A stretch of 64,000 nt of DNA. Source: Candidatus Cloacimonadales bacterium. GTDB lineage: Bacteria; Cloacimonadota; Cloacimonadia; Cloacimonadales; JAFGVF01. The notes beneath the pieces are model-generated. The model did no database searches, was not told where the DNA came from, and saw only the letters and a list, made by a program, of their open reading frames with translations. A program made the translations under genes and the position numbers. Where the stretch lies: assembly GCA_963677495.2 (NCBI GenBank), contig CAXXOU010000004.1, positions 448,001-512,000 of the forward strand. Direction: 5' to 3'. Of the stretch, positions 1 through 64,000 are shown in pieces (positions within the stretch are counted from its first letter, which is position 1; every line of letters starts with the position of its first letter).

Positions 1-135
1 ACCGGCTGTTCCGGCAGGATCTGTCCAGGTTACTAAACCTGTGTCTCCATCAACTTCAACATTTGTAGGTGGGTTCTGTGCGAACAAGCCTACTGCTAAG
101 AAGCAGACGAGTAAAAGAAGAATTGACTTTTTCAT
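1..135 (-). CDS. Secreted protein, N-terminus only (runs off the left edge)
   Basis: Manual translation MKKSILLLLVCFLAVGLFAQNPPTNVEVDGDTGLVTWTDP...; signal peptide; GGAGG SD upstream of ATG at 135; absent from the ORF track. Confidence 0.8.
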   Translation of the reverse strand, partial: MKKSILLLLVCFLAVGLFAQNPPTNVEVDGDTGLVTWTDPAGTAG

Positions 136-179
136 CAATTTGCCTCCACTTATTATTTCTGGTTGTATCCAAATAAGAT

Positions 180-731
180 CTAATTGAATTCTCTTTCCGA
201 GAATACTTCCGCTTCAAAACGGAAAATCTTAGTGTTATCGTCTTTCCAGGAGTTTTCGGCTAAACCTGCTTTTCTACAGGTCTCCCGGAGAAATGTTTCG
301 ACATCAAAACTGTATTCCATAGCAACTTGGGGTAATAATAACCCGGATTGAAAACCCTTTACTATGAAAAGACCATCTCTACCTATTTCAATCTCACCTT
401 TTTCAGTAACTGCTTCCATCTCACTTAAGATAGAAATCTCAATCTCAAGCTCTGCTAACTCACCAACTCCCACTCTTGGGAATCTCGGATCGTCCGTGGC
501 TGCAGTAACTGCCATTCTTTTAACTGTGTTATATATTGTATCCACAGCTTTTACAAAACCTATGCAACCTCTCAAGTTGCCATCTTTGTGAAGGGTTACA
601 AACCCTCCTGCTTTTTTTTGAAAGACTGGATTATCAGGGACTTGAGATAGAATCTCTTGTCCTCTCAAATGTGTTGATATAGACTCTCTCGCTAATCTTA
701 GAAGAAATCTCTTTTCATCATTTCCTATCAT
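180..731 (-). CDS. amrA: AmmeMemoRadiSam system protein A (AMMECR1 family)
   Basis: FVTL...LRGCIG, DPRF, GLLLPQVA and CRKAGL motifs; adjacent to the MEMO gene. Confidence 0.93.
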   Translation of the reverse strand: MIGNDEKRFLLRLARESISTHLRGQEILSQVPDNPVFQKKAGGFVTLHKDGNLRGCIGFVKAVDTIYNTVKRMAVTAATDDPRFPRVGVGELAELEIEISILSEMEAVTEKGEIEIGRDGLFIVKGFQSGLLLPQVAMEYSFDVETFLRETCRKAGLAENSWKDDNTKIFRFEAEVFSEREFN

Positions 732-1551
732 TGTCTACCAAACTTTCCATAACGATTGATGTATATCCTACAACATTATCATAATCCTTGTTTATCTGAC
801 CTGAATTTGAATAACATAACTTCTTGAACCTTACATCTCCATGTAGTTTTGCTATCTCCATCAATGTCAGAACTCCGCCTAGTCCACAAGCTTCGCATTT
901 ACCCTCATTCTTAGCTTCATATAGAGCATCTGAATCTCCACTTAGCACATTAAGAATAAAGGTTGTATCTTTCTTCTCAGCAAGATCTGTCGGGAAATAA
1001 TGCGACAAATCAGTTGAGATGATTATCACAGTTTTATCTTCTTTCTCTTTAAATAGCTCTAAAACCTTTTTAGCAAGAAACTTGCTGTTATCTAATGTCT
1101 GCTGGGCAAAGATAATAGGTATTAACTCTGCATCCGGTGCAACCATTTTTATAAAAGGTAATTGCACTTCCAACGAATGTTCTCTTTCGTGAAGAAGTGA
1201 GTCAAAGATAAACTCATCTTGTGATAAAAGTGCTTCAACTCCTTTCCTGTCAACCCTTACTTTGCCAAGAGGAGTTTCATAAAACTTATAATCACCAATT
1301 GAATAAGCTATATGATTTGTACTATGGCTAGGTGCAATTAGTATAACACGCTCAATTTCTTTATCTTGAATAGCTTTGTAACCATATGCTGCACATTGAC
1401 CTGAATAAACATACCCGGCATGAGGAACAATAATCCCTAGAACATTGCCATAGTAGTTAGGTGCATGTCTTAAGAAATCATTCAATTCACGCTTTAGCTC
1501 ATCAGCTTTTCGTGGGTAAAAATGTCCTGCAACATAAGCTTTTCTATTCAT
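718..1551 (-). CDS. amrB: AmmeMemoRadiSam system protein B (MEMO1 family)
   Basis: AGHFYP, PHAGYVYSG, EHSLEVQLPF, STDLSHY and VVGY motifs. Confidence 0.93.
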   Translation of the reverse strand: MNRKAYVAGHFYPRKADELKRELNDFLRHAPNYYGNVLGIIVPHAGYVYSGQCAAYGYKAIQDKEIERVILIAPSHSTNHIAYSIGDYKFYETPLGKVRVDRKGVEALLSQDEFIFDSLLHEREHSLEVQLPFIKMVAPDAELIPIIFAQQTLDNSKFLAKKVLELFKEKEDKTVIIISTDLSHYFPTDLAEKKDTTFILNVLSGDSDALYEAKNEGKCEACGLGGVLTLMEIAKLHGDVRFKKLCYSNSGQINKDYDNVVGYTSIVMESLVDNDRK

Positions 1552-1670
1552 TATATATTGTACGTCCTTAGAGTTTTCTCAATGTTATTCAGCTATAGTT
1601 TATTTATCAAGAACTTTTTTCATATACAATGATTCAACCTTTAGTTAACGCTGATTGATCCTATAGTTTT

Positions 1671-2954
1671 TTAGAGATTATCTTTCTCTTTTAAAACCTC
1701 TGCGACAGTGTATAAAGAACCACACACTATGATTATATCACCATCCTTCGCTTCGTCTATCAGCCTTTTTACAGCATCAGAAAGAGATATATTAGTTTGA
1801 AATGGAATATCTGTATTTTCAACTACTGGAATTAAATCTTCCACTAAAGCTGAACGTTGGGATTTACTTTGAGAAATCGTGAATGATTCAGCTACTTCTG
1901 CCATTGTGTTTAGCATGAAATCATAAGGTTTATCTCTTAAGATTGCTGTTATAAACTTGAACTTCTTTCCAGGGAAAATCTCTTTTAGATTCTTGATAAG
2001 AAAAGTTAAACCCTCTTTGTTATGAGCTCCATCGAGGATTACTAATGGTTCCCTACTTAAGATTTGCATTCGGCCTTGCCAATTAACTTTATTCAAACCG
2101 GTTCTGAGTATCTTCTCGTCCCAAGCTTTTCCTATCTTTTCCAAGTATAGAAGATAACAAGTTAAGGCTACCGCTGCATTAAAAGCTTGATGTTCACCTA
2201 AGAGATTAATCATCATATCTTTTAATTCAACCCCTAAATGCGGGAAACTATAGTCAAAGTGAGTGCCATCTGCGTCTAATCGAATATTGGAAACAGTGTA
2301 CTCTTTATTATATCTGAATATTGGGGCATTCATCTCTGTAGCTTTACGCTCTATTACTTCCAATGCTTCAGGGACTATATTGCCTGTTACAACAGGAACC
2401 TTATTCTTAATAATCCCTGCTTTTTCATAGGCAATCTTCTCAATGGTGCCACCAAGGCTCTTCACATGATCAAGTGCAATACTGGTGATTGCTGTTACTG
2501 TAGAGTTGAATGGTTTTGTACCATCTAATCTACCACCCAGGCCAACTTCAAAAATAGCAACGTCCAGTTGCTTCTTGGCAAAAAGATAGAAGGCCATTGA
2601 GGTTGTGATTTCAAAGAAGGAGGCTTCGGTTTCTTCAATAATATCTTCCCACTTTTTATAAGTTTCTAAAATCTCATCGTATGTAATATTCTTACCATTG
2701 ATTCTAAAACGTTCCATATACTCAACAAGGTGTGGGGAGGAGTTAAAACCTGTTGTAAATCCTTGTTCAAGAGCAAGAGCTTCCAGAGTTGCGCAAGTAG
2801 AACCTTTCCCATTGGTACCACCAACATGAAAACCTTTTAGTTTCATGTTAGGATTTCCCATAATATCCATAACTTTGTGCATCCGGTCAAGTCCGAGCTT
2901 CACATTCCCGGAGTATCTTTGATATATATATTCTAAAAGTTTATCGTATTCCAT
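1671..2954 (-). CDS. folC: Bifunctional folylpolyglutamate/dihydrofolate synthase
   Basis: GTNGKGS, SPHL, EVGLGGRLD, DGAHN and CGSLY motifs; ATG at 2954 has an AAGGAG SD. Confidence 0.93.
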   Translation of the reverse strand: MEYDKLLEYIYQRYSGNVKLGLDRMHKVMDIMGNPNMKLKGFHVGGTNGKGSTCATLEALALEQGFTTGFNSSPHLVEYMERFRINGKNITYDEILETYKKWEDIIEETEASFFEITTSMAFYLFAKKQLDVAIFEVGLGGRLDGTKPFNSTVTAITSIALDHVKSLGGTIEKIAYEKAGIIKNKVPVVTGNIVPEALEVIERKATEMNAPIFRYNKEYTVSNIRLDADGTHFDYSFPHLGVELKDMMINLLGEHQAFNAAVALTCYLLYLEKIGKAWDEKILRTGLNKVNWQGRMQILSREPLVILDGAHNKEGLTFLIKNLKEIFPGKKFKFITAILRDKPYDFMLNTMAEVAESFTISQSKSQRSALVEDLIPVVENTDIPFQTNISLSDAVKRLIDEAKDGDIIIVCGSLYTVAEVLKEKDNL

Positions 2955-3253
2955 TTTTAAACTCCTTCCAAATAACACTCAATATTTATAATGACTTAAG
3001 AAAACAAGTTAAGTTTTTGGTCAATATAAATGAATGGATTTATGTATACAGTTTGTTAGCTAACTTTTACATTAGAGTCACTTTACTAACAAGTCTCTTC
3101 TAGTCGTAAAAGAAATGAATTATCCAAGAGCGTAATATACTTTCCTTGAATGCCTGTTAACAACAATGTAAAGAAGCCTAATTCTAGCTTAACAGATTAC
3201 ATTTGTGTTGACAATCTATGCACCGTACTTTCTTTTCTAACCGAGAGGTTATT

Positions 3254-5074
3254 ATGAAAAAATCGATACTAATAGTTTTAGCTATATTGTTAACATTGAG
3301 TCTGAGAGCAGAAGAGGGAGTGAAGATGGATAGATTAGATTGGTTTAAGGATGCAAAGCTTGGTATTTTCATCCATTGGGGTATATATTCAGTGAACGGG
3401 ATTGATGAATCCTGGTCTTTTTATAACAACTATATCCCATATGAAGACTACATGAAGCAAGCATCAAGATTCACAGCAAAGAAATATAAACCCAAAAGCT
3501 GGGCAAAGCTAATCAAATCTACAGGTGCAAAATATGCTGTACTAACTACCAAACATCATGATGGTATAGCATTATGGGACACCAAACTAAGTGAACTTAA
3601 TGTGCTTGAAAAGACTCCAGCAGGAAAGGATTTGGTAGAACCTTTCTGTAAAGCTTTACGAGATGAAGATATTAAAGTTGGACTATATTATTCACTTATA
3701 GATTGGTCAGATCATCGATACCCAAATTTCCTTATTAACAAGAAACGTTATGAGAAGGATGAACGTAAATGGAGTGAGTTTGTTGAGTTCTATCAAGGAC
3801 AGTTAGAAGAGTTATCTACAATGTATAACCCTGATCTTTACTGGTTTGATGGAGATTGGGAGTTTACAGCAGAAGAGTGGAAGGCAGAAGAACTTAAAGA
3901 GAAGCTTTTGACTTGGAATCCTAATGTTATTACCAACTCAAGACTACAGGGGTACGGTGATTATGAAACTCCGGAACAGGGAGTGCCAATCAATAAGCCT
4001 GATAGTGAAACTTGGGAACTATGTTTAACAATGAATGATTCCTGGGGTTATCAGCATAACGACAAAAACTACAAGTCACCTTATGAAATTATTCATACAT
4101 TTGTTGATTGTATCTCTATGGGAGGCAATCTACTTCTTGATATTGGACCTAAAGAGGATGGCTCAATACCGGATGAGCAAGTCGAGATTTTGGAAGAACT
4201 TGCACGCTGGAATAGAAAGCATTATGAAGCTGTTTTTGAAAGTGATGCCGGGATTGATAGAAAACACACTGATTATCCAACAACTCTTTCAAAGGATAAG
4301 AGATCATTGTATATTTTCTTACCACATACACCGACAATCTTTGTTCCTTTGAGAATTAGAGGATTGCAATCAGAAGTTGTATCATGCACTATTCTTGATA
4401 AAAAGAATACTCCTCTCAAATGGGAGAAACGTAACTCTAATCTGATAATAGAAGCTCCTAGTGCAGAACTTGATCCTATGATGAGCGTTATAAAAGTTAC
4501 ATTGAATACAGAAATAGAACTTACTGATGAGTTTGACTTGAATATAAACTCTATTATCTCAGAGGATTATAGGGCATTTAAAGGCTTTGGTTTAATTGCA
4601 CAGGACTATATTGAACTAGCAACAAAGGCAACTGTAAATGATACTATGCTTAGTTCAATATCAGAACAGATATTTAAAGATTACAGCATCGATAGCCCCA
4701 ATCCATTCTACTTCACTACCCTTGATCTAAAGAAGTGGATAAACAAAAATCAAGAAGCCTTTTTCAATGCCCAACCCGGACTCCCCGAAGGTTACTTCCA
4801 AGGTCGTACTTCTTTATCTGAAAATAGAGATGTACTGTTCCTTTATGTACCGGGTAAAGCAAATGGCTCAATTGCAATCAAGGGATTGAAGAACAAAATC
4901 AACCGTATCCGTGTTGTTGGCTCAGGTGTAAAACTTTCATGGGATATTCACAACAAACTCTATTGGAATGAGAAGCCCGGAATTGTCTATATCGATCTGC
5001 CGAAATCAGAATGCGATGACTTCATGACCATTATCGCTGTTCAACTGAATGGTGAGATTGAATTGGAGGAGTAG
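3254..5074 (+). CDS. Alpha-L-fucosidase (GH29), secreted
   Basis: WF.DAKLGIFIHWG, TTKHHDG, WFDG nucleophile, GGNLLLDIGP; signal peptide from ATG 3254 (GAGG SD). Confidence 0.92.
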   Translation: MKKSILIVLAILLTLSLRAEEGVKMDRLDWFKDAKLGIFIHWGIYSVNGIDESWSFYNNYIPYEDYMKQASRFTAKKYKPKSWAKLIKSTGAKYAVLTTKHHDGIALWDTKLSELNVLEKTPAGKDLVEPFCKALRDEDIKVGLYYSLIDWSDHRYPNFLINKKRYEKDERKWSEFVEFYQGQLEELSTMYNPDLYWFDGDWEFTAEEWKAEELKEKLLTWNPNVITNSRLQGYGDYETPEQGVPINKPDSETWELCLTMNDSWGYQHNDKNYKSPYEIIHTFVDCISMGGNLLLDIGPKEDGSIPDEQVEILEELARWNRKHYEAVFESDAGIDRKHTDYPTTLSKDKRSLYIFLPHTPTIFVPLRIRGLQSEVVSCTILDKKNTPLKWEKRNSNLIIEAPSAELDPMMSVIKVTLNTEIELTDEFDLNINSIISEDYRAFKGFGLIAQDYIELATKATVNDTMLSSISEQIFKDYSIDSPNPFYFTTLDLKKWINKNQEAFFNAQPGLPEGYFQGRTSLSENRDVLFLYVPGKANGSIAIKGLKNKINRIRVVGSGVKLSWDIHNKLYWNEKPGIVYIDLPKSECDDFMTIIAVQLNGEIELEE

Positions 5075-5130
5075 TTCAACATTGTATGTCGAAAGCTTAT
5101 AGTTAATAGCCTATAGCCTATAGTAAATTA

Positions 5131-5316
5131 TACGACTTTAGTCGTCTTTACCGGGTACGCGGACATCCCTGTCCGCATCTGTTTTGTACTTCGACGTTGC
5201 ACGTCGAACTTAGAACGACGTATTATGCCGTTGTGTAATGTAGTAAACCGAACACCCCTTTTCGGGCTTTGGTAGTGCAAGTGTCCCCACTTGCACATAG
5301 CTCGTTGAGAGCTATA
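5131..5316. repeat. Cluster of short REP-like hairpins
   Basis: ACGACTTTAGTCGT; GTAC-GCGGACATCCCTGTCCGC; GTAC-TTCGACGTTGCACGTCGAA; GTAG-TGCAAGTGTCCCCACTTGCAC; ATAGCTCGTTGAGAGCTAT. Confidence 0.7.
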
Positions 5317-5339
5317 ACAGGGAAGCCAATCGTGTTCTG

Positions 5340-5460
5340 AAACTAGTATTGACAGCATAATCATAAACATAGTTTTACGTTTAAACGTATGGTCGCTAAG
5401 TTTTGGTCAGTGGAATCTGCCGACGTTGTCGGCACAGCAACTCAGGAGAGTCGCAGTACA
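5340..5460 (+). repeat. ~121-bp direct repeat, copy 1
   Basis: Matches 6172-6293; the last 44 bp are identical; contains TTGACA and the hairpin TGCCGACGTTGTCGGCA. Confidence 0.92.
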
Positions 5461-5464
5461 CTTC

Positions 5465-5917
5465 TCATACAATCCAACTATCCAAACTCTGATATCTCGT
5501 CACCTTTGGTAGAAGCTCATTCTCAACAGCTTCACTGATTGTTCTGATTGGTAGGGCATTATCAATAATGTAAGTAATATCAATTGTCTTCAAATCAATC
5601 TCCGGATGTAGCTTCTTGAGTTTATACATCATAATCGTAAAGACATTGTAGGCATTATAGATACATTTTTCACCTACTGTCTCCAAGTTTCTGTTTGTTG
5701 CATAGTCCATTAGGTCGATTCTGTAAGCATCAGATGTGCTGTGATATAACCGACTAAGGTTTTGTGACTGGTTCTTAAGTGTGATGTTAGTATGGTCAAT
5801 CTTTCTTCTCTTGTATGCTCTTGCAATCAATACATCGCTTTTACGGTACCTATAAAACACGAGCTTGCCGATTTTGCCTACCAGTGCTCTGGTTATTGTG
5901 TCTAATTGAACTCTCAT
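5465..5917 (-). CDS. Hypothetical basic protein (150 aa), member of an unannotated paralog family
   Basis: AAGGAG SD; N-terminal GKIGKLVFY..R; C-terminal PEIDLKT...AVENELLP also found at 21605-21772. Confidence 0.85.
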   Translation of the reverse strand: MRVQLDTITRALVGKIGKLVFYRYRKSDVLIARAYKRRKIDHTNITLKNQSQNLSRLYHSTSDAYRIDLMDYATNRNLETVGEKCIYNAYNVFTIMMYKLKKLHPEIDLKTIDITYIIDNALPIRTISEAVENELLPKVTRYQSLDSWIV

Positions 5918-6171
5918 TTCTCTCTCCTTTGTTTAAAATCAACATTTAGCATTTAGCATTTCTAACCCCTCTATTAACATAACTATCAGAAAACACTAAC
6001 TTGTATCAGAATTATTGGCATTTTTTAATTCCTCTATAATTATATAGGAATAATTTCTTGCTTTGAGGAATAAAGATATCATATTTTTTTAGGTCCTCTA
6101 TAACTATACTGGGGGAAAAAGGAGTTGATTTAGTGAAAAGAGAGTAGTTTTTTTACTTGAATGGTGCTCAA

Positions 6172-6293
6172 AAACTAGTATTGACATGTATAATCATAAA
6201 CATAGTTCTATGTTTAAACTTATGGTTTCTAAGTCTCGGTCAGTGGAAGCTGCCGACGTTGTCGGCACAGCAACTCAGGAGAGTCGCAGTACA
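6172..6293 (+). repeat. ~122-bp direct repeat, copy 2
   Basis: Matches 5340-5460. Confidence 0.92.
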
Positions 6294-6395
6294 TGTACTC
6301 GACCACAATTAATCAGTCTTTACATGTGCGATCAAGGATAATCGCTTAATATATAAACCAGCATTTCAAGCACTTCGGTGCTGGGTAAATCTGAG

Positions 6396-6494
6396 ATATT
6401 TAACCGCGGATGAACCACAGGTAAACCACGCCCAAACGGCGGGAGGCGTGGTTAACCCGTGGTTTACCCCTGGTCAACCCGTTGTCAACTGCCA
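6396..6494. repeat. 11-bp-period hairpin, family A copy 1 (unit ~AACCACGGGTT)
   Basis: Units at 6402/6413/6424, inverted units at 6447/6458/6469/6480; near reverse complement of 50396-50497. Confidence 0.9.
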
Positions 6495-6553
6495 GACTTG
6501 TGACATGGATAACACAGTCGATTCAGATGATTGTTGAAATCAGTTTTCATAAA

Positions 6554-8509
6554 CTAATTATTACCTAAAGGGAATGTTATCTCGAACCTTGTTCCTTTTC
6601 CAACTTCGCTAAAACATTGAATGGAACCGGACTGTTTGTTAACAAGTTCTTTCACAAGTACCATGCCCATACCTACACCCTTTTCATTAGCTGTACCTAT
6701 AATAGAATCTGAAACCAGCTCAAAGATTGTGTCAGCTTTTTCTTGTGGCATACCAACACCTGAATCTTTAATTGTTAAAATCAAGCTCTGAACATCCCTT
6801 TCTTCAGAAACTACAATTTTACCACTTTCTGTTGAGTATTTAATGGCATTTTGAACAATGTTCCTGAAAATAGTTTTTAATGAGATATACTCAGCAGTGA
6901 TTGTTGAATTGCTTGCAATACTGTTCTCAATAAAAACACCTTTGTCTTTAAGACGTTTCTTAAAGAAGTTTATAATCTCTTCAAAACAATCAAAAAGATA
7001 TATCTCCTCTTTTGATCTTTCAAGTCCGGATATTACTTCTTTACTCCAGCCAACAAGATCTTCTGTCAATTTGTATGTTTTGCTAACAGTCTCTTTTATG
7101 TTAATCAAAACCACATCATCATGATAGAAGTCGTCAGGTTTATCAATGAGTTGTAACATCTGGTCAACAATACCCATCGGTCCCCTTATATCATGAGTTA
7201 TAATAGAGATCAATTTATCACGTATGCTCTTCTCCTCTTTAAGGTTAGCTAGATTATTTATGAGAAGTGCTTTATCATGCGCAAGTTCGTAATTTAAGTA
7301 TTTAAGCTCATTCAGTTTCTCTTGATAAGCAGAAAGAGCAATAGAATCGTTACTTTCATTTAATGTGGAGTTTATATCTTCTATGGAAGTAGCGTATGCA
7401 TCAGTTCTACTTTTCTTTAAAAACTCATTGTAGTTGGTAGACCATTCTAATGCTTGTTCAAACTCTCCAATAGCTTTGTAATAGCTAATTCTTAAATCAG
7501 GTAAATTCATATGAAACTTGTCATCTGTAAGAGTATCTGATAAGTCTAGGTATTTCTTCACTGTATCATAATCTTCTAGCTTCATAGAACAGCTCATAAT
7601 CATCTGATAGAAGTTTAAGCGTTCATGGTTACTTTCTTTAGACTCTACCAGCTCAAGTACACTCATTAACAGATCAAGTGCTTCTTGATACTTCTCTAAA
7701 GTATAAAGGTAGGAGCTCTTTATTCTCGTGTTAGCAAAACTATAATGTAGGTAGTAACTGTTGATACTAGTTTCTGAAAGCTTAAAATTGGGTTGAAGTT
7801 CATTAAATTGCTTATCAAATCTATCAAGATACTCTTTAGCATTTTCTGGTTCATTCATTAGAATATGACATGAAGCAAGATTATTAAAAATAAGAGGTAA
7901 TAATTTACTTTTATCCGGCTCAGAGATAGTATCAATTGCCATAAGAAAATAGTGAATAGCTTGATCGAAATTGCTTAGTGCCATATAGGTTACACCAATA
8001 TTGGTCAGAATTCTATAGAAGAGAGGGGACTCATCCTGATTATACTTGTTTGAAAATGTGTATGCTTGCATTAAATGCCATAAAGCTTTTCGATATTCAG
8101 CACGGTTCTTGTAGATAACAGCAATGTTTGAGTGAACATCCATTAGCAACTCATTTGTATCCTCACTAGTACAGTTACGGAGAGCTTCCTGATAATAATG
8201 GAGTGATTCATCAAGCTTACTGAGCTGAGATTTAATAATACCAAGGTTAGAGAAGAATCTGACCTTCTGCTCCTGTTCACCAAAATCTCTAACTATATCA
8301 ATACTTTTCTCAGCAGTAATCTCCAGTGATTTAAAGTCATATGTAAACACGAAATCGGAATGCAACTGTAATAGGATTAAATCAATACCCTCTTTACTTG
8401 GTAAAGTATACTTGGACTTTAATTCTAACATAAGATTTTTGAAGGCAGACTTATCCTGTGTTGCTATGTATTGTTTTAGTTCTTTCTTTTCCTGTTTGAA
8501 GCTCATCAC
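6554..8509 (-). CDS. TPR-repeat sensor histidine kinase (orphan, no transmembrane segment seen)
   Basis: N-terminal TPR-like repeats; H-box THDIRGP, NAIKYS, DSGVGM, GVGMGM and GKGTRF. Confidence 0.9.
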   Translation of the reverse strand: MMSFKQEKKELKQYIATQDKSAFKNLMLELKSKYTLPSKEGIDLILLQLHSDFVFTYDFKSLEITAEKSIDIVRDFGEQEQKVRFFSNLGIIKSQLSKLDESLHYYQEALRNCTSEDTNELLMDVHSNIAVIYKNRAEYRKALWHLMQAYTFSNKYNQDESPLFYRILTNIGVTYMALSNFDQAIHYFLMAIDTISEPDKSKLLPLIFNNLASCHILMNEPENAKEYLDRFDKQFNELQPNFKLSETSINSYYLHYSFANTRIKSSYLYTLEKYQEALDLLMSVLELVESKESNHERLNFYQMIMSCSMKLEDYDTVKKYLDLSDTLTDDKFHMNLPDLRISYYKAIGEFEQALEWSTNYNEFLKKSRTDAYATSIEDINSTLNESNDSIALSAYQEKLNELKYLNYELAHDKALLINNLANLKEEKSIRDKLISIITHDIRGPMGIVDQMLQLIDKPDDFYHDDVVLINIKETVSKTYKLTEDLVGWSKEVISGLERSKEEIYLFDCFEEIINFFKKRLKDKGVFIENSIASNSTITAEYISLKTIFRNIVQNAIKYSTESGKIVVSEERDVQSLILTIKDSGVGMPQEKADTIFELVSDSIIGTANEKGVGMGMVLVKELVNKQSGSIQCFSEVGKGTRFEITFPLGNN

Positions 8510-8733
8510 TCCTCCCGAAACAAACTATAACATTAACGGCGTTTGTGTCAATGTTTGAAAGTGATCTCCATTCATTTTGCTGAGTGCTAAGATCCAATAA
8601 TTACTACAAAATGTACCGGTAGTAATTGTTAAGAGAAGGTGTTTAGAAACCCTTACAGTTTCTTGAATTATAAAACAATTGACATTAGGGACAATACAAA
8701 AAGTTTGAAATCATTAATAATCCGGGAGAAGAG

Positions 8734-10002
8734 ATGATTGATAAGATAGATGTTAATGTTACTTCGGAGATTGGTGAGTTAGAGGGCGTGATCCTTCACC
8801 GTCCGGGAAGAGAAATTGAGAATATGACCCCTCAGAATGCTGAAAGAGCATTATATAGTGATATTTTGAATCTTGCAGTTGCAGACAATGAGTATAATGA
8901 TTTCAGAGGGGCTTTGGATATTCTAACAAATACTTATGAGATCAGAGACTTACTCACTGAAATCCTCAGGAACGATAGAGTTAAATTTAACCTAGTTGAA
9001 AAGATTTGTAGATATGAGGACAGGCAGATACTTGTTGAAGGTCTTATGAAACTTGGGCCTGAGGAGCTTACTCGCCAGTTGTTTGAGGGTGTTGTCATGA
9101 GAAAGAACAATCTCACAAACTTTTTGAGCAAAGAAAAATACAGTCTCAGACCCCTTCATAACTTCTTCTTCATGAGAGATGCTTCAATATCAGTATTAGA
9201 TGAAGTGCTTATCGGTAAGATGGCAAACCAGGTACGTGAACGTGAATCCATAATTATGGAAGCGATATTCGATTACCATCCAAACCTTCAGACAAGAACT
9301 TTTAATCCATTGAACAGTAAGAATGTTCCACCTGAGCATATTACTATTGAGGGTGGAGACGTGCTTATTGCCAGAGATGATACTTTACTTATTGGTATCG
9401 GTGGTAGAACGACTTCTCAAGGTATCGATTATCTTATTGAATACTACAAGCATAAAAAAGAAAAGTTTAATATTGTAATACAAGAGCTTCCTCTTCAACC
9501 TGAATCTTTCATCCATCTTGATATGGTGTTTACTTTCCTTAATACCCATGAATGTATGGTCTATGAACCGGTTGTGCTTAAGCCAAATAGACTTGAAACT
9601 GTTTGTATTAAGATTGATAATGGCAAGGTGCTGATAGAAGCAAAGAAAAACCTTTTAGAGGCTCTAAAAGAACTAGATTTTGACCTTGAACCAATTCATT
9701 GTGGAGGCCCATCAAGTAAATGGACTCAAGAGAGAGAACAGTGGCACAGTGGTGCTAACTTCTTTGCTGTTGGACCGGGAAAGGTATTAGGTTATAATAG
9801 AAACGTACATACACTTGATGAGCTTAGTAAGCATGGATATGAGATTCTCAATGCAAAAGAGCTTATTGCTGGTAAAGTTAATCATAATGACTATGAGAAG
9901 TTCGTAGTTGCTATTGATGGGGCAGAGCTTGCACGAGGTGGTGGTGGTTGTCGTTGTATGTCAATGCCGATTAGAAGAAAATCTGTTGATTGGAGTCTTT
10001 AA
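8734..10002 (+). CDS. arcA: Arginine deiminase
   Basis: V.SEIG.L..VILHRPG, FFMRD, EGGD, HLD and RGGGG.RCMS motifs. Confidence 0.92.
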   Translation: MIDKIDVNVTSEIGELEGVILHRPGREIENMTPQNAERALYSDILNLAVADNEYNDFRGALDILTNTYEIRDLLTEILRNDRVKFNLVEKICRYEDRQILVEGLMKLGPEELTRQLFEGVVMRKNNLTNFLSKEKYSLRPLHNFFFMRDASISVLDEVLIGKMANQVRERESIIMEAIFDYHPNLQTRTFNPLNSKNVPPEHITIEGGDVLIARDDTLLIGIGGRTTSQGIDYLIEYYKHKKEKFNIVIQELPLQPESFIHLDMVFTFLNTHECMVYEPVVLKPNRLETVCIKIDNGKVLIEAKKNLLEALKELDFDLEPIHCGGPSSKWTQEREQWHSGANFFAVGPGKVLGYNRNVHTLDELSKHGYEILNAKELIAGKVNHNDYEKFVVAIDGAELARGGGGCRCMSMPIRRKSVDWSL

Positions 10003-11985
10003 TTGGGAAACCTTGAAGGTTTATTAATAGAGTATTTTGAGAGCGAAGGTCTTCAGTATGGCTACGTACTGAAACATAGTAATAATCAAGTTCATATTAT
10101 TAACTTAAAGGGTAGACAACAGAAGTTTACTGTTAACAGAATTGTTGTAACACATTCAAAGATACCTGAGACTCAGCTTAAAGATATATCAGAACAATTT
10201 GAAAGCTCTATATCAAAGCTCCAAGAGGAGATTGATGTGGAGCTTCTTTGGGAAATGGTCAAAGACAATACAGAGACCTTATCCCTTTTTGAACTCTCGG
10301 ATATCTATTTCGATAACCCTTCATCAAAGCAACAGTCAGCACTAATTAGAGCAATTAGAACAGAAGCTCTTTGCTTTAAGTTGAAAGGTTTGCTTTTCAC
10401 ACCTCGAACAAAGGAACAGATTGAAGAACTTAGACTTCAAAGAGAGATAGAAGCACAGAAATCTGAATATATTGCAAGTTTAAAACTCCTTTATTCGAAA
10501 GTAAATAGGAGTGATGAGTTTACCCCTAGTACAGAGGAAATTGAGGTACTGAAAAGTATTTACTCCTACCATTTTGACTCAATTGAATATAAGTACTCAG
10601 ATGAACTTAAGCTTTTGAATAAAACCAAGGCTGAGAACGAAATCATTGTTGAACTTCTTAAAGGAACAGGTTTCATTCCGAATGATACTGATAAGTTTGT
10701 TGCATTGGCAGGGCTGAAGTATGATTTCACTGATGAACAAGTTCAGGAAGCTGAGAACTTAGAACCATATTCTCATGACAGCTCCAGAATAGTAATTGAT
10801 CATGAGTATTGCTTCAGCATTGATGACCCCGGAACAACTGAGATTGATGATGCAATATCAGTAGATATTGATGGGAATTTAGTATCTCTTGGTATCCATA
10901 TTGCAGATGTACAATCATTTGTAAAGAAAGACTCAGTTTTAGATAGAGTTGCAAGAGAACGTTGCTCCTCTTTGTATATGGAAACTGGTTCGATCCCGAT
11001 GTTCCCGGAGAAGTTATCTTCGCTTCATACTAGTTTGATTGATAATGAACCACGACCGGTGATGACTTACCTAATTAAGTATGACCTTGAGAAGGAAGAG
11101 ATTGTTTCGAAAGATGTTTTACGTGGAGAAGTAGTAGTTAAGAGCAAGCTTTCCTATGATTATTCAGATGAATTGCTAGAGAAATGTGAAGACGGTTTAA
11201 GTAATGCACTTAGAAGTGTTGAATCTGTATGCAAGAGATTGAGGAGACAGCGTTTTGAAAATGGAGCGATAGAGATACTTAGACCTGAAATTCAACTTAG
11301 AGTTGAGGGAGATGAGATATTAATCAATAACATTAATCGCTGGTCTAGAAGTAGAAGACTAATTGGTGAGTTGATGATATTTATTAATAACCTGGCCGGA
11401 CAATTCTGTCGGGACAATAATATTCCTACTGTTTTTAGAGTGCAGGAGGAACCGGAGCAACCTGTACCTGAACTTGGAGATAATGTAAGCTATGATCCTG
11501 TTCTTACGGATAAACTTATAAGGTTTATAAGACCATCAAAGATGAGTACTACAGCATCGGGGCATAGTGGGTTGGGAATTGATGCCTATTCACAGCTTAG
11601 TTGTCCGATTAGAAGGTATGCTGATCTGGTAGTACAAAGGCAGGTTTCAGCTTTTGTTGCTGGTAGTGAGTTACCATATACTCTAGAAGAGATTTATGGA
11701 GTTATAGCAGATGTAGAAGATGTAACTCGACAGCATAGAACTATGTATCAGGACTCAGCTAATTACTGGTATCTAAGATATTTGCAGAAGCATTGTTTGG
11801 ATCATATATTTGATGCTACAGCAGTGTATCGTAACCGAAACAGAGTGACTTTTGAACTCGACTTGTTTGGTAAAAGAGCTACTGTTAATACTATGGATAC
11901 AGAGTATGCTTTGGGAGATAAAGCTCAACTTAGAATTGAGAAGATTGATCCTGAGAAAGGAATTCTCAAATTTAAGATTGACTAA
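10003..11985 (+). CDS. RNB-domain exoribonuclease (RNase II/R family)
   Basis: SIDDPGTTEIDDA, HIADV and PIRRYADL motifs; TTG start abutting the arcA stop. Confidence 0.88.
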   Translation: MGNLEGLLIEYFESEGLQYGYVLKHSNNQVHIINLKGRQQKFTVNRIVVTHSKIPETQLKDISEQFESSISKLQEEIDVELLWEMVKDNTETLSLFELSDIYFDNPSSKQQSALIRAIRTEALCFKLKGLLFTPRTKEQIEELRLQREIEAQKSEYIASLKLLYSKVNRSDEFTPSTEEIEVLKSIYSYHFDSIEYKYSDELKLLNKTKAENEIIVELLKGTGFIPNDTDKFVALAGLKYDFTDEQVQEAENLEPYSHDSSRIVIDHEYCFSIDDPGTTEIDDAISVDIDGNLVSLGIHIADVQSFVKKDSVLDRVARERCSSLYMETGSIPMFPEKLSSLHTSLIDNEPRPVMTYLIKYDLEKEEIVSKDVLRGEVVVKSKLSYDYSDELLEKCEDGLSNALRSVESVCKRLRRQRFENGAIEILRPEIQLRVEGDEILINNINRWSRSRRLIGELMIFINNLAGQFCRDNNIPTVFRVQEEPEQPVPELGDNVSYDPVLTDKLIRFIRPSKMSTTASGHSGLGIDAYSQLSCPIRRYADLVVQRQVSAFVAGSELPYTLEEIYGVIADVEDVTRQHRTMYQDSANYWYLRYLQKHCLDHIFDATAVYRNRNRVTFELDLFGKRATVNTMDTEYALGDKAQLRIEKIDPEKGILKFKID

Positions 11986-12073
11986 CTAATAGTACTTTGT
12001 TCGGTAGGTTAAACTGATTCCTCGGGAATCAATCCTTTTTGTAATTACAATAGAAAAATATATAGAGGAAGCC

Positions 12074-14053
12074 ATGAAAAGTAACGTTAATCCTCAGGAG
12101 AACTACAAAAGAACCCGTGACCTTTGTGGTTGGGTACCTCGTAGTGAAGCAACTCGTAAAACTTATGAAGATATAGGCTTCATGAGTGGTTTAGAAGTTC
12201 ATCAACAACTCAATTCTAAGAAGAAGCTATTCTGTCGATGCCCGGTTGGAATATATCAGGATGCCGAAGATTTCGATACAGAAATTGTCAGGCATATGCG
12301 CCCAACTCTTAGTGAACTTGGTGAGTACGATGGTACAGCTTTAATGGAGTTCAAGACAAAGAAAGAGATTGTCTACAGAATTAAGAATGTCACAACATGT
12401 ACTTATGAACTTGATGATACTCCACCCTTCCCTGTTAACAGAGAAGCATTAGCAATTGCAACAGAAATCTCTCTTCTTCTTAAACAGAATCTTGTTGGAG
12501 AATTTCATATAATAAGAAAGCAATACCTTGATGGTAGTATTCCAACCGGATTCCAGAGAACCGGTATTATCGGTATCGAAGGTGAGATTTATCCGAAAGG
12601 TCGACGTGTTGGCATTATTCAGCTTAGTATTGAGGAAGACTCATGCCGTGAAGTTTCTGATATTGGGCATAGAAGAATTTATAGAACAGACAGACTCGGT
12701 GTTCCACTAATTGAAGTAGTTACTTATCCTGATATGAAAGAACCCGATGAGGTGCGTGATGCAGCAGAATACATCAGATACCTAACCAGAAGTACCGGCA
12801 AAGTAAGAGTCGGTATTGGTGCCGGACGTGAAGATGTAAACGTTAGTGCTACGGGTGGTACAAGAATAGAGATAAAGGGTGTTGCCCATATTAGCTGGAT
12901 TCCGGAGCTTACACATAATGAAGCTTTCCGCCAAAGAAGTCTTGTGCTACTGAGTGAAGAGATTAAGAAACGCAAAATAGATTTTGAGAAATGGGATATT
13001 ACTTCATCGGTTCTTCCTGCTGAACATGTAGCCGGAATGGTTCCAGAAGAGTTTGATTTAGAAGGGAAGAAAGTAGTTTCTGTTAATCTTCCTGACTTTA
13101 AAGGTTTACTAAGCTGGTTCACACAACCTGGTCAGACTTTTGGTAGTGAGATTAGTCAGAGACTGAGAGTGGTTGCCTGTCTTAATCAACCAAACATGAC
13201 TCATTCAGAAGCTCTCAATCCAATATTTGATGAGCAAGGTTTTGCTCATATTGCAAATGCACTCAAAGCAGGAGAAAATGATGCACAAATAGTATTCTTT
13301 GCCCCTGATGAGGATATAGAGACCGCTCTTGAAACAATCAAAGAACGTTGTCAGATGGCATGTGATGGTGTGCCTAAAGAGACTAGAAAGTCATTTGAAG
13401 ATGGAACAACAATCTTTGAACGTGTGCTTCCGGGTGCAGATAGAATGTACCCTGATACTGATTCAGCTCCAATACCAATCGAAGAAAGTTTTATCGAAGG
13501 AATCAGAGCCCAGATGCCTAAGTTCTTACAAGAACAGATTGCTCTTTTACATGAATGGGAAGCTCCTGAAGATACTCATGATTATCTCCTAAGAAATAAC
13601 CTTATTAGTTGGGTAGAGCTTATTGCGAATAGGTATGAGATTGACCCAAGTAAAGTTGTAACTTTAATCGCTCATAGATTGAAAGAGCTTGAAAGAAAGC
13701 ATGATGGAATCATCAACTTAGAAAACATACTTGCCATGTTCGAGTTCCTTAAAGAACACAGAATGAATTATGAGTATGCTTATGAGATGCTTAAATATGT
13801 CTATCTGAATCCTCATGATGACATGCAGGATTGCGCTGTGAAAGCGGGACTTACAATCGTGCATCCTGATTCAATCGATGAACTTATTAAAGAGGAGATT
13901 GCTAAACTTAATGAGCAGCAAGCAGCTCTTGACGTTGCACCTAAAACTAAGTACATTATGGGTAGACTTAGATTCAGAGTGATTGGTAACCTTCCAATGG
14001 AAGCTGTTGCTGAATCTATCACAGCAATCCTTACAGGTAGAGAGGAGGAATAA
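12074..14053 (+). CDS. gatE: Glu-tRNA(Gln) amidotransferase subunit E (archaeal type)
   Basis: GLEVHQQL..KKLFCRCP, DGS.PTGFQRT, DRLG.PLIE and PGADRMYPDTD; has the insertion domain that is absent from GatB. Confidence 0.93.
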   Translation: MKSNVNPQENYKRTRDLCGWVPRSEATRKTYEDIGFMSGLEVHQQLNSKKKLFCRCPVGIYQDAEDFDTEIVRHMRPTLSELGEYDGTALMEFKTKKEIVYRIKNVTTCTYELDDTPPFPVNREALAIATEISLLLKQNLVGEFHIIRKQYLDGSIPTGFQRTGIIGIEGEIYPKGRRVGIIQLSIEEDSCREVSDIGHRRIYRTDRLGVPLIEVVTYPDMKEPDEVRDAAEYIRYLTRSTGKVRVGIGAGREDVNVSATGGTRIEIKGVAHISWIPELTHNEAFRQRSLVLLSEEIKKRKIDFEKWDITSSVLPAEHVAGMVPEEFDLEGKKVVSVNLPDFKGLLSWFTQPGQTFGSEISQRLRVVACLNQPNMTHSEALNPIFDEQGFAHIANALKAGENDAQIVFFAPDEDIETALETIKERCQMACDGVPKETRKSFEDGTTIFERVLPGADRMYPDTDSAPIPIEESFIEGIRAQMPKFLQEQIALLHEWEAPEDTHDYLLRNNLISWVELIANRYEIDPSKVVTLIAHRLKELERKHDGIINLENILAMFEFLKEHRMNYEYAYEMLKYVYLNPHDDMQDCAVKAGLTIVHPDSIDELIKEEIAKLNEQQAALDVAPKTKYIMGRLRFRVIGNLPMEAVAESITAILTGREEE

Positions 14054-15435
14054 TGAGCGATAATACACAAGGATATAAAGGCCCTAGTAAAGCTATTCTT
14101 GAGAAGTTCAATGTTCGAGTTTGGGGGGATACTGAGATTCTCACCACTCGTGGTACTTTTAAAGGTATCATTCTTCCAAGAGCCGAGAACGATGATGACC
14201 AGCACATTGTACTTAAACTTATTACAGGTTACAATGTTGGTATCGACATAAAGACTATTACTGATATGAAAGAGATTGGTTATAAGAAAGCCAATTATAA
14301 GATCCCTGAAAAAGAGTTCCCATATACAGAAGGTATGCCAAACCTAAAGCTCTTTGGTACCGGGGGTACAATTGCATCACGTCTTGATTATAGAACCGGT
14401 GCTGTAATTCCGGCTTTCTCACCAGGTGAACTGTATGGTGCTGTACCTGAGCTTGCGGACGTATGTAATCTGAAGACTGAGAAGCTATTTGCAGTGTTCA
14501 GTGAGAACATGGGACCTCGGCAATACAAAGAACTAGCCATTGCTATTGGTAAAGAGATTGAGAATGGCATAGATGGTATCATGATCGGTCATGGTACCGA
14601 TACTCTTCACCACACAGCTGCTGCTTTAACTTTTATGGTACAGAACTCACCTGTACCTATCGTACTTGTTGGTTCTCAACGCTCTTCCGATAGACCTTCA
14701 TCTGATGCTGCTTTAAATCTTATTCATGCTGCAAAAGCTGCAGGTGAATCTGATATAGCTGAAGTAATGATCTGTATGTTTGGTCCTACCTCTGATGAGT
14801 ATGGTTTATTGCATAGAGGAACAAGAGTTCGTAAGATGCACTCATCTTTTAGATCAACATTCAGAACCATCGGTGACGTACCTCTAGCTACAATTAATAG
14901 AGATGAGATTAATACAATTAAGCAGAATTATAACAAGCGTAGAAGTGATAACAATGTTACTATCAAACCTTTCTTCGAAGAGAAAGTGGGAATGGTCTAT
15001 TATTACCCTAATATGCAACCGGATATGATCGATTCAATGGTTGATAATGGGTACAAAGGTATTGTTATTGCAGGCACCGGACTTGGTCATGTTAACAAAC
15101 CACTTTACCCTGCAATTGAACGTGCAGTGAAGAAAGGTGTTCATATCTTCATGACTGTTCAAACTCTTTGGGGATATGTTCATATGTTTGTTTATGACAC
15201 AGGTCGTGATCTTATGGCAAAAGGCATTATTCCTGCTGAGAATATGCTACCTGAAGTTGCATACATCAAACTCGGCTGGGCTATTGGTCAGACTGATGAT
15301 CCGGAAGAGGTTAGAAAGCTTATGCTTACACCTGTTAATGGTGAAATCACAGAAGGTGAACCATATAATAGTTACCTTATCTTCCAGGGTGGTACTCCTG
15401 AAGTCGAGAAGTTCATCAAGAATATTCATTTATAG
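14053..15435 (+). CDS. gatD: Glu-tRNA(Gln) amidotransferase subunit D (asparaginase fold)
   Basis: N-terminal KL..GYNVG domain; TGGTIASRLDYRTGAV, HGTDT, GSQRSSDRPSSD and RKMHS. Confidence 0.94.
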   Translation: MSDNTQGYKGPSKAILEKFNVRVWGDTEILTTRGTFKGIILPRAENDDDQHIVLKLITGYNVGIDIKTITDMKEIGYKKANYKIPEKEFPYTEGMPNLKLFGTGGTIASRLDYRTGAVIPAFSPGELYGAVPELADVCNLKTEKLFAVFSENMGPRQYKELAIAIGKEIENGIDGIMIGHGTDTLHHTAAALTFMVQNSPVPIVLVGSQRSSDRPSSDAALNLIHAAKAAGESDIAEVMICMFGPTSDEYGLLHRGTRVRKMHSSFRSTFRTIGDVPLATINRDEINTIKQNYNKRRSDNNVTIKPFFEEKVGMVYYYPNMQPDMIDSMVDNGYKGIVIAGTGLGHVNKPLYPAIERAVKKGVHIFMTVQTLWGYVHMFVYDTGRDLMAKGIIPAENMLPEVAYIKLGWAIGQTDDPEEVRKLMLTPVNGEITEGEPYNSYLIFQGGTPEVEKFIKNIHL

Positions 15436-15456
15436 CTTATAACTTAATTGATAAAT

Positions 15457-15488
15457 GCCCTAAAGTTGCATACTTTAGGGCTTATTTT
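15457..15488 (+). terminator. Rho-independent terminator after gatD
   Basis: GCCCTAAAGT-tgcat-ACTTTAGGGC followed by TTATTTT. Confidence 0.8.
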
Positions 15489-15565
15489 ATACTCAGGGTC
15501 TTCTATGAAATGCTGAAAACTTGGTTTTCATAGCTTTCATAATTAGATTGAAAGAAAGCTTGCTT

Positions 15566-15817
15566 GTTGGAATCATAGCGATTACTCATTACAACTGTCG
15601 TAATGATTCTAACAACAGAATCACCTACACAGTGGCTTTTGCAATAACTTAGCTATATTTACTGCCCTTTTATCCCTCTTTAACTGCTCTATCCATCAAC
15701 GCACTGTGTTTGCACTGTGCACGCACTGTGATCCCACTGTCAACCCACTGTTTCACTGGGTGCACAGTGCGTGCACAGTGGAAAAACAGTGGGATGACTG
15801 CGTTTTGGTGGATAGTT
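15566..15817. repeat. 11-bp-period hairpin, family B copy 1 (unit ~GCACTGTG), with upstream accessory hairpin
   Basis: Five CACTG units then three inverted ACAGTG units, closed by CTATCCATCAA/TTGGTGGATAG; homologous to 32896-33075. Confidence 0.9.
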
Positions 15818-15850
15818 TAATGAAAGTTTGCGATAACGAAAATATGATTG

Positions 15851-16513
15851 CTAAGGAACAACAATTTTGAAGCTACAGCAGTCATCGCCTTTAGCAACAG
15901 ATTTGAGAATCGAGATGTGAACATCTTTACCTGTGATATACTCCCAGATAGCTTTGTAGAACCCGGCACCACAATAGCAATAGACAGTATCTTTACTCTC
16001 ATCGGTTAACAAAGTTTCACGGTATAGAGGACAATGACAGTATATTGATGCACGTTTTTTGGGGTCCGTTTCATGGAAGTACTCTTGGATATGTCCGCTC
16101 TTCGGTATCTTAGTTGCTATTACTGTTCTACCAATCAAGTTACCAGCTGATCCCCATTTTTGCTCAATTATAGTATGCTTGATATTATCAGAGATTTGTA
16201 GTTTGTCCAATAAGGCAATAAACTGTTGTTGGAGCATAGAATGTGCTTCCTCTAAACTCTTGTGTTTCAGGTAAACATCCCGAATTGAATCCAGCTTCTC
16301 TGGAGGATATTGACATGAGACACAAAACAGCAATTCTATAATTCCTTCTTCTGTAAAAGATGCTCGTAAAAGCTCTAAGAATCGCTTTACTTCGAAACTA
16401 CTCTCCTTGCCTGAGATGTAAACATAATCAAGTGTCTGTACTAATCCTCTTTGCTCTAAAAGAGGTATGATTTTAGAGGCCCAGTAATCGAAGAAACCTT
16501 TATCAAAACTCAT
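15851..16513 (-). CDS. Cys-rich hypothetical protein (DUF6144-like)
   Basis: YCHCP, YCYCGAGFY..IWE and KSV.KGDDCC.F; ATG at 16513 has an AGGAG SD. Confidence 0.75.
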   Translation of the reverse strand: MSFDKGFFDYWASKIIPLLEQRGLVQTLDYVYISGKESSFEVKRFLELLRASFTEEGIIELLFCVSCQYPPEKLDSIRDVYLKHKSLEEAHSMLQQQFIALLDKLQISDNIKHTIIEQKWGSAGNLIGRTVIATKIPKSGHIQEYFHETDPKKRASIYCHCPLYRETLLTDESKDTVYCYCGAGFYKAIWEYITGKDVHISILKSVAKGDDCCSFKIVVP

Positions 16514-16663
16514 ATCTACTCCTAATGCTAAGTTGAATAGTAAATCTGTGACTGTCAAAAAGATATTTCTTTATTTTGAAAATCAGATTAATCTATCTAG
16601 TCTCATAAAGCAAAAGATAGTCTTGTGTAACATTTTATACTTGACTGTTAAAGGAAATTAAAA

Positions 16664-17851
16664 TTGAAAACATATATGGATTATACTACAACATTCCCGG
16701 ATTATGAAGAAAATGGAATACTGAACTTGATTGCAGCTTTTAGGGAAGCCGGTGGAGATAAGGATTGTGCTTATAAAGCTCTTGATTTAAACTTACCTAA
16801 AGCATTAAACGAATATGATAATTGTATATTTCTTGTATTAGATGGGTTAGGCTATAATTACTTGCAGAGAAAAGGTGAAGGTACGTTTATTAAAGAGCAT
16901 TTGGAAGGTAAACTATCAACTGTTTTCCCTTCAACAACAGCTTCTGCGATTACCTCTTTCCTGACTGGTGTTTCTCCTAGTGAGCATTGCCTTACAGGCT
17001 GGTTCACATATGTAAAAGAGTTAGCTACTGCTACAACAATTCTCACCTTCTCTCCCAGGTATTCAAACATGACGTTTGATCGATTGGGTGTGGAAAGTGA
17101 CAAGATATATCATTTTGATGGTGTTGCAGATAAGATGGATTATAGATTCTATCATATATCTTCAAATCATATTCTTAATACACCCTTTGCTTTATCGCAT
17201 TCAGGGAATGCAACTAGAATGGGATATGACGATGTTTTGGAAATACCGAACATTGTTAATGATGTTCTGAGCCAAAAAGTTGGTGAAAAGAAGTTCCTAT
17301 TCCTGTATATTTCAACTTTTGATAAAATCTCACATCAGTATGGGATTGATAGTGATGAATCCTATGCTCATATGCTCAAATTGGATGGCTTGGTTGGTGA
17401 TATTAGCAGAATCGTTATGAAGTCTAATTCAGTATTTATTGCATCTGCTGATCATGGCTTTGTGAATGTTACTTCTGACAAGATTATTCGAATGGAGGAA
17501 CATCCCCGATTACAAGAATGCTTGACTATGCCTTTAATGGGAGAACCACGAACTCCATTCTGTTACGTTCGACCTTCTAAGGTTGATAAGTTCCTCAAGT
17601 ACATAGAAGAAAACTTAAACTATTGTTGTGAAGTGAAACCTTCAGAACAAGTGATTGAAGAAGGTTGGTTTGGACCTGATAAGGAGAATTCGGGACTCTT
17701 CGAACGAGTAGGAGATTATATTCTCTTCATGAAAGACAACTACGTATTTCAAGATAACTTACCGGTGGAAGATAAGTTTGAGTTTAAAGGATACCATGGA
17801 GGAAAAACAGCAGAAGAAATGTATGTTCCGATACTTATCTTTAACAAATAG
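16664..17851 (+). CDS. Alkaline phosphatase superfamily nucleotide pyrophosphatase/phosphodiesterase
   Basis: LDGLG, TVFPSTT, D..SH.YG, ADHG and GYHGG...EEM.VP. Confidence 0.88.
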   Translation: MKTYMDYTTTFPDYEENGILNLIAAFREAGGDKDCAYKALDLNLPKALNEYDNCIFLVLDGLGYNYLQRKGEGTFIKEHLEGKLSTVFPSTTASAITSFLTGVSPSEHCLTGWFTYVKELATATTILTFSPRYSNMTFDRLGVESDKIYHFDGVADKMDYRFYHISSNHILNTPFALSHSGNATRMGYDDVLEIPNIVNDVLSQKVGEKKFLFLYISTFDKISHQYGIDSDESYAHMLKLDGLVGDISRIVMKSNSVFIASADHGFVNVTSDKIIRMEEHPRLQECLTMPLMGEPRTPFCYVRPSKVDKFLKYIEENLNYCCEVKPSEQVIEEGWFGPDKENSGLFERVGDYILFMKDNYVFQDNLPVEDKFEFKGYHGGKTAEEMYVPILIFNK

Positions 17852-17980
17852 TAATATTTGATAGTCAACTTAAATCCTAAATAATCGTAATGAAATAAAA
17901 CCTTGCCAAAAAAGGAAATGCTTTCTATTCTTGAAAAGAAATGATTATATTTATATAAATTCGACTATTTAGGAGTATAG

Positions 17981-18280
17981 ATGAAAGAGCAAAAAAAGCA
18001 ATTAAACGTGAAAATTGATGAGAATGTTGGTGAGGGTATCTATTCAAATTTCTTTGTAATTACAAACTCCCCGGCTGAATATATCCTTGATTTCGGTAAA
18101 CTTATGCCTGGATTACCTTCAGCTAAGATAGTCAGCAGAATACTGACAACTCCACAGCATGCGAAGCAAATGATGCTAAATCTTCAGAAGAATATTGAGA
18201 TGTATGAAAAACAACATGGAGAGATTAAAGTTACAGGTCAACAAGAACATAACAATAAAATTGGCTTTCAAAAAGAATAA
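17981..18280 (+). CDS. DUF3467-family protein
   Basis: G.YSNF..I..S..E.ILDF and RI..TPQHAK; AGGAG SD. Confidence 0.8.
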   Translation: MKEQKKQLNVKIDENVGEGIYSNFFVITNSPAEYILDFGKLMPGLPSAKIVSRILTTPQHAKQMMLNLQKNIEMYEKQHGEIKVTGQQEHNNKIGFQKE

Positions 18281-18315
18281 ATTTATTAACTAACCTAACT
18301 TACATTGGAGGTAGA

Positions 18316-20130
18316 ATGAAGCAATGGATTAAGTTATGGCTATTACTTTTAGTTTCCGCACTAATCTTGGTTGGTTGTTTAAATGACGGTGATGATGATG
18401 TCCCTCATTTTAACGAGATTTCAGAGTTAGAGGTTCCTGAGAATTTTGATTGGAACAATATTCAAGAAGTTAATGTTGATGTGACTGTGATTGGTTTACC
18501 GGAAGCAAGAGCAAATTCAAGAGTTGAACTGCTTGATGAGTCAGGTCAGATTCTTACAGCCGGTATTCTTCAAGACAACACTGTAATGTTAAAAGCTAGA
18601 TATAGTGACCTTGGTGGTAACCTTCAAGTGTATTTACCGGCATTCAACTTAGTTAAACGTCTTAAAGGTGGATTAGTCGATTATAAAGTTACTCTTCAAA
18701 TATCGAATGTTGAAAGTAAGGATTGTGTAAACTTGTTTGGCAATCCCGGATTCGAAGATAATCAGGAATACGATGATGGTGGAGACGATGACGATGACGA
18801 TGGTGAATGGGAAGAAAGTTCTGACCTAACTGGTGTTTTGTATCCTGCTCCGCAGAATTATCACCCACCTATTGATGGTAACTGGTATTACTATCAGCAA
18901 AACAATAATCATAATATAAGACTTGTTGAGCAAAACAATAATACTTATGTTTCATTAGCAAAACATAGTTTCCTTTATCAGGCAGTAGCTGTAAACGGAG
19001 GTGGTGAAGCCAGCTTCCAGTTTGATATTAGTAATTATAATTGGAACTATTTTAGCTTACAGATACATCTTACAAGCTATGCTGCTGATGGTTCAATGAC
19101 CGGTGATGAATACATATACTATAATTCATATTGGGATGGTATTTATGGTGATTGGCAGAATCTAAGCCATGATTTTGTTGTTCCTGATAACACCGTAGAA
19201 ATTGCTTTCACACTGTATGTTAACTCAAACACAGTTAGATTTTGGGTAGATAACTTTGGATTATGTTTGGAAAACCAGTTAGTTGACACTGATAATGATG
19301 GTGTAAGCGATGAAGAAGATGATTATCCTGATGACCCGACTAAATCAGTAAAAGTGAAGTACCCGACACAAGGTCAGCTTATTGTAGCTTTTGAAGACTT
19401 ATGGCCTGATATGGGTGACTATGACTTTAATGACTTGGTATTAGGTGTAAACCAAGAGTTTGGCTTAAACGCGAATAATGAATATACTTACATTAAAACT
19501 GATCTGGAAGTTCGAGGTAATGGTGCAACTATCAATAATGTTTTAGCAATGCAACTAGATTGGTTAGAGTCAATCGGTGGAACTAACACCTATACTCACG
19601 TTGGAGATAACAATATGCAGCTTGTCCCTTCAAATGGCGATATGTTCATTGATGGAAACAAAGTTGTCATTATTAATGGTGTACTTGATGGCTTAAGCCC
19701 ATACTATCAAAACAACGGTATCGGAGTTTCAGCAAGCTATCAGAACTTTAGCTTTGAAGTGACAATGGACCCAATTAGTAGTACAACTGCGTCACTTTCA
19801 CCAGATTTCTTTATCTACGATTACTTCAATCCTCAGAAAGAGATTCACTTACCTGGTAGACCTGCTACAGCAAATGCAGACATGAATCTTTTTGGAACAG
19901 GTGATGATGCATCTATTCCAACCAGTGACATCTGGTATGTGACTGATACTAATCTCCCTTGGGGATTTGAGATTATAGATCATACAGGCAACTATATGCA
20001 TCCGCTTGAGAATATCTCGATTTTGAATGCATATCGCTACTTCGGTAACTGGGCTAATTCCGGTGGACTCTCTCATATGGATTGGTTCTTGGATGCTGAT
20101 AATGATTCTGTATATCATACATCTTACTAA
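18316..20130 (+). CDS. LruC-domain (DUF4842) lipoprotein
   Basis: Lipobox LVGC; DTDNDGV.D..DDYP.DP, AFEDLWP..GDYDFNDLV, EIHLPG and NLPWG. Confidence 0.88.
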   Translation: MKQWIKLWLLLLVSALILVGCLNDGDDDVPHFNEISELEVPENFDWNNIQEVNVDVTVIGLPEARANSRVELLDESGQILTAGILQDNTVMLKARYSDLGGNLQVYLPAFNLVKRLKGGLVDYKVTLQISNVESKDCVNLFGNPGFEDNQEYDDGGDDDDDDGEWEESSDLTGVLYPAPQNYHPPIDGNWYYYQQNNNHNIRLVEQNNNTYVSLAKHSFLYQAVAVNGGGEASFQFDISNYNWNYFSLQIHLTSYAADGSMTGDEYIYYNSYWDGIYGDWQNLSHDFVVPDNTVEIAFTLYVNSNTVRFWVDNFGLCLENQLVDTDNDGVSDEEDDYPDDPTKSVKVKYPTQGQLIVAFEDLWPDMGDYDFNDLVLGVNQEFGLNANNEYTYIKTDLEVRGNGATINNVLAMQLDWLESIGGTNTYTHVGDNNMQLVPSNGDMFIDGNKVVIINGVLDGLSPYYQNNGIGVSASYQNFSFEVTMDPISSTTASLSPDFFIYDYFNPQKEIHLPGRPATANADMNLFGTGDDASIPTSDIWYVTDTNLPWGFEIIDHTGNYMHPLENISILNAYRYFGNWANSGGLSHMDWFLDADNDSVYHTSY

Positions 20131-20145
20131 TAACTAAATAAAATT

Positions 20146-20171
20146 AAAAGAGCACCTTCGGGTGCTCTTTT
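20146..20171 (+). terminator. Rho-independent terminator
   Basis: AAAAGAGCACC-ttcg-GGTGCTCTTTT. Confidence 0.85.
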
Positions 20172-20233
20172 ACATGCAACCCAATCACGCTGATCGGTCT
20201 TGGACTAAAATCAAAAAACTCTTGGGAACTAAT

Positions 20234-20756
20234 ATGTATAGGAAACTGATAATACTTTTAATTTCTTTTTCAATCATTGCATGCAGTAAGCATAAGAAAA
20301 TCTTGAAGCCGGTGAATATGTCTAATCGTAGAACTCCGATGTTCTGGTACGATAACGTGGATGGAGAGTTGAGAGCTAATGGATATGCATGCAAAAGGTC
20401 TATTAGAAGCGCAAAGACTTTTGCAAAAAATGAGAGTATGATTAATTTAGCTAATATGATTAAGCAAGAAGCTATGAGCTTTATAAATGAGAATTTTAGT
20501 GACACTGACGCACAAGCTCTATCAACAATGTTTAATCAGAACGAGACGATTAAACTGTCCGGATACAAAGAAGCAGGGTGTGAAGTTAGAGAGGAAAAAG
20601 AAAGGTAAGAATACCTTCTTTGAATGTTACTATCAAGCTTCAGTTAAAGATGAGCAAGTTCTAAACATACTTTTAAATCAACTTAACTCATTACCTCAAA
20701 CTGAAGAAAGAGACTTGCTTCTGGAAGCTATTAACAAAAAACAAAATGGGGAGTAA
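20234..20756 (+). CDS. Lipoprotein (LPP20-like), frameshifted near 20600
   Basis: MYRKLIILLISFSIIAC lipobox; continues in another frame (KGKNTFFECYYQA...) after an A-rich run. Confidence 0.65.
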
Positions 20757-20761
20757 TACGC

Positions 20762-21231
20762 ATGGATAAAGATAGATTATTATCACTGCTAGTTCCGGGT
20801 TTAAACGGAACACTATCACTTAACTTGAACAATAGCAGCTTAAACCAGTTAGTTAAAGAATCTATGGGGGAGAAGCAGATTTTATTGAGGGACTTGAGAT
20901 AGAGAATGGATATATTCTTGCAAAGGTAAAGAAAGTTATAACTCTCAAGCTTAAGCTTGTTCCTGAGATAGTAGAATTTACAAGAACTTCCCTAAAGATA
21001 GGTGTCGTACCCCTTGGTGTCCCTGATTCATTTCTAAAAGTGATAGTAAAAGCTGTCGAAGTCATCGGTTTACCAGTCTCATATACCGATAGCATTATTA
21101 TAGATGTTAGCTCTAAACTTATTGAGGCAACTGATGGAATGCCAATTTCAGTGAATGAACTTATCGATAAAGCCAACATTGCCTTTAACTGCCAGAAAGA
21201 TATTTTTAGAATTGATTTGATTCTTCCTTAA
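20762..21231 (+). CDS. Hypothetical protein (~156 aa), frameshifted in the G5 run at 20866-20870
   Basis: MDKDRLLSLLVPG...ESMG joins GEADFIEGLEIENGYILAKV...RIDLILP if one G is added; GGGGAG SD. Confidence 0.65.
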
Positions 21232-21337
21232 GCGATATTGGTTTGATTATGAGTAAAATTATCCTCCTTGATTGATTTAAACGTATCGTAGAATCAATCT
21301 CCGAATCATGACGATGATTCCCAGCAATTAAAACTGT

Positions 21338-21457
21338 ACCTTTGGAATGGTCAAAGACCTTGCAAATGGTACACTTCGAAGGAAGGAACACCCCACCGTG
21401 CTGGGAGTATGTCCTGCGAATTCACCATTTGCAAGGTCTAAAGACCATTCCAAAGGT
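21338..21457. repeat. Inverted-repeat (REPIN/MITE-like) element, copy 1
   Basis: 33-34-bp arms ACCTTTGGAATGGTC...GACCTTGCAAATGGT in inverted orientation; second copy at 33098-33198. Confidence 0.88.
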
Positions 21458-21476
21458 GGGTAGATGTGTGGTAAAA

Positions 21477-21595
21477 GTCTGATATCCACACCTACTTTGC
21501 TCCCGCTCCTCCACCGGTCCTCTCGGGGATAGCCGGGAGAGGACCGGGAGTGATCCACGAGTGGGTCAGGAGAGGATACCTGATTTATATCAGAC
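21477..21595. repeat. 11-bp-period hairpin, family D (unit ~CCGGGAGAGGA)
   Basis: CTCCCGCTCCT/CCACCGGTCCT then CCGGGAGAGGA/CCGGGAGTGAT/CCACGAGTGGG/TCAGGAGAGGA; closing stem GTCTGATAT/ATATCAGAC. Confidence 0.8.
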
Positions 21596-21604
21596 ACTAC
21601 AAAG

Positions 21605-21772
21605 ATGATGAATAAATTACACAAAGCATATCCCGAAGTTGATCTTAAAACGCTGACACCTGAGGATGTTGTTGCACTTAACTTGCTTGTCATCACGATT
21701 AAAATGGCTGTTGAGAGTGAGTTATTGCCTGCAATAGAAGAAATAAGTGATTTGATACATCCAATCTTATAG
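21605..21772 (+). pseudogene. 5'-truncated paralog of the 5465-5917 protein (55 codons)
   Basis: MMNKLHKAYPEVDLKTLTPEDVVALNLLVITIKMAVESELLPAIEEISDLIHPIL aligns without gaps to MMYKLKKLHPEIDLKTIDITYIIDNALPIRTISEAVENELLPKVTRYQSLDSWIV; in-frame stop just upstream. Confidence 0.85.
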
Positions 21773-21949
21773 TTGTATGGATTTAACTGAAGGTGTCGGT
21801 TTGTCCTCGTTCGTGAGTATTATGTCTTCCTTCATAGTATTGTTACATAACCTTTAAAGCGCTCTATGGCCAGTCTCGAGTTACATTAACTAGAAATAAC
21901 CCAATAAAAAATAACGAAAACACTTGACAGAAAAGATGGTGGTGACTAA

Positions 21950-21967
21950 TCGTGATGTTGTTCACGA
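21950..21967 (+). promoter_or_regulatory. Putative Rex operator downstream of TTGACA (21924)
   Basis: TCGTGA-N6-TCACGA 18-bp palindrome resembling the Rex box TTGTGAA-N4-TTCACAA. Confidence 0.7.
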
Positions 21968-21980
21968 AAAGGAAATGATA

Positions 21981-22598
21981 ATGATAAAAGGTTTACAGAT
22001 TTCACTGATAAGAAGATTGCCTGTCTACGTTGATTGTTTGAGACGTTTGAAGAAAGGCGGAAATGAGTATATCTCAACCAGAGTTATCTCTGAGATGAGT
22101 TTGATACATGATACTCAAGTTCGTAAAGACTTCGCTTCAGCCGGTCTGAAAGGTGTGCCCAAAGTTGGTTACCATGTTCAGACAGTGTTAGACAGACTTA
22201 TCGATGTTCTTAACTGGAGAGATCTGAGTGTCGCCTTCCTCGTGGGTGCCGGTAATTTAGGAGCTGCTTTGCTTGGTTACGAAGGCTATCCTGAAACCGG
22301 AATGCAGATTATCGCAGCTTTCGATACTGATAATGATAAGGTAGGGAAGTTGATTAATAATGTGCAGATCTTTCCGATGGAGAAGTTTGTTAATTTAGCA
22401 AGCAGACTTCAAGTACAGATCGGGATTATAACAACACCACCTCATGTAGCTCAAAGAGTAGCTGATATGATGGTTGAGTGTGGATTCAAAGGAATATGGA
22501 ACTTCTCACCGAGAGTTCTGAATGTGCCTGACGATGTAGTAGTAGAGAATGCGGACCTATATTCCGGTTTAGTAGTCTTGAAATACAAGTTGAGCTAA
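21981..22598 (+). CDS. rex: Redox-sensing transcriptional repressor Rex
   Basis: RRLPVY, QVRKDF, G..KVGY.V, VGAGNLG.AL and IWNF; ATG at 21981 (alternative 21975) after AAGGA. Confidence 0.93.
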   Translation: MIKGLQISLIRRLPVYVDCLRRLKKGGNEYISTRVISEMSLIHDTQVRKDFASAGLKGVPKVGYHVQTVLDRLIDVLNWRDLSVAFLVGAGNLGAALLGYEGYPETGMQIIAAFDTDNDKVGKLINNVQIFPMEKFVNLASRLQVQIGIITTPPHVAQRVADMMVECGFKGIWNFSPRVLNVPDDVVVENADLYSGLVVLKYKLS

Positions 22599-22616
22599 TA
22601 TTTTTTTTGAATCTAA

Positions 22617-22634
22617 TCGTGATAACTATAACGA
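22617..22634 (+). promoter_or_regulatory. Second putative Rex operator, upstream of hydC
   Basis: TCGTGA-TAACTA-TAACGA, with the same spacing and CTAA prefix as 21950. Confidence 0.6.
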
Positions 22635-22657
22635 TAAAAGATAAATAAGGAGTCCAA

Positions 22658-23161
22658 ATGGAAAATGGAGCAATGCTTAAAGCTGCTAAATTTGAGAAAG
22701 TGAATGCTATTTTGGAAGCATACAACTTCGACTCAAGCAGAATGATTACTATCTTGCAGAAAGTTCAGGATGAGTATCGATATCTTCCTCAGGAAGTAAT
22801 TACCTATGTTGCAACGTGTCTCGGAGTACCACCGGCTCGAGTCTACGGTGTTGCCACCTTCTATTCCCATTTCTCACTCGAACCTAAAGGGAAATATGTC
22901 ATTAAGATCTGTGATGGAACTGCCTGCCACGTAAAAGGTTCAGGTAAGTTAATCAATGTGATTAGAGAGAAGTTAAACCTGACTGAAAAGGTTAAAACTT
23001 CATCTGATATGCTCTTTACTTTAGAGACAGTATCTTGTCTCGGAGCATGTGGTTTGGCCCCTGTTGTACTTATCAATGAAGATGTACACGGACTTGTAAC
23101 TGAAGAGAAAGCTCTTCAACTTATTGATGAAGTAAAGGCTCAGGAGGAACAAAGTGAATAA
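22658..23161 (+). CDS. hydC: Bifurcating [FeFe]-hydrogenase subunit C (NuoE-like 2Fe-2S)
   Basis: VYGVATFY, CDGTACHVKG and CLGACGLAP. Confidence 0.9.
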   Translation: MENGAMLKAAKFEKVNAILEAYNFDSSRMITILQKVQDEYRYLPQEVITYVATCLGVPPARVYGVATFYSHFSLEPKGKYVIKICDGTACHVKGSGKLINVIREKLNLTEKVKTSSDMLFTLETVSCLGACGLAPVVLINEDVHGLVTEEKALQLIDEVKAQEEQSE

Positions 23162-25040
23162 AGCGACTCTTAATAAAATTTTTACAGAATATCGTGATGG
23201 AAGTAACGACTTAAAGAGAAGAATCATTATATGCGGTGGTACCGGATGTATCGCTAATGGTTCTCAGAAGGTTGCAGACAAGCTTGTTGCCCGTTTAAAT
23301 GAAGAGGGTATCAAAGCTGATGTCAAAATGGATTACCATGATTGTAAAGACCATACTGTTATTTCTATGAGCGGTTGCCAAGGCTTCTGTCAGGTTGGAC
23401 CACTCCTTTCTATTGAACCTGACGGTTTACTTTATACTCACGTGAAAGAGGACGATGTTGATGAAATCATCGAAACAACTATTAAGAATGGAGAAGTGAT
23501 TGATAGACTTCTTTATGTTAATCCTGCAACAAAAGAGCACTGTAAAGGCTACGATGAGATTCCTTTCTATGCGAAACAGAAACGTACTGTTCTTGCTGCT
23601 TGTGGTAATATGGATCCAGAAGATATCAGAGAGTATATTGCAAGTAAAGGCTATTTCATGGCTCATGATGTATATCATAACTTAGACGGTATTGATATCT
23701 GCAGAATAATCGAATCTTCAGGACTTCGTGGTCGCGGTGGTGGTGGATTCCCAACCGGAACTAAGTGGCGCTACACACTCGCAGAAAGATCAGAGAAGAA
23801 ATACGTTATTTGTAATGGTGACGAAGGTGATCCGGGAGCATTCATGGATAGAAGTATCCTTGAAGGTAACCCACATGCAGTTATCGAAGGAATGATGATT
23901 GCAGGTAAAGCTATTGGTGCAGATGAAGGATACATTTATGTTAGAGCTGAATATCCACTCGCAATTCAGAGAATGGACAAAGCAATCAAAGAAGCTGAAG
24001 AACTTGGTATTCTTGGTGACAATATCTTTGAAAGCGAGTATTCTTTCAAACTTCATATCATGGAAGGTGCAGGTGCATTTGTTTGTGGTGAAGAGACAGC
24101 TCTTATCGCTTCGATCGAAGGTCAACGTGGTATGCCAAGACCTAAGCCACCATATCCTGCTCAGAAAGGTTTATTCGGTAAACCTACAGTGATCAATAAT
24201 GTTGAGACCCTTGCCGGTGTTGCCGGGATCATTGAGCAAGGTGCAGAAGCCTATAGAAGGATTGGAACAGAGAACTCTCCTGGAACAAAGACCTTCGCTT
24301 TAACAGGTCATGTTGCAAACACCGGACTTATAGAAGTACCATTTGGTACAACAGTTAGAGAGATTGTATTCGACATCGGTGGTGGTGTAATCAACGATGA
24401 AGGTGAAATCGATAACGATGATTTCAAAGCTGTTCAGATTGGTGGACCTTCAGGTGGTTGTTTAACTCCTGACCATCTAGATATCCCTCTAGACTTCGAC
24501 TCATTAAAATCTATAGATGCAATGGTTGGATCAGGTGGTCTTGTTGTAATGAATAAGAGCACATGTATCGTACAGATTGCAAAGTTCTTCATGAAGTTCA
24601 CAACTCACGAATCATGCGGTAAATGTATTCCATGTCGTGAAGGAACACGTCAAATGCTTAACCTCTTAGATGATATCATTGAAGGCAGAGGAACTCTTGA
24701 AACCCTCGACCTGCTTGAATCACTTGGAAAATCAATTCAGAAATCTTCACTCTGCGGATTGGGTAAATCAGCTCCATCTCCTGTTCTCTCCACACTCAAG
24801 TATTTCAGAGATGAGTATATAGCTCATGTTGTAGATAAGAAGTGTCCTACAAAACAGTGTAAAGCACTCAGTCCTATAGAGATTGATGCAGATAAGTGTA
24901 AAGGATGTACACTTTGTGCAAAGATCTGCCCTGTAGATGCAATTAGTGGAGTTGTAAGAGAAGCACATGTTATTGATCCTGATAAGTGTATCAAGTGCGG
25001 TGCTTGTATTGAGAAGTGTAAATTTGGAGCTATCAGCTAG
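23154..25040 (+). CDS. hydB: Bifurcating [FeFe]-hydrogenase subunit B (NuoF-like)
   Basis: GLRGRGGGGFPTG, CNGDEGDPGAFMDR, GAGAFVCGEETAL, ESCGKCIPCREG and C-terminal 2x[4Fe-4S]. Confidence 0.93.
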   Translation: MNKATLNKIFTEYRDGSNDLKRRIIICGGTGCIANGSQKVADKLVARLNEEGIKADVKMDYHDCKDHTVISMSGCQGFCQVGPLLSIEPDGLLYTHVKEDDVDEIIETTIKNGEVIDRLLYVNPATKEHCKGYDEIPFYAKQKRTVLAACGNMDPEDIREYIASKGYFMAHDVYHNLDGIDICRIIESSGLRGRGGGGFPTGTKWRYTLAERSEKKYVICNGDEGDPGAFMDRSILEGNPHAVIEGMMIAGKAIGADEGYIYVRAEYPLAIQRMDKAIKEAEELGILGDNIFESEYSFKLHIMEGAGAFVCGEETALIASIEGQRGMPRPKPPYPAQKGLFGKPTVINNVETLAGVAGIIEQGAEAYRRIGTENSPGTKTFALTGHVANTGLIEVPFGTTVREIVFDIGGGVINDEGEIDNDDFKAVQIGGPSGGCLTPDHLDIPLDFDSLKSIDAMVGSGGLVVMNKSTCIVQIAKFFMKFTTHESCGKCIPCREGTRQMLNLLDDIIEGRGTLETLDLLESLGKSIQKSSLCGLGKSAPSPVLSTLKYFRDEYIAHVVDKKCPTKQCKALSPIEIDADKCKGCTLCAKICPVDAISGVVREAHVIDPDKCIKCGACIEKCKFGAIS

Positions 25041-25048
25041 GAGGAACA

Positions 25049-27063
25049 ATGAAAGAAACTATAAAAGTAAATGGAGTTAATATCCCAATCGAGGGAGAAA
25101 AGAACTTATTAGACCTTTGCAGAAAAGCAAATATAGATATCCCGACATTCTGTTATCATTCAGAGTTAAGTGTATACGGAGCTTGTCGCCTGTGTTTGGT
25201 AGACATAGAAGGCATGGGACTTGTTACAAGTTGTTCAACAGTTCCAAAAGCCGGTATGGTGATTCGCACTAATACTGAAGAGATCAGAGAAACTCGTAAG
25301 ACTATCGTTAAGCTTCTTTTAGCTAACCACGATAACAAATGCACAACATGCTATAAATCAGGCGATTGCCGTCTCAGAGATTTAGCGGACAGAATGGGAG
25401 TTGAAGAAGTTCAATTCGCTCCAACCAAAGACCCTCAGCCGATAGACAGTAAATCCTGTTCGCTCGTTCGTGATCCAAACAAATGTATTCTTTGCGGTGA
25501 CTGCGTGAGATATTGTACAGAAATACAAGGCATTGGTGCAATAGATTTTGTGGGTAGGGGAGATGAAGTGATAGTCGCTCCTGCATTTAACAAATCTTTA
25601 GCAGATGTCGGGTGTATAAATTGCGGACAATGTGCAGCTGTATGTCCTACAGGTGCAATTGTTCCAAAAAGTGAAATTCAACAGGTGTGGAAGGCTCTGG
25701 ATAACAGGGACAAACTGGTTGTAGCTCAAATAGCTCCTGCTGTTCGCGTGGCGCTTGGTGAACTCTTCGGGCGAAAGACTCAACTGATGTTACCGGTAAG
25801 ATCTTTAGAGCTTTAAGATTGCTTGGTTTTGATCGTGTATATGATACTTCCTTCGGTGCTGATTTGACTGTGATTGAAGAAGCTAACGAATTTATCGGAA
25901 GACTGCAACGCAAAGAAAGATTGCCTCTGTTTACTTCTTGCTGCCCGGGATGGGTTAAATATGCGGAACAGTCATATCCTGATCTTCTGGAAAACCTTTC
26001 CACCTGTATGTCCCCTCAACAGATGCAGGGAAGCATTGTGAAACATGCTCTCTCAAAAGAGGAGAAGAGAGAAGAGAGCGAAATCGTGATGGTTTCAATC
26101 ATGCCATGTACTGCTAAGAAGTATGAAAACAAACGTCCTGAGCACACAAGAAACGGTGTTAGAATCGTAGATTATGTTCTTACAACACAAGAACTTGCTA
26201 AGATGATTAAAGAAGCAGGTATCGTATTCGAAGACCTTGTTCCTGATAGTGTTGATCTTCCATTCGGTTTCTCAACCGGTGCAGGTGTTATATTCGGTAA
26301 CTCAGGTGGTGTCTCAGAAGCAGTATTACGCTATGCTTATGAGAAGCTAACAGGAAGCAACTTAGCAGACGTTGAAATTAAAGAAGTCCGTGGTTGCGAA
26401 GGCCTTAAAGAAGCATCAATCGATATCGATGGAACAACTGTGAAGATGGCTATCGTACATGGAATCAAGAATGCAGGACAAGTATGTGAGTCAGTTATCA
26501 AAGGTGACTGTGACTATGATATAATCGAAGTCATGGCTTGTCCGGGTGGTTGTATCAATGGTGCAGGTCAGCCTGTTACTCATGAGACAGAAACTCGTAG
26601 AAAAAGAACAAAAGCACTCTACAATGTAGATAGAAGAATGCAGCTACATAAAGCACAACAGAATCCATTCATCATGGAATGCTATCGTAACTATCTTGGT
26701 GGAGAAGCGGGAAGTCATGAAGCTCATGAACTCCTCCATACTCATTATTCAGTTAAACGTAGAATCAAAGAGGACCCTGTAGCATTAGTTGAAGGTACTG
26801 AGAAGAAGAGAGTACAAGTTAAGGTTTGTATTGGTACAAGCTGTTTCTTAAAAGGCTCACAAGAGATCTTATCAGGTGTACTCAAATCAGTAGAACAGAA
26901 GCATAATGATGGCTTTGTAGATGTGAATGCCACTTTCTGCAAAGAGCGTTGTGATAAAGGTCCAACAGTCAGAATTGGTGATGAAATTATCACACATGCA
27001 AACCTTGAACAAGTATTAGCTAAAATGGATGAGAAGATCAGTCTAATCAAAGCTGAGGTGTAA
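25049..27063 (+). CDS. hydA: Group A [FeFe]-hydrogenase catalytic subunit, split by a 1-nt frameshift at ~25768-25770
   Basis: F-cluster motifs in 25049-25816; H-cluster motifs TSCCP, MPCTAKKYE and EVMACPGGCING in 25819-27063; adding one G to the GGG run gives ELFGAKDSTDVTGKIFRALRLLGFD (671 aa). Confidence 0.92.
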
Positions 27064-27324
27064 ATGACACACACAATCAAAATCTGTATGGGCTCTTCCT
27101 GTTATGCCAGAGAAAACAAAGAGAACTTAGAGATTATCAGAAAATGGATTAGCGATAACGACTTAGTAAGAGATGTTAGAATAACCGGAACACTATGTTC
27201 AGGTAACTGCTCAGAAGGTCCAAACATCTTTATAGATGAGAAGAGATTTAAAGTAGTCCAACCTGAATCAATAGAGTACATACTAAATACAACAATAAAG
27301 AATGAAGGAGTTAAAAATGACTAG
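27064..27324 (+). CDS. Small thioredoxin-like [2Fe-2S] protein (HfsA-like)
   Basis: ICMGSSC...LCSGNCSEGPN. Confidence 0.82.
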   Translation: MTHTIKICMGSSCYARENKENLEIIRKWISDNDLVRDVRITGTLCSGNCSEGPNIFIDEKRFKVVQPESIEYILNTTIKNEGVKND

Positions 27325-28468
27325 TTATTTCTTTATGCCTACAAGAAACATTATGGGAAGTGGTTCAGTAAATGAAATCCCAAATGAGCTTAAGACATTA
27401 AAAGCAAAAAAAACCTTAATCGTAACAGATAAACCACTTATGCATGCAGGAATCGTTGAGATGGTTCTGGATGTATTAGATAAAGCAAAGATGGAATATG
27501 TCGTAGTAGATAACATTCAGCCTAATCCAACAGATAAGAATGTCCATGATGCTTGGGAAGTGTATAAGAAAGAGAATTGTGATTCAATCATCCCTGTTGG
27601 TGGTGGTTCACCAATGGATGCAGCAAAAGGTGTTGGTATCCTTGTAAACAATGGTGGAAACATCAGAGATTACGAAGGCGTAGATAAATCTAATGAAAAC
27701 ATGCCACCATTTATCGCAGTTAATACAACTGCAGGAACTGCGAGTGAAATGACCAGATTCACAATCATCACAGATACAGACAGACATATCAAAATGGCTA
27801 TCGTGGACTGGAGAATAACACCAAACGTAGCTATCAATGATGCTGACCTTATGGTTTCTATGCCGAAGTCTTTAACAGCAGCAACAGGTATGGATGCACT
27901 TACACATGCAGTTGAAGCCTATGTTTCTACAATCGCTACACCTGTAACTGATTCTGTTGCAATCAAAGCTATTGAACTCATTGGTAAGTACCTTCCAAAA
28001 GCTGTGGCCAACGGACAGGACTTAGTAGCAAGAGATATGATGGCTAATGCTGAGTTCCTAGCAGGTATGGCTTTCAACAATGCATCTCTTGGTTATGTTC
28101 ATGCTATGGCTCATCAACTTGGTGGTTTGTATGATCTTCCACATGGTGTTTGTAATGCAATCCTCTTACCTCACGTAAGTAGATTCAATATCTTAGCAAA
28201 AGCTGAGAAGTTTGCAGACATAGCTGTAGCTCTGGGTGTAGATATTGAAGGTCTCTCTCCAATGGAAGCTGCAGAGGAAGCTATTATTGCAATCTCAGAA
28301 CTGAGTAGAGCAGTTGGAATCCCAAGTGGTCTTTCCGAACTCGAAGTAGTTAAGACTGAAGATTTTCCAACATTGGCAAAGAACGCACAAGCTGATGTTT
28401 GCTGCTTAACAAATCCAAGAACTGCTTCATTAGATGAAGTAATCGAAATATATAACAACGCGTTTTAG
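27317..28468 (+). CDS. Iron-containing alcohol dehydrogenase
   Basis: GGGSPMD, NTTAGTASE, GMDALTHAVE, HAMAHQLG and HGVCNA; ATG at 27317 has an AAGGAG SD. Confidence 0.92.
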   Translation: MTSYFFMPTRNIMGSGSVNEIPNELKTLKAKKTLIVTDKPLMHAGIVEMVLDVLDKAKMEYVVVDNIQPNPTDKNVHDAWEVYKKENCDSIIPVGGGSPMDAAKGVGILVNNGGNIRDYEGVDKSNENMPPFIAVNTTAGTASEMTRFTIITDTDRHIKMAIVDWRITPNVAINDADLMVSMPKSLTAATGMDALTHAVEAYVSTIATPVTDSVAIKAIELIGKYLPKAVANGQDLVARDMMANAEFLAGMAFNNASLGYVHAMAHQLGGLYDLPHGVCNAILLPHVSRFNILAKAEKFADIAVALGVDIEGLSPMEAAEEAIIAISELSRAVGIPSGLSELEVVKTEDFPTLAKNAQADVCCLTNPRTASLDEVIEIYNNAF

Positions 28469-28534
28469 TACATACAAAAAAGATGGTTCGGGAGAGACGG
28501 CAAAACTCTCCCGGGCTGTTTAATTGGAGTAGCA

Positions 28535-30238
28535 ATGAATAGAATATCACCTATATATACACATAAGACCAAATGTCGTGACTGTTTCAAATGCATCAGA
28601 CACTGTCCGGTTAAGGCTATCAAAGTTGAAAACGGTAGTGCAGTAGTTGATTCTGAACGTTGCATCCTATGTGGAAAATGCACCCAGATCTGTCCCGTCG
28701 AAGCCAAACGGGTTAGAAATGATGTTACAGGTGTGGAACTTCTATTAGAAACAAAGACAAAAGTGATTGTCTCGCTTGCTCCATCTTACAAGAGTATGTT
28801 TGATTGTAGTGATTCTGCTTTGATAGCAGCACTTAAGAAACTAGGTTTTTCGCATGTCTCTGAGACTGCTTTAGGTGCTACAATTGTTTCTCAACAAGTA
28901 GCTGAAGAACTTAAGAAAGAGGATGCTAATCTCTTAATATCTTCTGCCTGTCCGGTCGTTAATGAGTATATATCTAAATATAAACCTGAGTTTTCAACCT
29001 ATCTTTCTAAGCTCTTGTCACCTGCTCAAGCACATGCAAAATACTTGAAAGAGCATTATGGGAATGATGTAGCTGTTGTCTTCATTAATCCATGTGTAGC
29101 TAAGAAGAATGAAGCAGACCTATTACCCGTATATATAGATATCTCAATTACTTTTACTGAATTAAATGAGATGTTTATCAATCACAAAGTACACTTAGAA
29201 GAGACAGATGAGCAACATCATTTTGAACCTGTAACAGCCGGTATTTCATCATCCTATCCGCTAGATGGTGGTATGATAGATACTGTTAAAGAGTTTTATA
29301 CAAACAGTGATGCTGATTTCATTAGCTTCACAGATTTAAGAGAGATGGAAGAGGTCCTTAAGACACCCACAGATTATAATCACAACAAACTATTCCTGGA
29401 ACTCATGGCTTGCCCCGGTGGTTGTATTAATGGACCTTCTCTTCCATCATCAAAACCTTTATCTTTGAGGAAACTCTCTGTTCAGCATGGTGTTAATAAC
29501 TCAATCAGTGAAATAGAAAAGCTCGGAGAAATTGCGATTAACAATAACTATCCTGTAAACAGAGTTGAAGATTCAACCTATTCAGATTCAGAGTTAAACG
29601 CAATTCTAAGACAAATTGGCAAATGCTCTCACAAGGATGAACTTAACTGTGGAGGTTGTGGTTATTCAACCTGTCGTGATTTTGCAACTGCGGTATTAAA
29701 TGGTTTCGCTCAGAAGTATATGTGTGTTACTTATATGCGCTCCCTAGCAATGAACAAAGCTAATGCACTTCTTAAAGCAATGCCTTCAGGTGTGATAATC
29801 GTTGATGATAAACTGAAAGTTATTGAGTGTAATCGTCGCTTCGCCGAAATCATCGGTGGTGACTTAACCTATGTTTTTGATGCTAAACCCGGTCTCACAG
29901 ATTCATACCTCAAAAGGATTGTTAGCTTTTCCTCCTACTTCGAAGCATTTCTTAAATCACCTAATGAGCTTCTGGAGACCGAATTTAGCTTCAACAAGAA
30001 GATTCTTAAACTCATACTTTTCCCTATAGAGGGAAGACGGATTATAGGTGGTATAGTTCAAGATATTACTCATCCATCTATGCATAGAGAACAGGTCATT
30101 GAGAAAGCTAAGAAAGTCATAATGACCAACTTAACTGCTGTTCAACAGATTGCGTTCCTCTTAGGGGAGAGTGCTTCTGAAACTGAGATACTTCTGAACT
30201 CAATCATCGACTCATTTGAACACGATAAAAATGACTAA
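28535..30238 (+). CDS. Sensory-type [FeFe]-hydrogenase with PAS domain (HfsB/HydS-like)
   Basis: N-terminal 2x[4Fe-4S]; variant H-cluster motifs SSACP, INPCVAKKNE and ELMACPGGCING; LNCGGCGY.TC; C-terminal PAS. Confidence 0.88.
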   Translation: MNRISPIYTHKTKCRDCFKCIRHCPVKAIKVENGSAVVDSERCILCGKCTQICPVEAKRVRNDVTGVELLLETKTKVIVSLAPSYKSMFDCSDSALIAALKKLGFSHVSETALGATIVSQQVAEELKKEDANLLISSACPVVNEYISKYKPEFSTYLSKLLSPAQAHAKYLKEHYGNDVAVVFINPCVAKKNEADLLPVYIDISITFTELNEMFINHKVHLEETDEQHHFEPVTAGISSSYPLDGGMIDTVKEFYTNSDADFISFTDLREMEEVLKTPTDYNHNKLFLELMACPGGCINGPSLPSSKPLSLRKLSVQHGVNNSISEIEKLGEIAINNNYPVNRVEDSTYSDSELNAILRQIGKCSHKDELNCGGCGYSTCRDFATAVLNGFAQKYMCVTYMRSLAMNKANALLKAMPSGVIIVDDKLKVIECNRRFAEIIGGDLTYVFDAKPGLTDSYLKRIVSFSSYFEAFLKSPNELLETEFSFNKKILKLILFPIEGRRIIGGIVQDITHPSMHREQVIEKAKKVIMTNLTAVQQIAFLLGESASETEILLNSIIDSFEHDKND

Positions 30239-31421
30239 AGAATACTTCGTTGAATCCGGTTTCTTCCAGATTAGTAAAGCAGGACAGAAAGTCCCCGGAG
30301 ACAAGTTTGTCTCATCTAAATCCACTGTTGATAATCGCTTAGTTGCCGTGTTAGCAGATGGGCTTGGTAGTGGTGTAAAAGCTAATGTACTTGCAACGCT
30401 AACGACATCAATGGCTCTGAAGTTCATTGAGAATAGAATGGATGTTCGTAAAGCTGCTGAGATTATTCTCTCGACTTTACCTGTCTGTTCTGTACGTAAA
30501 ATAGGTTACTCTACATTTTCAATCTTTGATTTAGAACCTGATGGAACTGTCAGAATTATAGAATATGACAATCCCTCTTATATATTGATACGAAATAATC
30601 GCATAGTAACACCGGAGAAGGAGACTATTGAGATAAACCTCGTGAACAACCGTCGCAATAAAGTTCACTACTCCTCCTTCAAAATGCAGTATCTTGATAG
30701 AATCGTCTTCTTCTCGGATGGTGTTTCTCAAAGTGGTTTAGGACGCACAGTATCTCCCTTTGGTTGGGAGACTGCAGAACTTGAAGCATTTGTTTTGCAA
30801 CAATGTGTTGAAAACAGTCTCATCTCAGCCCATGGGCTTGCTCGTGAGATAGTTAAAGCTGCACACAGAAGAGACAATAATCAGGCTAAAGATGATATTA
30901 CTTGCTCTGTGTTCTACTATAGAGAACCTCGTAAAACATTACTGATCACAGGTCCTCCATATCACAAAGAAAGCGATAAGAGATACACTGAGATTGCTAA
31001 GACATTTATGGGTACAAAGATTATTGCAGGTGGCACAAGTGCGAATATCATCTCTAGAGAGCTTGATAGGCCGATTAAGATGGATCTTAACAAGTTCTGG
31101 TCAGGTTCTAAGGTTCCTCCCAAGGCATCAATGGAAGGCTTCGATCTGATAACAGAAGGGACTATCACACTTTCAAAAGTCTACTCTATTCTTAAAGAGC
31201 ATGAAAACAGTGAGTATTTCGGAAAGAACTCAGCTTTCGAGTTGGCTAATCTTCTGCTTGAAAGTGATATAATCAGAATTGTGGCCGGTACTAAAATCAA
31301 TGAAGCACATCAGGATCCTAACCTTCCTCAAGAACTGGATATACGACGCAACCTTATCAAGAATATCGCAAAGATACTTCGTACTAAATTCGTAAAAACT
31401 GTTACAGTCGAGTTCTTTTAA
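30231..31421 (+). CDS. SpoIIE/PP2C-type Ser/Thr phosphatase (HfsC-like)
   Basis: LADGLGSGVKAN, LPVCSVRKI.YSTF, SDG, DDIT and TEGTITL. Confidence 0.88.
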   Translation: MTKEYFVESGFFQISKAGQKVPGDKFVSSKSTVDNRLVAVLADGLGSGVKANVLATLTTSMALKFIENRMDVRKAAEIILSTLPVCSVRKIGYSTFSIFDLEPDGTVRIIEYDNPSYILIRNNRIVTPEKETIEINLVNNRRNKVHYSSFKMQYLDRIVFFSDGVSQSGLGRTVSPFGWETAELEAFVLQQCVENSLISAHGLAREIVKAAHRRDNNQAKDDITCSVFYYREPRKTLLITGPPYHKESDKRYTEIAKTFMGTKIIAGGTSANIISRELDRPIKMDLNKFWSGSKVPPKASMEGFDLITEGTITLSKVYSILKEHENSEYFGKNSAFELANLLLESDIIRIVAGTKINEAHQDPNLPQELDIRRNLIKNIAKILRTKFVKTVTVEFF

Positions 31422-31425
31422 GCTT

Positions 31426-32625
31426 CTACTGCTTTACTGTCAGTTCTCCAGCTTTTCCCAAACCAAACTTACACAATACCGGACCAATCAGCATTATCAA
31501 GAATGTAGTAGCGGTCATTACACTAACAACCTGAGTTGCGTACTCATGGAATCCATTTAGCTCTAAGTATTTACCTGCAGCTAAGGAGAGTCCAATCGCA
31601 ACACCGGCTTGCGAAAGTAGTGTGAATCCAAGGTAATTCTTAACATTGCTACTACTATGAGAAACAGTTGCTCCTAACCAAGCACCACCCCATTTGCCAC
31701 CCGTTCTTGCGATAATGTAAAGTACAATGAGTACTAAGTACTGCCAAATCATTGCAAAGTTCAGTCTTGCCCCGATTAGAGCAAAGAAGATCATATATAC
31801 AGGTGGTGACCATTCACCAAGGGCTGCATTAATCTTTCTGGATACAAGTTTGCTTTTGTTCACAAGCACAATTCCGCTGACCATGTTTAGCAAGATAGGG
31901 GAGAGATGGAATAATTCTGCAATACCACAGTTAAGGAATAAGATACCTACTGAAAAGGCTAAAATGAAAGTCTTCGAATAGGTTACTTTACCGACAAGAT
32001 AGGATATAAAGCCAACAACTGAACCAATCACAATTGCAAGGAACACCTCTTTCCCGGCTTCAAAGAAAGCTTCACCAACTGTCAGGCCATGACCTCCAAT
32101 CAGAATTATGGCAACAGGGATTGCAATTGTATATAGCAGAAGTGAATAGATGTCATCTAAGCCCATTACTGCATAAAGGGTTTTAGTGACAATACCTTTA
32201 GCTTTGTATTGTTTAATCACATCGGTAGTACCTGCAGGTGCTGTAGCGGATGCCAGAGCTCCATAGATCAATCCTAATGAGATACTTTTGGTAATTAGTG
32301 CTGTGATTAACCCTACGACTAAAAACGTGATTGTTGCCTCAAAAATGACGATCCAGATTATCGATGAACCTAACTTCTTAAGCTCTCTTATTTGAAGTTC
32401 ACCACCAATACCAAAACCAAGCAGTGATAGTGTGATTGTATTAATGATATCAAAATCCCCAATATTCTCTACTTTTATGATTCCCACAATCGCAGGACCT
32501 AATATAGCACCACAAATGATATAGCCTAAAACAAGTGGAGACTTGATTATAGACACACCTTTAGCCATGACTAATGAGAACAGCAATACTGAGCCTAAAA
32601 ATAAAAACATCAATGAATCTTGCAT
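31426..32625 (-). CDS. Cation:proton antiporter (CPA2/Kef-like)
   Basis: Polytopic hydrophobic protein; ATAPA, LDD, R..GK..G and SQAGVAIGL. Confidence 0.88.
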   Translation of the reverse strand: MQDSLMFLFLGSVLLFSLVMAKGVSIIKSPLVLGYIICGAILGPAIVGIIKVENIGDFDIINTITLSLLGFGIGGELQIRELKKLGSSIIWIVIFEATITFLVVGLITALITKSISLGLIYGALASATAPAGTTDVIKQYKAKGIVTKTLYAVMGLDDIYSLLLYTIAIPVAIILIGGHGLTVGEAFFEAGKEVFLAIVIGSVVGFISYLVGKVTYSKTFILAFSVGILFLNCGIAELFHLSPILLNMVSGIVLVNKSKLVSRKINAALGEWSPPVYMIFFALIGARLNFAMIWQYLVLIVLYIIARTGGKWGGAWLGATVSHSSSNVKNYLGFTLLSQAGVAIGLSLAAGKYLELNGFHEYATQVVSVMTATTFLIMLIGPVLCKFGLGKAGELTVKQ

Positions 32626-32781
32626 CAGAACCTCTTATGAAATCTGAAATTGAGAGAACCAAGATTCCTCAACCGTGTATTTGTCAAATTATTATCTATT
32701 AATTATGGGGTTACGAAGTACACCTCTGCTTCGTTCCCTTCTTTCCAATTTCTACAATTCCGCTCAAGGCGACATATCAGG

Positions 32782-33075
32782 AGCAGTCACCAGTGCGAGT
32801 TTACGAGCTTGGGGAAATGCGGAAAAGATATGTTATCCGGTACGCATTTCCCCTAACTCCCGATGGTCGTAATGGTGACTGCTTTAGAATTACTAACACA
32901 GTGCCTTTTGCAATGATTTAGAAACATTTTATGTCCTTTTTACTATCTTTTACTGCTCTATCCATCAACGCGCTGTGCACGCACTGTGATCCCACTGTGA
33001 AGGCACTGCCAACCCACTGTTTCACTGGGTTCACAGTGCGTGTACAGTGGGATGACTGTATTTTGGTGGATAGTT
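32782..33075. repeat. 11-bp-period hairpin, family B copy 2, with upstream ~100-nt hairpin
   Basis: Homologous to 15627-15817; upstream stems AGCAGTCACCA/TGGTGACTGCT and GGGGAAATGCG/CGCATTTCCCC. Confidence 0.9.
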
Positions 33076-33097
33076 AAGTTAATGAGCAAACCACTCT

Positions 33098-33198
33098 ACC
33101 TTTCGAATGGTCGAAGACCTTCGAAATGGTACTCTTATAACACATGGTTAACAACTTCGAGTTGAACCATTTGCAAGGTCTTCGACCATTCCAAAGGT
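33098..33198. repeat. Inverted-repeat (REPIN/MITE-like) element, copy 2
   Basis: Same arms as 21338-21457 with a different spacer. Confidence 0.88.
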
Positions 33199-33511
33199 AC
33201 GGAGATATCGATTGATACCAAAGAATTAAGGGAGTTTGCCAGAGCTGAATGTTAGTGAAGCGAAAGCGGACTTCCTCGATTCTTTGAAGTGGCTATGGAG
33301 TGCACCGCCTATGTCGGTGCGTCTTGTCACAGACTTAATGTTAGCCATCATTCGCTTGGTGCCGAACTCCTTTCAGTCGCTTGGGCTAGAACTTGGTGTC
33401 TTGAAAAGGTCTTTTTAGGAAGTCCGTTCTCCCGTTGGTCGTGACAAACTCCCTAAAAAGGGGTGGAAGTCAGCTTTGGTATCCCCGCCGGCAAATTCTC
33501 TACAAAAAAGG

Positions 33512-33539
33512 AAAGGTTGCAGATTTCTCTGCAACCTTT
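33512..33539 (-). terminator. Terminator of the hcp operon
   Basis: AAAGGTTGCAGA...TCTGCAACCTTT with an A-run on the left (U-tract on the minus strand). Confidence 0.8.
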
Positions 33540-33563
33540 GGAGTCCTCTATATAACGATTAAG

Positions 33564-35222
33564 TTATCCAATCATCTTCTTAATATCTTCTTCAACAGTT
33601 GAGATACCACCAATATTGAAGTTCTCAACGAGAACATTCACAACATTTGGTGATAAGAACGCAGGGATTGTTGGTCCAAGGTGGATATTCTTCACACCAA
33701 GATAAAGAAGAGCGAGAAGCACGATTACAGCTTTCTGCTCGTACCAGGCGATGTTATAAGCGATAGGAAGATCATTAACAGATTCAAGTCCGAATACTTC
33801 CTGAAGCTTAAGAGCAATAAGTACTAGTGAGTAGCTGTCATTACACTGACCTGCATCAAGTACGCGTGGGATTCCACCGATATCACCAAGGTTCAGCTTA
33901 TTGTAGCGGAACTTAGCACAACCGGCTGTTAGGATAACTGTATCTTTTGGAAGAGCTTCAGCGAAATCTGTATAGTAGCTTCTACCTTTCTGACGGCCAT
34001 CACAACCAGCCATCACGACAAACTTCTTGATTGCACCTGATTTAACTGCATCTACTACCTTGTCAGCAAGAGCAAATACCTGCTCATGAGCAAATCCTCC
34101 AACAATGCTTCCAGTTTCAATTTCAGTTGGGGAAGGTAGTGTTTTAGCTAATGCAATAACTTCAGAGAAGTCTTTTGCTTCACCTTTCTTAGGTTCTGCA
34201 ATATGCTTAACACCATCGAAACCAACTGTGTTAGTTGTGAAAACTCTTTCTTTGTAAGAATCTTTTGGTGGAACAAGGCAGTTTGTTGTAAGAAGTACAG
34301 CGCCGTTAAAAGAATCAAATTCTTTATCCTGTAACCACCAGGCATTACCATAGTTACCTACAAAGTTATCATACTTTTTAAAAGCAGGATAGTAGTTAGC
34401 AGGAAGCATTTCACCATGTGTATAAACATCAACACCGGTGCCTTTTGTCTGCTCTAAGAGCTCTTCCATATCTTTAAGGTCATGACCAGAGATAAGGATC
34501 GCAGGATTATTGCGAACACCAATATTAACTTCTGTGAGTTCAGGATGTCCGTAAGCAGATGTATTAGCATTGTCTAAGAGAGCCATAGCATCTACACCGA
34601 ATTTACCACATTCAAGTACGAGGGGTACAAGTTCACCAACACCGAGAGTATCATCCAATGTTGCAAGGAAAGCTTTTTCCATGAACATAACGAGTTCTTT
34701 ATTTGTTTTTCCAAGGTGGAAAGCATGATCAGCATAGGCTGCAATACCTTTTACACCATAGATAAGGAGTTCCCTCAAAGAGCGAATATCTTCGTTTTCA
34801 GTAGTAAGAACACCAACTCTTGCGGCTTTCGCATCAATGTTTTCTTCTGTAACTGTGAAGTTAGCAGCATCATGGTCAGCAAATTTAGCTGTCATTCCCA
34901 TCTCAGCAACTTTCTGCTTACCCATCTCACGAAGTTCGATTGCTTTCATTATCTGGTTGATAAAGTACTTTCTGTCAAAATTAGCATTTGTAATAGTTGA
35001 GAACAAGCTTTCCATGAAGAACTTATCAATCTCTCCACACTGTTCAGCATACTGATTTCTTACTTCTAAAGTTGCTCCACTACGGAAGATAGCGATCCCC
35101 TTAAGTGCATAGATTAATAAATCCTGTAAGTTAGCTACATCAGCTTTCTTACCACATACTCCGTTAAATGTACATCCTTTGTTACCTGCGGTTTCCTGAC
35201 ATTGAAAACAAAACATACTCAT
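33564..35222 (-). CDS. hcp: Hybrid cluster protein (hydroxylamine/NO reductase)
   Basis: MFCFQCQE...[32 protein letters not shown] and WYEQKA. Confidence 0.96.
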
Positions 35223-35258
35223 TGTAATACTCCTTCTTTTTGTGTTTTTAGTTTATTT

Positions 35259-35498
35259 TTAGTAATTTATTCCTGCCGGTTTTACATTGTTTGGATCGAA
35301 TGCGTGACATGGAGTAACTCCATATACCATTCCACAATTCGGACACTTATCTTCAAAATTCTGCATTTCGAATGTAGTTCCACATTCACAGCTAATCTCC
35401 ATTGGTACCGGCATTGGCTGTTCTGCAAATCCCATCATTCTCACTTTATCCACTACTTGCTTGCCATTTTCAAAGCTTCCACTGCATCCTTCGTGCAT
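35259..35498 (-). CDS. Small Cys/His-rich (zinc-ribbon-like) protein
   Basis: MHEGC...CECG...CPNCGMVYGVTPCH; AAGGAG SD. Confidence 0.8.
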   Translation of the reverse strand: MHEGCSGSFENGKQVVDKVRMMGFAEQPMPVPMEISCECGTTFEMQNFEDKCPNCGMVYGVTPCHAFDPNNVKPAGINY

Positions 35499-35507
35499 GA
35501 TATCTCC

Positions 35508-36524
35508 TTATCTTATCTTTTCTATGATTTCACCGTTTCTAAGTTTTGAACGATATGCGAGTAGGGTTCTATCCATCTCTTCAAGTGTAGAGAGAATCTC
35601 TCGCTCTTTATCAGTTGTTTCTATAACTTTATGGATTCCACCATTCTTGATTACGACTCTCTTATCTCCCATGAGGGCTAAGATTGGGTCATGAGTTGCC
35701 ATGAGAACTATCTTATCTTCTGAAAGAAGTAGTTTTAAGGCTTCCTTCCTATCGATTCCGGCATTCTCAATCTCATCTATGAGGATAATTGGTGATTTAC
35801 TTAAAATAGCAGTGTCTGCAATCATCAGAGCACGTGATTGCCCTCCCGATAAACTGGTTATGGGTGTGTTAGGTGAGAACTGCTCACCAGCCAGGTCATT
35901 TGCTTTATCTATAATCTTTTGAATCACAATCTCTTTGTTCTCTACAAGTCTGCTCTCAGCATGTAGCTCTACAAACTCATACACAGAGAGATCCATTACG
36001 AAATTCATATTCTGGGAGAGTTGTGCTACAAGCTTATCAGAAGATGAGAAACGCCATTTGCTATCAGGAACATCATTGTTGATGAGAACAGTTCTGGAAG
36101 TTGGTGTATCGTTCTGAGCTACCCATTCTATATCTCCGAGTAGTCGACTTTTACCTGATCCTGTTGGACCGACAATGCAGATTATCTCTCCCTGATGTAT
36201 TTCAAGATTCTCAAACTGCTCTGTATTCCCCGATTTATCAGTTCCCGGTTTGATTGTAACTGACTTTACTATCTCTTCATCCTGCCCTAAGAAGGCATTC
36301 ATCTGGTTTATGAACTCAGCAGTCTGAATATAGAGTTGTTCAATATCCATTGCATTATCTTCAATCGCTTCCTCATCAAACTCAGCAAAGAACTGCTCTA
36401 ATGTGAGATCCTCTTTGCCTGCAACAGCAAGGTTGTTATCTGCAAAGTATGCTGAAAGGTATGGATAGGATTCTAATAACTCAGAGATCTTATTTGTCCG
36501 TATAGTTTTGCTATTATAGTTCAT
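35508..36524 (-). CDS. ABC-type ATPase with DUF1858-like N-terminus
   Basis: GPTGSGKS, LSGGQ, IDEIE and ATHD. Confidence 0.88.
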   Translation of the reverse strand: MNYNSKTIRTNKISELLESYPYLSAYFADNNLAVAGKEDLTLEQFFAEFDEEAIEDNAMDIEQLYIQTAEFINQMNAFLGQDEEIVKSVTIKPGTDKSGNTEQFENLEIHQGEIICIVGPTGSGKSRLLGDIEWVAQNDTPTSRTVLINNDVPDSKWRFSSSDKLVAQLSQNMNFVMDLSVYEFVELHAESRLVENKEIVIQKIIDKANDLAGEQFSPNTPITSLSGGQSRALMIADTAILSKSPIILIDEIENAGIDRKEALKLLLSEDKIVLMATHDPILALMGDKRVVIKNGGIHKVIETTDKEREILSTLEEMDRTLLAYRSKLRNGEIIEKIR

Positions 36525-36533
36525 CTTTACCTC

Positions 36534-37229
36534 TTAGTCTTCCAGATTCATCTTTCTAACATTACCCATCTGGTAGCTTTCACCAATACGGGTTTCACCA
36601 AGACAGTAGGAGCAAAGAGCTGAAGGCATTGGGAACCTTAATTCTTTACCAACAAGAGTTTCGATATCCTCAGCTTCATCATAGAGTAGGGTTGAGAGCT
36701 CAAAGCTACCTTGACCTGTCAGACCATTGATATGCATAATTGTTGCTGAAGGATTTACTGTATTCACTCGAGAAGCAAACACTTCTCGTTCTGCTTGCGA
36801 CACTATGTCACCTTTAGTGATTACAACAATATCAGCTGATTTAAGCATTGGTCCTATCTTCTTGGGAGTGTTGATTCCACTAAGATTATCAATAACGCAG
36901 ATAGCTTTAATGCCTTTTACATATGGAGAACAACGATTACACAGTCCGGCTGATTCACTAATAAGTATGTCGTAACCGTTCTCTACTCCCCATTTAGTCA
37001 CTTCCTCGATGTTACTAATGAAGTAATGATCAGGGCAAAGTGCACCGGAAAGACCTTTCTTTACCGGTATCCCGGCTTTTCTGTAAAGCTCATCATCATC
37101 TGTATAAAGACAATCGAACTTAGCTACAGCAACCTTCAAACCTTTCTTGTTAAGAGACTCTATTGTCTTCAGGATAACTGAAGTTTTACCGGATGAGGGG
37201 GGACCTGATATTGTAATCAAATTCATCAT
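36534..37229 (-). CDS. HypB/UreG-like G3E GTPase
   Basis: GPPSSGKT, LCPDH, ESAGLCNRC, TKGD and C-terminal CSYC. Confidence 0.88.
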   Translation of the reverse strand: MMNLITISGPPSSGKTSVILKTIESLNKKGLKVAVAKFDCLYTDDDELYRKAGIPVKKGLSGALCPDHYFISNIEEVTKWGVENGYDILISESAGLCNRCSPYVKGIKAICVIDNLSGINTPKKIGPMLKSADIVVITKGDIVSQAEREVFASRVNTVNPSATIMHINGLTGQGSFELSTLLYDEAEDIETLVGKELRFPMPSALCSYCLGETRIGESYQMGNVRKMNLED

Positions 37230-38462
37230 CTACTCCTTAATCAGAGATTCTTCAAACAGTTGTTCACAATGCTTTATCAAAGCAGAGATGTCATTGTTAT
37301 AAATGTAATCCCAACCGAGCCACATGAAGGTGTTCTCTTTAGGAATGTGATTATCGATGTCAGGATGAACACTTGGGAAGAGGCCACTATGGGCTAAGAT
37401 CTCTCCAACTTTCTTTGATGCAAAGAAGTCTACAACAGGTTGTAACTGCTGAATTCTTTCGCTCTTAGCAAGCATAAAGATAGGACTGATTATCGCTCCA
37501 TCTTCAGGCCAAACAGCTGCCATTGGACCGTTATCCTTAACCATCTTGGTGAAGAAATAGGGCATGATTGTTACGATCGGGCGATTCTCTTTCTTTCTAT
37601 CACTCTTAACCATTTGGGAGGGGTGTAATGACTCAAGCAAACTACGACCTAACTTCTTAACCCCTTCATCACCATAATGCTTCTGGATGTTAAGAAGGAT
37701 TCCATTGAAAAGGTCGAAGTCGCCAACAGGAAGAGATACCCTTTTCTCAAACTCAGGTTTAAGGATATCGGACCAGGTTCTAGGCATTGTGCGATCACCA
37801 AGCTCCTTCTTGTTTATAAGAAAGACAGCCGGTACTACACTTATCATTCCATAATGACGTTTAGGGTCCCGTAAATTGATACCATCAAACAGGCTGTTAA
37901 ATGATGGGAAATCTGTTGTATCCATGAAAGTATTTTGACGTTTGAATTTGCCAATCATCTCTTCATCAAAGAACATATCGAAACCGGCAGAGATGAACAG
38001 GTCTGGAAGTTGCTTGGCATCTGTGACACCAACAATATTCTTCTCAACCCATTCCAGACCGGTAGATGCGGCTTTGAGTTCATGATTCACTGTCACATCA
38101 TGTGTCTCTTTGTAGTTTGCTATGAACTTGTTAAATCCCTCTAAAAGCGGTATTCTTACAGGGCAGGGCAATAGTCCAACAATGTTCAACGCCTCTTCAT
38201 CACTGCTCCTCTTGTTGTCGGCGAGAGTGGCATCTATGTTATTCATTCCGGACTCAATAGCTTCAGTCAGCAGACTCATGAAAGTTTCTAAGTCTATCTG
38301 TTTTAGCATTAAAGCCATCTTTAGGGATATTGATCCGGCAAACTTAACCCTCTTCTCAACATCTTCCATCTGGGTAAAACCATTCGATGTGAATACAGGC
38401 ACTGTCTCCGGATATTTCTCTACTATCTCAAGTAGCGTATCATTTTCATCTATATATTTCAC
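37230..38462 (-). CDS. DUF1858 domain fused to an ABC substrate-binding fold, no signal peptide
   Basis: N-terminal EIVEKYPETVPVF..NGF; LLPCPV; P.TW.DIL; VWPEDGAI.SP. Confidence 0.82.
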   Translation of the reverse strand: MKYIDENDTLLEIVEKYPETVPVFTSNGFTQMEDVEKRVKFAGSISLKMALMLKQIDLETFMSLLTEAIESGMNNIDATLADNKRSSDEEALNIVGLLPCPVRIPLLEGFNKFIANYKETHDVTVNHELKAASTGLEWVEKNIVGVTDAKQLPDLFISAGFDMFFDEEMIGKFKRQNTFMDTTDFPSFNSLFDGINLRDPKRHYGMISVVPAVFLINKKELGDRTMPRTWSDILKPEFEKRVSLPVGDFDLFNGILLNIQKHYGDEGVKKLGRSLLESLHPSQMVKSDRKKENRPIVTIMPYFFTKMVKDNGPMAAVWPEDGAIISPIFMLAKSERIQQLQPVVDFFASKKVGEILAHSGLFPSVHPDIDNHIPKENTFMWLGWDYIYNNDISALIKHCEQLFEESLIKE

Positions 38463-38474
38463 TTCTTTTCCTCT

Positions 38475-38822
38475 TTATTCCTCTCCGGGGAACACAGTCT
38501 TAGTGACGGGCTTTGGGAGCTTCATCACAAGAACTCTAATATCACTGTCAGTTTCGTTGTAGATGCAGTGGATTATATTCTTAGGGCTCTCAATTATATC
38601 ATCTTTAGAAACTTGGACTTTCTCTTCACCTACGAGTATAGTCGGGCTACCTTCAAGAACATAAAACGCAACATCAACAGGTGTGATATGTGGTTTCAAA
38701 GCTTCACCTGCTTTAAGGAATAGGTGCATAATTAATGCATTTTCAGTATCATACAATTTTGTAGACTTAACTCCGTGAGGATTCTTCGCATCATTCAATT
38801 TCTTGTAGTTCTTAATCTCCAT
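38475..38822 (-). CDS. Cupin domain protein
   Basis: LKPH.TP....YVLEG and P....H. Confidence 0.85.
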   Translation of the reverse strand: MEIKNYKKLNDAKNPHGVKSTKLYDTENALIMHLFLKAGEALKPHITPVDVAFYVLEGSPTILVGEEKVQVSKDDIIESPKNIIHCIYNETDSDIRVLVMKLPKPVTKTVFPGEE

Positions 38823-38832
38823 TATTACTCCT

Positions 38833-38852
38833 TTAGGTACTGTAATACCTAA
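38833..38852. promoter_or_regulatory. Putative Rrf2 operator
   Basis: TTAGGTA-N6-TACCTAA palindrome touching the cupin SD. Confidence 0.65.
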
Positions 38853-38867
38853 TTAACTGTAAAAAAA

Positions 38868-39269
38868 TTATTGAAAGTCAGATAACTTTATGTTCTTGAA
38901 CTCATCATAGAGTTCTTGAGTTATCTTATTTATCTTTGCGGTAAAGATACATGAACTGAAAGTACAAACAGTACGACCTAACGGGCAAGCACCAACGTTC
39001 ACTTTACCTTCTATCACTTCATATATTTCAAGAAAAGATATCTGATCCGCTGGTCTGCTAAGTGTGAAACCACCGGCAGGACCACGAGATGATTCAACGA
39101 TATCTGCTTTACTAAGTTTTTGAAAGACCTTTGCAAGATGAGCTGGAGATGCCTCGAGCTTTTCTGCAAGGACTTTCACATTCATACGGTTCGGATGATT
39201 CTTCACAATCAATGCTAAGCCGTGCAATGCAATCGAAGTTGCTTCTGACAAGTTAATCATATTCGACAT
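38868..39269 (-). CDS. Rrf2-family transcriptional regulator with three Cys
   Basis: HL.KVFQKL, S.RGPAGGF.L and C-x6-C-x4-C. Confidence 0.92.
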   Translation of the reverse strand: MSNMINLSEATSIALHGLALIVKNHPNRMNVKVLAEKLEASPAHLAKVFQKLSKADIVESSRGPAGGFTLSRPADQISFLEIYEVIEGKVNVGACPLGRTVCTFSSCIFTAKINKITQELYDEFKNIKLSDFQ

Positions 39270-39289
39270 CTGAGCTCCTTATTATTTAT

Positions 39290-39326
39290 TCTGTTACTAC
39301 AATACCTAATTAGCCTTTTGCGTCAA
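39290..39326 (-). promoter_or_regulatory. rrf2 promoter with overlapping operator copy
   Basis: TTGACG-16-TATTGT on the minus strand; 39290-39309 matches the 38833 palindrome at 15/20 positions. Confidence 0.6.
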
Positions 39327-39489
39327 TATCTTTTTTCATTTAAAGCTCTTTATAATCTGTGGGGGAAGAGAGAGAAGCTGATAAAAACAGGTGTTTAGCT
39401 CTTAAAAATATATTTACATTTCTTATGCCATATTAGTTTTATATATCGGATTTATACGCTCTTGCTTGCAGATTTATTCGCAATCAATT

Positions 39490-39570
39490 CCTACTGGACT
39501 CTTACTAGACCCTTGCTACTCTCTTACTACTCACTTACTCAAAGCACTAAGTTAGTCACAAGTTGTGGAT
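39490..39570. repeat. 11-bp-period array, family E (unit ~CTTACTA)
   Basis: CCTACTGGACT/CTTACTAGACC/CTTGCTACTCT/CTTACTACTCA/CTTACTCAAAG followed by a degenerate inverted arm. Confidence 0.72.
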
Positions 39571-39647
39571 AACTATATGTTCTTTGTCATATATTTATTG
39601 AATGGGAGCGTGTAACTCGATCACCCCTGATCGAAGCATAAACATAT

Positions 39648-39842
39648 TCGACCCACGTTGTGGTCGTCTGTTATTAGACATCTCCTAACCATGCATTTCA
39701 TACAGTACATGGCTACCCACATTTTATCCCTTTGGGATAATTCCAGCCAATTTATAATCCTGAAGGGATTACATAATAATAGCCATAGGTTTCAACCTAT
39801 GGAAATAGCCCCCCAACATTAACCGACCCTACATGGGTCGCG
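39648..39842. repeat. Inverted pair of composite REP-like units
   Basis: ATCC.GAAGGGAT...AGCCATAGGTTTCAACCTATGG...CGACCCTACATGGGTCG, plus a diverged inverted copy at 39648-39738; a third copy is at 43141-43229. Confidence 0.78.
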
Positions 39843-40030
39843 CATAGCTACCTGAAATGACGAAATATGAGTGTCCCCAAATGCAATTCGGGGTTATGAA
39901 AAAGAGATAGACTTAACCCCAAAGAGTAACACAATTAAAACAATAATCCTGTTTCCTTGCATGAATTATGATATTAATCTCAATATGAGATTGTGCAAAC
40001 TGTTAGAATATCATTGGACTTTGGTACTTC

Positions 40031-40188
40031 ACTCCCTTTTATCTCAGCAGTAATTAGTGCTTTCAACAAAACTCTAACTTATTAACAAATTGTTTACTTC
40101 TTGGTAATTAACCCAAGGATTACCCAAGTGTTTCTCAAGGGTTACCCAAGAGTCTCTCAAGGATTACTGCTGTGAGATGAGGGGGAGT
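40031..40188. repeat. 11-bp-period hairpin, family F (unit ~ACCCAAGGATT)
   Basis: Five C(C/T)CAAG units at 40111-40165; closing stem ACTCCCTTTTATCTCAGCAGTAAT / ATTACTGCTGTGAGATGAGGGGGAGT. Confidence 0.8.
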
Positions 40189-40190
40189 TG

Positions 40191-40279
40191 ATAGCCTACA
40201 GCGAGTAGCCTACAGTCTATAGCCTACAGCTTATAGCCTATAGCCTATAGCCTACAGCTTATAGCCTATAGCCTATAGT
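40191..40279 (+). repeat. Heptamer tandem array (TAGCCTA/CAGCTTA)n
   Basis: About 12 units of 7 bp; inverted counterpart at 41148-41198. Confidence 0.92.
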
Positions 40280-40349
40280 TTTAAAGTCTGTAGGTTTCAC
40301 TAAATAATTATCTTATTGACATTTAGATGATTGCTATCAGTATATGATT

Positions 40350-40709
40350 ATGGAAAGGAAATGTATTATTAGTGATAAATCATTAGCGTTCGCTGTTAGG
40401 ATTGTAAATTTAAGTAAATACTTAAGAGATAAGTGTCATGAAAGAACCTTATCCGTTCAAATCCTTAGATCCGGTACATCAATTGGTGCGAATATTGAAG
40501 AAGCAAATGGAGCTCAATCAGATAAAGACTTTATCGCTAAAATGAGCATTGCCTATAAAGAATGCAGAGAAACAAAGTACTGGTTAACTTTACTCCACAA
40601 AACAGACTATCTTAATGAAGCTCAATATGAATCACTCATGAAAGACAATCTAGAACTACTCAAAATCATTATCGCAATTATCAAAACTAAAAAGCAAAAT
40701 ATGAAATAA
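40350..40709 (+). CDS. Four helix bundle protein (23S-IVS-protein/Avd-like family), copy 1
   Basis: DKS.AFAVRIV.L, QILRSGTSIGANIEEA, DFIAK.SIA.KE..ET.YWL; ATG at 40350 (alternative 40344). Confidence 0.92.
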   Translation: MERKCIISDKSLAFAVRIVNLSKYLRDKCHERTLSVQILRSGTSIGANIEEANGAQSDKDFIAKMSIAYKECRETKYWLTLLHKTDYLNEAQYESLMKDNLELLKIIIAIIKTKKQNMK

Positions 40710-40787
40710 GCAATAGCTTATAGTCTGTAGGTTTTTACTAAATAATTATCTTATTGACATTTAGATGATTGCTATCAGTATATAATT

Positions 40788-41144
40788 ATGGAAAGGGAAT
40801 GTATTATTAGTGATAAATCATTAGCGTTCGCTGTTAGGATTGTAAATCTAAGTAAATACTTAAGAGATAAGTGTCATGAAAGAACCTTATCTGTTCAAAT
40901 CCTTAGATCCGGTACATCGATTGGTGCGAACATTGAAGAAGCGAATGGGGCTCAATCAGATAAAGACTTTATCGCTAAAATGAGCATTGCCTATAAAGAA
41001 TGCAGAGAAACAAAGTATTGGTTAACTTTACTTCACAAAACAGATTATCTCAATGAAGCTCAATATGAATCACTCATGAAAGACAATTTAGAACTACTCA
41101 AAATCATTATCGCAATTATCAAAACTAAAAAGAAGAAGATGTAA
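40788..41144 (+). CDS. Four helix bundle protein, copy 2 (438-bp tandem duplication including the promoter)
   Basis: Near-identical to copy 1; differences are almost all synonymous. Confidence 0.92.
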   Translation: MERECIISDKSLAFAVRIVNLSKYLRDKCHERTLSVQILRSGTSIGANIEEANGAQSDKDFIAKMSIAYKECRETKYWLTLLHKTDYLNEAQYESLMKDNLELLKIIIAIIKTKKKKM

Positions 41145-41147
41145 AAA

Positions 41148-41198
41148 GCTATAGGCTGTAGGCTATTCGCTATAGGCTCTCTTTCAGCTATAGGCTTT
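41148..41198 (-). repeat. Inverted heptamer array (TAGGCTA)n
   Basis: GCTATAGGCTGTAGGCTATTCGCTATAGGCT is the near reverse complement of the start of the 40191 array. Confidence 0.85.
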
Positions 41199-41416
41199 TA
41201 GTTATCTTCAACTTAAGGAAAAAGGATCCCAACAAAGTTAATCCTGCTTGGAAAGGAATAAGTCTAAAATTAAAATCTTGACACACAAAAAATACGTCTT
41301 AATAATGTATGTATGAATTAGTTGAGTCCGTGCCTTCATTGAAGAGTAATGCTCTCACAGAATGCAGTTTCAACTTTACCAACAACAACCATTTAACCAA
41401 AACTGGAGGAAGTATT

Positions 41417-43084
41417 ATGAAAAAGCTTATCATGTTTTTACCCTTGTTTTTCCTCATCAGCAATGTTCTTACACAATCCAGAGAAGAGTGGATTTGGTCA
41501 GCAACAGCCGGTGGGAGTAACAACGACTGGGGTACAGGTATTGCCATCGATGAAAGTGGCAATAGCTATATAACAGGGACTTTTGAATTAACAGCAAATT
41601 TCGGATCAACGTCTATAACGAGTAACGGCACAAAGGATATCTTTGTTGCAAAACTAGACCCTGAAGGTAACTATCTTTGGTCAACACATGCCGGCGGTAA
41701 CATTGGTGACTGGGCTTATGACATATCTACGGATAATGAAGGTAACAGCTATGTCACAGGAGTGATAACAGGCACAGTCACTTTTGATGCAATAACACTC
41801 GTTTCCAATGGAGGATGGGATATCTTTGTTGCAAAATTAGATTCTCTTGGAAGCTGGGAGTGGGCTATTAATGCAGGAGGAGCTGCTGCAGATCAGGGTC
41901 TGGCAATTGCAACAAACGAAGAAGGAGATTCTTTTGTTACCGGAACTTTCGAAGATAATGCAACTTTTGGGATATTACCATTCACTAGTAATGGATGGGA
42001 TGATATCTTTGTTATGAAAGTTGATACTTGGGGTAATATCATTTGGGTATATCAATGCGGTGGAACCGGTTCAGATGAAGGAACCGGCATCACTGTTGAT
42101 GACAATGATAACTGCTTTTTTACAGGTTCATTCAGCGATACTGCTACTTTTGGACCAACATCCCTGACGAGTGACGGACAGTATGATATCTTCATTAGTA
42201 AAATTGACCAATATGGCAGTTGGCAGTGGACGAATCGTGCCGGAGGGACGGATGATGATTATGGAAGCTGTGTTGATTTAGATAATAGTGGATATTGCTA
42301 CATTGGTGGTGAGTTTGAAGGAACAGCTTCATTTGGACCATACTCTTTAATCAATAGTGGAAACTGGTATGATATTTATGTCGCAAAACTTGATGAATTC
42401 GGTAATTGGGAATGGGCTAACTCAGCTCATGGATCAACACCGGAAGATTGTGAAGCCATTGCTGTTGATAGTAGGGGTAATGCTACTATCACAGGCTATT
42501 TCAACGGTACTTTGGAGTTTGGATCAATAGTCCTTACAGACAGTGATGCTGTTACATTTGATGGTTATATCGCTAAAATCAACAATGCAGGTACCTGGTT
42601 ATGGGCTGAAAGTTTCGGTAACACCAATGGAGAAGATTGCAATGGTGTCGTAATCGATAATTTTGGTTCAAGCTACATAACCGGCTATTTTACAAATACT
42701 TTATCTATCGGTGGAGCGTGGTTAAATAGTCATGGTGGTAGAGACATATTAACTGCCAAGTATGGTTTTCCACCATTAGATAATGATGGAACAGCTTGTG
42801 AACCAAATTCTCTGCATATCAACAGTTATCCAAACCCATTCTGTACAACCAATAAGCTTACTTACAATGTTTCACAGACCGGGAACGTCAAGCTGGAAGT
42901 GTTTAACATGCGTGGACAACTTGTAAAACAGTTATTACATGATTACCAAACTAAGGGTGAACATTCATTAAGCTGGGATGGAATGGACGCAAACGGAAAG
43001 CAGGTTCCATCAGGTTTATATTTCTACAAGATTTCTTTAGATAATGCCATTATGACACATAAAGTAGTTGTTCTAAAAGATTAA
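41417..43084 (+). CDS. Secreted SBBP/beta-propeller repeat protein with C-terminal FlgD-Ig-like sorting domain
   Basis: About 7 repeats of D..GNSY.TG.F...ATFG...L.S.G..DIFVAKLD..G.W.W; YPNPF...WDG.D..G..V.SGLYFY; ATG at 41417 has GGAGG. Confidence 0.88.
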   Translation: MKKLIMFLPLFFLISNVLTQSREEWIWSATAGGSNNDWGTGIAIDESGNSYITGTFELTANFGSTSITSNGTKDIFVAKLDPEGNYLWSTHAGGNIGDWAYDISTDNEGNSYVTGVITGTVTFDAITLVSNGGWDIFVAKLDSLGSWEWAINAGGAAADQGLAIATNEEGDSFVTGTFEDNATFGILPFTSNGWDDIFVMKVDTWGNIIWVYQCGGTGSDEGTGITVDDNDNCFFTGSFSDTATFGPTSLTSDGQYDIFISKIDQYGSWQWTNRAGGTDDDYGSCVDLDNSGYCYIGGEFEGTASFGPYSLINSGNWYDIYVAKLDEFGNWEWANSAHGSTPEDCEAIAVDSRGNATITGYFNGTLEFGSIVLTDSDAVTFDGYIAKINNAGTWLWAESFGNTNGEDCNGVVIDNFGSSYITGYFTNTLSIGGAWLNSHGGRDILTAKYGFPPLDNDGTACEPNSLHINSYPNPFCTTNKLTYNVSQTGNVKLEVFNMRGQLVKQLLHDYQTKGEHSLSWDGMDANGKQVPSGLYFYKISLDNAIMTHKVVVLKD

Positions 43085-43104
43085 CTTCTAGTTTTAGAAA
43101 CATG

Positions 43105-43138
43105 AGAAGGTTGTGAGAACAACCTTCTTTTCTTTTTC
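43105..43138 (+). terminator. Rho-independent terminator
   Basis: AGAAGGTTGT-gaga-ACAACCTTCT followed by a T-tract. Confidence 0.8.
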
Positions 43139-43140
43139 TA

Positions 43141-43404
43141 ATCCTATATGGATTACGTAACAATAGTCATAGGTTTCAATCTATGAGAAATGAATCTCCC
43201 AATCAATAATCGACCCTACATGGGTCGCACTAAATCGTAGCCTATAGCCCAAAAAATGCTTCCCAGAACCACCAGATTCATCTGGTGGCTAGACTAAAAC
43301 CAAAGAAACCCAACCCCACCCACATTCCGAAACGAAATGTGGGTGGGGAAGATAGTTCGGAAGATGCTACTGCCCCTACTTGAAAGTAGGGGTTTCGGGG
43401 AAGC
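43141..43404. repeat. REP-like composite elements
   Basis: 43141-43229 is a copy of 39757-39842; 43258-43404 has nested hairpins CCACCAGATTCATCTGGTGG, CCCCACCCACATT/AATGTGGGTGGGG and CCCCTACTTGAAAGTAGGGG, closed by GCTTCCC/GGGAAGC. Confidence 0.75.
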
Positions 43405-43469
43405 AAATCTCAATTATCGCTCTATTCCCATGCTTTTATCATGACTAATAACCACATAAATCTAAGGAG

Positions 43470-43550
43470 ACTCTTGCATAACCCTTGCATAAATCCTGCA
43501 TAACTATGCAAGAGAGTTGTAAGATTCTTGTATGTTGGTTGAAGGGTTTG
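43470..43550. repeat. 11-bp-period hairpin, family G (unit ~CTTGCATAACC)
   Basis: CTTGCATAACC/CTTGCATAAAT/CCTGCATAACT then inverted ATGCAAGAGAG/TTGTAAGATTC/TTGTATGTTGG. Confidence 0.8.
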
Positions 43551-43709
43551 TGCGCTTGTTGTTCGGGGGTGATTCGAGTGAGAAAAGGGACAAGGGAGTA
43601 TCTTTTTAGCTAATGTTCTAACACTCTTGATTGGGTAGGAATAAGTTCATTCTTGACAACTGAATGTTAATATATATATTTAAAGCATAAAATATTACAA
43701 GGGATCATT

Positions 43710-45259
43710 ATGGGTAAAACATTGGTATTTTTATTTCTGTTTTTGGTAACTGCTTCTTTTGCTGAAATGAATCAACTAAGAATTGAAGGTAAAGCAAAAT
43801 TTCAAGATGGAATAATGATATCCAAGGATATTGTGGACAAGAATATGGAGCAAGCAGCTCTTATTGTGTTTCTGACTGATCTTGATGTTGACATAGTTTT
43901 TCGCCCATCCAATGGATTAGTACGCCCAGTTCTAGATAGAACACCTGGAAGATATGAGGTCTTTGTCTCTCCAGGTGAACGCTACATAACTGTTAATGCT
44001 ACAAAATATCAAGAATTCGAAGTTGTTCTATCGACTTATGGAATTCGTAGGTTAAGGAGTGGAGAAGTCTATGAGCTAAAAATCACATCAAAAGCAAAAG
44101 AAAACAACATAGCAATCAATATTTTTTCTGACCAAGAAGATGCGAGTGTTTTTCTTGATAATACTTATGTAGGCTTTATTAAAAATGGATTGTTACAAGT
44201 AGAAAATATCTTTACTGGTAAGCATCTACTTAAAATAAAGAAACCTGGCTTTAAACCATATAATGATGATATTTATGTAAGTTTAGAGAGCAATAGCTTC
44301 ACAGCAACTTTATTTGCTGCTGAACTAGATGCCGTTGATTTTCGATTTACTTCATACCCGAGTGGAGCAGAAATATATATTGATAACAAGTTGCAAGTTG
44401 ACTCAAAAACTAGCTGTGTTATTCCACTATATCCAGACAAGTATGAGATAACTCTTAAGCTTGATGAGTATATTGAACACCACACAGAAATAACGGTATC
44501 TCAGAAAGAAACGAAAATCCTGCACTATGATTTTCTGAAAAATGATATTTATAATAATTATGATAAAAATTTGCTTGATTTACTTTATCTAATAAAAGAC
44601 AATGGCTCCATAACTCAATTCAATAGTGGATTCTTGCTTGCTTCAAATCCCTTTAATAAGAGAAGCCGTAGAGGTGGATCTGTTTTTTTTAACACGCTTT
44701 ATACTTCTGCAGGTCTACAATATCACTTCCCTATACTTGCGAAAGGTTCTGTCATTGTACCAATAGATTCTTACAAGATAACTAAATCTTATTATGCTGG
44801 AGCAAGTCTAATCGGAGATATGATAATTGGGCAAGATAGTGCAATTATTGATTTACTATCTTTGAATTGTGGTCTAATTCTTTCTTCGAATAGCTTACGA
44901 CATAGGCTAATTTTAGATGTAGATGCCTTTGGGAAGATGATAGGATACCTTAACAATAAGTTTAAGTTGGATTCAGGTGTTTCAATAGTAGCTGTTGATG
45001 AAGAATCTAACGATACGGAATCTTTGCCTCTTGCATGGGTACCATTTCATTTGTCTGCTCGTTATGAAAACATTATTTATAAGTCTATAGGATTATCTGT
45101 TATAGCTGGTGCTTTTATTATAACTCCTCCTGATGTTAATTTGGGTTTATGGAAGATGACATCGATAACTGGTTACCAAATACAAGTGGAGAACAAAAAC
45201 CTGACATTTCAGTACTTGATTCGGTGATACCATACTTTGGAGTAGGTATCAGATTTTGA
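43710..45259 (+). CDS. Secreted PEGA-domain protein with probable beta-barrel C-terminus; frameshift at ~45140-45146
   Basis: Signal peptide and two PEGA-like repeats (S.P.GA.IYID); an alternative frame gives ...MEDDIDNW...PYFGVGIRF-stop at 45259. Confidence 0.75.
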
Positions 45260-45304
45260 CAGCGATTGTAATCTCGATTGGAAAAAAATTGTGTCCACGT
45301 TTTC

Positions 45305-45599
45305 TTAAGAACCAAATGCAACGAGAAAGTATTATCAAATCAAATCCTTAGATCCGGTACATCAATTGGTGCGAATATTGAAGAAGCAAATGGAGCTCAG
45401 TCTGATAAGGACTTTGTATCAAAATTGGAGCATTGCCTATAAAGAATGCCGTGAAAACGCTTTATTGGTTAACTCTCCTACATGAAACTGATTACATAGA
45501 TGACAACCAGTACAATTCTATGAGTCAAGATTGCACTGAGCTACTCAAGATAATAATCGTTAATATAAAGACAAAGAAGAAGAATATGGCAACATCTTA
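45305..45599 (+). pseudogene. Third four helix bundle gene, 5'-truncated with two +1 frameshifts
   Basis: LRTKCNEKVLSNQILRSGTSIGANIEEANGAQSDKDFVSK/SIAYKECRE/TLYWLTLLHETDY...IKTKKKNMATS*. Confidence 0.85.
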
Positions 45600-45774
45600 G
45601 TAATCTACAATTAATAATCAATAGTCTATAGTCATTTGCTGCCAGCTACTAAACAATAGATCATAAACTCTTAACTCTTATCTATAAACTGAAGATTATG
45701 GACTATCGACTATTAACTATAGCAATCAGCTATTTTCTCTTGACACTATCAAACCCTCTAAAACTGTTTAAGCT

Positions 45775-46941
45775 ATGGAAATAACAGTCAAAAAATTCGG
45801 TGGGACATCGGTTGCCAGCATAGAGAAGATAAAACGGATTGCGGAGAACCTTGCGGATGCTAAGCGTCGGGGGGAGAACATTGTGACCGTTGTGTCGGCT
45901 ATGGGGAAGACGACTGATAACCTTACCAGACTTGCATATAAAGTGACTGGTAACCCCGGGAAACGTGAGATGGATATGCTTTTGACAGCAGGGGAGAGGA
46001 TAAGTATGTCCCTGCTCTCTATCGCACTTCAGGACCTTGGGGTTGAGTCAATCTCATTTACCGGCTCACAGAGCGGGATAATCACTAACTGTAATCACGG
46101 TAATGCCCGGATTCTGGATGTGAAGGCTTTCAGAATCAGAGAGGAACTTGAAAAAGGTAAACTTGTGATTGTTGCCGGGTTCCAGGGAGTTAGCGGACAG
46201 AAAGAGGTTACGACCCTCGGAAGAGGTGGTTCTGATACAACAGCAGTGGCTTTAGCTGCATATCTTGGAGCAAAGCGTTGTGAGATCTATACAGATGTTG
46301 ACGGAATCTATTCAACTGATCCACGCTATAACGACAATGCCAACAGATTAGAGCAGATTGACTATGACAGTTGCATTGCCCTTGCAGCCCGTGGAGCACA
46401 GGTGATACACCCGCGAGCAGTTGAATTTGCAAGTATTTACGATATTAAAGTTGAAGTGAAATCGTCCTTCACATTTGCCGAAGGAACGATGATAGGAGAT
46501 ATAGAAGAGATGGAAGAACGCAGAATAACAGCAATAACATCAAAAGAGAAGCTTGTGGCAGTTACACTTGATGAGAATTGTGACTTTGGAAAAGTAATCG
46601 AAAGCATCACTTTTGGTCTGTTTGCTTATGAGATTGATAAAGGCAAGCTTGTTCTGTTCATTGAAGATAAATGCAAGGATGAACTGGTTGATGTTCTTAA
46701 TGAACTTGAATGTCAACCGTGCTTAATGCAGGACAAACTGAGCTGTCTGACAGCTGTGGGAGCAGGAATCCACTCGAATCTGAAGCTTGTGAAAGAACTG
46801 ATTGATTTCTTCAAAGCCAAAGATATTGACATTACTTATATGAACACACCGATAAATGGAATCTCCTTTTACTTGGAAAACATAGAAACAACAGAATTAG
46901 TAACTGAAATACATAATAGATTTATAGAAATTAAGGATTAA
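45775..46941 (+). CDS. lysC: Aspartate kinase
   Basis: KFGGTSV, VVSAMG, TTLGRGGSD and DPR; C-terminal ACT-like region. Confidence 0.92.
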   Translation: MEITVKKFGGTSVASIEKIKRIAENLADAKRRGENIVTVVSAMGKTTDNLTRLAYKVTGNPGKREMDMLLTAGERISMSLLSIALQDLGVESISFTGSQSGIITNCNHGNARILDVKAFRIREELEKGKLVIVAGFQGVSGQKEVTTLGRGGSDTTAVALAAYLGAKRCEIYTDVDGIYSTDPRYNDNANRLEQIDYDSCIALAARGAQVIHPRAVEFASIYDIKVEVKSSFTFAEGTMIGDIEEMEERRITAITSKEKLVAVTLDENCDFGKVIESITFGLFAYEIDKGKLVLFIEDKCKDELVDVLNELECQPCLMQDKLSCLTAVGAGIHSNLKLVKELIDFFKAKDIDITYMNTPINGISFYLENIETTELVTEIHNRFIEIKD

Positions 46942-46944
46942 TAG

Positions 46945-48963
46945 ATGGGAAAATATTTAGTAACAAGTGCTTTGCCGTATGCGAACGGTAAACTTCATAT
47001 TGGGCATGTTGCCGGTGCTTATTTACCGGCTGATATATTTGTGAGATACAGAAGATTGCATGAAGAGGATGTAATCTATATTTGTGGAACTGATGAGCAT
47101 GGTGCACCAATCTCTATTGCAGCCGAGAAAGAGGGTTTGACCCCACAGGATATCGTTGATCGTTATCATAAGAGCATTAAAGATAGCTTTGACGGACTTA
47201 ACATAGACTTCGATAACTTCTCAGGAACTGCAAGAAAACCACATCATGGTCTTGCCCAACAGTTCTTCACTGAGCTCTTGGAAAATGGTTACATTACAAC
47301 AAAGCATGGAAAGCAGTTCTTTGATGAGAAAGAGAACAGATTCCTGCCTGATAGATATATAGAGGGTATATGCCCTCATTGTAAAGCTGAAGGTGCTCGT
47401 GGAGACCAATGCGATGCATGTGGTAAGCTTATTGACGCAGAAACCTTGATTAATCCTGTAAGTAAGATTTCAGGCTCTACACCTGTACTTAAAGAGACCT
47501 TCCACTGGTACCTTGACCTGCCTAAGTTTAATGAGAAACTGCAAACATGGCTCGGAAGTAAGGATTACTGGAAAGAGAATGTTGTGAACTTCATTATGAG
47601 TTGGTTGAAAGAGGGCCTTATCGAAAGAGCTATCACCAGAGACATTAATTGGGGTGTCCCGGTTCCTGTTGAAGAAGCAATAAACAAAGTTCTTTACGTA
47701 TGGTTTGACGCTCCAATCGGTTACATTTCATCTACCAAAGAGTGGGCTGCGCGTATCGGTGAACCTGAAAGATGGAAAGATTACTGGCTTGATCAGGAAA
47801 CTAAGATGATTCACTTTATCGGAAAAGATAATATTCCGTTCCATACGATTATCTGGCCTGCACTCTTAATGGGTCAGAATGAAGGTTATGTCTTGCCTTA
47901 CGATGTTCCTGCTAATGAATACCTTACACTTGAGGGTGATAAGATCTCTACAAGCCGTAATTGGGCTATCTGGGTAGAGGATTTCCTTAAGCACTTTGAT
48001 GGTGAGTATCTGAGATATGTCTTAGCTGCCAATGCACCTGAGAGTAAAGATGCAGATTTCAACTGGAAGGAGTTCCAGGGTAAGATAAACAGTGAACTGA
48101 ACAACGTATTCGGTAACCTTGTGAACCGTGTGTTCACATTTACAAAGAAACGCTTTGAAGGTGTTATTGCAAAACCTGATAATCTTAGTGATAGTGCTGT
48201 AAATGCACTTTTAGAAGTTGATGCACTTATCGCAGAAGTTGATAAAGCTTATGCAAACTATCAGGTACGAAGAGCTGTTAAAACAATTATGGACATTGCG
48301 CGTGTCGGTAATAAGTTCTTTGATGAAACCCAGCCTTGGAAGACTGTGAAAGAGACTCCTGAGCTTACAAAAGAGACTCTCTATGTTTGTGGTGAGATTA
48401 TCAGAAAGGTATCTGTTATCTTCTACCCTGTGATTCCAAAGCACATTGAACGCTTGAGAACTATGATGAATCTTGAACCAAAACCTGTTTGGAACAATAT
48501 TAATAAAGAACAAACGATTGAACTTGGAGAGATTACAGCACTGTTCAGTAAAGTTGAAGACAAGCAGGTTGAAGAGCAGTTAGCAATATTAGAAGCAAAT
48601 TCAAAAGCGAACCAGAAGAAAGAGGTTGTACCTTTCAAAGATGAGGTAGAGTTTGATGACTTCATGAAGTTAGACTTCAGAGTTGTGAAGATTATCTCTG
48701 CTGAGAAGGTTAAGAAAGCTAATAAGCTTCTTAAGGTGGAAGTTGAAGATGGCACAGGTATCAGAACAGTTGTTGCCGGTGTTGCCAAGTTCTACAAGCC
48801 GGAAGATATCGTTGGTAAGAAAGTTATCATGCTTGTAAATCTAAAACCAAGAAAGCTGAGAGGAATCGAGTCACAGGGTATGATTTTAGCATGCTCAGAC
48901 GATGAGAACCTTTCATTCCTTTCTCCTGAAAAAGACTTTGATCCGGGGACAATAGTATCATAA
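46945..48963 (+). CDS. metG: Methionine--tRNA ligase
   Basis: ALPYANGKLHIGH, Zn knuckle, KISTS and C-terminal tRNA-binding domain. Confidence 0.96.
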   Translation: MGKYLVTSALPYANGKLHIGHVAGAYLPADIFVRYRRLHEEDVIYICGTDEHGAPISIAAEKEGLTPQDIVDRYHKSIKDSFDGLNIDFDNFSGTARKPHHGLAQQFFTELLENGYITTKHGKQFFDEKENRFLPDRYIEGICPHCKAEGARGDQCDACGKLIDAETLINPVSKISGSTPVLKETFHWYLDLPKFNEKLQTWLGSKDYWKENVVNFIMSWLKEGLIERAITRDINWGVPVPVEEAINKVLYVWFDAPIGYISSTKEWAARIGEPERWKDYWLDQETKMIHFIGKDNIPFHTIIWPALLMGQNEGYVLPYDVPANEYLTLEGDKISTSRNWAIWVEDFLKHFDGEYLRYVLAANAPESKDADFNWKEFQGKINSELNNVFGNLVNRVFTFTKKRFEGVIAKPDNLSDSAVNALLEVDALIAEVDKAYANYQVRRAVKTIMDIARVGNKFFDETQPWKTVKETPELTKETLYVCGEIIRKVSVIFYPVIPKHIERLRTMMNLEPKPVWNNINKEQTIELGEITALFSKVEDKQVEEQLAILEANSKANQKKEVVPFKDEVEFDDFMKLDFRVVKIISAEKVKKANKLLKVEVEDGTGIRTVVAGVAKFYKPEDIVGKKVIMLVNLKPRKLRGIESQGMILACSDDENLSFLSPEKDFDPGTIVS

Positions 48964-50369
48964 AAAGAATTATATCCTTAGCCCTCTTGCTATGTGCATT
49001 AGCATCACTCTTCTCATTTGAGATAGATGGGGAAGAGCTATATGTGCATGTATTGATTGCCTCCGGTGATTCGTTGATGCTCGATTCTGTGACCTTTGAT
49101 CTAGTAGGTAAAGAAGTGGAATCATTATCTACTCCGGTAAAAGTCACCATTGATACGACTTACGCTGACATTAAGTATCTTACAAAGGAAAGACAGCAGT
49201 ATGCTGATCGTTGGATTGAGCATAGGTTGTTCTTAAAAGATATGCATTTATCAGAGGTTGACGAGTGGTATTATAGGCTGAATAATCTGGAAGTTATGAT
49301 GCATAAGAAATCGGGTGGTGGAGAGCTAATTGAAAGAGAGATTCACTATGGCAGGTTCTTGCTGAATAGTAATGGGGAAGAGAGATATACTACTTCTAAT
49401 ATAACAAAATTCGATGCAGTTGCATTGACAATAGATGGTTTTGAGGGTACCTATTCCGGTACCTTCAGTTTACTTGCACATGAAGGCAAGATTGGGATTG
49501 TACAAAAAGTCCCATTTGAGGAATATGTGATTGGTGTTGTCGCTTCTGAGATAGGTGATTTTGCACCTGATGAAGCACTGAAAGCACAGGCTATTGCTGC
49601 CAGAACCAAGACAATACGAACACTTATGCATCCCAAAGTGATTACTCTTTACTTTGATTTCTGTAACACAACTACAACTCAAGTTTACAGAGGAACTGAT
49701 AAGGTAAGAGCTAATATCAGAGAAGCAGTAGAAGCCACAAAAAGTGAAGTTCTCACATACAATGATACTATTATTGATGCACTCTTTAGTAGCAACTGTG
49801 GGGGAGTGACAGAATCAAACAACAATGTGTGGAACGGTGATCCTATCCCTTACCTGCAAAGTGTTGTTGATATGAAAGCTGCCGGAAAGTATAACCTTAG
49901 AAGTGAATCAGGTGTTAAGAACTGGATAGATTCAAAGACCACACCAAAGACAAAGCAGAAGCTTGCCAGTTGGCAAAGGAAGTATTTCCATTGGGTTAGG
50001 CATGTCAGAGTTGAAGATGTGAAAGCTAAGACCGGATTAGATAGAGTTAAGAATATTAAAGTTCTTAAAAGAGGTGATTCCGGTAGAATCTTACAGTTAG
50101 AGATTAGTGGCAATGAGAAGATTGTCCTCAAAAACCAAAGTGAGATAAGGGCTACATTCGGTGGATTACCAAGCTCCATGTGTTACTTTGAAAGAACCAA
50201 AAGCGGATTCAAAGTAATCGGAAGAGGATACGGTCACGGAGTTGGTATGTGCCAATCGGGTGCAATAGTGAAAGCATTTCAAGGTTGGGATTACAAGAAA
50301 ATACTCATGCATTTTTACCAAAATGCAAAGATAGATACTATAAAGATTTTGGATATTTATAAGAAATAG
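48960..50369 (+). CDS. SpoIID/LytB-domain protein (start uncertain: ATA 48960 or TTG 48987)
   Basis: EEYV.GVVASE, EALKAQAIAART, QVY.G and G.GYGHGVGMCQ.GA. Confidence 0.88.
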   Translation: MKRIISLALLLCALASLFSFEIDGEELYVHVLIASGDSLMLDSVTFDLVGKEVESLSTPVKVTIDTTYADIKYLTKERQQYADRWIEHRLFLKDMHLSEVDEWYYRLNNLEVMMHKKSGGGELIEREIHYGRFLLNSNGEERYTTSNITKFDAVALTIDGFEGTYSGTFSLLAHEGKIGIVQKVPFEEYVIGVVASEIGDFAPDEALKAQAIAARTKTIRTLMHPKVITLYFDFCNTTTTQVYRGTDKVRANIREAVEATKSEVLTYNDTIIDALFSSNCGGVTESNNNVWNGDPIPYLQSVVDMKAAGKYNLRSESGVKNWIDSKTTPKTKQKLASWQRKYFHWVRHVRVEDVKAKTGLDRVKNIKVLKRGDSGRILQLEISGNEKIVLKNQSEIRATFGGLPSSMCYFERTKSGFKVIGRGYGHGVGMCQSGAIVKAFQGWDYKKILMHFYQNAKIDTIKILDIYKK

Positions 50370-50395
50370 AACTTCTATAGTTTCTTTCATATAAG

Positions 50396-50497
50396 TGGCA
50401 TACTCGACCACGGGTTGACCACGGGTAAACCACGGGTTAACCACGGCTCCCGCCGTTTAGGCGTGGTTTACCCGTGGTTCATCCGAGGTAAAATATG
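50396..50497. repeat. 11-bp-period hairpin, family A copy 2
   Basis: Four ACCACGG units then inverted CGTGGTT units; near reverse complement of 6396-6494. Confidence 0.9.
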
Positions 50498-50650
50498 TCT
50501 TTGGTGGCAGACTGAGCATAAAGAATTAATGATTATCTTTGAACAATCTTTCCGGTAAAGATTTAGGAGAGATACAAATAATTATTGACTATGATATAAT
50601 ATTGTAGATAAGTTACATAAATAAATATTGAAGGAAGGAGATAAGGCACG

Positions 50651-51631
50651 ATGATTAATATGACAACCAAATATATGGGGTTAACACTTAAGAATCCAAT
50701 AGTAATTGCTTCAAGTGGATTAACCAATAACCTTGCATCTTTAAAAGAATTAGAAAAGAACAATGCAGGGGCAGTTGTCTTAAAATCCTTGTTTGAGGAA
50801 CAGATCCGTATGCAGGTTGAATCTGCACTTAAAGATAGCATTAATCAGTATCCGGGTGGAGAGGATTATCTCCGTTATTATGAAGAAAGAAATGTAGTTG
50901 ATAACTACTTAAGACTTATAAAAGATGCGAAGGCTAATCTTACTATTCCTGTGATTGCAAGTTTAAACTGCACAACAGGTGGCGAATGGACTAAGTTTGC
51001 TAAAGAGATTGAGAATGCAGGTGCTGATGCAATTGAAGTTAATATCTTCAGATTGCCTTTCGATCTTCAAGATAACAAAGCTGTTAATGAAGCAACTTAT
51101 GAAAGTATCATTAAAGATATTAAAGCAAATGTGAATATCCCTGTTGCTGCCAAGATAGGTAAGTTCTTTACTAACCCTGCAATTTTCATCCAGAAGCTTG
51201 CTTTCAGTGGTGCTGATGGTATCGTTTTATTCAATAGATTCTATGGTGTTGATATTGATTTAGATAATGAGAAAGTTACAACAGGTAATCATTACAGTAC
51301 TGCAAATGAGTTCTCTGATGCGATGAGATGGACAGCTTTCTTAGCTGATAGAATAGATGCTGATATCTGTGCAAGTACAGGCATTCACACTTGGGAAGAG
51401 GCTATGAAGATACTCCTTGCCGGTGCTCCAGCTTTTGAGATTGCTTCAACTCTCTACATCAATGGTATTGAGAGGATAAATGAGATTCTTGCAGGAATGA
51501 TTAAATGGATGGAAGCTCATAACTATACTAGTATTGAAAGCTTAGTTGGTAAACTGAAACATTCAGGAGATAAGAACAGTGAATTGTACGAAAGAGTACA
51601 GTTTATGTTATACCAATCAAAGCAAGACTAA
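50651..51631 (+). CDS. Dihydroorotate dehydrogenase-like protein
   Basis: LKNP...ASS, AVVLKSLFEEQ, P.IASLN, GADGIVLFNRF and ASTGIH. Confidence 0.87.
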   Translation: MINMTTKYMGLTLKNPIVIASSGLTNNLASLKELEKNNAGAVVLKSLFEEQIRMQVESALKDSINQYPGGEDYLRYYEERNVVDNYLRLIKDAKANLTIPVIASLNCTTGGEWTKFAKEIENAGADAIEVNIFRLPFDLQDNKAVNEATYESIIKDIKANVNIPVAAKIGKFFTNPAIFIQKLAFSGADGIVLFNRFYGVDIDLDNEKVTTGNHYSTANEFSDAMRWTAFLADRIDADICASTGIHTWEEAMKILLAGAPAFEIASTLYINGIERINEILAGMIKWMEAHNYTSIESLVGKLKHSGDKNSELYERVQFMLYQSKQD

Positions 51632-51642
51632 ACATACATTTT

Positions 51643-51667
51643 AAAGGGCTCATGTAGCCCTTTTTTT
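51643..51667 (+). terminator. Rho-independent terminator
   Basis: AAAGGGCT-catgt-AGCCCTTTTTTT. Confidence 0.8.
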
Positions 51668-51687
51668 GTTCCTATTTAGGAGGTTTC

Positions 51688-54132
51688 GTGAAAAGGCTAT
51701 TACTTTCTATAGTTGTTTTAAGTATTGGATTGCTCTCAGCAGTAAATATCTTAGTTAATATTCCGGGTGATAACAAAGCTGACTATGTTAATGCAGGTCG
51801 TGACATCGCTTGTTTCAAACCGGATGGCTCTATTGACATTGTTATCGATGAAACTGAGTTAACAGATTTCAAAGCGCAATATCCGCAGATGTCTGTAGTA
51901 ACAACAGATGAAGAACTAAGAAACAACTTTAGAAAAAAGACACGTGACCTTCCAGGGTACAGAGACTACGGAATGCTAACGCAGGAACTCTATAACCTTC
52001 AACTTGCACATGCCAATATTTGCATGCTTACTTCAATCGGTGAAAGCTGGGGGAAGATTCAGTTTGATCTGGGAAACTTTGATTACTATGACTACCAACA
52101 TGACCTTTATGCAATTAAAGTAAGTGATAACCCCGGTATTGAGGAAGATGAACCGGTAATTTACTTTGTAGGAGAGCATCATGCAAGAGAACCAATCTCC
52201 TTAGAAGTTGTTATGAATTTGCTCAATCATCTACTTGAAAACTACTATACTGATCCGCAGATTCAGGATTATGTTGATAATTATCAGATTTGGTTTATTC
52301 CACTCTTGAATCCTGATGGGCATAAGATCGTTACTGATGAAGGGGATATGTGGTGGCGTAAGAATATTAGAGACCATAATTATAATAATGAAGTTGATTT
52401 TCCTAGCTCATATGGCAACACATTTGATGGGGTAGACCTTAATAGAAACTATGGGTGGCACTGGGGAAACCATAATGCACCGGATGATATGAATGATGCT
52501 ACCTATCATGGAACCGGGCCTTTCTCTGAGCCTGAAACCCAAGCTTTTAGAGACTTCTTAGAAGAACATAAACCAGTAGCGGGACTCAGTTATCACTCCT
52601 ACGGTAATTATGTTCTTTTCCCATTTGGATATGGTTGGAATGCTGAGACAGCTGATCGCGAAGTAATGGTAAATCTTGCTGATGAAATGGCTCAAAGAAT
52701 TCACCGAGTTAACGGATTACCTTATCAATCATTTGTTGAGTGGCAACTCTATCCATGTATGGGTGGAACTGATGATTATGCATATGGTATGCACAGAACT
52801 ATTGCATTTACAATAGAGTTAGCAGATACCTTTATCCCTGATGCTTCACTTGTGCAGGGCATCTGTGATGAAAACCTCAATGGACAGTTGCACTTTCTTG
52901 ATAGATTCGAAAAATCAATCCTTAAAGGACATGTGACAGATAGCGTTTCAGGAGAACCAATTGGCGCAACTATCTTTATTGATGGTATTGATAATTTGGG
53001 ATCAGGGCAGACTGACTATATGTGCAACCCTCAGTGGGGTAGTTATTATCGAACTCTTCAACCCGGTGATTATACATTCGAAGTTTCAGCAAATGGGTAT
53101 ATTACACAGAGAGATATTCCTTTTACAATTACTGACAGCACAGAAACTGTTATTGATATTCAGCTCGAACTTCATGAAAACTCAACTCTGACAATAGAGG
53201 TGGTAGATGACAACAACGAGCCAATGCCTGAAACTGCAATTCAACTTGTTTCTTTAGTTACAGAGACCTACACTACTGCTGAAAACGGAACTGTTACAAT
53301 CCTTGATGTTCCTGTTGGAATGTACAATGTTAGGATAGATTGTCCGGGATATGGTTTGATTGATAAAATGCTTGAAGTAGGGGCTGGGGATACATTCTGG
53401 CACGTTAATTTATATCCTCATAGTTTGATATTTGACTTTGAGATAGACAGTAATGGATGGAACTGTTCAGGAGCTTGGGGCACAACAAATGATAACAGTT
53501 TAAATGGTGTCCAATCTCTTTCTAGTAAATATCCCGGATATTCTATGAGTACTGGTAGTTATGCAAAACTAATCCAACCATTAGATAACTCAGAAGGTGA
53601 TGTTAGTATTGAATTTTTCCTGACAAGTGATTATCAGCATGGAGATAATAACTCCTATTTTCAAATATCCGAAGATCAAACAACTTGGATTACGTTAGAA
53701 AGCTTTAGAGAGAATAGCGACTGGACAAAGTATTCATATGATTTAAGTCAGTATAATTGGGAAACTATGTATATTCGTTTCTTCCAGTATATGGAAACGG
53801 GAACATCGGGTGGTGTATATGTGGATGATTTTGCTATTTACCAGAATCAGGTAACAGTGCCAAATGATGAGAATAATCAACAGATACCTGTTGTGAAATC
53901 TTTAGTTGCATACCCAAATCCTTTCTCAAATGAACTAATCATTGAGACAAAGGGTTTATCGGATGAAAAAGTCCAAATATATAATATAAAGGGGCAACTT
54001 GTTAACGAGATCGAATCTTCAAAGGGTAAAGCCGTTTGGAATACTAAACTGGATAATGGACAAGCAGCAGGTAATGGAATCTACTTCATAAAGTGTGGGA
54101 ATATTAAACAGAAAACGTTACTTTTAAAGTAG
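51688..54132 (+). CDS. Secreted M14 zinc carboxypeptidase with C-terminal sorting domain
   Basis: HHARE, NPDG, WRKN, GVDLNRNY, FSEPET, SYHSYG and C-terminal YPNPF. Confidence 0.9.
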   Translation: MKRLLLSIVVLSIGLLSAVNILVNIPGDNKADYVNAGRDIACFKPDGSIDIVIDETELTDFKAQYPQMSVVTTDEELRNNFRKKTRDLPGYRDYGMLTQELYNLQLAHANICMLTSIGESWGKIQFDLGNFDYYDYQHDLYAIKVSDNPGIEEDEPVIYFVGEHHAREPISLEVVMNLLNHLLENYYTDPQIQDYVDNYQIWFIPLLNPDGHKIVTDEGDMWWRKNIRDHNYNNEVDFPSSYGNTFDGVDLNRNYGWHWGNHNAPDDMNDATYHGTGPFSEPETQAFRDFLEEHKPVAGLSYHSYGNYVLFPFGYGWNAETADREVMVNLADEMAQRIHRVNGLPYQSFVEWQLYPCMGGTDDYAYGMHRTIAFTIELADTFIPDASLVQGICDENLNGQLHFLDRFEKSILKGHVTDSVSGEPIGATIFIDGIDNLGSGQTDYMCNPQWGSYYRTLQPGDYTFEVSANGYITQRDIPFTITDSTETVIDIQLELHENSTLTIEVVDDNNEPMPETAIQLVSLVTETYTTAENGTVTILDVPVGMYNVRIDCPGYGLIDKMLEVGAGDTFWHVNLYPHSLIFDFEIDSNGWNCSGAWGTTNDNSLNGVQSLSSKYPGYSMSTGSYAKLIQPLDNSEGDVSIEFFLTSDYQHGDNNSYFQISEDQTTWITLESFRENSDWTKYSYDLSQYNWETMYIRFFQYMETGTSGGVYVDDFAIYQNQVTVPNDENNQQIPVVKSLVAYPNPFSNELIIETKGLSDEKVQIYNIKGQLVNEIESSKGKAVWNTKLDNGQAAGNGIYFIKCGNIKQKTLLLK

Positions 54133-54140
54133 GAGGAAGC

Positions 54141-54911
54141 ATGGAAACTAAGAAATATCAGTTGTTCTACTTCTCGGGTACAGGTAACACTTTACTCTTA
54201 GTTGAGAAAGCTGTTGAGATGCTAAAAAATAATAACGCAGAAGTCATTGTAGAACGTATTGAAGATAACCCGGTAGTTGATCCGAATACTTCAATAATAT
54301 TTGCATTCCCGATAGCATGTTTCTCAACATATCCGATAGTGTGGAAGTTTATCGAAAACTTACCTCAATCTAAGATAGCTACAAAAGTGAATGTAATGTA
54401 TGATATGGCAGGTAGATCATTTAACTTTGCCAGTTTACTACATAAGACATTTAGGAAGAAGGGGTATGCACCACAATCGCTAGGTATAATAATTATGCCC
54501 AGTAACATAACCAAAGAGGAATCAACTGAAGATAAGCATAAAACACTGTTTGATAAAGCTTTTGGAGATGTAGAAACTTTCGTAAACAATGTGAAGACAG
54601 GTCACAAGAATTGGAAGCAGAAGGGATTGGTTACCGGGCTTTATAACCGTATGGTTCAAAATATGAATTGGTTTAAGACTATGAAGTCATGGCAACCGAC
54701 ACTGGATGAAAGCAAATGTACTAAATGTGGTATTTGTGCAGAGCTATGTCCCACAAAAAGTATTGAGATGAATGAGTATCCTATTCACAAAGATACATGT
54801 CAGATTTGTCTTAGATGTATAGGTGTGTGCCCTATGAAAGCACTCAATCTTGGAAAGACTAAGAATATTCCTTATTGTGCAGTTCAACCTGAGAAATTTA
54901 GAAAACTATAA
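54141..54911 (+). CDS. Flavodoxin-ferredoxin fusion (EFR1 family)
   Basis: YFSGTGNT; CTKCGICAELCP and CQICLRCIGVCP. Confidence 0.88.
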   Translation: METKKYQLFYFSGTGNTLLLVEKAVEMLKNNNAEVIVERIEDNPVVDPNTSIIFAFPIACFSTYPIVWKFIENLPQSKIATKVNVMYDMAGRSFNFASLLHKTFRKKGYAPQSLGIIIMPSNITKEESTEDKHKTLFDKAFGDVETFVNNVKTGHKNWKQKGLVTGLYNRMVQNMNWFKTMKSWQPTLDESKCTKCGICAELCPTKSIEMNEYPIHKDTCQICLRCIGVCPMKALNLGKTKNIPYCAVQPEKFRKL

Positions 54912-54937
54912 TTACCATGTTACCAAAATAAACATTT

Positions 54938-54961
54938 AGCCCCTGTGGACGCAGGGGCTTT
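54938..54961. terminator. Terminator between convergent genes
   Basis: AGCCCCTG-tggacg-CAGGGGCTTT. Confidence 0.7.
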
Positions 54962-55018
54962 AAGAGTTTTGCATAACTCATCAGTCTCGGCTGAGTGTTA
55001 ACACCCCGGAGAGACGTT

Positions 55019-55780
55019 TTACTCAATCTCAATCCCAACAGGGCAATGATCTGAGCCCATCACATCTTGCAGAATAAAGGCATTCTTTATTTCCGGAAGG
55101 AACTCTTCATTCACGAAGAAGTAATCAATTCTCCAGCCTGTATTTCTTTCACGAGCTTTGAATCTGTATGACCACCATGAATACTGCGCTTCTCTTTCAT
55201 CAAAATGCCTAAATGTATCAACAAAGCCATGCTCAACAAGCTTATCCAGCCATGCTCTTTCGATTGGTAGGAAACCTGATGTTTGCTCATTAGCTTTAGG
55301 TCTTGCAAGGTCAATAGGTTTATGAGCAGTATTATAGTCACCACATACAACAATGTTCTTCCCATTGTTCTTATACTCAAGCATAACTTCTAGAAGCCTG
55401 TCATAGAACTTTAGTTTATATGCAAGTCTATCCTCATTCATCTGTCCATTCGGGAAGTAGATATTGAAGAGAGTAAACTTCTCAAACTCAGTTGCAATAA
55501 TTCTGCCTTCAGTTTCAAACTCAGGTGCATCAACTTTTGTAGTATTACTTTTTACAGGTAGATCAGTAAACGTTACTACGCCTGAATATCCTTTCTTCTC
55601 TGCATAATCCCAGTATGAGTTTTCAAACGGTAACTGCTCAACTTCCTTTGGGATTTGACTCTCTTGCAGCTTTGTCTCTTGAAGACAGAGTATATCAGGT
55701 TTATGTGTATTTATTATATCTATGAAATCTTTCTTTACTATGGCTCTTAAACCATTCACATTCCAGGACCAGATAATCAT
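55019..55780 (-). CDS. xth: Exodeoxyribonuclease III
   Basis: SWNVNGLRA, LQETK, GYSGV, YFPNG, GDYN.AH, GWRIDY and GSDHCP. Confidence 0.95.
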   Translation of the reverse strand: MIIWSWNVNGLRAIVKKDFIDIINTHKPDILCLQETKLQESQIPKEVEQLPFENSYWDYAEKKGYSGVVTFTDLPVKSNTTKVDAPEFETEGRIIATEFEKFTLFNIYFPNGQMNEDRLAYKLKFYDRLLEVMLEYKNNGKNIVVCGDYNTAHKPIDLARPKANEQTSGFLPIERAWLDKLVEHGFVDTFRHFDEREAQYSWWSYRFKARERNTGWRIDYFFVNEEFLPEIKNAFILQDVMGSDHCPVGIEIE

Positions 55781-55782
55781 GG

Positions 55783-56448
55783 TTACTCCTTACTATATTT
55801 TGTTTTCACTCCAACTCTGTGACAATAATCATAAATTGGGCAAGTAGAACATTTAGGGTTTATAGGACGGCAATGGTTTTGACCAAATGCTACTAAATAT
55901 GAGTTTATATTTAACCAGTACTTTTCAGGAAGTTTTGCTCGCAATGCCATCTCAGTATCAAATGGTGTCTTTGTCTCAACATAGCCAAATCTGTTACTGA
56001 TTCTATGCACATGAATATCTACACAAATAGCGGGTTTCTTGAAGGCAATCGCTCTGACAAGATTTGCTGTTTTACGTCCAACTCCAGGCAATTGTGTTAA
56101 GTCATCTATCTCATCAGGGATGTTACCCTTGAATTTCTCATCCAATACATCTGGTAGTTTTTGTAAGTATTTAGCTTTTTGTCGAAAAAACCCGACGGGA
56201 AACACAAGCTGTTCCAACTCCTCTGCAGAGAACTTGCGTAAGTCTTTATATGTATCAACTACTTTAAACAGTTTCTTTACTACTTCGGTAGTAGTTTCAT
56301 CTTTTGTTCTAGCGCTTAAAATTGTAGCGACAAGAATCTTAAAAGGGTCATGGGTCTGTGCTTCAACCAGGTCAACAACCGGGGTCTGATATGTTACGAA
56401 GTATTCACCTAACACTTCATAAATTGCATCAATATTAACGTCCTTCAT
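55783..56448 (-). CDS. nth: Endonuclease III
   Basis: LPGVGRKTAN, VD.HVHR and C-x6-C-x2-C-x5-C. Confidence 0.92.
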   Translation of the reverse strand: MKDVNIDAIYEVLGEYFVTYQTPVVDLVEAQTHDPFKILVATILSARTKDETTTEVVKKLFKVVDTYKDLRKFSAEELEQLVFPVGFFRQKAKYLQKLPDVLDEKFKGNIPDEIDDLTQLPGVGRKTANLVRAIAFKKPAICVDIHVHRISNRFGYVETKTPFDTEMALRAKLPEKYWLNINSYLVAFGQNHCRPINPKCSTCPIYDYCHRVGVKTKYSKE

Positions 56449-56512
56449 ACTGCTCCAATTTAGTTTGATTTAATATTAACATATTCGATATTGATGTCAT
56501 GTCGAGAAATAA

Positions 56513-56704
56513 TTAATCAAAAATAAAGATTTCCTCTATGGATAACTTAAACACTTTTGCGATATCATATGCAAGTTTAAGCGAAGGATTGTATTTTCCT
56601 TTCTCAAGAAACACTATGGTTTCTCGTCTCACTCCAACGGCTTTGGCTAGTTGGCTTTGAGTGATGTCATCCCTAGCTCTGAGCTCTTTAATCCTTGTTT
56701 TCAT
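56513..56704 (-). CDS. XRE-family HTH regulator
   Basis: [25 protein letters not shown]. Confidence 0.9.
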
Positions 56705-57101
56705 TGTATGTAAACCTTATAATGATATAAGAGATAATGAAAGTCAACACACTTAAAAAGAAACCGATACCCATTAGTGATTCAATTGATTCAATTTTAC
56801 TTCCAAATCTATCCAATTCTATCCAGATAAATAGATTTAGTCCACCTGCTAAAGCATATGCCCTATTCCTAATTTTTAGAGACAGCTCATCATTTTCAGG
56901 TTCACCAGCACGTTTTCTTTTTATCGTTGTGTAAATAATTATAAATAGCAAAACTACAACCGCAAGCACATACGCAAAATCTAACAGACATGAGCTGTTT
57001 AATAAATCAGTTTTTTCAAGCACTTTCAAGATGATTACTACAAATAACTGGTGAATCATTATTCCCATACCAAAATGTAAAAGTGGAACATGTTTCTTCA
57101 T
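56688..57101 (-). CDS. Small membrane protein paired with the XRE regulator
   Basis: About 4 hydrophobic segments, E.DE motif, GGAGG SD. Confidence 0.75.
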
Positions 57102-57226
57102 TACACCTCCTCATGTTATAAATATATAACACAAAGTTAGAAATAAATAACTATGAGTCAACTTCTTTTTTTATATAAGCACGAGGTTTGTGTACTCTTT
57201 AGCAATTCAGTTACACGCTTTATCCC

Positions 57227-57356
57227 ACTCTTTCAACTCACGGGAGACGGAGGGGATTTCATCGCGAATACAACGGGAATTACTCGAGCAAAGCCCCGAG
57301 AGAGTCCCGAGTGATTCCCGGGAGATTCCCGTGTGAGTCCCGATAATTGAAAGAGG
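57227..57356. repeat. 11-bp-period hairpin, family C copy 1 (unit ~TCCCGAG)
   Basis: CGGGA-type units at 57241/52/63/74 and (T/C)CCCG units at 57294/305/316/327/338; closing stem CTCTTTCAA/TTGAAAGAG. Confidence 0.85.
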
Positions 57357-57430
57357 GCATAGGGAGAGCTTGAAGAATGTGAGATTATATTCCGTTGACA
57401 TGAAATTGCAGGTAATAGTAATTAGCGAGT

Positions 57431-59614
57431 ATGAAGTATATAGAACTAACACCGAAAAATTTTATAGATGAGATGCAAAAGGTTTCTCCCAATGTAGATA
57501 GCGTGCGCTTAAAGAAAGTATGGGATTATGCATTAAATGCTCATGGAGAGCAAAAGAGAGCATCAGGAGAGCGTTACATAATTCATCCTATGAATGTAGC
57601 TTATATATTAGCTCAGATGGAGATGGATTGTACAACAATCACTGCCGGTATCCTGCACGATGTAGTAGAGGATACTGGGATTACAGAAAATGAGATTCGT
57701 GAAATATTTGGAGAACAAGTAGCCAAGCTAGTTGATGGTGTTACAAAGGTTGGAAAACTTTCATATTCGATGCAAGCAAGTCCTTTTGAGCAGCAAGCCG
57801 AGAACTATAGAAAGCTTCTGTTTGCTGTTGTCGAAGATGTAAGGGTTATATTTATTAAGCTTGCTGATCGAATCCACAATATGCGTACACTGAAGTATCT
57901 TTCACCTGAAAAGCAGAAGACAATTGCAAGTGAGACATTAGAGATTTATGTTCCTTTAGCCAATCGATTTGGTATAACCTCTTTGAAATGGGAGTTGGAG
58001 GATCTTTGTCTGAAGCATCTATATCCAGAGCAATACAAAGAGATTAATGCACATATCCATGAGAAAAGGACTACACGAGACAGCTATGTTAAGTACTTTG
58101 TAAAGCAAGTTGAAGAATACTTAAATGATATAGGGATTAACGCTAGTATTTCAGGGAGAAGCAAACATTTCTTTAGTATCTTTCGTAAGAAAATGAGAAG
58201 AAGACTTTCTTACGAAGAGATATATGATTACACGGCTATAAGAATTATAGTGGAAAGTATTGATGATTGTTATAAAAGTTTGGATATTATCAACTCCAAG
58301 TTTATCCCCCTCCCGGAGAGGTTTAAAGACTATATAGCTCAGCCTAAGCAGAATGGATATCGGTCGATACATCATGTGGTTATAAGTGAAGAGGGTTGGA
58401 ATGTAGAAATCCAGATACGAACCCATGAGATGCATGCAGAGGCTGAGGAGGGACGAGCAGCTCACTGGAGATACAAAGAGTTTTATGATGTTGGGCAAAA
58501 AGTCAATAAAAGGCTTGCTGTACAGACAGAAAATATTGCAAAGCAGGTACAATGGTTGAGAACATTCTTAAAGAACCATCCTGATGCAGATCCATCTGAA
58601 TTTGTACGATCTCTGAAATCAGACCTTAACATGGATAATGTAATTGTTAAGACTCCTAAAGGTGATTATTTAGAGTTGCCTGCAGGGTCAACAGCCTTGG
58701 ACTTTGCTTTCTCAGTGCATACTGATCTGGGATTCAAGTGTAAAGGTGCAAAGATAAATGGAAAGATTGCTACCCTTGATACTATCCTTAGTAACGGGGA
58801 CTTGGTTGAAGTTGTAAGTGGAAAGGTAGTTAAACCTAGTAAAGATTGGCTTCTTTTCTTAAAAACAACTAGAGCAAAACAAAGAGTAAGAAGCTGGTTT
58901 AGGCAAAAAGAACTCGAGGATGCATATGTACTAGGGCAGAAGCTATTTGATAGATTTTATAAAAAGACACCGAAAAAGAAGAAGCGAGATGCTCTTTTAA
59001 CACAAGCTGTTGAGTTATGCAAGTTTGAAGATGATAGAGAACTTCTAATTGCGTTAGGCCGTGGTACACTTGATCCAATAAAAGTATGGGAACTGCTTTA
59101 TCCACCTGAAGCTGAAGTGGAAGATTCAGGTGAGGAGATCAGTTTAAAACCATATGATACAATAAAAAATGCAATCTCATTAGATGGAATCGATAATCTC
59201 ATGGTTCATTTTGCAAAATGTTGCAATCCTGTTAGAGGAGATGATATTGTGGGATATGTCACAAGAGGACGAGGTTTAACGATTCATCTTAAGGATTGTA
59301 AAAATCCTGCATTCAAGAATCTTCTTGAAACAGAAAGTGAACGGATAGTAAATGTAGTTTGGGATAAGCGAGGTAAGGGTAAGGATCTCTTCCCGGTCAG
59401 AATAGTTGTGGAGGCTATGAATAAACCACACCTCTATGACAAAGTGATGATAGTTGTCGCGAAAGCGAAAGTGAAAGTTCATGATCATCGATTAGTTCCG
59501 GAAAAAGAGATGCTGAAAGTGTTTATGACAGTTTTGGTTACAGATAAAAAACAATTGGAAAGTTTGCAGAATAAGATTAAGAAGATAAAGGGGATTATTG
59601 CTGTTAAGGCGTAA
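57431..59614 (+). CDS. relA: Bifunctional (p)ppGpp synthetase/hydrolase (Rel)
   Basis: HDVVED, IKLADR.HNMRT, EIQIRT, AAHW.YKE, TGS, AKCCNP and ACT. Confidence 0.93.
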   Translation: MKYIELTPKNFIDEMQKVSPNVDSVRLKKVWDYALNAHGEQKRASGERYIIHPMNVAYILAQMEMDCTTITAGILHDVVEDTGITENEIREIFGEQVAKLVDGVTKVGKLSYSMQASPFEQQAENYRKLLFAVVEDVRVIFIKLADRIHNMRTLKYLSPEKQKTIASETLEIYVPLANRFGITSLKWELEDLCLKHLYPEQYKEINAHIHEKRTTRDSYVKYFVKQVEEYLNDIGINASISGRSKHFFSIFRKKMRRRLSYEEIYDYTAIRIIVESIDDCYKSLDIINSKFIPLPERFKDYIAQPKQNGYRSIHHVVISEEGWNVEIQIRTHEMHAEAEEGRAAHWRYKEFYDVGQKVNKRLAVQTENIAKQVQWLRTFLKNHPDADPSEFVRSLKSDLNMDNVIVKTPKGDYLELPAGSTALDFAFSVHTDLGFKCKGAKINGKIATLDTILSNGDLVEVVSGKVVKPSKDWLLFLKTTRAKQRVRSWFRQKELEDAYVLGQKLFDRFYKKTPKKKKRDALLTQAVELCKFEDDRELLIALGRGTLDPIKVWELLYPPEAEVEDSGEEISLKPYDTIKNAISLDGIDNLMVHFAKCCNPVRGDDIVGYVTRGRGLTIHLKDCKNPAFKNLLETESERIVNVVWDKRGKGKDLFPVRIVVEAMNKPHLYDKVMIVVAKAKVKVHDHRLVPEKEMLKVFMTVLVTDKKQLESLQNKIKKIKGIIAVKA

Positions 59615-59641
59615 AAAAAGGGTCATACAGGATGACCCTTA
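59613..59641. terminator. Terminator between convergent relA and rfbB
   Basis: AAAAAAGGGTCAT-acagg-ATGACCCTT. Confidence 0.75.
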
Positions 59642-59645
59642 AATG

Positions 59646-60704
59646 TTATCTATTGGAGTAGTTTGTTTCTATCCATTTCAGATAGTCACCACTTTTAATG
59701 TCATCCATCCACTCTTTGTTGGACAGATACCATTTAATCGTTTTTCTAATGCCTGCAGCGAAATCAACACTTAGTTTAAATCCAAGTTCATCTTTTAACT
59801 TGTCCATATTGATTGCATAACGCCAATCATGACCAGGTCTATCCTTCACATAAGTGATTAATTGTTTGTAATAGTCTTTCTCTTTACCAAGTTCTTCTGC
59901 CATTAGTTCACAAAGGGTATGAACAATGTCAATGTTACGTATTTCGTTCTCTCCACCAATGTTATATGTCTCACCCTGTTTACCTAATTGAATAATATTC
60001 CATATTGCTCTACAATGGTCTTCAACATAAAGCCAATCTCGAACATTGAGTCCTTTACCATAGATAGGAAGAGGTTTCATCTCTAACATATTGTTTATCA
60101 TTACAGGTATGAGTTTCTCAGGGAACTGATAAGGTCCATAATTGTTGGAACAATTTGAGATAGTGACAGGAAGGTTGTATGTGTGGAAATATGCACTTAC
60201 CAAATGATCACTTGCTGCTTTTGAAGCTGAATATGGAGAATGTGGGTCATAGGCCGTAGTTTCATAAAAGAAGCCTTCATCAGTCAGCGAACCATATACT
60301 TCATCAGTTGAAACATGGTGGAAAAGAACATCAGTTCTATCCTTCCATAGCTTTCTGGCACATTCTAAAAGATTGAATGTACCATTGATATTTGTATCTA
60401 TAAATTCTTTTGGTCCTGTAATTGATCTATCCACATGACTCTCAGCAGCAAAATGGACTATTGTGTCAGGATTGTATTTTTCAAACACTTTTTCAAGTGC
60501 ATCGTAGTCTGCAATATCTACTTTTTCAAAATGATAATTATTGGAGTAGTTCTTCTGAATATCATTTAAACTAAGAGGATTCCCTGCATAAGTAAGTTTA
60601 TCAACATTGATAATCTTTATCTCGTCTTTATGTTCTGAAAACAGAAAATGAATGAAATTAGAACCGATAAAACCAGCTCCTCCGGTTATAAGTATAGTCT
60701 TCAT
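59646..60704 (-). CDS. rfbB: dTDP-glucose 4,6-dehydratase
   Basis: TGGAGFIGSN, AAESHVDRSI, STDEVYG, YSASK, NNYGP and DRPGHD.RY. Confidence 0.95.
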   Translation of the reverse strand: MKTILITGGAGFIGSNFIHFLFSEHKDEIKIINVDKLTYAGNPLSLNDIQKNYSNNYHFEKVDIADYDALEKVFEKYNPDTIVHFAAESHVDRSITGPKEFIDTNINGTFNLLECARKLWKDRTDVLFHHVSTDEVYGSLTDEGFFYETTAYDPHSPYSASKAASDHLVSAYFHTYNLPVTISNCSNNYGPYQFPEKLIPVMINNMLEMKPLPIYGKGLNVRDWLYVEDHCRAIWNIIQLGKQGETYNIGGENEIRNIDIVHTLCELMAEELGKEKDYYKQLITYVKDRPGHDWRYAINMDKLKDELGFKLSVDFAAGIRKTIKWYLSNKEWMDDIKSGDYLKWIETNYSNR

Positions 60705-60852
60705 AATACCTCATGTCAGTTTACTTAGTTAACAAGAACAAATATAAAAGATTAAGGGTCAAGTTAAAAAAAGAAGTAGAAACAATTTTCAAAAACAGTC
60801 CCAATATAATGCGGTATATCTTTTTGTTTGTTAACGGAGTTGTTCTTCTCAT

Positions 60853-60951
60853 TTATAATCTTCGGGACTAATAGGGGATCTTAATTGGAATTTGTAGGGA
60901 TTACTCGGGCAAAGTCCCGCGAGATTCGTGCGAAAGTCCCGAGTATTATAA
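60853..60951. repeat. 11-bp-period hairpin, family C copy 2 (diverged)
   Basis: Shares the centre ATTACTCGRGCAAAGYCCCG with 57279-57298; closing stem TTATAAT/ATTATAA. Confidence 0.78.
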
Positions 60952-61370
60952 GGTTGTAATAGAGTAGACGTTAATGAAAAGTATGGCAATTTGGAGAATA
61001 GCACGATTTCAAGAACTAAGAGTATGAGTTTGACACATAATAGTTCAAGTCAACTACCAACCAAACAAATCACTTGACACACTTGCTACAATCGCATAAA
61101 TAGAATGAATTGATGGGGTGTATGATACACCAAAATTAGTTGAAGAGAAGCGATTCTTTTGAAGCAACATAAAAGTTAATAGAGGGTATTCTCTTCATCT
61201 AATCTAACGATGAATGTAAAATGTAATCAAGCGATGAGTTTTTCTTAAAAATGTTAATAATAACGAGATTAGGCTAAGAAATGGATTTTTATAGATTTAA
61301 TCTAGCTTACTTTTACAAAGACTCATACATTTATCACTACAAAACATTGATATACAGACTGTGAGGTATA

Positions 61371-62513
61371 ATGAAGCATCATGAATATAATCAGAACTTT
61401 AAGTTCTTTGTAGAGCCTGTAGAATTTGATAAGAACACAGATAGAGAGTTGTTACAGTATTGTGTAGGAGCTACGCTTTATATGCCGGGGACAAAAGAAA
61501 TATTACACAAAATCATCAACAACAAATTAGATGGATTAACTTCCATGGTTATGTGTTTCGAAGATGCAATACAAGAATCTGACTTACCTTCAGCTGAATG
61601 CAATGTTTTGTATCATTTAGAAGAGTTAGTAAAAGCCATTAATAATGGAGATACAACAATTGATAGGATCCCATTAATCTTTGTACGTGTTAGAAATCCT
61701 CTTCAATTTAAAGAGTTTACAAAGAGATTGTCATCTACTCAAGCAAAGATTCTTTCTGGTTTTGTATTTCCCAAATTCTATAGTAGCAATGCAAAAGAGT
61801 ATTTAGAGCATCTTAAAGATGTTAATGAGAAGTTTCAAACAGTTTTATATGGCATGCCAATTTTTGAAGGAAAAACTCTTGCTTTGAAAGAAACTCGTAT
61901 TGGAGAGTTAATCACTATCTCTAATACCTTGCGTCCTTACAAAGATTTGATACTCAACATAAGGGTTGGAGGAACAGACTTTTCATCAATATTTGGAGTT
62001 AGACGAGGTATCAACTACTCTATTCATGACATTCATACAGTTCGGGATTGTTTGTCTGATATATTGAATGTGTTCACAAGAGATGACAACAATTATGTGG
62101 TCTCAGGTCCGGTTTGGGAATATTTCTTAGCTCATAAGAAAGAGGATTTAAAAGAGCTACTTGAAGAGGACATCCATCGCTCCTTAATGAAGAGGAATAC
62201 TATTCTTAATGAGGCAATTGACGGCTTATTACGAGAAGTCATTTTAGATAAAGCCAATGGGTTTGTTGGTAAAACTATTATTCATCCATCACATCTAAAG
62301 TTTGTTAATGCAATGCAAACAGTTACTAAAGAAGAGTATGAGGATGCAACCCAGATTCTTGGAACAAAGGGTGGCGTAATTAAGAGTAAAAAAGCAAACA
62401 AGATGAATGAGATAAATCCGCATAGGAATTGGGCGAAGAAGATTGTTAATCGTGCGAAGGCTTATGGAGTTATTGAGAGCGAAACAGAATATCTTAAACT
62501 CTGTTTATATTAA
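61371..62513 (+). CDS. HpcH/HpaI citrate-lyase-like TIM-barrel C-C bond lyase (Ter-operon-associated subtype)
   Basis: GATLYMP, CFEDAI, NIRVGGTD, SGPVWEYF and LD.ANG..GKTIIHPSH. Confidence 0.85.
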   Translation: MKHHEYNQNFKFFVEPVEFDKNTDRELLQYCVGATLYMPGTKEILHKIINNKLDGLTSMVMCFEDAIQESDLPSAECNVLYHLEELVKAINNGDTTIDRIPLIFVRVRNPLQFKEFTKRLSSTQAKILSGFVFPKFYSSNAKEYLEHLKDVNEKFQTVLYGMPIFEGKTLALKETRIGELITISNTLRPYKDLILNIRVGGTDFSSIFGVRRGINYSIHDIHTVRDCLSDILNVFTRDDNNYVVSGPVWEYFLAHKKEDLKELLEEDIHRSLMKRNTILNEAIDGLLREVILDKANGFVGKTIIHPSHLKFVNAMQTVTKEEYEDATQILGTKGGVIKSKKANKMNEINPHRNWAKKIVNRAKAYGVIESETEYLKLCLY

Positions 62514-62526
62514 AAGAAGGCAGTAA

Positions 62527-63882
62527 TTGTTGAAGGAAAATTTAACGAACAGGTTTATTGATAACCTTTTTCGACTGAAGAAAGAACATATACCGGAAGA
62601 AGTATACACACAAGCTAAGATTTGCTTGATTAGCCATATAGGTTCTGTGTATGCAGGAAAGAGAATACTTGGAAGTAAGATTGATAGGCTTGTTGAAGAC
62701 TTAGATATCGATGCAGGAATGAGCACTATTATTGGTTATAATAAGAAGAACAGTATTCACAATACAGTTCTTCTAAACAGTTTGATGTGTCATGCTTCCG
62801 AGATTGATGATGGTGAACGTTTCGGAATGGTACATCCTGGAGCTACAGTGATCCCGGCAGTTTTAGCAAAAGCAGAGAGTGAGAACTTGAACGGAGTTGA
62901 TATACTCTTTGGGATAATTGTTGGATATGAAGCAGTAATAAGTCTTGCACATATTATGCAACCAGCTCTTAAGCTAAATGGTTATCATGCAACCGGGATT
63001 TGCGGTTCTATTGGTGCTGCAATGGGTGTAGCTTTTAGTCTTGGACTTTCAAATGAAAAGGTGAAAGCTACACTTTCCGCTGCAGGGACTGCATCATCCG
63101 GTTTGTTAGAGACTATTATGGATGGTTCAGATTTAAAACCTTTCAATGCTGCAAACGCTTCTCTTGCTGGATTAATGTCTGTGAATATGGGATTGGCAGG
63201 ATTTGAAGGTCCGAATGATGTTCTTGGAGGAGAAAGAGGATTAGTGAAAAACATCTGTGGAAATAGACATAATGATCTGTTACCTATATCAGAGCAGAAC
63301 TCTTTCAAGATAAACGAAATCTATTTGAAACCTTATGCTGCTTGTCGACATAGTCATTCAGCAATAGATTCTACCCTAAAGATTCTTAGTGACCATGATT
63401 TTGCTTTAAGCGATATAGAGACTATTACTGTTGAGACCTATGATTTAGCAGTTAGAGGTCATGAACATAAATCAATCCCAAACATTAATTCTGCAAAAAT
63501 GAGTATACCATTTAGTATCGCAGTAGCTTTGATTTATGGAAAAGCCGGAGTGCTGGAATTTAGTAAAGAGACCTTAGAGAATAGGGAAATTTATTCTTTA
63601 ATGGATAAAATGACAATAAAAGCAGATGCTGAGTTATCCTCCAGAGTTCCTAAAGAGAGAGGAGCAAGAGTTTTAATTAAGCTTTCTAACAAGGAATCGT
63701 TTAATGCTGAGGTTGTATTACCCAAAGGTGAACCTGAGACACAAATAACATCAGCAGAAATTAATGATTTATTTATTGACCTTTTGATATATGGTGGGAA
63801 AACACTCTCTGAAGCCAAAACGCTTTTGAACTGCATTTGGGATATAGAAAATAGATTCCAAGATTTAATGCATAACCTATAG
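62527..63882 (+). CDS. MmgE/PrpD family protein
   Basis: H..E.DDG....HPG, GYE, H.TG.CG, KPYAACRH.H, AKMS.P and PKGEPE. Confidence 0.9.
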   Translation: MLKENLTNRFIDNLFRLKKEHIPEEVYTQAKICLISHIGSVYAGKRILGSKIDRLVEDLDIDAGMSTIIGYNKKNSIHNTVLLNSLMCHASEIDDGERFGMVHPGATVIPAVLAKAESENLNGVDILFGIIVGYEAVISLAHIMQPALKLNGYHATGICGSIGAAMGVAFSLGLSNEKVKATLSAAGTASSGLLETIMDGSDLKPFNAANASLAGLMSVNMGLAGFEGPNDVLGGERGLVKNICGNRHNDLLPISEQNSFKINEIYLKPYAACRHSHSAIDSTLKILSDHDFALSDIETITVETYDLAVRGHEHKSIPNINSAKMSIPFSIAVALIYGKAGVLEFSKETLENREIYSLMDKMTIKADAELSSRVPKERGARVLIKLSNKESFNAEVVLPKGEPETQITSAEINDLFIDLLIYGGKTLSEAKTLLNCIWDIENRFQDLMHNL

Positions 63883-63914
63883 AAATAGATAACTTTAATA
63901 GAAATGGAGGTTAA

Positions 63915-64000
63915 ATGAAACAGACTAGAGATTTCTTAAAGAAAATAGGGCTACCGACCGGTGATTTGTTTAGTATACCAACTTCCGAGAAGAGATTCGA
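63915..64000 (+). CDS. Partial CDS (runs off the right edge), function uncertain
   Basis: GGAGG SD; MKQTRDFLKKIGLPTGDLFSIPTSEKRF... Confidence 0.7.
   Translation, partial: MKQTRDFLKKIGLPTGDLFSIPTSEKRF

Follow-up and report, generated by a model that had tools for sequence, protein, structure and literature searches.

The window, a stretch of 64,000 nucleotides from a Candidatus Cloacimonadales bacterium, contains a small protein gene and ten intergenic loci at which short words recur in tandem with a period of 11 bp. Such words had been proposed for these ten loci in an earlier note made from the letters, and they are present at all ten. The host genome comprises 3.41 Mb in 4 contigs (37% GC, 99.5% complete), and relatives of its proteins belong to Candidatus Cloacimonadota. 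Positions 4500-22500 were checked against contigs from four runs of one sample, which gave zero alternative letters and a single 1-base gap; the loci within these positions are thus not assembly artefacts. Read depth rises over the family B element, in keeping with its many copies in the genome. Contig joints with short sides (23-27 letters) were taken as repeat artefacts.

The gene, encoding the 150-aa protein P0001, lies on the minus strand at 5465..5917 and is the candidate partner of array family A. On the same strand, three copies of a motif ending in TAGAGG and resembling a promoter are found at 5968..6102 (-58, -121 and -185), where they may direct transcription of the gene; a looser motif of this type precedes 33 of 120 genes of the P0001 family by no more than 400 bp, against 5.3 expected. 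About 475 bp upstream of P0001, at 6393..6490 on the minus strand, is a family A array of four CCACG words followed by four inverted ones. The remaining elements are all on the plus strand. Family B, with CACTG words, is represented by elements at 15617..15824 (array 15696-15797) and 32886..33082 (array 32965-33055), and its candidate partner is a P0001 paralog elsewhere in the genome, L010. The family Cw element at 21480..21585, for which an intact partner was not found, is directly followed on its 3' side by a remnant of a P0001-family gene at 21596..21748, in which residues 93-143 only are retained (E=1.2e-5). A family H element at 39481..39612 has a one-sided array and a DnaA-type box (39564-39572), with paralogs L014 and L005 as candidate partners; close by, at 40030..40185, the outer stem of a family D element (candidate partners L012 and L015) encloses an array at 40109-40167. 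The family N array at 43466..43530 is the sole window locus that occurs as a single copy in the host genome; in G048, a sister genome of the same genus, paralog L111 has an array of this family upstream. A second family A array, a solo copy, is located at 50401..50500. Family C accounts for an element with outer stem and array (57225..57360, array 57288-57343; candidate partner L006) and for a decayed one at 60856..60950. The double occurrence of types A, B and C in the window, with A on opposite strands, is as first described, and the positions given as 40031 and 57227 mark the outer stem, the arrays beginning some 60-80 bp further on. The ORFs at 56688-57101 and 20862-21179 were considered as partners and rejected.

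The whole genome was scanned for similarity at a lag of 11 (at least 17 matches of 22), as the earlier note had proposed. The scan returned 229 intergenic and 5 coding loci, against 0, 0 and 0 intergenic loci in three local shuffles, and the neighbouring lags of 10 and 12 gave 6 and 7 intergenic loci genome-wide. TRF called a period of 11 at eight of the ten window loci. The other two, at 21477 and 60853, are weaker and were missed by both TRF and the lag scan; BLAST identified them as members of multi-copy families. The cores of the repeats had been thought specific to each locus, a view that gave way when 19 hand-picked seeds collected 300 non-redundant copies in 16 families across the genome. 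Families B (65 copies), D (41), A (39), E (36), F (24), G (24), C (21) and H (12) are the most numerous, followed by J (8), L (8), Cw (7), K (6), O (3), P (3), M (2) and N (1), and within the large families the copies are 76-94% identical. Of 234 divergent gaps 95 contain an array, as do 114 of 645 tandem and 36 of 162 convergent ones; these raw counts are uncorrected for gap length. They are not CRISPR arrays, for no spacers separate the repeats, and no Rfam family reached its gathering score in the window. Arrays with a lag of 23 were also seen and resemble the ends of a 2.3-kb IS-like element, and the long intergenic gaps contain many further repeat types.

A typical element is about 100-200 bp long and consists of three to five phased words, usually followed by reverse-complement words and often enclosed by an outer inverted repeat; the left flank is rich in pyrimidines and the right flank in purines. 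In families C, D, F, H, J and K the majority of copies have outer inverted ends, which are not evident in A or G. Conservation of words and linkers was compared in seven families, using words chosen by us from the family consensus. Words were the more conserved in A (0.92 versus 0.84), B (0.99 versus 0.91), C (0.93 versus 0.81), D (0.93 versus 0.78) and G (0.91 versus 0.78), barely so in E (0.99 versus 0.97) and not in H (0.83 versus 0.85). The excess in five of seven families fits protein binding. The description of the loci as hairpins holds for four of the ten, which fold strongly as DNA (z-scores -8.2, -7.1, -6.2 and -4.6), and does not extend to the other six (-2.7, -2.3 and -2.1 in three; -1.6, -1.5 and -0.2 in three). 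Compensatory changes exceeded every shuffle in two of ten families, C (21 against 9.4, maximum 18) and G (3 against 0.8, maximum 2), with kinship among copies uncontrolled; there were none in A and B, the two largest symmetric families, and copy-specific stem extension was seen in none of six families examined. The structured RNA offered in the earlier note as one option is therefore doubtful, and it was rejected as an Rfam assignment, the only matches being sub-threshold ones to miRNA hairpins in 7 loci. In six families, 7-8-mers shared between the two flanks occurred at shuffle level, so that target-site duplications were not found, though old copies may have lost theirs; family C has a slight excess of flanking 5-mers (8 versus 4.3).

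P0001 as a candidate partner protein, together with the pairing of paralogs to families set out below, is new to this analysis. It is one of 22 near-full paralogs in the genome, in which gene remnants are also present, and the family occurs in 96 of 151 sampled genomes of the phylum with up to 24 copies in each, amounting to 366 representatives at 50% identity. No family in Pfam or NCBIfam matches P0001, no Pfam model matches any of 23 family members, no Rep or initiator family matches members of the family, and a sequence search of the PDB found no relative. The predicted model (pLDDT 93.6) has three N-terminal strands followed by helices, and the N-terminal 60 residues, with a median net charge of +6, appear to form a basic module. 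Foldseek comparison of the model with PDB and BFVD gave no match at E<=0.001; P0001 thus lacks a match to a known fold, which does not in itself prove the predicted fold new. The best VIA matches include ribbon-helix-helix proteins (Z 3.9, rmsd 2.4, 48 residues aligned), below the significance range of VIA, and an Atlas comparison likens the N-terminal part to small viral proteins (score 0.89), which is no more than a lead. Among 131 family sequences Tyr72 is conserved in 98% and Arg33 in 93%, Gly14 is also near-invariant, and no column has histidine in more than 18%, hence there is no HUH motif. The neighbours of the paralogs vary freely.

Arrays and P0001-family genes occur together across genomes. 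Those with 9-19 paralogs have 26-40 arrays per Mb, and those with 0-5 have almost none: among the former, 200-kb samples of G019, G003 and G012 contained 6, 7 and 8 arrays, and 800 of the 3100 kb of G048 contained 21; among the latter, samples of the same 200 kb contained none in G044, G085, G020 and G032 and one in G045. Family M has 8 copies in the 800 kb of G048, where its partner L112 is present, and 2 in the entire host genome, where there is none. This correspondence of abundance with the gene is one of several features that would suit a protein acting as a new transposase or nickase on the single-stranded hairpin form of its own element by means of Tyr72 and Arg33, whose conservation, like the defined lengths of the elements and the outer inverted repeats in several families, would then be explained. 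Such an enzyme nevertheless would have neither a HUH histidine nor target-site duplications above shuffle level, its hairpins would show no compensatory changes in A and B, and the Bacteroidota look-alikes described below match the N-terminal ~55 residues only and end in an Ig/FN3-like domain. We regard it as unlikely.

The relation between paralogs and arrays is more specific than co-occurrence. Leaving aside one clade, 14 of the 15 host paralogs have an array of a known family within 1.45 kb upstream; the exceptional clade, with 7 genes in the host and 13 proteins in the tree, has a single array. When two near-identical pairs were merged and the nearest family only was counted, 12 independent paralogs carried 11 families, while random draws from the 300 copies averaged 7.0 (P=0.0013), and the paired families include the rare O (3 copies), K (6), J (8) and L (8). 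Paralogs L004 and L005 each have two families upstream. Position is equally one-sided: within 1 kb, an array lies upstream of 13 of the 22 host paralogs and downstream of none, and the corresponding figures are 9 and 0 of 19 in G012 and 2 and 0 of 9 in G003. In the host, 13 of 22 is little above the 47% (282/605) found for control genes with long upstream gaps; in four other genomes pooled, 22 of 50 paralogs had an array, against 47 of the 215 control genes with long gaps (P=0.002, from kin that are not independent). Elsewhere upstream arrays are scarce: of the 30 loci that score best in the phylum 4 have one, as do 2 of 36 in the rest of the genomes. Five families have no clear intact partner in the host genome (G, with 24 copies, and Cw, M, N and P), and in the G048 sample C and G are likewise found unpartnered.

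Pairing is retained among close orthologs. Three G048 orthologs that are 80-94% identical to an array-bearing paralog (threshold 80%) all keep the family (K, D and B), and three at 60-68% identity have different words, while ordinary orthologs with arrays in both genomes had a family in common in none of 11 cases. The K array and its gene behave as a unit whose neighbours on both sides differ between the host and G048, and the recent duplication L007/L009 covers 364 bp of upstream sequence, reaching roughly to the left end of an F element, and ends shortly after the stop codon. Related proteins in G019 and G123, two genomes of another taxonomic family, likewise have words in common. The best match of 18 of 20 solo arrays sampled in three genomes lay upstream of a paralog in the same genome (19 of 21 before one array that was the paralog's own was dropped), an uncontrolled count which is weakened since a long gap of any kind would often match an abundant family.

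These data also bear on the possibility that tolerant intergenic islands carry both arrays and genes as unrelated passengers, the arrays being MITE-like, the mover some other transposase, and the associations old chance insertions since inherited. The frequency of arrays beside long-gap control genes, the wealth of other repeats in the gaps, the many paralogs without arrays and the 14 Y1 transposase matches in the genome would all agree with this. Independent passengers would not, on the other hand, be expected to give one family per paralog with rare families over-represented, arrays upstream only, retention of the family beside P0001-family genes alone, and near-absence of arrays from gene-poor genomes. 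Just 3 of the 14 Y1 genes are within 1 kb of an array, each time of another family, and a RAYT was rejected as the mover on this account. Independence of arrays and genes is accordingly improbable. In our view the arrays are real and non-random and are tied to an unstudied protein family, and the pairing suggests a protein-DNA address system, as yet undescribed, with sites that spread along the chromosome. The guess in the earlier note that phased sites diversify along with a cognate protein has thereby gained genomic evidence, in pairing and co-occurrence, for a binding that would itself be presumed.

Copies without a gene outnumber genes by about 14 to 1. The earlier note was right that such solo copies exist and took them to be remnants, which is doubtful; they are numerous, 76-94% identical within the large families and differently placed in sister genomes, and so look like a spreading population. 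Comparison of 800 kb of G048 with the host, two genomes at 80% protein identity, defined 113 breaks among 452 gene junctions. Of the 24 array-bearing segments in the G048 sample, 22 were at synteny breaks and 2 at small indels, and none of 299 conserved adjacencies contained an array in G048. In the host, an A element is found in 2 of these 299, a third match being AT-rich noise. When long gaps alone were compared, arrays occurred in 21 of the 56 at breaks and in none of the 9 conserved ones, a small number. Since the arrays differ between the two genomes, copies have been gained and lost, and they are located where gene order changes. Arrays thus mark rearrangement junctions, where they may either cause the breaks or settle at them.

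Several known systems share features with these elements. In REP/REPIN-RAYT systems a genome has several repeat classes, each flanking a cognate gene, and abundance appears to depend on the gene (PMC3686654). The likeness, as far as that account goes, lies in several intergenic classes tied to cognate genes and often arranged as inverted doublets (PMC3686654); in abundance, the present arrays follow the whole P0001 gene family in nine genomes sampled. They differ in that the GT(A/G)G tag was found at both ends, as we required, in none of 238 copies of 8 families with ends taken from BLAST cores, that the P0001 family has no HUH motif and no match to PF01797, and that phased words make up elements of 100-200 bp with the array solely 5' of the gene. 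The parC site of plasmid R1 has two sets of five 11-bp repeats around a promoter, and ParR, a small DNA-binding protein, binds at roughly one dimer for each repeat and acts as repressor of its own promoter (PMC2241845). The resemblance is that of 11-bp repeats upstream of the gene of a candidate binding protein, but parC as described there is one site of direct repeats with an ATPase partner (PMC2241845). In the present system the arms are for the most part inverted, some 300 copies in 16 families lie on the chromosome together with 22 paralogs, and the likeness of P0001 to ribbon-helix-helix proteins reaches Z 3.9 at most; a search for the ParM ATPase (PF06406) gave no match in the genome, with the search controls likewise silent. 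Recently, orphan arrays of fixed words with a reverse-complement copy, of periods 7 and 8, were reported from other phyla in a preprint (bioRxiv 10.64898/2026.10.21.760802). Those arrays are similar in having fixed words and variable linkers followed by an inverted copy, and different in that no associated protein was found for them; the main text mentions neither Cloacimonadota nor DUF6266 (bioRxiv 10.64898/2026.10.21.760802). MITEs are marked by terminal inverted repeats and a target-site duplication; outer inverted ends are seen here in C, D, F, H, J and K but not evident in A or G, and a target-site duplication above shuffles was not found. A literature search within open texts, subscription journals and supplements being outside its reach, yielded no description of an array-paralog system. 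Because the defining tests of each known family failed or were left open, the system is classed as new, with a mechanism that we infer.

Helically phased words are also the mark of iteron origins of plasmids and phages. DnaA boxes make this likeness closer: within 100 bp of an array are 91 of the 154 perfect DnaA boxes and all 20 perfect inverted box pairs, and identical boxes flank dnaA. The inverted pairs adjoin arrays of families E, F and K only, with a single box in H, and in other genomes there were 0 in eight 200-kb samples and 1 in 800 kb. A pattern scan found the family C word in 11-bp arrays across many taxa, in at least 114 stretches; of 80 with flanks, 20 were inspected. Several phage genes that we take to be similar to replication initiators also have 11-bp arrays of this word inside the gene. 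The type A pattern is absent from IMG/VR. The arrays here differ from iterons in being dispersed by dozens, with most families lacking DnaA boxes and no Rep or initiator match in the protein family. That they are iteron-like mini-origins or packaging sites of satellite or virus-like elements, with the protein as initiator or DNA coat and solo copies as footprints, is the least probable reading, for although the boxes, the phage genes and the N-terminal likeness to small viral proteins favour it, the pairs are confined to three families and near-absent in other genomes, one family member used as query had no relative among IMG/VR, phage and plasmid records, and no capsid-like fold was matched.

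One array with the family C word lies 470 bp upstream of a Bacteroidota gene, P0167 (249 aa). Lag-11 arrays were found upstream of 6 of 12 genes of the P0167 family (downstream of 1) and of 3 of 5 DUF6266 genes, at distances of 150-700 bp; once the two genomes to which an array had led are set aside, 2 of 8 and 3 of 4 remain. In G153 one word is common to the solo copy L177 and the array that precedes paralog L281. The N-terminal 30-55 residues of the three families align in register (P of 0.0066, 0.0014 and 0.0022; HH probability 6-18%); for the P0001 family and the DUF6266 N-terminal module the values are P=0.0014 and a probability of 18% (Atlas 0.87). From these alignments, common descent of the P0001, DUF6266 and P0167 families is likely. 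In addition to arrays upstream and an in-register N-terminal part, the likeness extends to the solo copy with a paralog's word in G153. The differences are that the Pfam DUF6266 model (PF19781) matches none of 23 members of the P0001 family and nothing in the host genome, and that the C-terminal part of P0167 is Ig/FN3/C2-like (Z 5.7 or less) where that of P0001 is helical. A capsid role for P0167 was rejected on that C-terminal fold and on the lack of a BFVD match at E<=0.001. A full-text literature search for DUF6266 yielded no paper.

The reading that we favour, at a probability of about 0.6, is that each paralog binds its own phased word cooperatively, that one copy serves in an operator-like manner beside the gene, and that gene-less copies spread and pair. 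Each array family would be assigned to one paralog or close pair, with the gene 0.2-1.3 kb downstream of one copy. The word would most likely be recognized by the basic N-terminal three-strand module, and the protein would polymerise along words one helical turn apart, the inverted second arm giving a two-fold symmetric nucleoprotein site. The array before the gene may be an operator or loading site, through which the gene could regulate itself. Gene-less copies would multiply where the gene family has expanded, and protein-bound arrays would probably pair and be resolved by host recombination or repair, which could account for both spread and junction position.

It is possible, though doubtful, that the P0001, DUF6266 and P0167 families form a widespread superfamily of unmatched fold, each member with its own 11-bp words, that drives the copying of arrays and the shuffling of gene blocks without any known recombinase or transposase domain. 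If so, these would be persistent selfish elements of a new class, and would offer a natural library of orthogonal protein-DNA pairs numbering in the dozens. More generally, the system would explain a class of abundant bacterial repeats and give a first testable function to families that include DUF6266. Families E, F and K hold most inverted DnaA-box pairs, and with 91 of 154 boxes beside arrays they could affect replication control. Since one genome offers roughly a dozen paralog-word pairs and its relatives add to them, specificity is open to direct test, and the pairs could be used as orthogonal parts for DNA binding. Should the arrays promote the rearrangements that they mark, they would be an unrecognised driver of genome shuffling.

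In this genome (G000) and in a same-genus sister genome (G048), paralogs of P0001, the 150-aa candidate partner protein of the 11-bp arrays, occur in outward-facing pairs whose members lie 5-9 kb apart and enclose variable genes. Each pair combines one gene of the array-less clade with one gene from the remaining paralogs. Five pairs are found in G000, at 774903/781894 on contig C1, 291427/297242 on C3, and 777582/782563, 1465701/1474267 and 1498361/1503618 on C4; two are found in G048 (779438/786594 and 2266215/2271634).

The window also contains repeats of other kinds. P0001 and its promoter region are enclosed by a 104-bp direct repeat (5357-5460 and 6190-6293, 92% identical), which belongs to another palindromic family. 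Hairpins with a GACC...GGT core (21327-21458 and 33090-33200) form a separate dispersed family that often adjoins 11-bp arrays. Two four-helix-bundle genes (PF05635/TIGR02436) stand in tandem as a 438-bp duplication, and 7-bp TAGCCTA-type arrays flank them on both sides in inverted orientation (40187-41178); arrays of this type are also present at 5088-5123 and about 45300-45720. Across the whole genome, 41 intergenic loci match themselves at a 7-bp shift. There are 35 loci with a 23-bp shift in G000, and the six of these that are listed appear to be the left and right termini of an IS-like element of 2.3 kb that is present in several copies (C1 126467-128821 and others).

Among the other genes of the window, gatE-gatD (12074-15435) encode an archaeal-type Glu-tRNA(Gln) amidotransferase pair in a bacterial host, and GatE passes both NCBIfam equivalog cut-offs. 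Between 21924 and 31421, a gene for a Rex-like regulator precedes the cluster for a bifurcating [FeFe]-hydrogenase, along with genes for an Fe-ADH and for a sensory hydrogenase that is accompanied by a SpoIIE-type phosphatase. Since the base at 20593 is absent from the contigs of all four runs, there may be a 1-base assembly error near the ORFs at 20162-20608.

At loci L379 and L382 of another Cloacimonadota genome with paralogs (G012), the upstream region holds a composite element of about 280 bp, a single inverted repeat in which several different 11-bp words are nested. In L273 and L276, the array upstream of the gene of the P0167 family (typified by a 249-aa Bacteroidota protein) shares its gap with a small divergent gene, presumably encoding an Xis-like HTH protein. 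Downstream of an array resembling family C (word TCCCGAG), a 108-aa Bacteroidales protein (L217:1923-2246) without a Pfam match has a similar N-terminal Gly-containing pattern, and it is possibly a fourth partner family. TCCCGAG 11-bp arrays also occur within phage genes, on viral contigs L141-L145, L148, L149, L152 and L156. These genes, we assume, resemble replication initiators, and their intragenic arrays would be placed like origin iterons.

Follow-up and report, generated by a model that had tools for sequence, protein, structure and literature searches.

The 55-codon frame at positions 21605 to 21772 (+ strand) of the window, the 64,000-nucleotide stretch of DNA analysed here, is a truncated paralog of the intact gene at 5465 to 5917, and it breaks off at the border of a dispersed hairpin repeat. 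It appears to be a non-functional 3' remnant, the decayed tail of a basic-type gene of p150, an uncharacterised family of about 150 residues in Cloacimonadales with no Pfam match and no recognisable fold. The genome to which the window belongs (Cloacimonadales, 3.41 Mb in 4 contigs, 37% G+C; here G000) carries about 290 arrays of 11-bp-phased words. These are enriched upstream of p150 genes and absent downstream of them in the lag test described below. We give an even chance to the reading that this link is positional and that the 55-codon fragment is dead. The original prediction had made a wider claim, that 11-bp hairpin arrays and p150 belong together, and for this the support is real but mixed.

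The original observation held up in all its details, and the proposed relationship between the frame and the C-terminus of the 5465-5917 protein proved significant. BLASTP aligned the 55 amino acids without gaps to residues 96 to 145 (22/50 identities, E 5e-10), and a p150 profile made from the genome's own paralogs matched them at E 1.5e-19 over profile positions 85 to 138. The profile thus places the frame in p150, whereas it falls short of the full-length form of the family (about 150 aa, with N-terminal strands and helices). Its closest kin is the copy at C4:1070910-1071359, to which 45 of 55 amino acids are identical by tblastn (82%) and to which window positions 21602 to 21779 show 78.7% DNA identity by blastn; this paralog itself has a premature TAA twelve codons ahead of its end. 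Base-by-base alignment of the two demonstrated that gene similarity begins at about 21601 and extends slightly beyond the stop codon. Leftward of that point the sequences are unrelated, being coding sequence in the paralog and the end of hairpin D in the window. Because the hairpin D repeat extends to 21596 and homology sets in at about 21601, the border between repeat and remnant is fixed to within about 5 nt, and the predicted truncation at the hairpin edge was borne out. The first 95 codons have left no trace in the 2.1 kb upstream of the frame, where the best tblastn match had an E value of 0.36 and the profile returned the known fragment only. No N-terminal p150 fragment was found by tblastn or profile search anywhere in G000.

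Hairpin D is a copy of a dispersed repeat of about 136 nt, located by folding and blastn at 21461 to 21596. It consists of CGGGAG-type words, inverted and phased at 11 bp, with a closing stem of 21477-21485 and 21587-21595, and its predicted fold of −57.3 kcal/mol (z −3.8) was equalled by 1 of 200 shuffles. Seven other matches were found in the genome by blastn, and the two longest both stop at 21596. As an 11-bp array hairpin D is weaker than hairpin A, the repeat near the intact gene: it has no TRF call, and in the lag test it gave 22/33 matches over 21532-21577 and did not attain 23/33. Immediately to its left, at 21330 to 21460, lies an abundant inverted-repeat element with perfect arms of 16 and 15 nt and on the order of 100 genome matches by blastn. 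The genomic context on the other side of the fragment is a gene for a Rex-type redox repressor at 21924 to 22598 (+ strand).

Hairpin A occupies 6387 to 6500, which is 470 to 583 nt upstream of the intact p150 gene and 54 nt downstream of the stop codon of a histidine kinase gene. Its arms (6400-6432 and 6445-6477) begin 483 nt upstream of the start codon at 5917 on the coding strand, in agreement with the distance of about 480 bp given originally. TRF called a period of 11 at 6447-6489, and the fold has a z of −2.6. The element consists of 11-bp-phased GTGGTT.ACC words in two inverted arms and gave 44 other blastn HSPs at about 40 loci. A second copy in the window, at 50406-50499, is 91.5% identical, lies in the opposite orientation and has no family gene nearby. 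Hairpins A and D are both short, intergenic, hairpin-capable and dispersed in many copies, as are REP and REPIN sequences, and nearly all members of their dispersed families (about 40 and about 8 copies, respectively) are far from any p150 gene.

Other repeats crowd the intact gene. A unit of about 190 nt at 5272 to 5460 adjoins its stop codon, and a partial second copy at 6160-6293, upstream of the gene, is 89.6% identical over 134 nt. Elsewhere in the genome as many as about 8 copies of this unit follow one another in tandem (for example, at C2:182182-183780), often beside family genes. A 7-bp tandem array of CATTTAG (+ strand) lies at 5943 to 5961, 26 nt upstream of the p150 start codon, and TRF found a 7-mer array of ATAGCCT at 5106-5123. 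Further along the window, a 438-bp unit is present at 40281-41154 in two tandem copies with a 94% match and ATAGCCT-type 7-mer arrays on both sides, and a strong 7-bp tandem array also occupies 40191-40278. The array at 43473-43504 has the word CTTGCATAA; in G001, a sister species, CTTGCATAA is found upstream of the family gene L137. Rfam gave no match at gathering score over the whole window.

The intact window member (5465 to 5917, − strand) is a 150-aa protein of the basic type (pI 9.56), and its gene has an AGGAG ribosome-binding site ahead of it. An iterated profile search of all six-frame ORFs in G000 recovered 22 full-length p150 members and 2 fragments. Members have 139 to 159 aa and are 23-59% identical to the window copy. 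Of 41 related genomes in the order, 28 have the family by whole-genome search, and multiple copies are frequent, for example 12 in G001, 12 in G013, 9 in G014, 19 in G021 and 23 in G027. When 1.84 billion cluster representatives were searched with the profile, 365 proteins passed E ≤ 0.001, 238 of them also E ≤ 1e-10; their length is almost always about 150 aa. The source name seen for a homolog, from a Candidatus Zophobacter MAG, was "hypothetical protein". A basic N-terminus that may bind the repeats had been pointed out in the protein. It does not characterise the family as a whole, since the G000 members fall into two types: 15 are mostly basic (pI 7.7-9.7, with one exception at 5.8) and seven are acidic (pI 4.7-5.8).

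Comparison of p150 with Pfam, PHROGs, NCBIfam and PADLOC yielded nothing meaningful. The suggested resemblance to DUF6266-type N-termini found no backing in profile searches: PF19781 had no match to p150 at E ≤ 1, none among 35 homologs at E ≤ 0.1, and none over the whole genome at E ≤ 10. What likeness there is comes from a loose N-terminal G-K-x-G-x-L-V-Y stretch and from the ESM Atlas, where p150 met unnamed Cloacimonadota clusters and one weak neighbour cluster (0.83), 11% of whose members have DUF6266. AlphaFold2, run on a 24-sequence alignment, predicted three short N-terminal strands and then five helices (pLDDT 87, pTM 0.70). The fold searches proposed for this model brought no convincing neighbour; the best matches had E 0.59 (Foldseek, PDB) and E 0.43 (BFVD). 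A wide search with VIA-align reached a best Z of 4.0, and many ribbon-helix-helix chains scored Z 3-4 over the helices only, which was rated as chance level.

We inspected the surroundings of p150 genes in G000 and G001. DNA synteny between the two is broken at about 2970-8670, around the intact window copy, and resumes at 21904, just right of the fragment. Five divergent pairs in G000 (C4:777500-783100, C3:291400-297700, C1:774800-782400, C4:1465600-1474800 and C4:1498300-1504100; L182-L186), each made of one basic and one acidic p150 copy, flank slots of 4.5-8 kb. These slots contain LmuA and LmuB of Lamassu (E 1e-115 and 6e-147), type II methylases, an LmuB-like protein, a GHKL ATPase and a PIN protein. 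Such pairs around Lamassu, methylase and PIN slots recall defence hot spots flanked by conserved genes, and they differ in that the p150 flanking genes are multi-copy, diverged paralogs with arrays on the inner side. The two p150 copies of the window were considered as bookends of a single slot, and this was rejected. In the intervening 15.7 kb there are genes of housekeeping type (arginine deiminase, RNB nuclease, GatD/GatE-like genes and a phosphodiesterase), with no flanked defence genes. The two neighbouring genes at 12074-15435 have matches to the GatB/GatE catalytic domain and to asparaginase plus GatD_N, a GatD/GatE-type amidotransferase pair of a kind typical of archaea. The locus was found in 4 sequencing runs, all from one study, with no RNA run among those listed.

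Arrays with an exact 11-bp period stand out across the whole genome. TRF reported 554 rows of period 11 in G000, compared with 171 of period 10 and 195 of period 12; under strict settings there were 219 loci of period 11 and 15 and 4 of periods 10 and 12. The lag test, with a threshold of at least 22/33 matches, detected lag-11 periodicity at 286 loci. Lags 10 and 13 gave 9 and 2 loci, and lags 9 and 12, which are codon-related, gave 40 and 38. Arrays were held by 41% of spacers of 400-700 bp, 54% of those of 700-1000 bp and 69% of those of 1000-1500 bp. Since their frequency does not differ between convergent, divergent and tandem spacers and they sit mid-spacer, no general tie to promoters is indicated. 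Around both window loci, sigma-70 promoters and terminators showed no excess over shuffles. In many array elements there is a palindrome made of two inverted TTATCCACA-like boxes, a motif known as the DnaA-box consensus, and a box of this kind lies within 80 nt of 83 of 409 TRF array loci. The elements at C1:358679-358864 and C1:491046-491086 have the same flanks and different 11-bp words (ATCAAG versus AGTAAG), with the copy at the hairpin tip changed to match. No literature was found on the repetitive intergenic DNA of Cloacimonadota, and among the matches listed for 11-bp tandem, hairpin or REP intergenic repeats none was on topic in its title or the start of its abstract.

Strong 7-bp arrays are far fewer, with 35 loci genome-wide. 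They are found within 400 bp upstream of 7 of the 22 full-length p150 copies, and just 3' of the stop codon in 4 of the 22, against 19 of 433 spacer-matched genes (4.4%). They are thus tied more specifically to the p150 family than are the 11-bp arrays. Period-7 arrays are also plentiful at homolog loci of other genomes.

We then considered what the 11-bp arrays mean for p150. The original prediction held that hairpin and gene form a module. As a functional unit, basic-type p150 would read the 11-bp-phased arrays, with the upstream copy as operator or home site and the dispersed arrays as targets or mobilised elements, by analogy with Rep and its iterons, ParR and parC, or RAYT and REP sequences. 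We regard this as possible, though doubtful, the more so as no DNA-binding family or fold was recognised in p150. The counts in G000 speak for it in part. Lag-11 loci are found in the 600 bp upstream of 10/15 basic-type copies and of 1/7 copies of the acidic type, so that arrays accompany the basic subfamily and not the acidic one; within 1000 bp the basic-type count rises to 13/15, and within 600 bp downstream it is 0/22 for all copies. The background for all 2402 crude genes is 12.1% upstream and 7.7% downstream. Genes with comparably long spacers, however, also have an array within 600 bp upstream in 43-44% of cases (110/258 for spacers of 400-700 bp and 77/175 for 700-1200 bp). The upstream excess that is left in G000 after spacer matching is modest and confined to the basic type (10/15 versus 43%).

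The spacer-matched rate is also an argument for pure coincidence, that is, for p150 genes merely having long upstream spacers, nearly half of which hold arrays. We judge this quite unlikely overall. For the whole family, 10 copies had an array among TRF loci, where about 8.7 were expected from summed size-class rates. In the window, both family members do lie downstream of a hairpin, as had been pointed out; because 43-44% of long-spacer genes have an array as well, two of two is close to chance. As an upstream element, moreover, the fragment's hairpin is unlike those of the intact genes, whose arrays lie 190-900 bp ahead of the start, as it stands where codons 1-95 should be.

Whether arrays lie upstream of homologs was determined in other genomes by applying the lag test to every listed full-length copy in G001, G013 and G014, along with 200-kb background samples. 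An array within 600 bp upstream was present at 5/11 copies in G001, 7/10 in G013 and 1/9 in G014, compared with 8/27, 5/32 and 2/16, respectively, for background genes with an upstream spacer of at least 400 bp. In the pooled data the upstream count was 13/30 versus 15/75 in the background (Fisher p 0.026), and the downstream count was 0/30; looser TRF calls gave 16/30 upstream and 2/30 downstream. With G000 included, the four genomes have 52 copies, of which 24 have an array within 600 bp upstream and none has one downstream. The lack of a clear excess in G001 and G014 would suit coincidence. The excess in G013 and the empty downstream side argue against it and for a module, the 52 copies having 25 downstream spacers of at least 400 bp. 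On the other side, when one locus was taken from each of 21 further genomes, an array was found upstream in only 2 of 21, and across genomes the preference for the basic type (22/50 versus 4/22 for the acidic) reached a p of 0.06; both results count against a module. Polar co-location is thus seen again in several genomes.

Array density appeared to follow the family between genomes. Lag-11 loci per 200 kb and p150 copies were 16.8 and 24 in G000, 9 and 12 in both G013 and G001, 7 and 9 in G014, 4 and 2 in G009, 2 and 1 in G004, and 0 and 0 in both G024 and G031; no locus was found in 108 kb of G034, which has no copy. This rise of density with copy number across the sampled genomes is suggestive and counts in favour of a module. 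It is opposed by G018, with 4 copies and no array in 150 kb, and by G027, with 23 copies and only 4 loci per 200 kb. The genomes are related to one another, and density and copy number may both just accompany repeat richness.

Comparison of individual gene units revealed where the arrays sit. Orthologs of G000 and G001 with protein identity of up to 94% have almost no alignable DNA on either flank, and in 4 of 6 ortholog pairs both flanks are unalignable. Those four pairs led us to reject conserved core DNA on the downstream side as the reason for the lack of arrays there. Downstream homology was absent in 13 of 16 compared pairs. Upstream, the array formed the distal end of the alignable DNA in four comparisons, three between orthologs and one between paralogs. 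Between L135 and C4_1498355 a block of 87% identity takes in the array, with nothing further out, and between L134 and C4_692506 the alignable block starts at the array. For L139 and C4_1447755 the array element is present in both, but inverted and at a different distance. In the paralogs C4_946147 and C4_1498355 the array is again the outermost alignable piece upstream. That arrays are the only conserved distal block between orthologs with otherwise unalignable flanks speaks against coincidence.

The strongest point for a functional tie is the switching of words inside a fixed frame, with the hairpin tip changing along. Upstream of C4_58745 in G000 and of L137 and L140 in G001, the arrays line up at about −300 to −255 and have different words within a shared frame of CTT.....AA.C, each word being uniform in its array and having an inverted copy at the hairpin tip. 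Four units of G013, which belongs to a different family of the order, likewise have one frame with the words CTAGATGA, TTAGGTGA and TGCGGTGA, so that words switch at the same upstream position of related genes in two families. Related copies of G000 and G001 also have the word AGTAAG upstream, though not in the same frame. Against a module, the word does not follow protein similarity: in G013 two proteins of 50% identity share word and frame, and a pair of 68% identity has different words. The G013 frame and word also occur at two sampled places without a listed p150 copy. Taken together with the discordance of protein and word, this indicates that the frame itself is a dispersed element, moving or undergoing conversion separately from the ORF. 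Nor is the geometry constant, since the flanking motifs stand in opposite order upstream of C4_777579 and C4_58745, and the distance to the gene varies too. The diversity of the words beside p150 genes (10 distinct of 12; P(≥10) = 0.36, with family labels assigned by hand and hairpin A set as its own family) does not exceed that of random draws from the array population, and "one paralog, one word" is thus not significant. Among array-word clusterings, single linkage chained everything and was dropped, and BLAST clustering chained several families. Overall, the module has in its favour the polar enrichment over genes at large and over the pooled background; the high rate in long spacers, the variable geometry, the dispersal of hairpins A and D far from p150 and the independence of word and protein leave that part of the prediction in doubt.

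Known systems resemble this arrangement in some respects. REP and REPIN sequences are short, dispersed intergenic hairpin repeats that form sequence families, and a gene for RAYT (TnpA-REP, of the Y1/HUH type) stands beside copies. The likeness lies in dispersed hairpin families, a small gene beside copies and a repeat density that varies with the gene across relatives. Unlike RAYT, p150 has no Y1_Tnp match in Pfam, its invariant and nearly invariant columns contain no histidine, and no HUH chain was among the Foldseek and VIA-align matches listed, a family missing from that listing not being thereby excluded. There are 22 diverged p150 copies, in contrast to one RAYT per repeat family. The p150-linked repeats are phased 11-bp words, whereas a REP is a single palindrome. 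RAYT genes are flanked by repeats on both sides; p150 has arrays on the upstream side only.

ParR of plasmid R1 recognises 11-bp repeats in parC, and the omega repressor acts on heptads. Tandem 11-bp and 7-bp words before a small gene, with a word that differs between related units, are common ground with these systems, and the omega repressor structure PDB 2bnw was among the fold-search matches listed. Set against this, p150 has no ribbon-helix-helix match in Pfam, arrays of the p150 type are dispersed hundreds of times across the genome, and the ribbon-helix-helix chains (Z 2.7-4.0) cover residues of about 45-107 of the p150 model, helices only, at chance level. Integron cassettes with attC differ as well, since the p150 hairpins lie 190-900 bp 5' of the ORF, with none 3' by the lag test.

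On the basis of about 290 arrays in the genome, their presence in nearly half of the long spacers and their exchange independent of the ORF, we read the link between arrays and p150 as positional. The fragment would have arisen in a rearrangement that removed the first 95 or so codons together with the leader and left the end of hairpin D as its junction. Hairpin D may have entered the gene by insertion, or it may already have been the gene's array prior to the deletion. Intact basic-type p150 genes usually have an array 190-900 bp upstream, these arrays being ordinary members of the roughly 290 dispersed elements and exchanged independently of the ORF. The genes would sit at the edge of repeat-rich, fast-changing DNA, as the synteny breaks and defence-gene slots suggest, and their leaders may be a favoured spot for array elements to land or persist. 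Co-location of this kind would need no binding by p150. The positional reading leaves the avoidance of the downstream side by arrays unexplained.

A point against the fragment being dead is its intact frame and a dN/dS of 0.048 with its nearest paralog, which could mean that it is still under selection. That the frame is a living mini-gene for the C-terminal helical part only is, despite these two features, very improbable, since dS is saturated at 1.63 and the low ratio mostly a record from before the truncation, no Shine-Dalgarno or AGGAG-like site precedes the ATG as it does in the intact gene, no counterpart exists at the syntenic place in G001, and a second, shorter 3' remnant shows that such pieces arise by decay. 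The dN/dS and dS values indicate instead that the two copies diverged long ago under selection and that the truncation is comparatively recent. The two leading ATGs of the frame are the conserved internal Met-Met of the family. The second remnant, at C4:1040938-1041066 (− strand), covers profile positions 110-139 and is separated by 363 bp from an acidic-type copy; it takes the divergent position that an intact basic-type gene has in other pairs.

A more far-reaching proposal can be drawn from these observations, which we put forward tentatively and think rather unlikely as a whole. Basic-type p150 would be a paralog-diversified family of new fold that reads 11-bp word arrays, with the array at the outer end of each unit and its word switchable in a fixed frame. 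The dispersed arrays would be targets or passengers, and genes and arrays would jointly mark the borders of swappable defence slots in Cloacimonadales. If true, this would be a repeat-plus-protein system akin in logic to REPIN/RAYT or iteron/Rep and unrelated to either.

The fragment itself is ordinary gene decay beside a small repeat. The p150 family, in contrast, is unstudied, comprises 365 clusters at 50% identity in public data, and is found at synteny breaks and around defence-gene slots. The roughly 290 dispersed repeats have as their sole common trait an exact 11-bp phasing, roughly one helical turn, and their polar co-location with p150 is so far covered by no explanation. If p150 does not read the arrays, what does read them and what the family does would both still have to be found. 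If it does, it would be a new case of a protein family diversifying together with dispersed DNA words, and would give a handle on the organisation of defence islands in an uncultured phylum.
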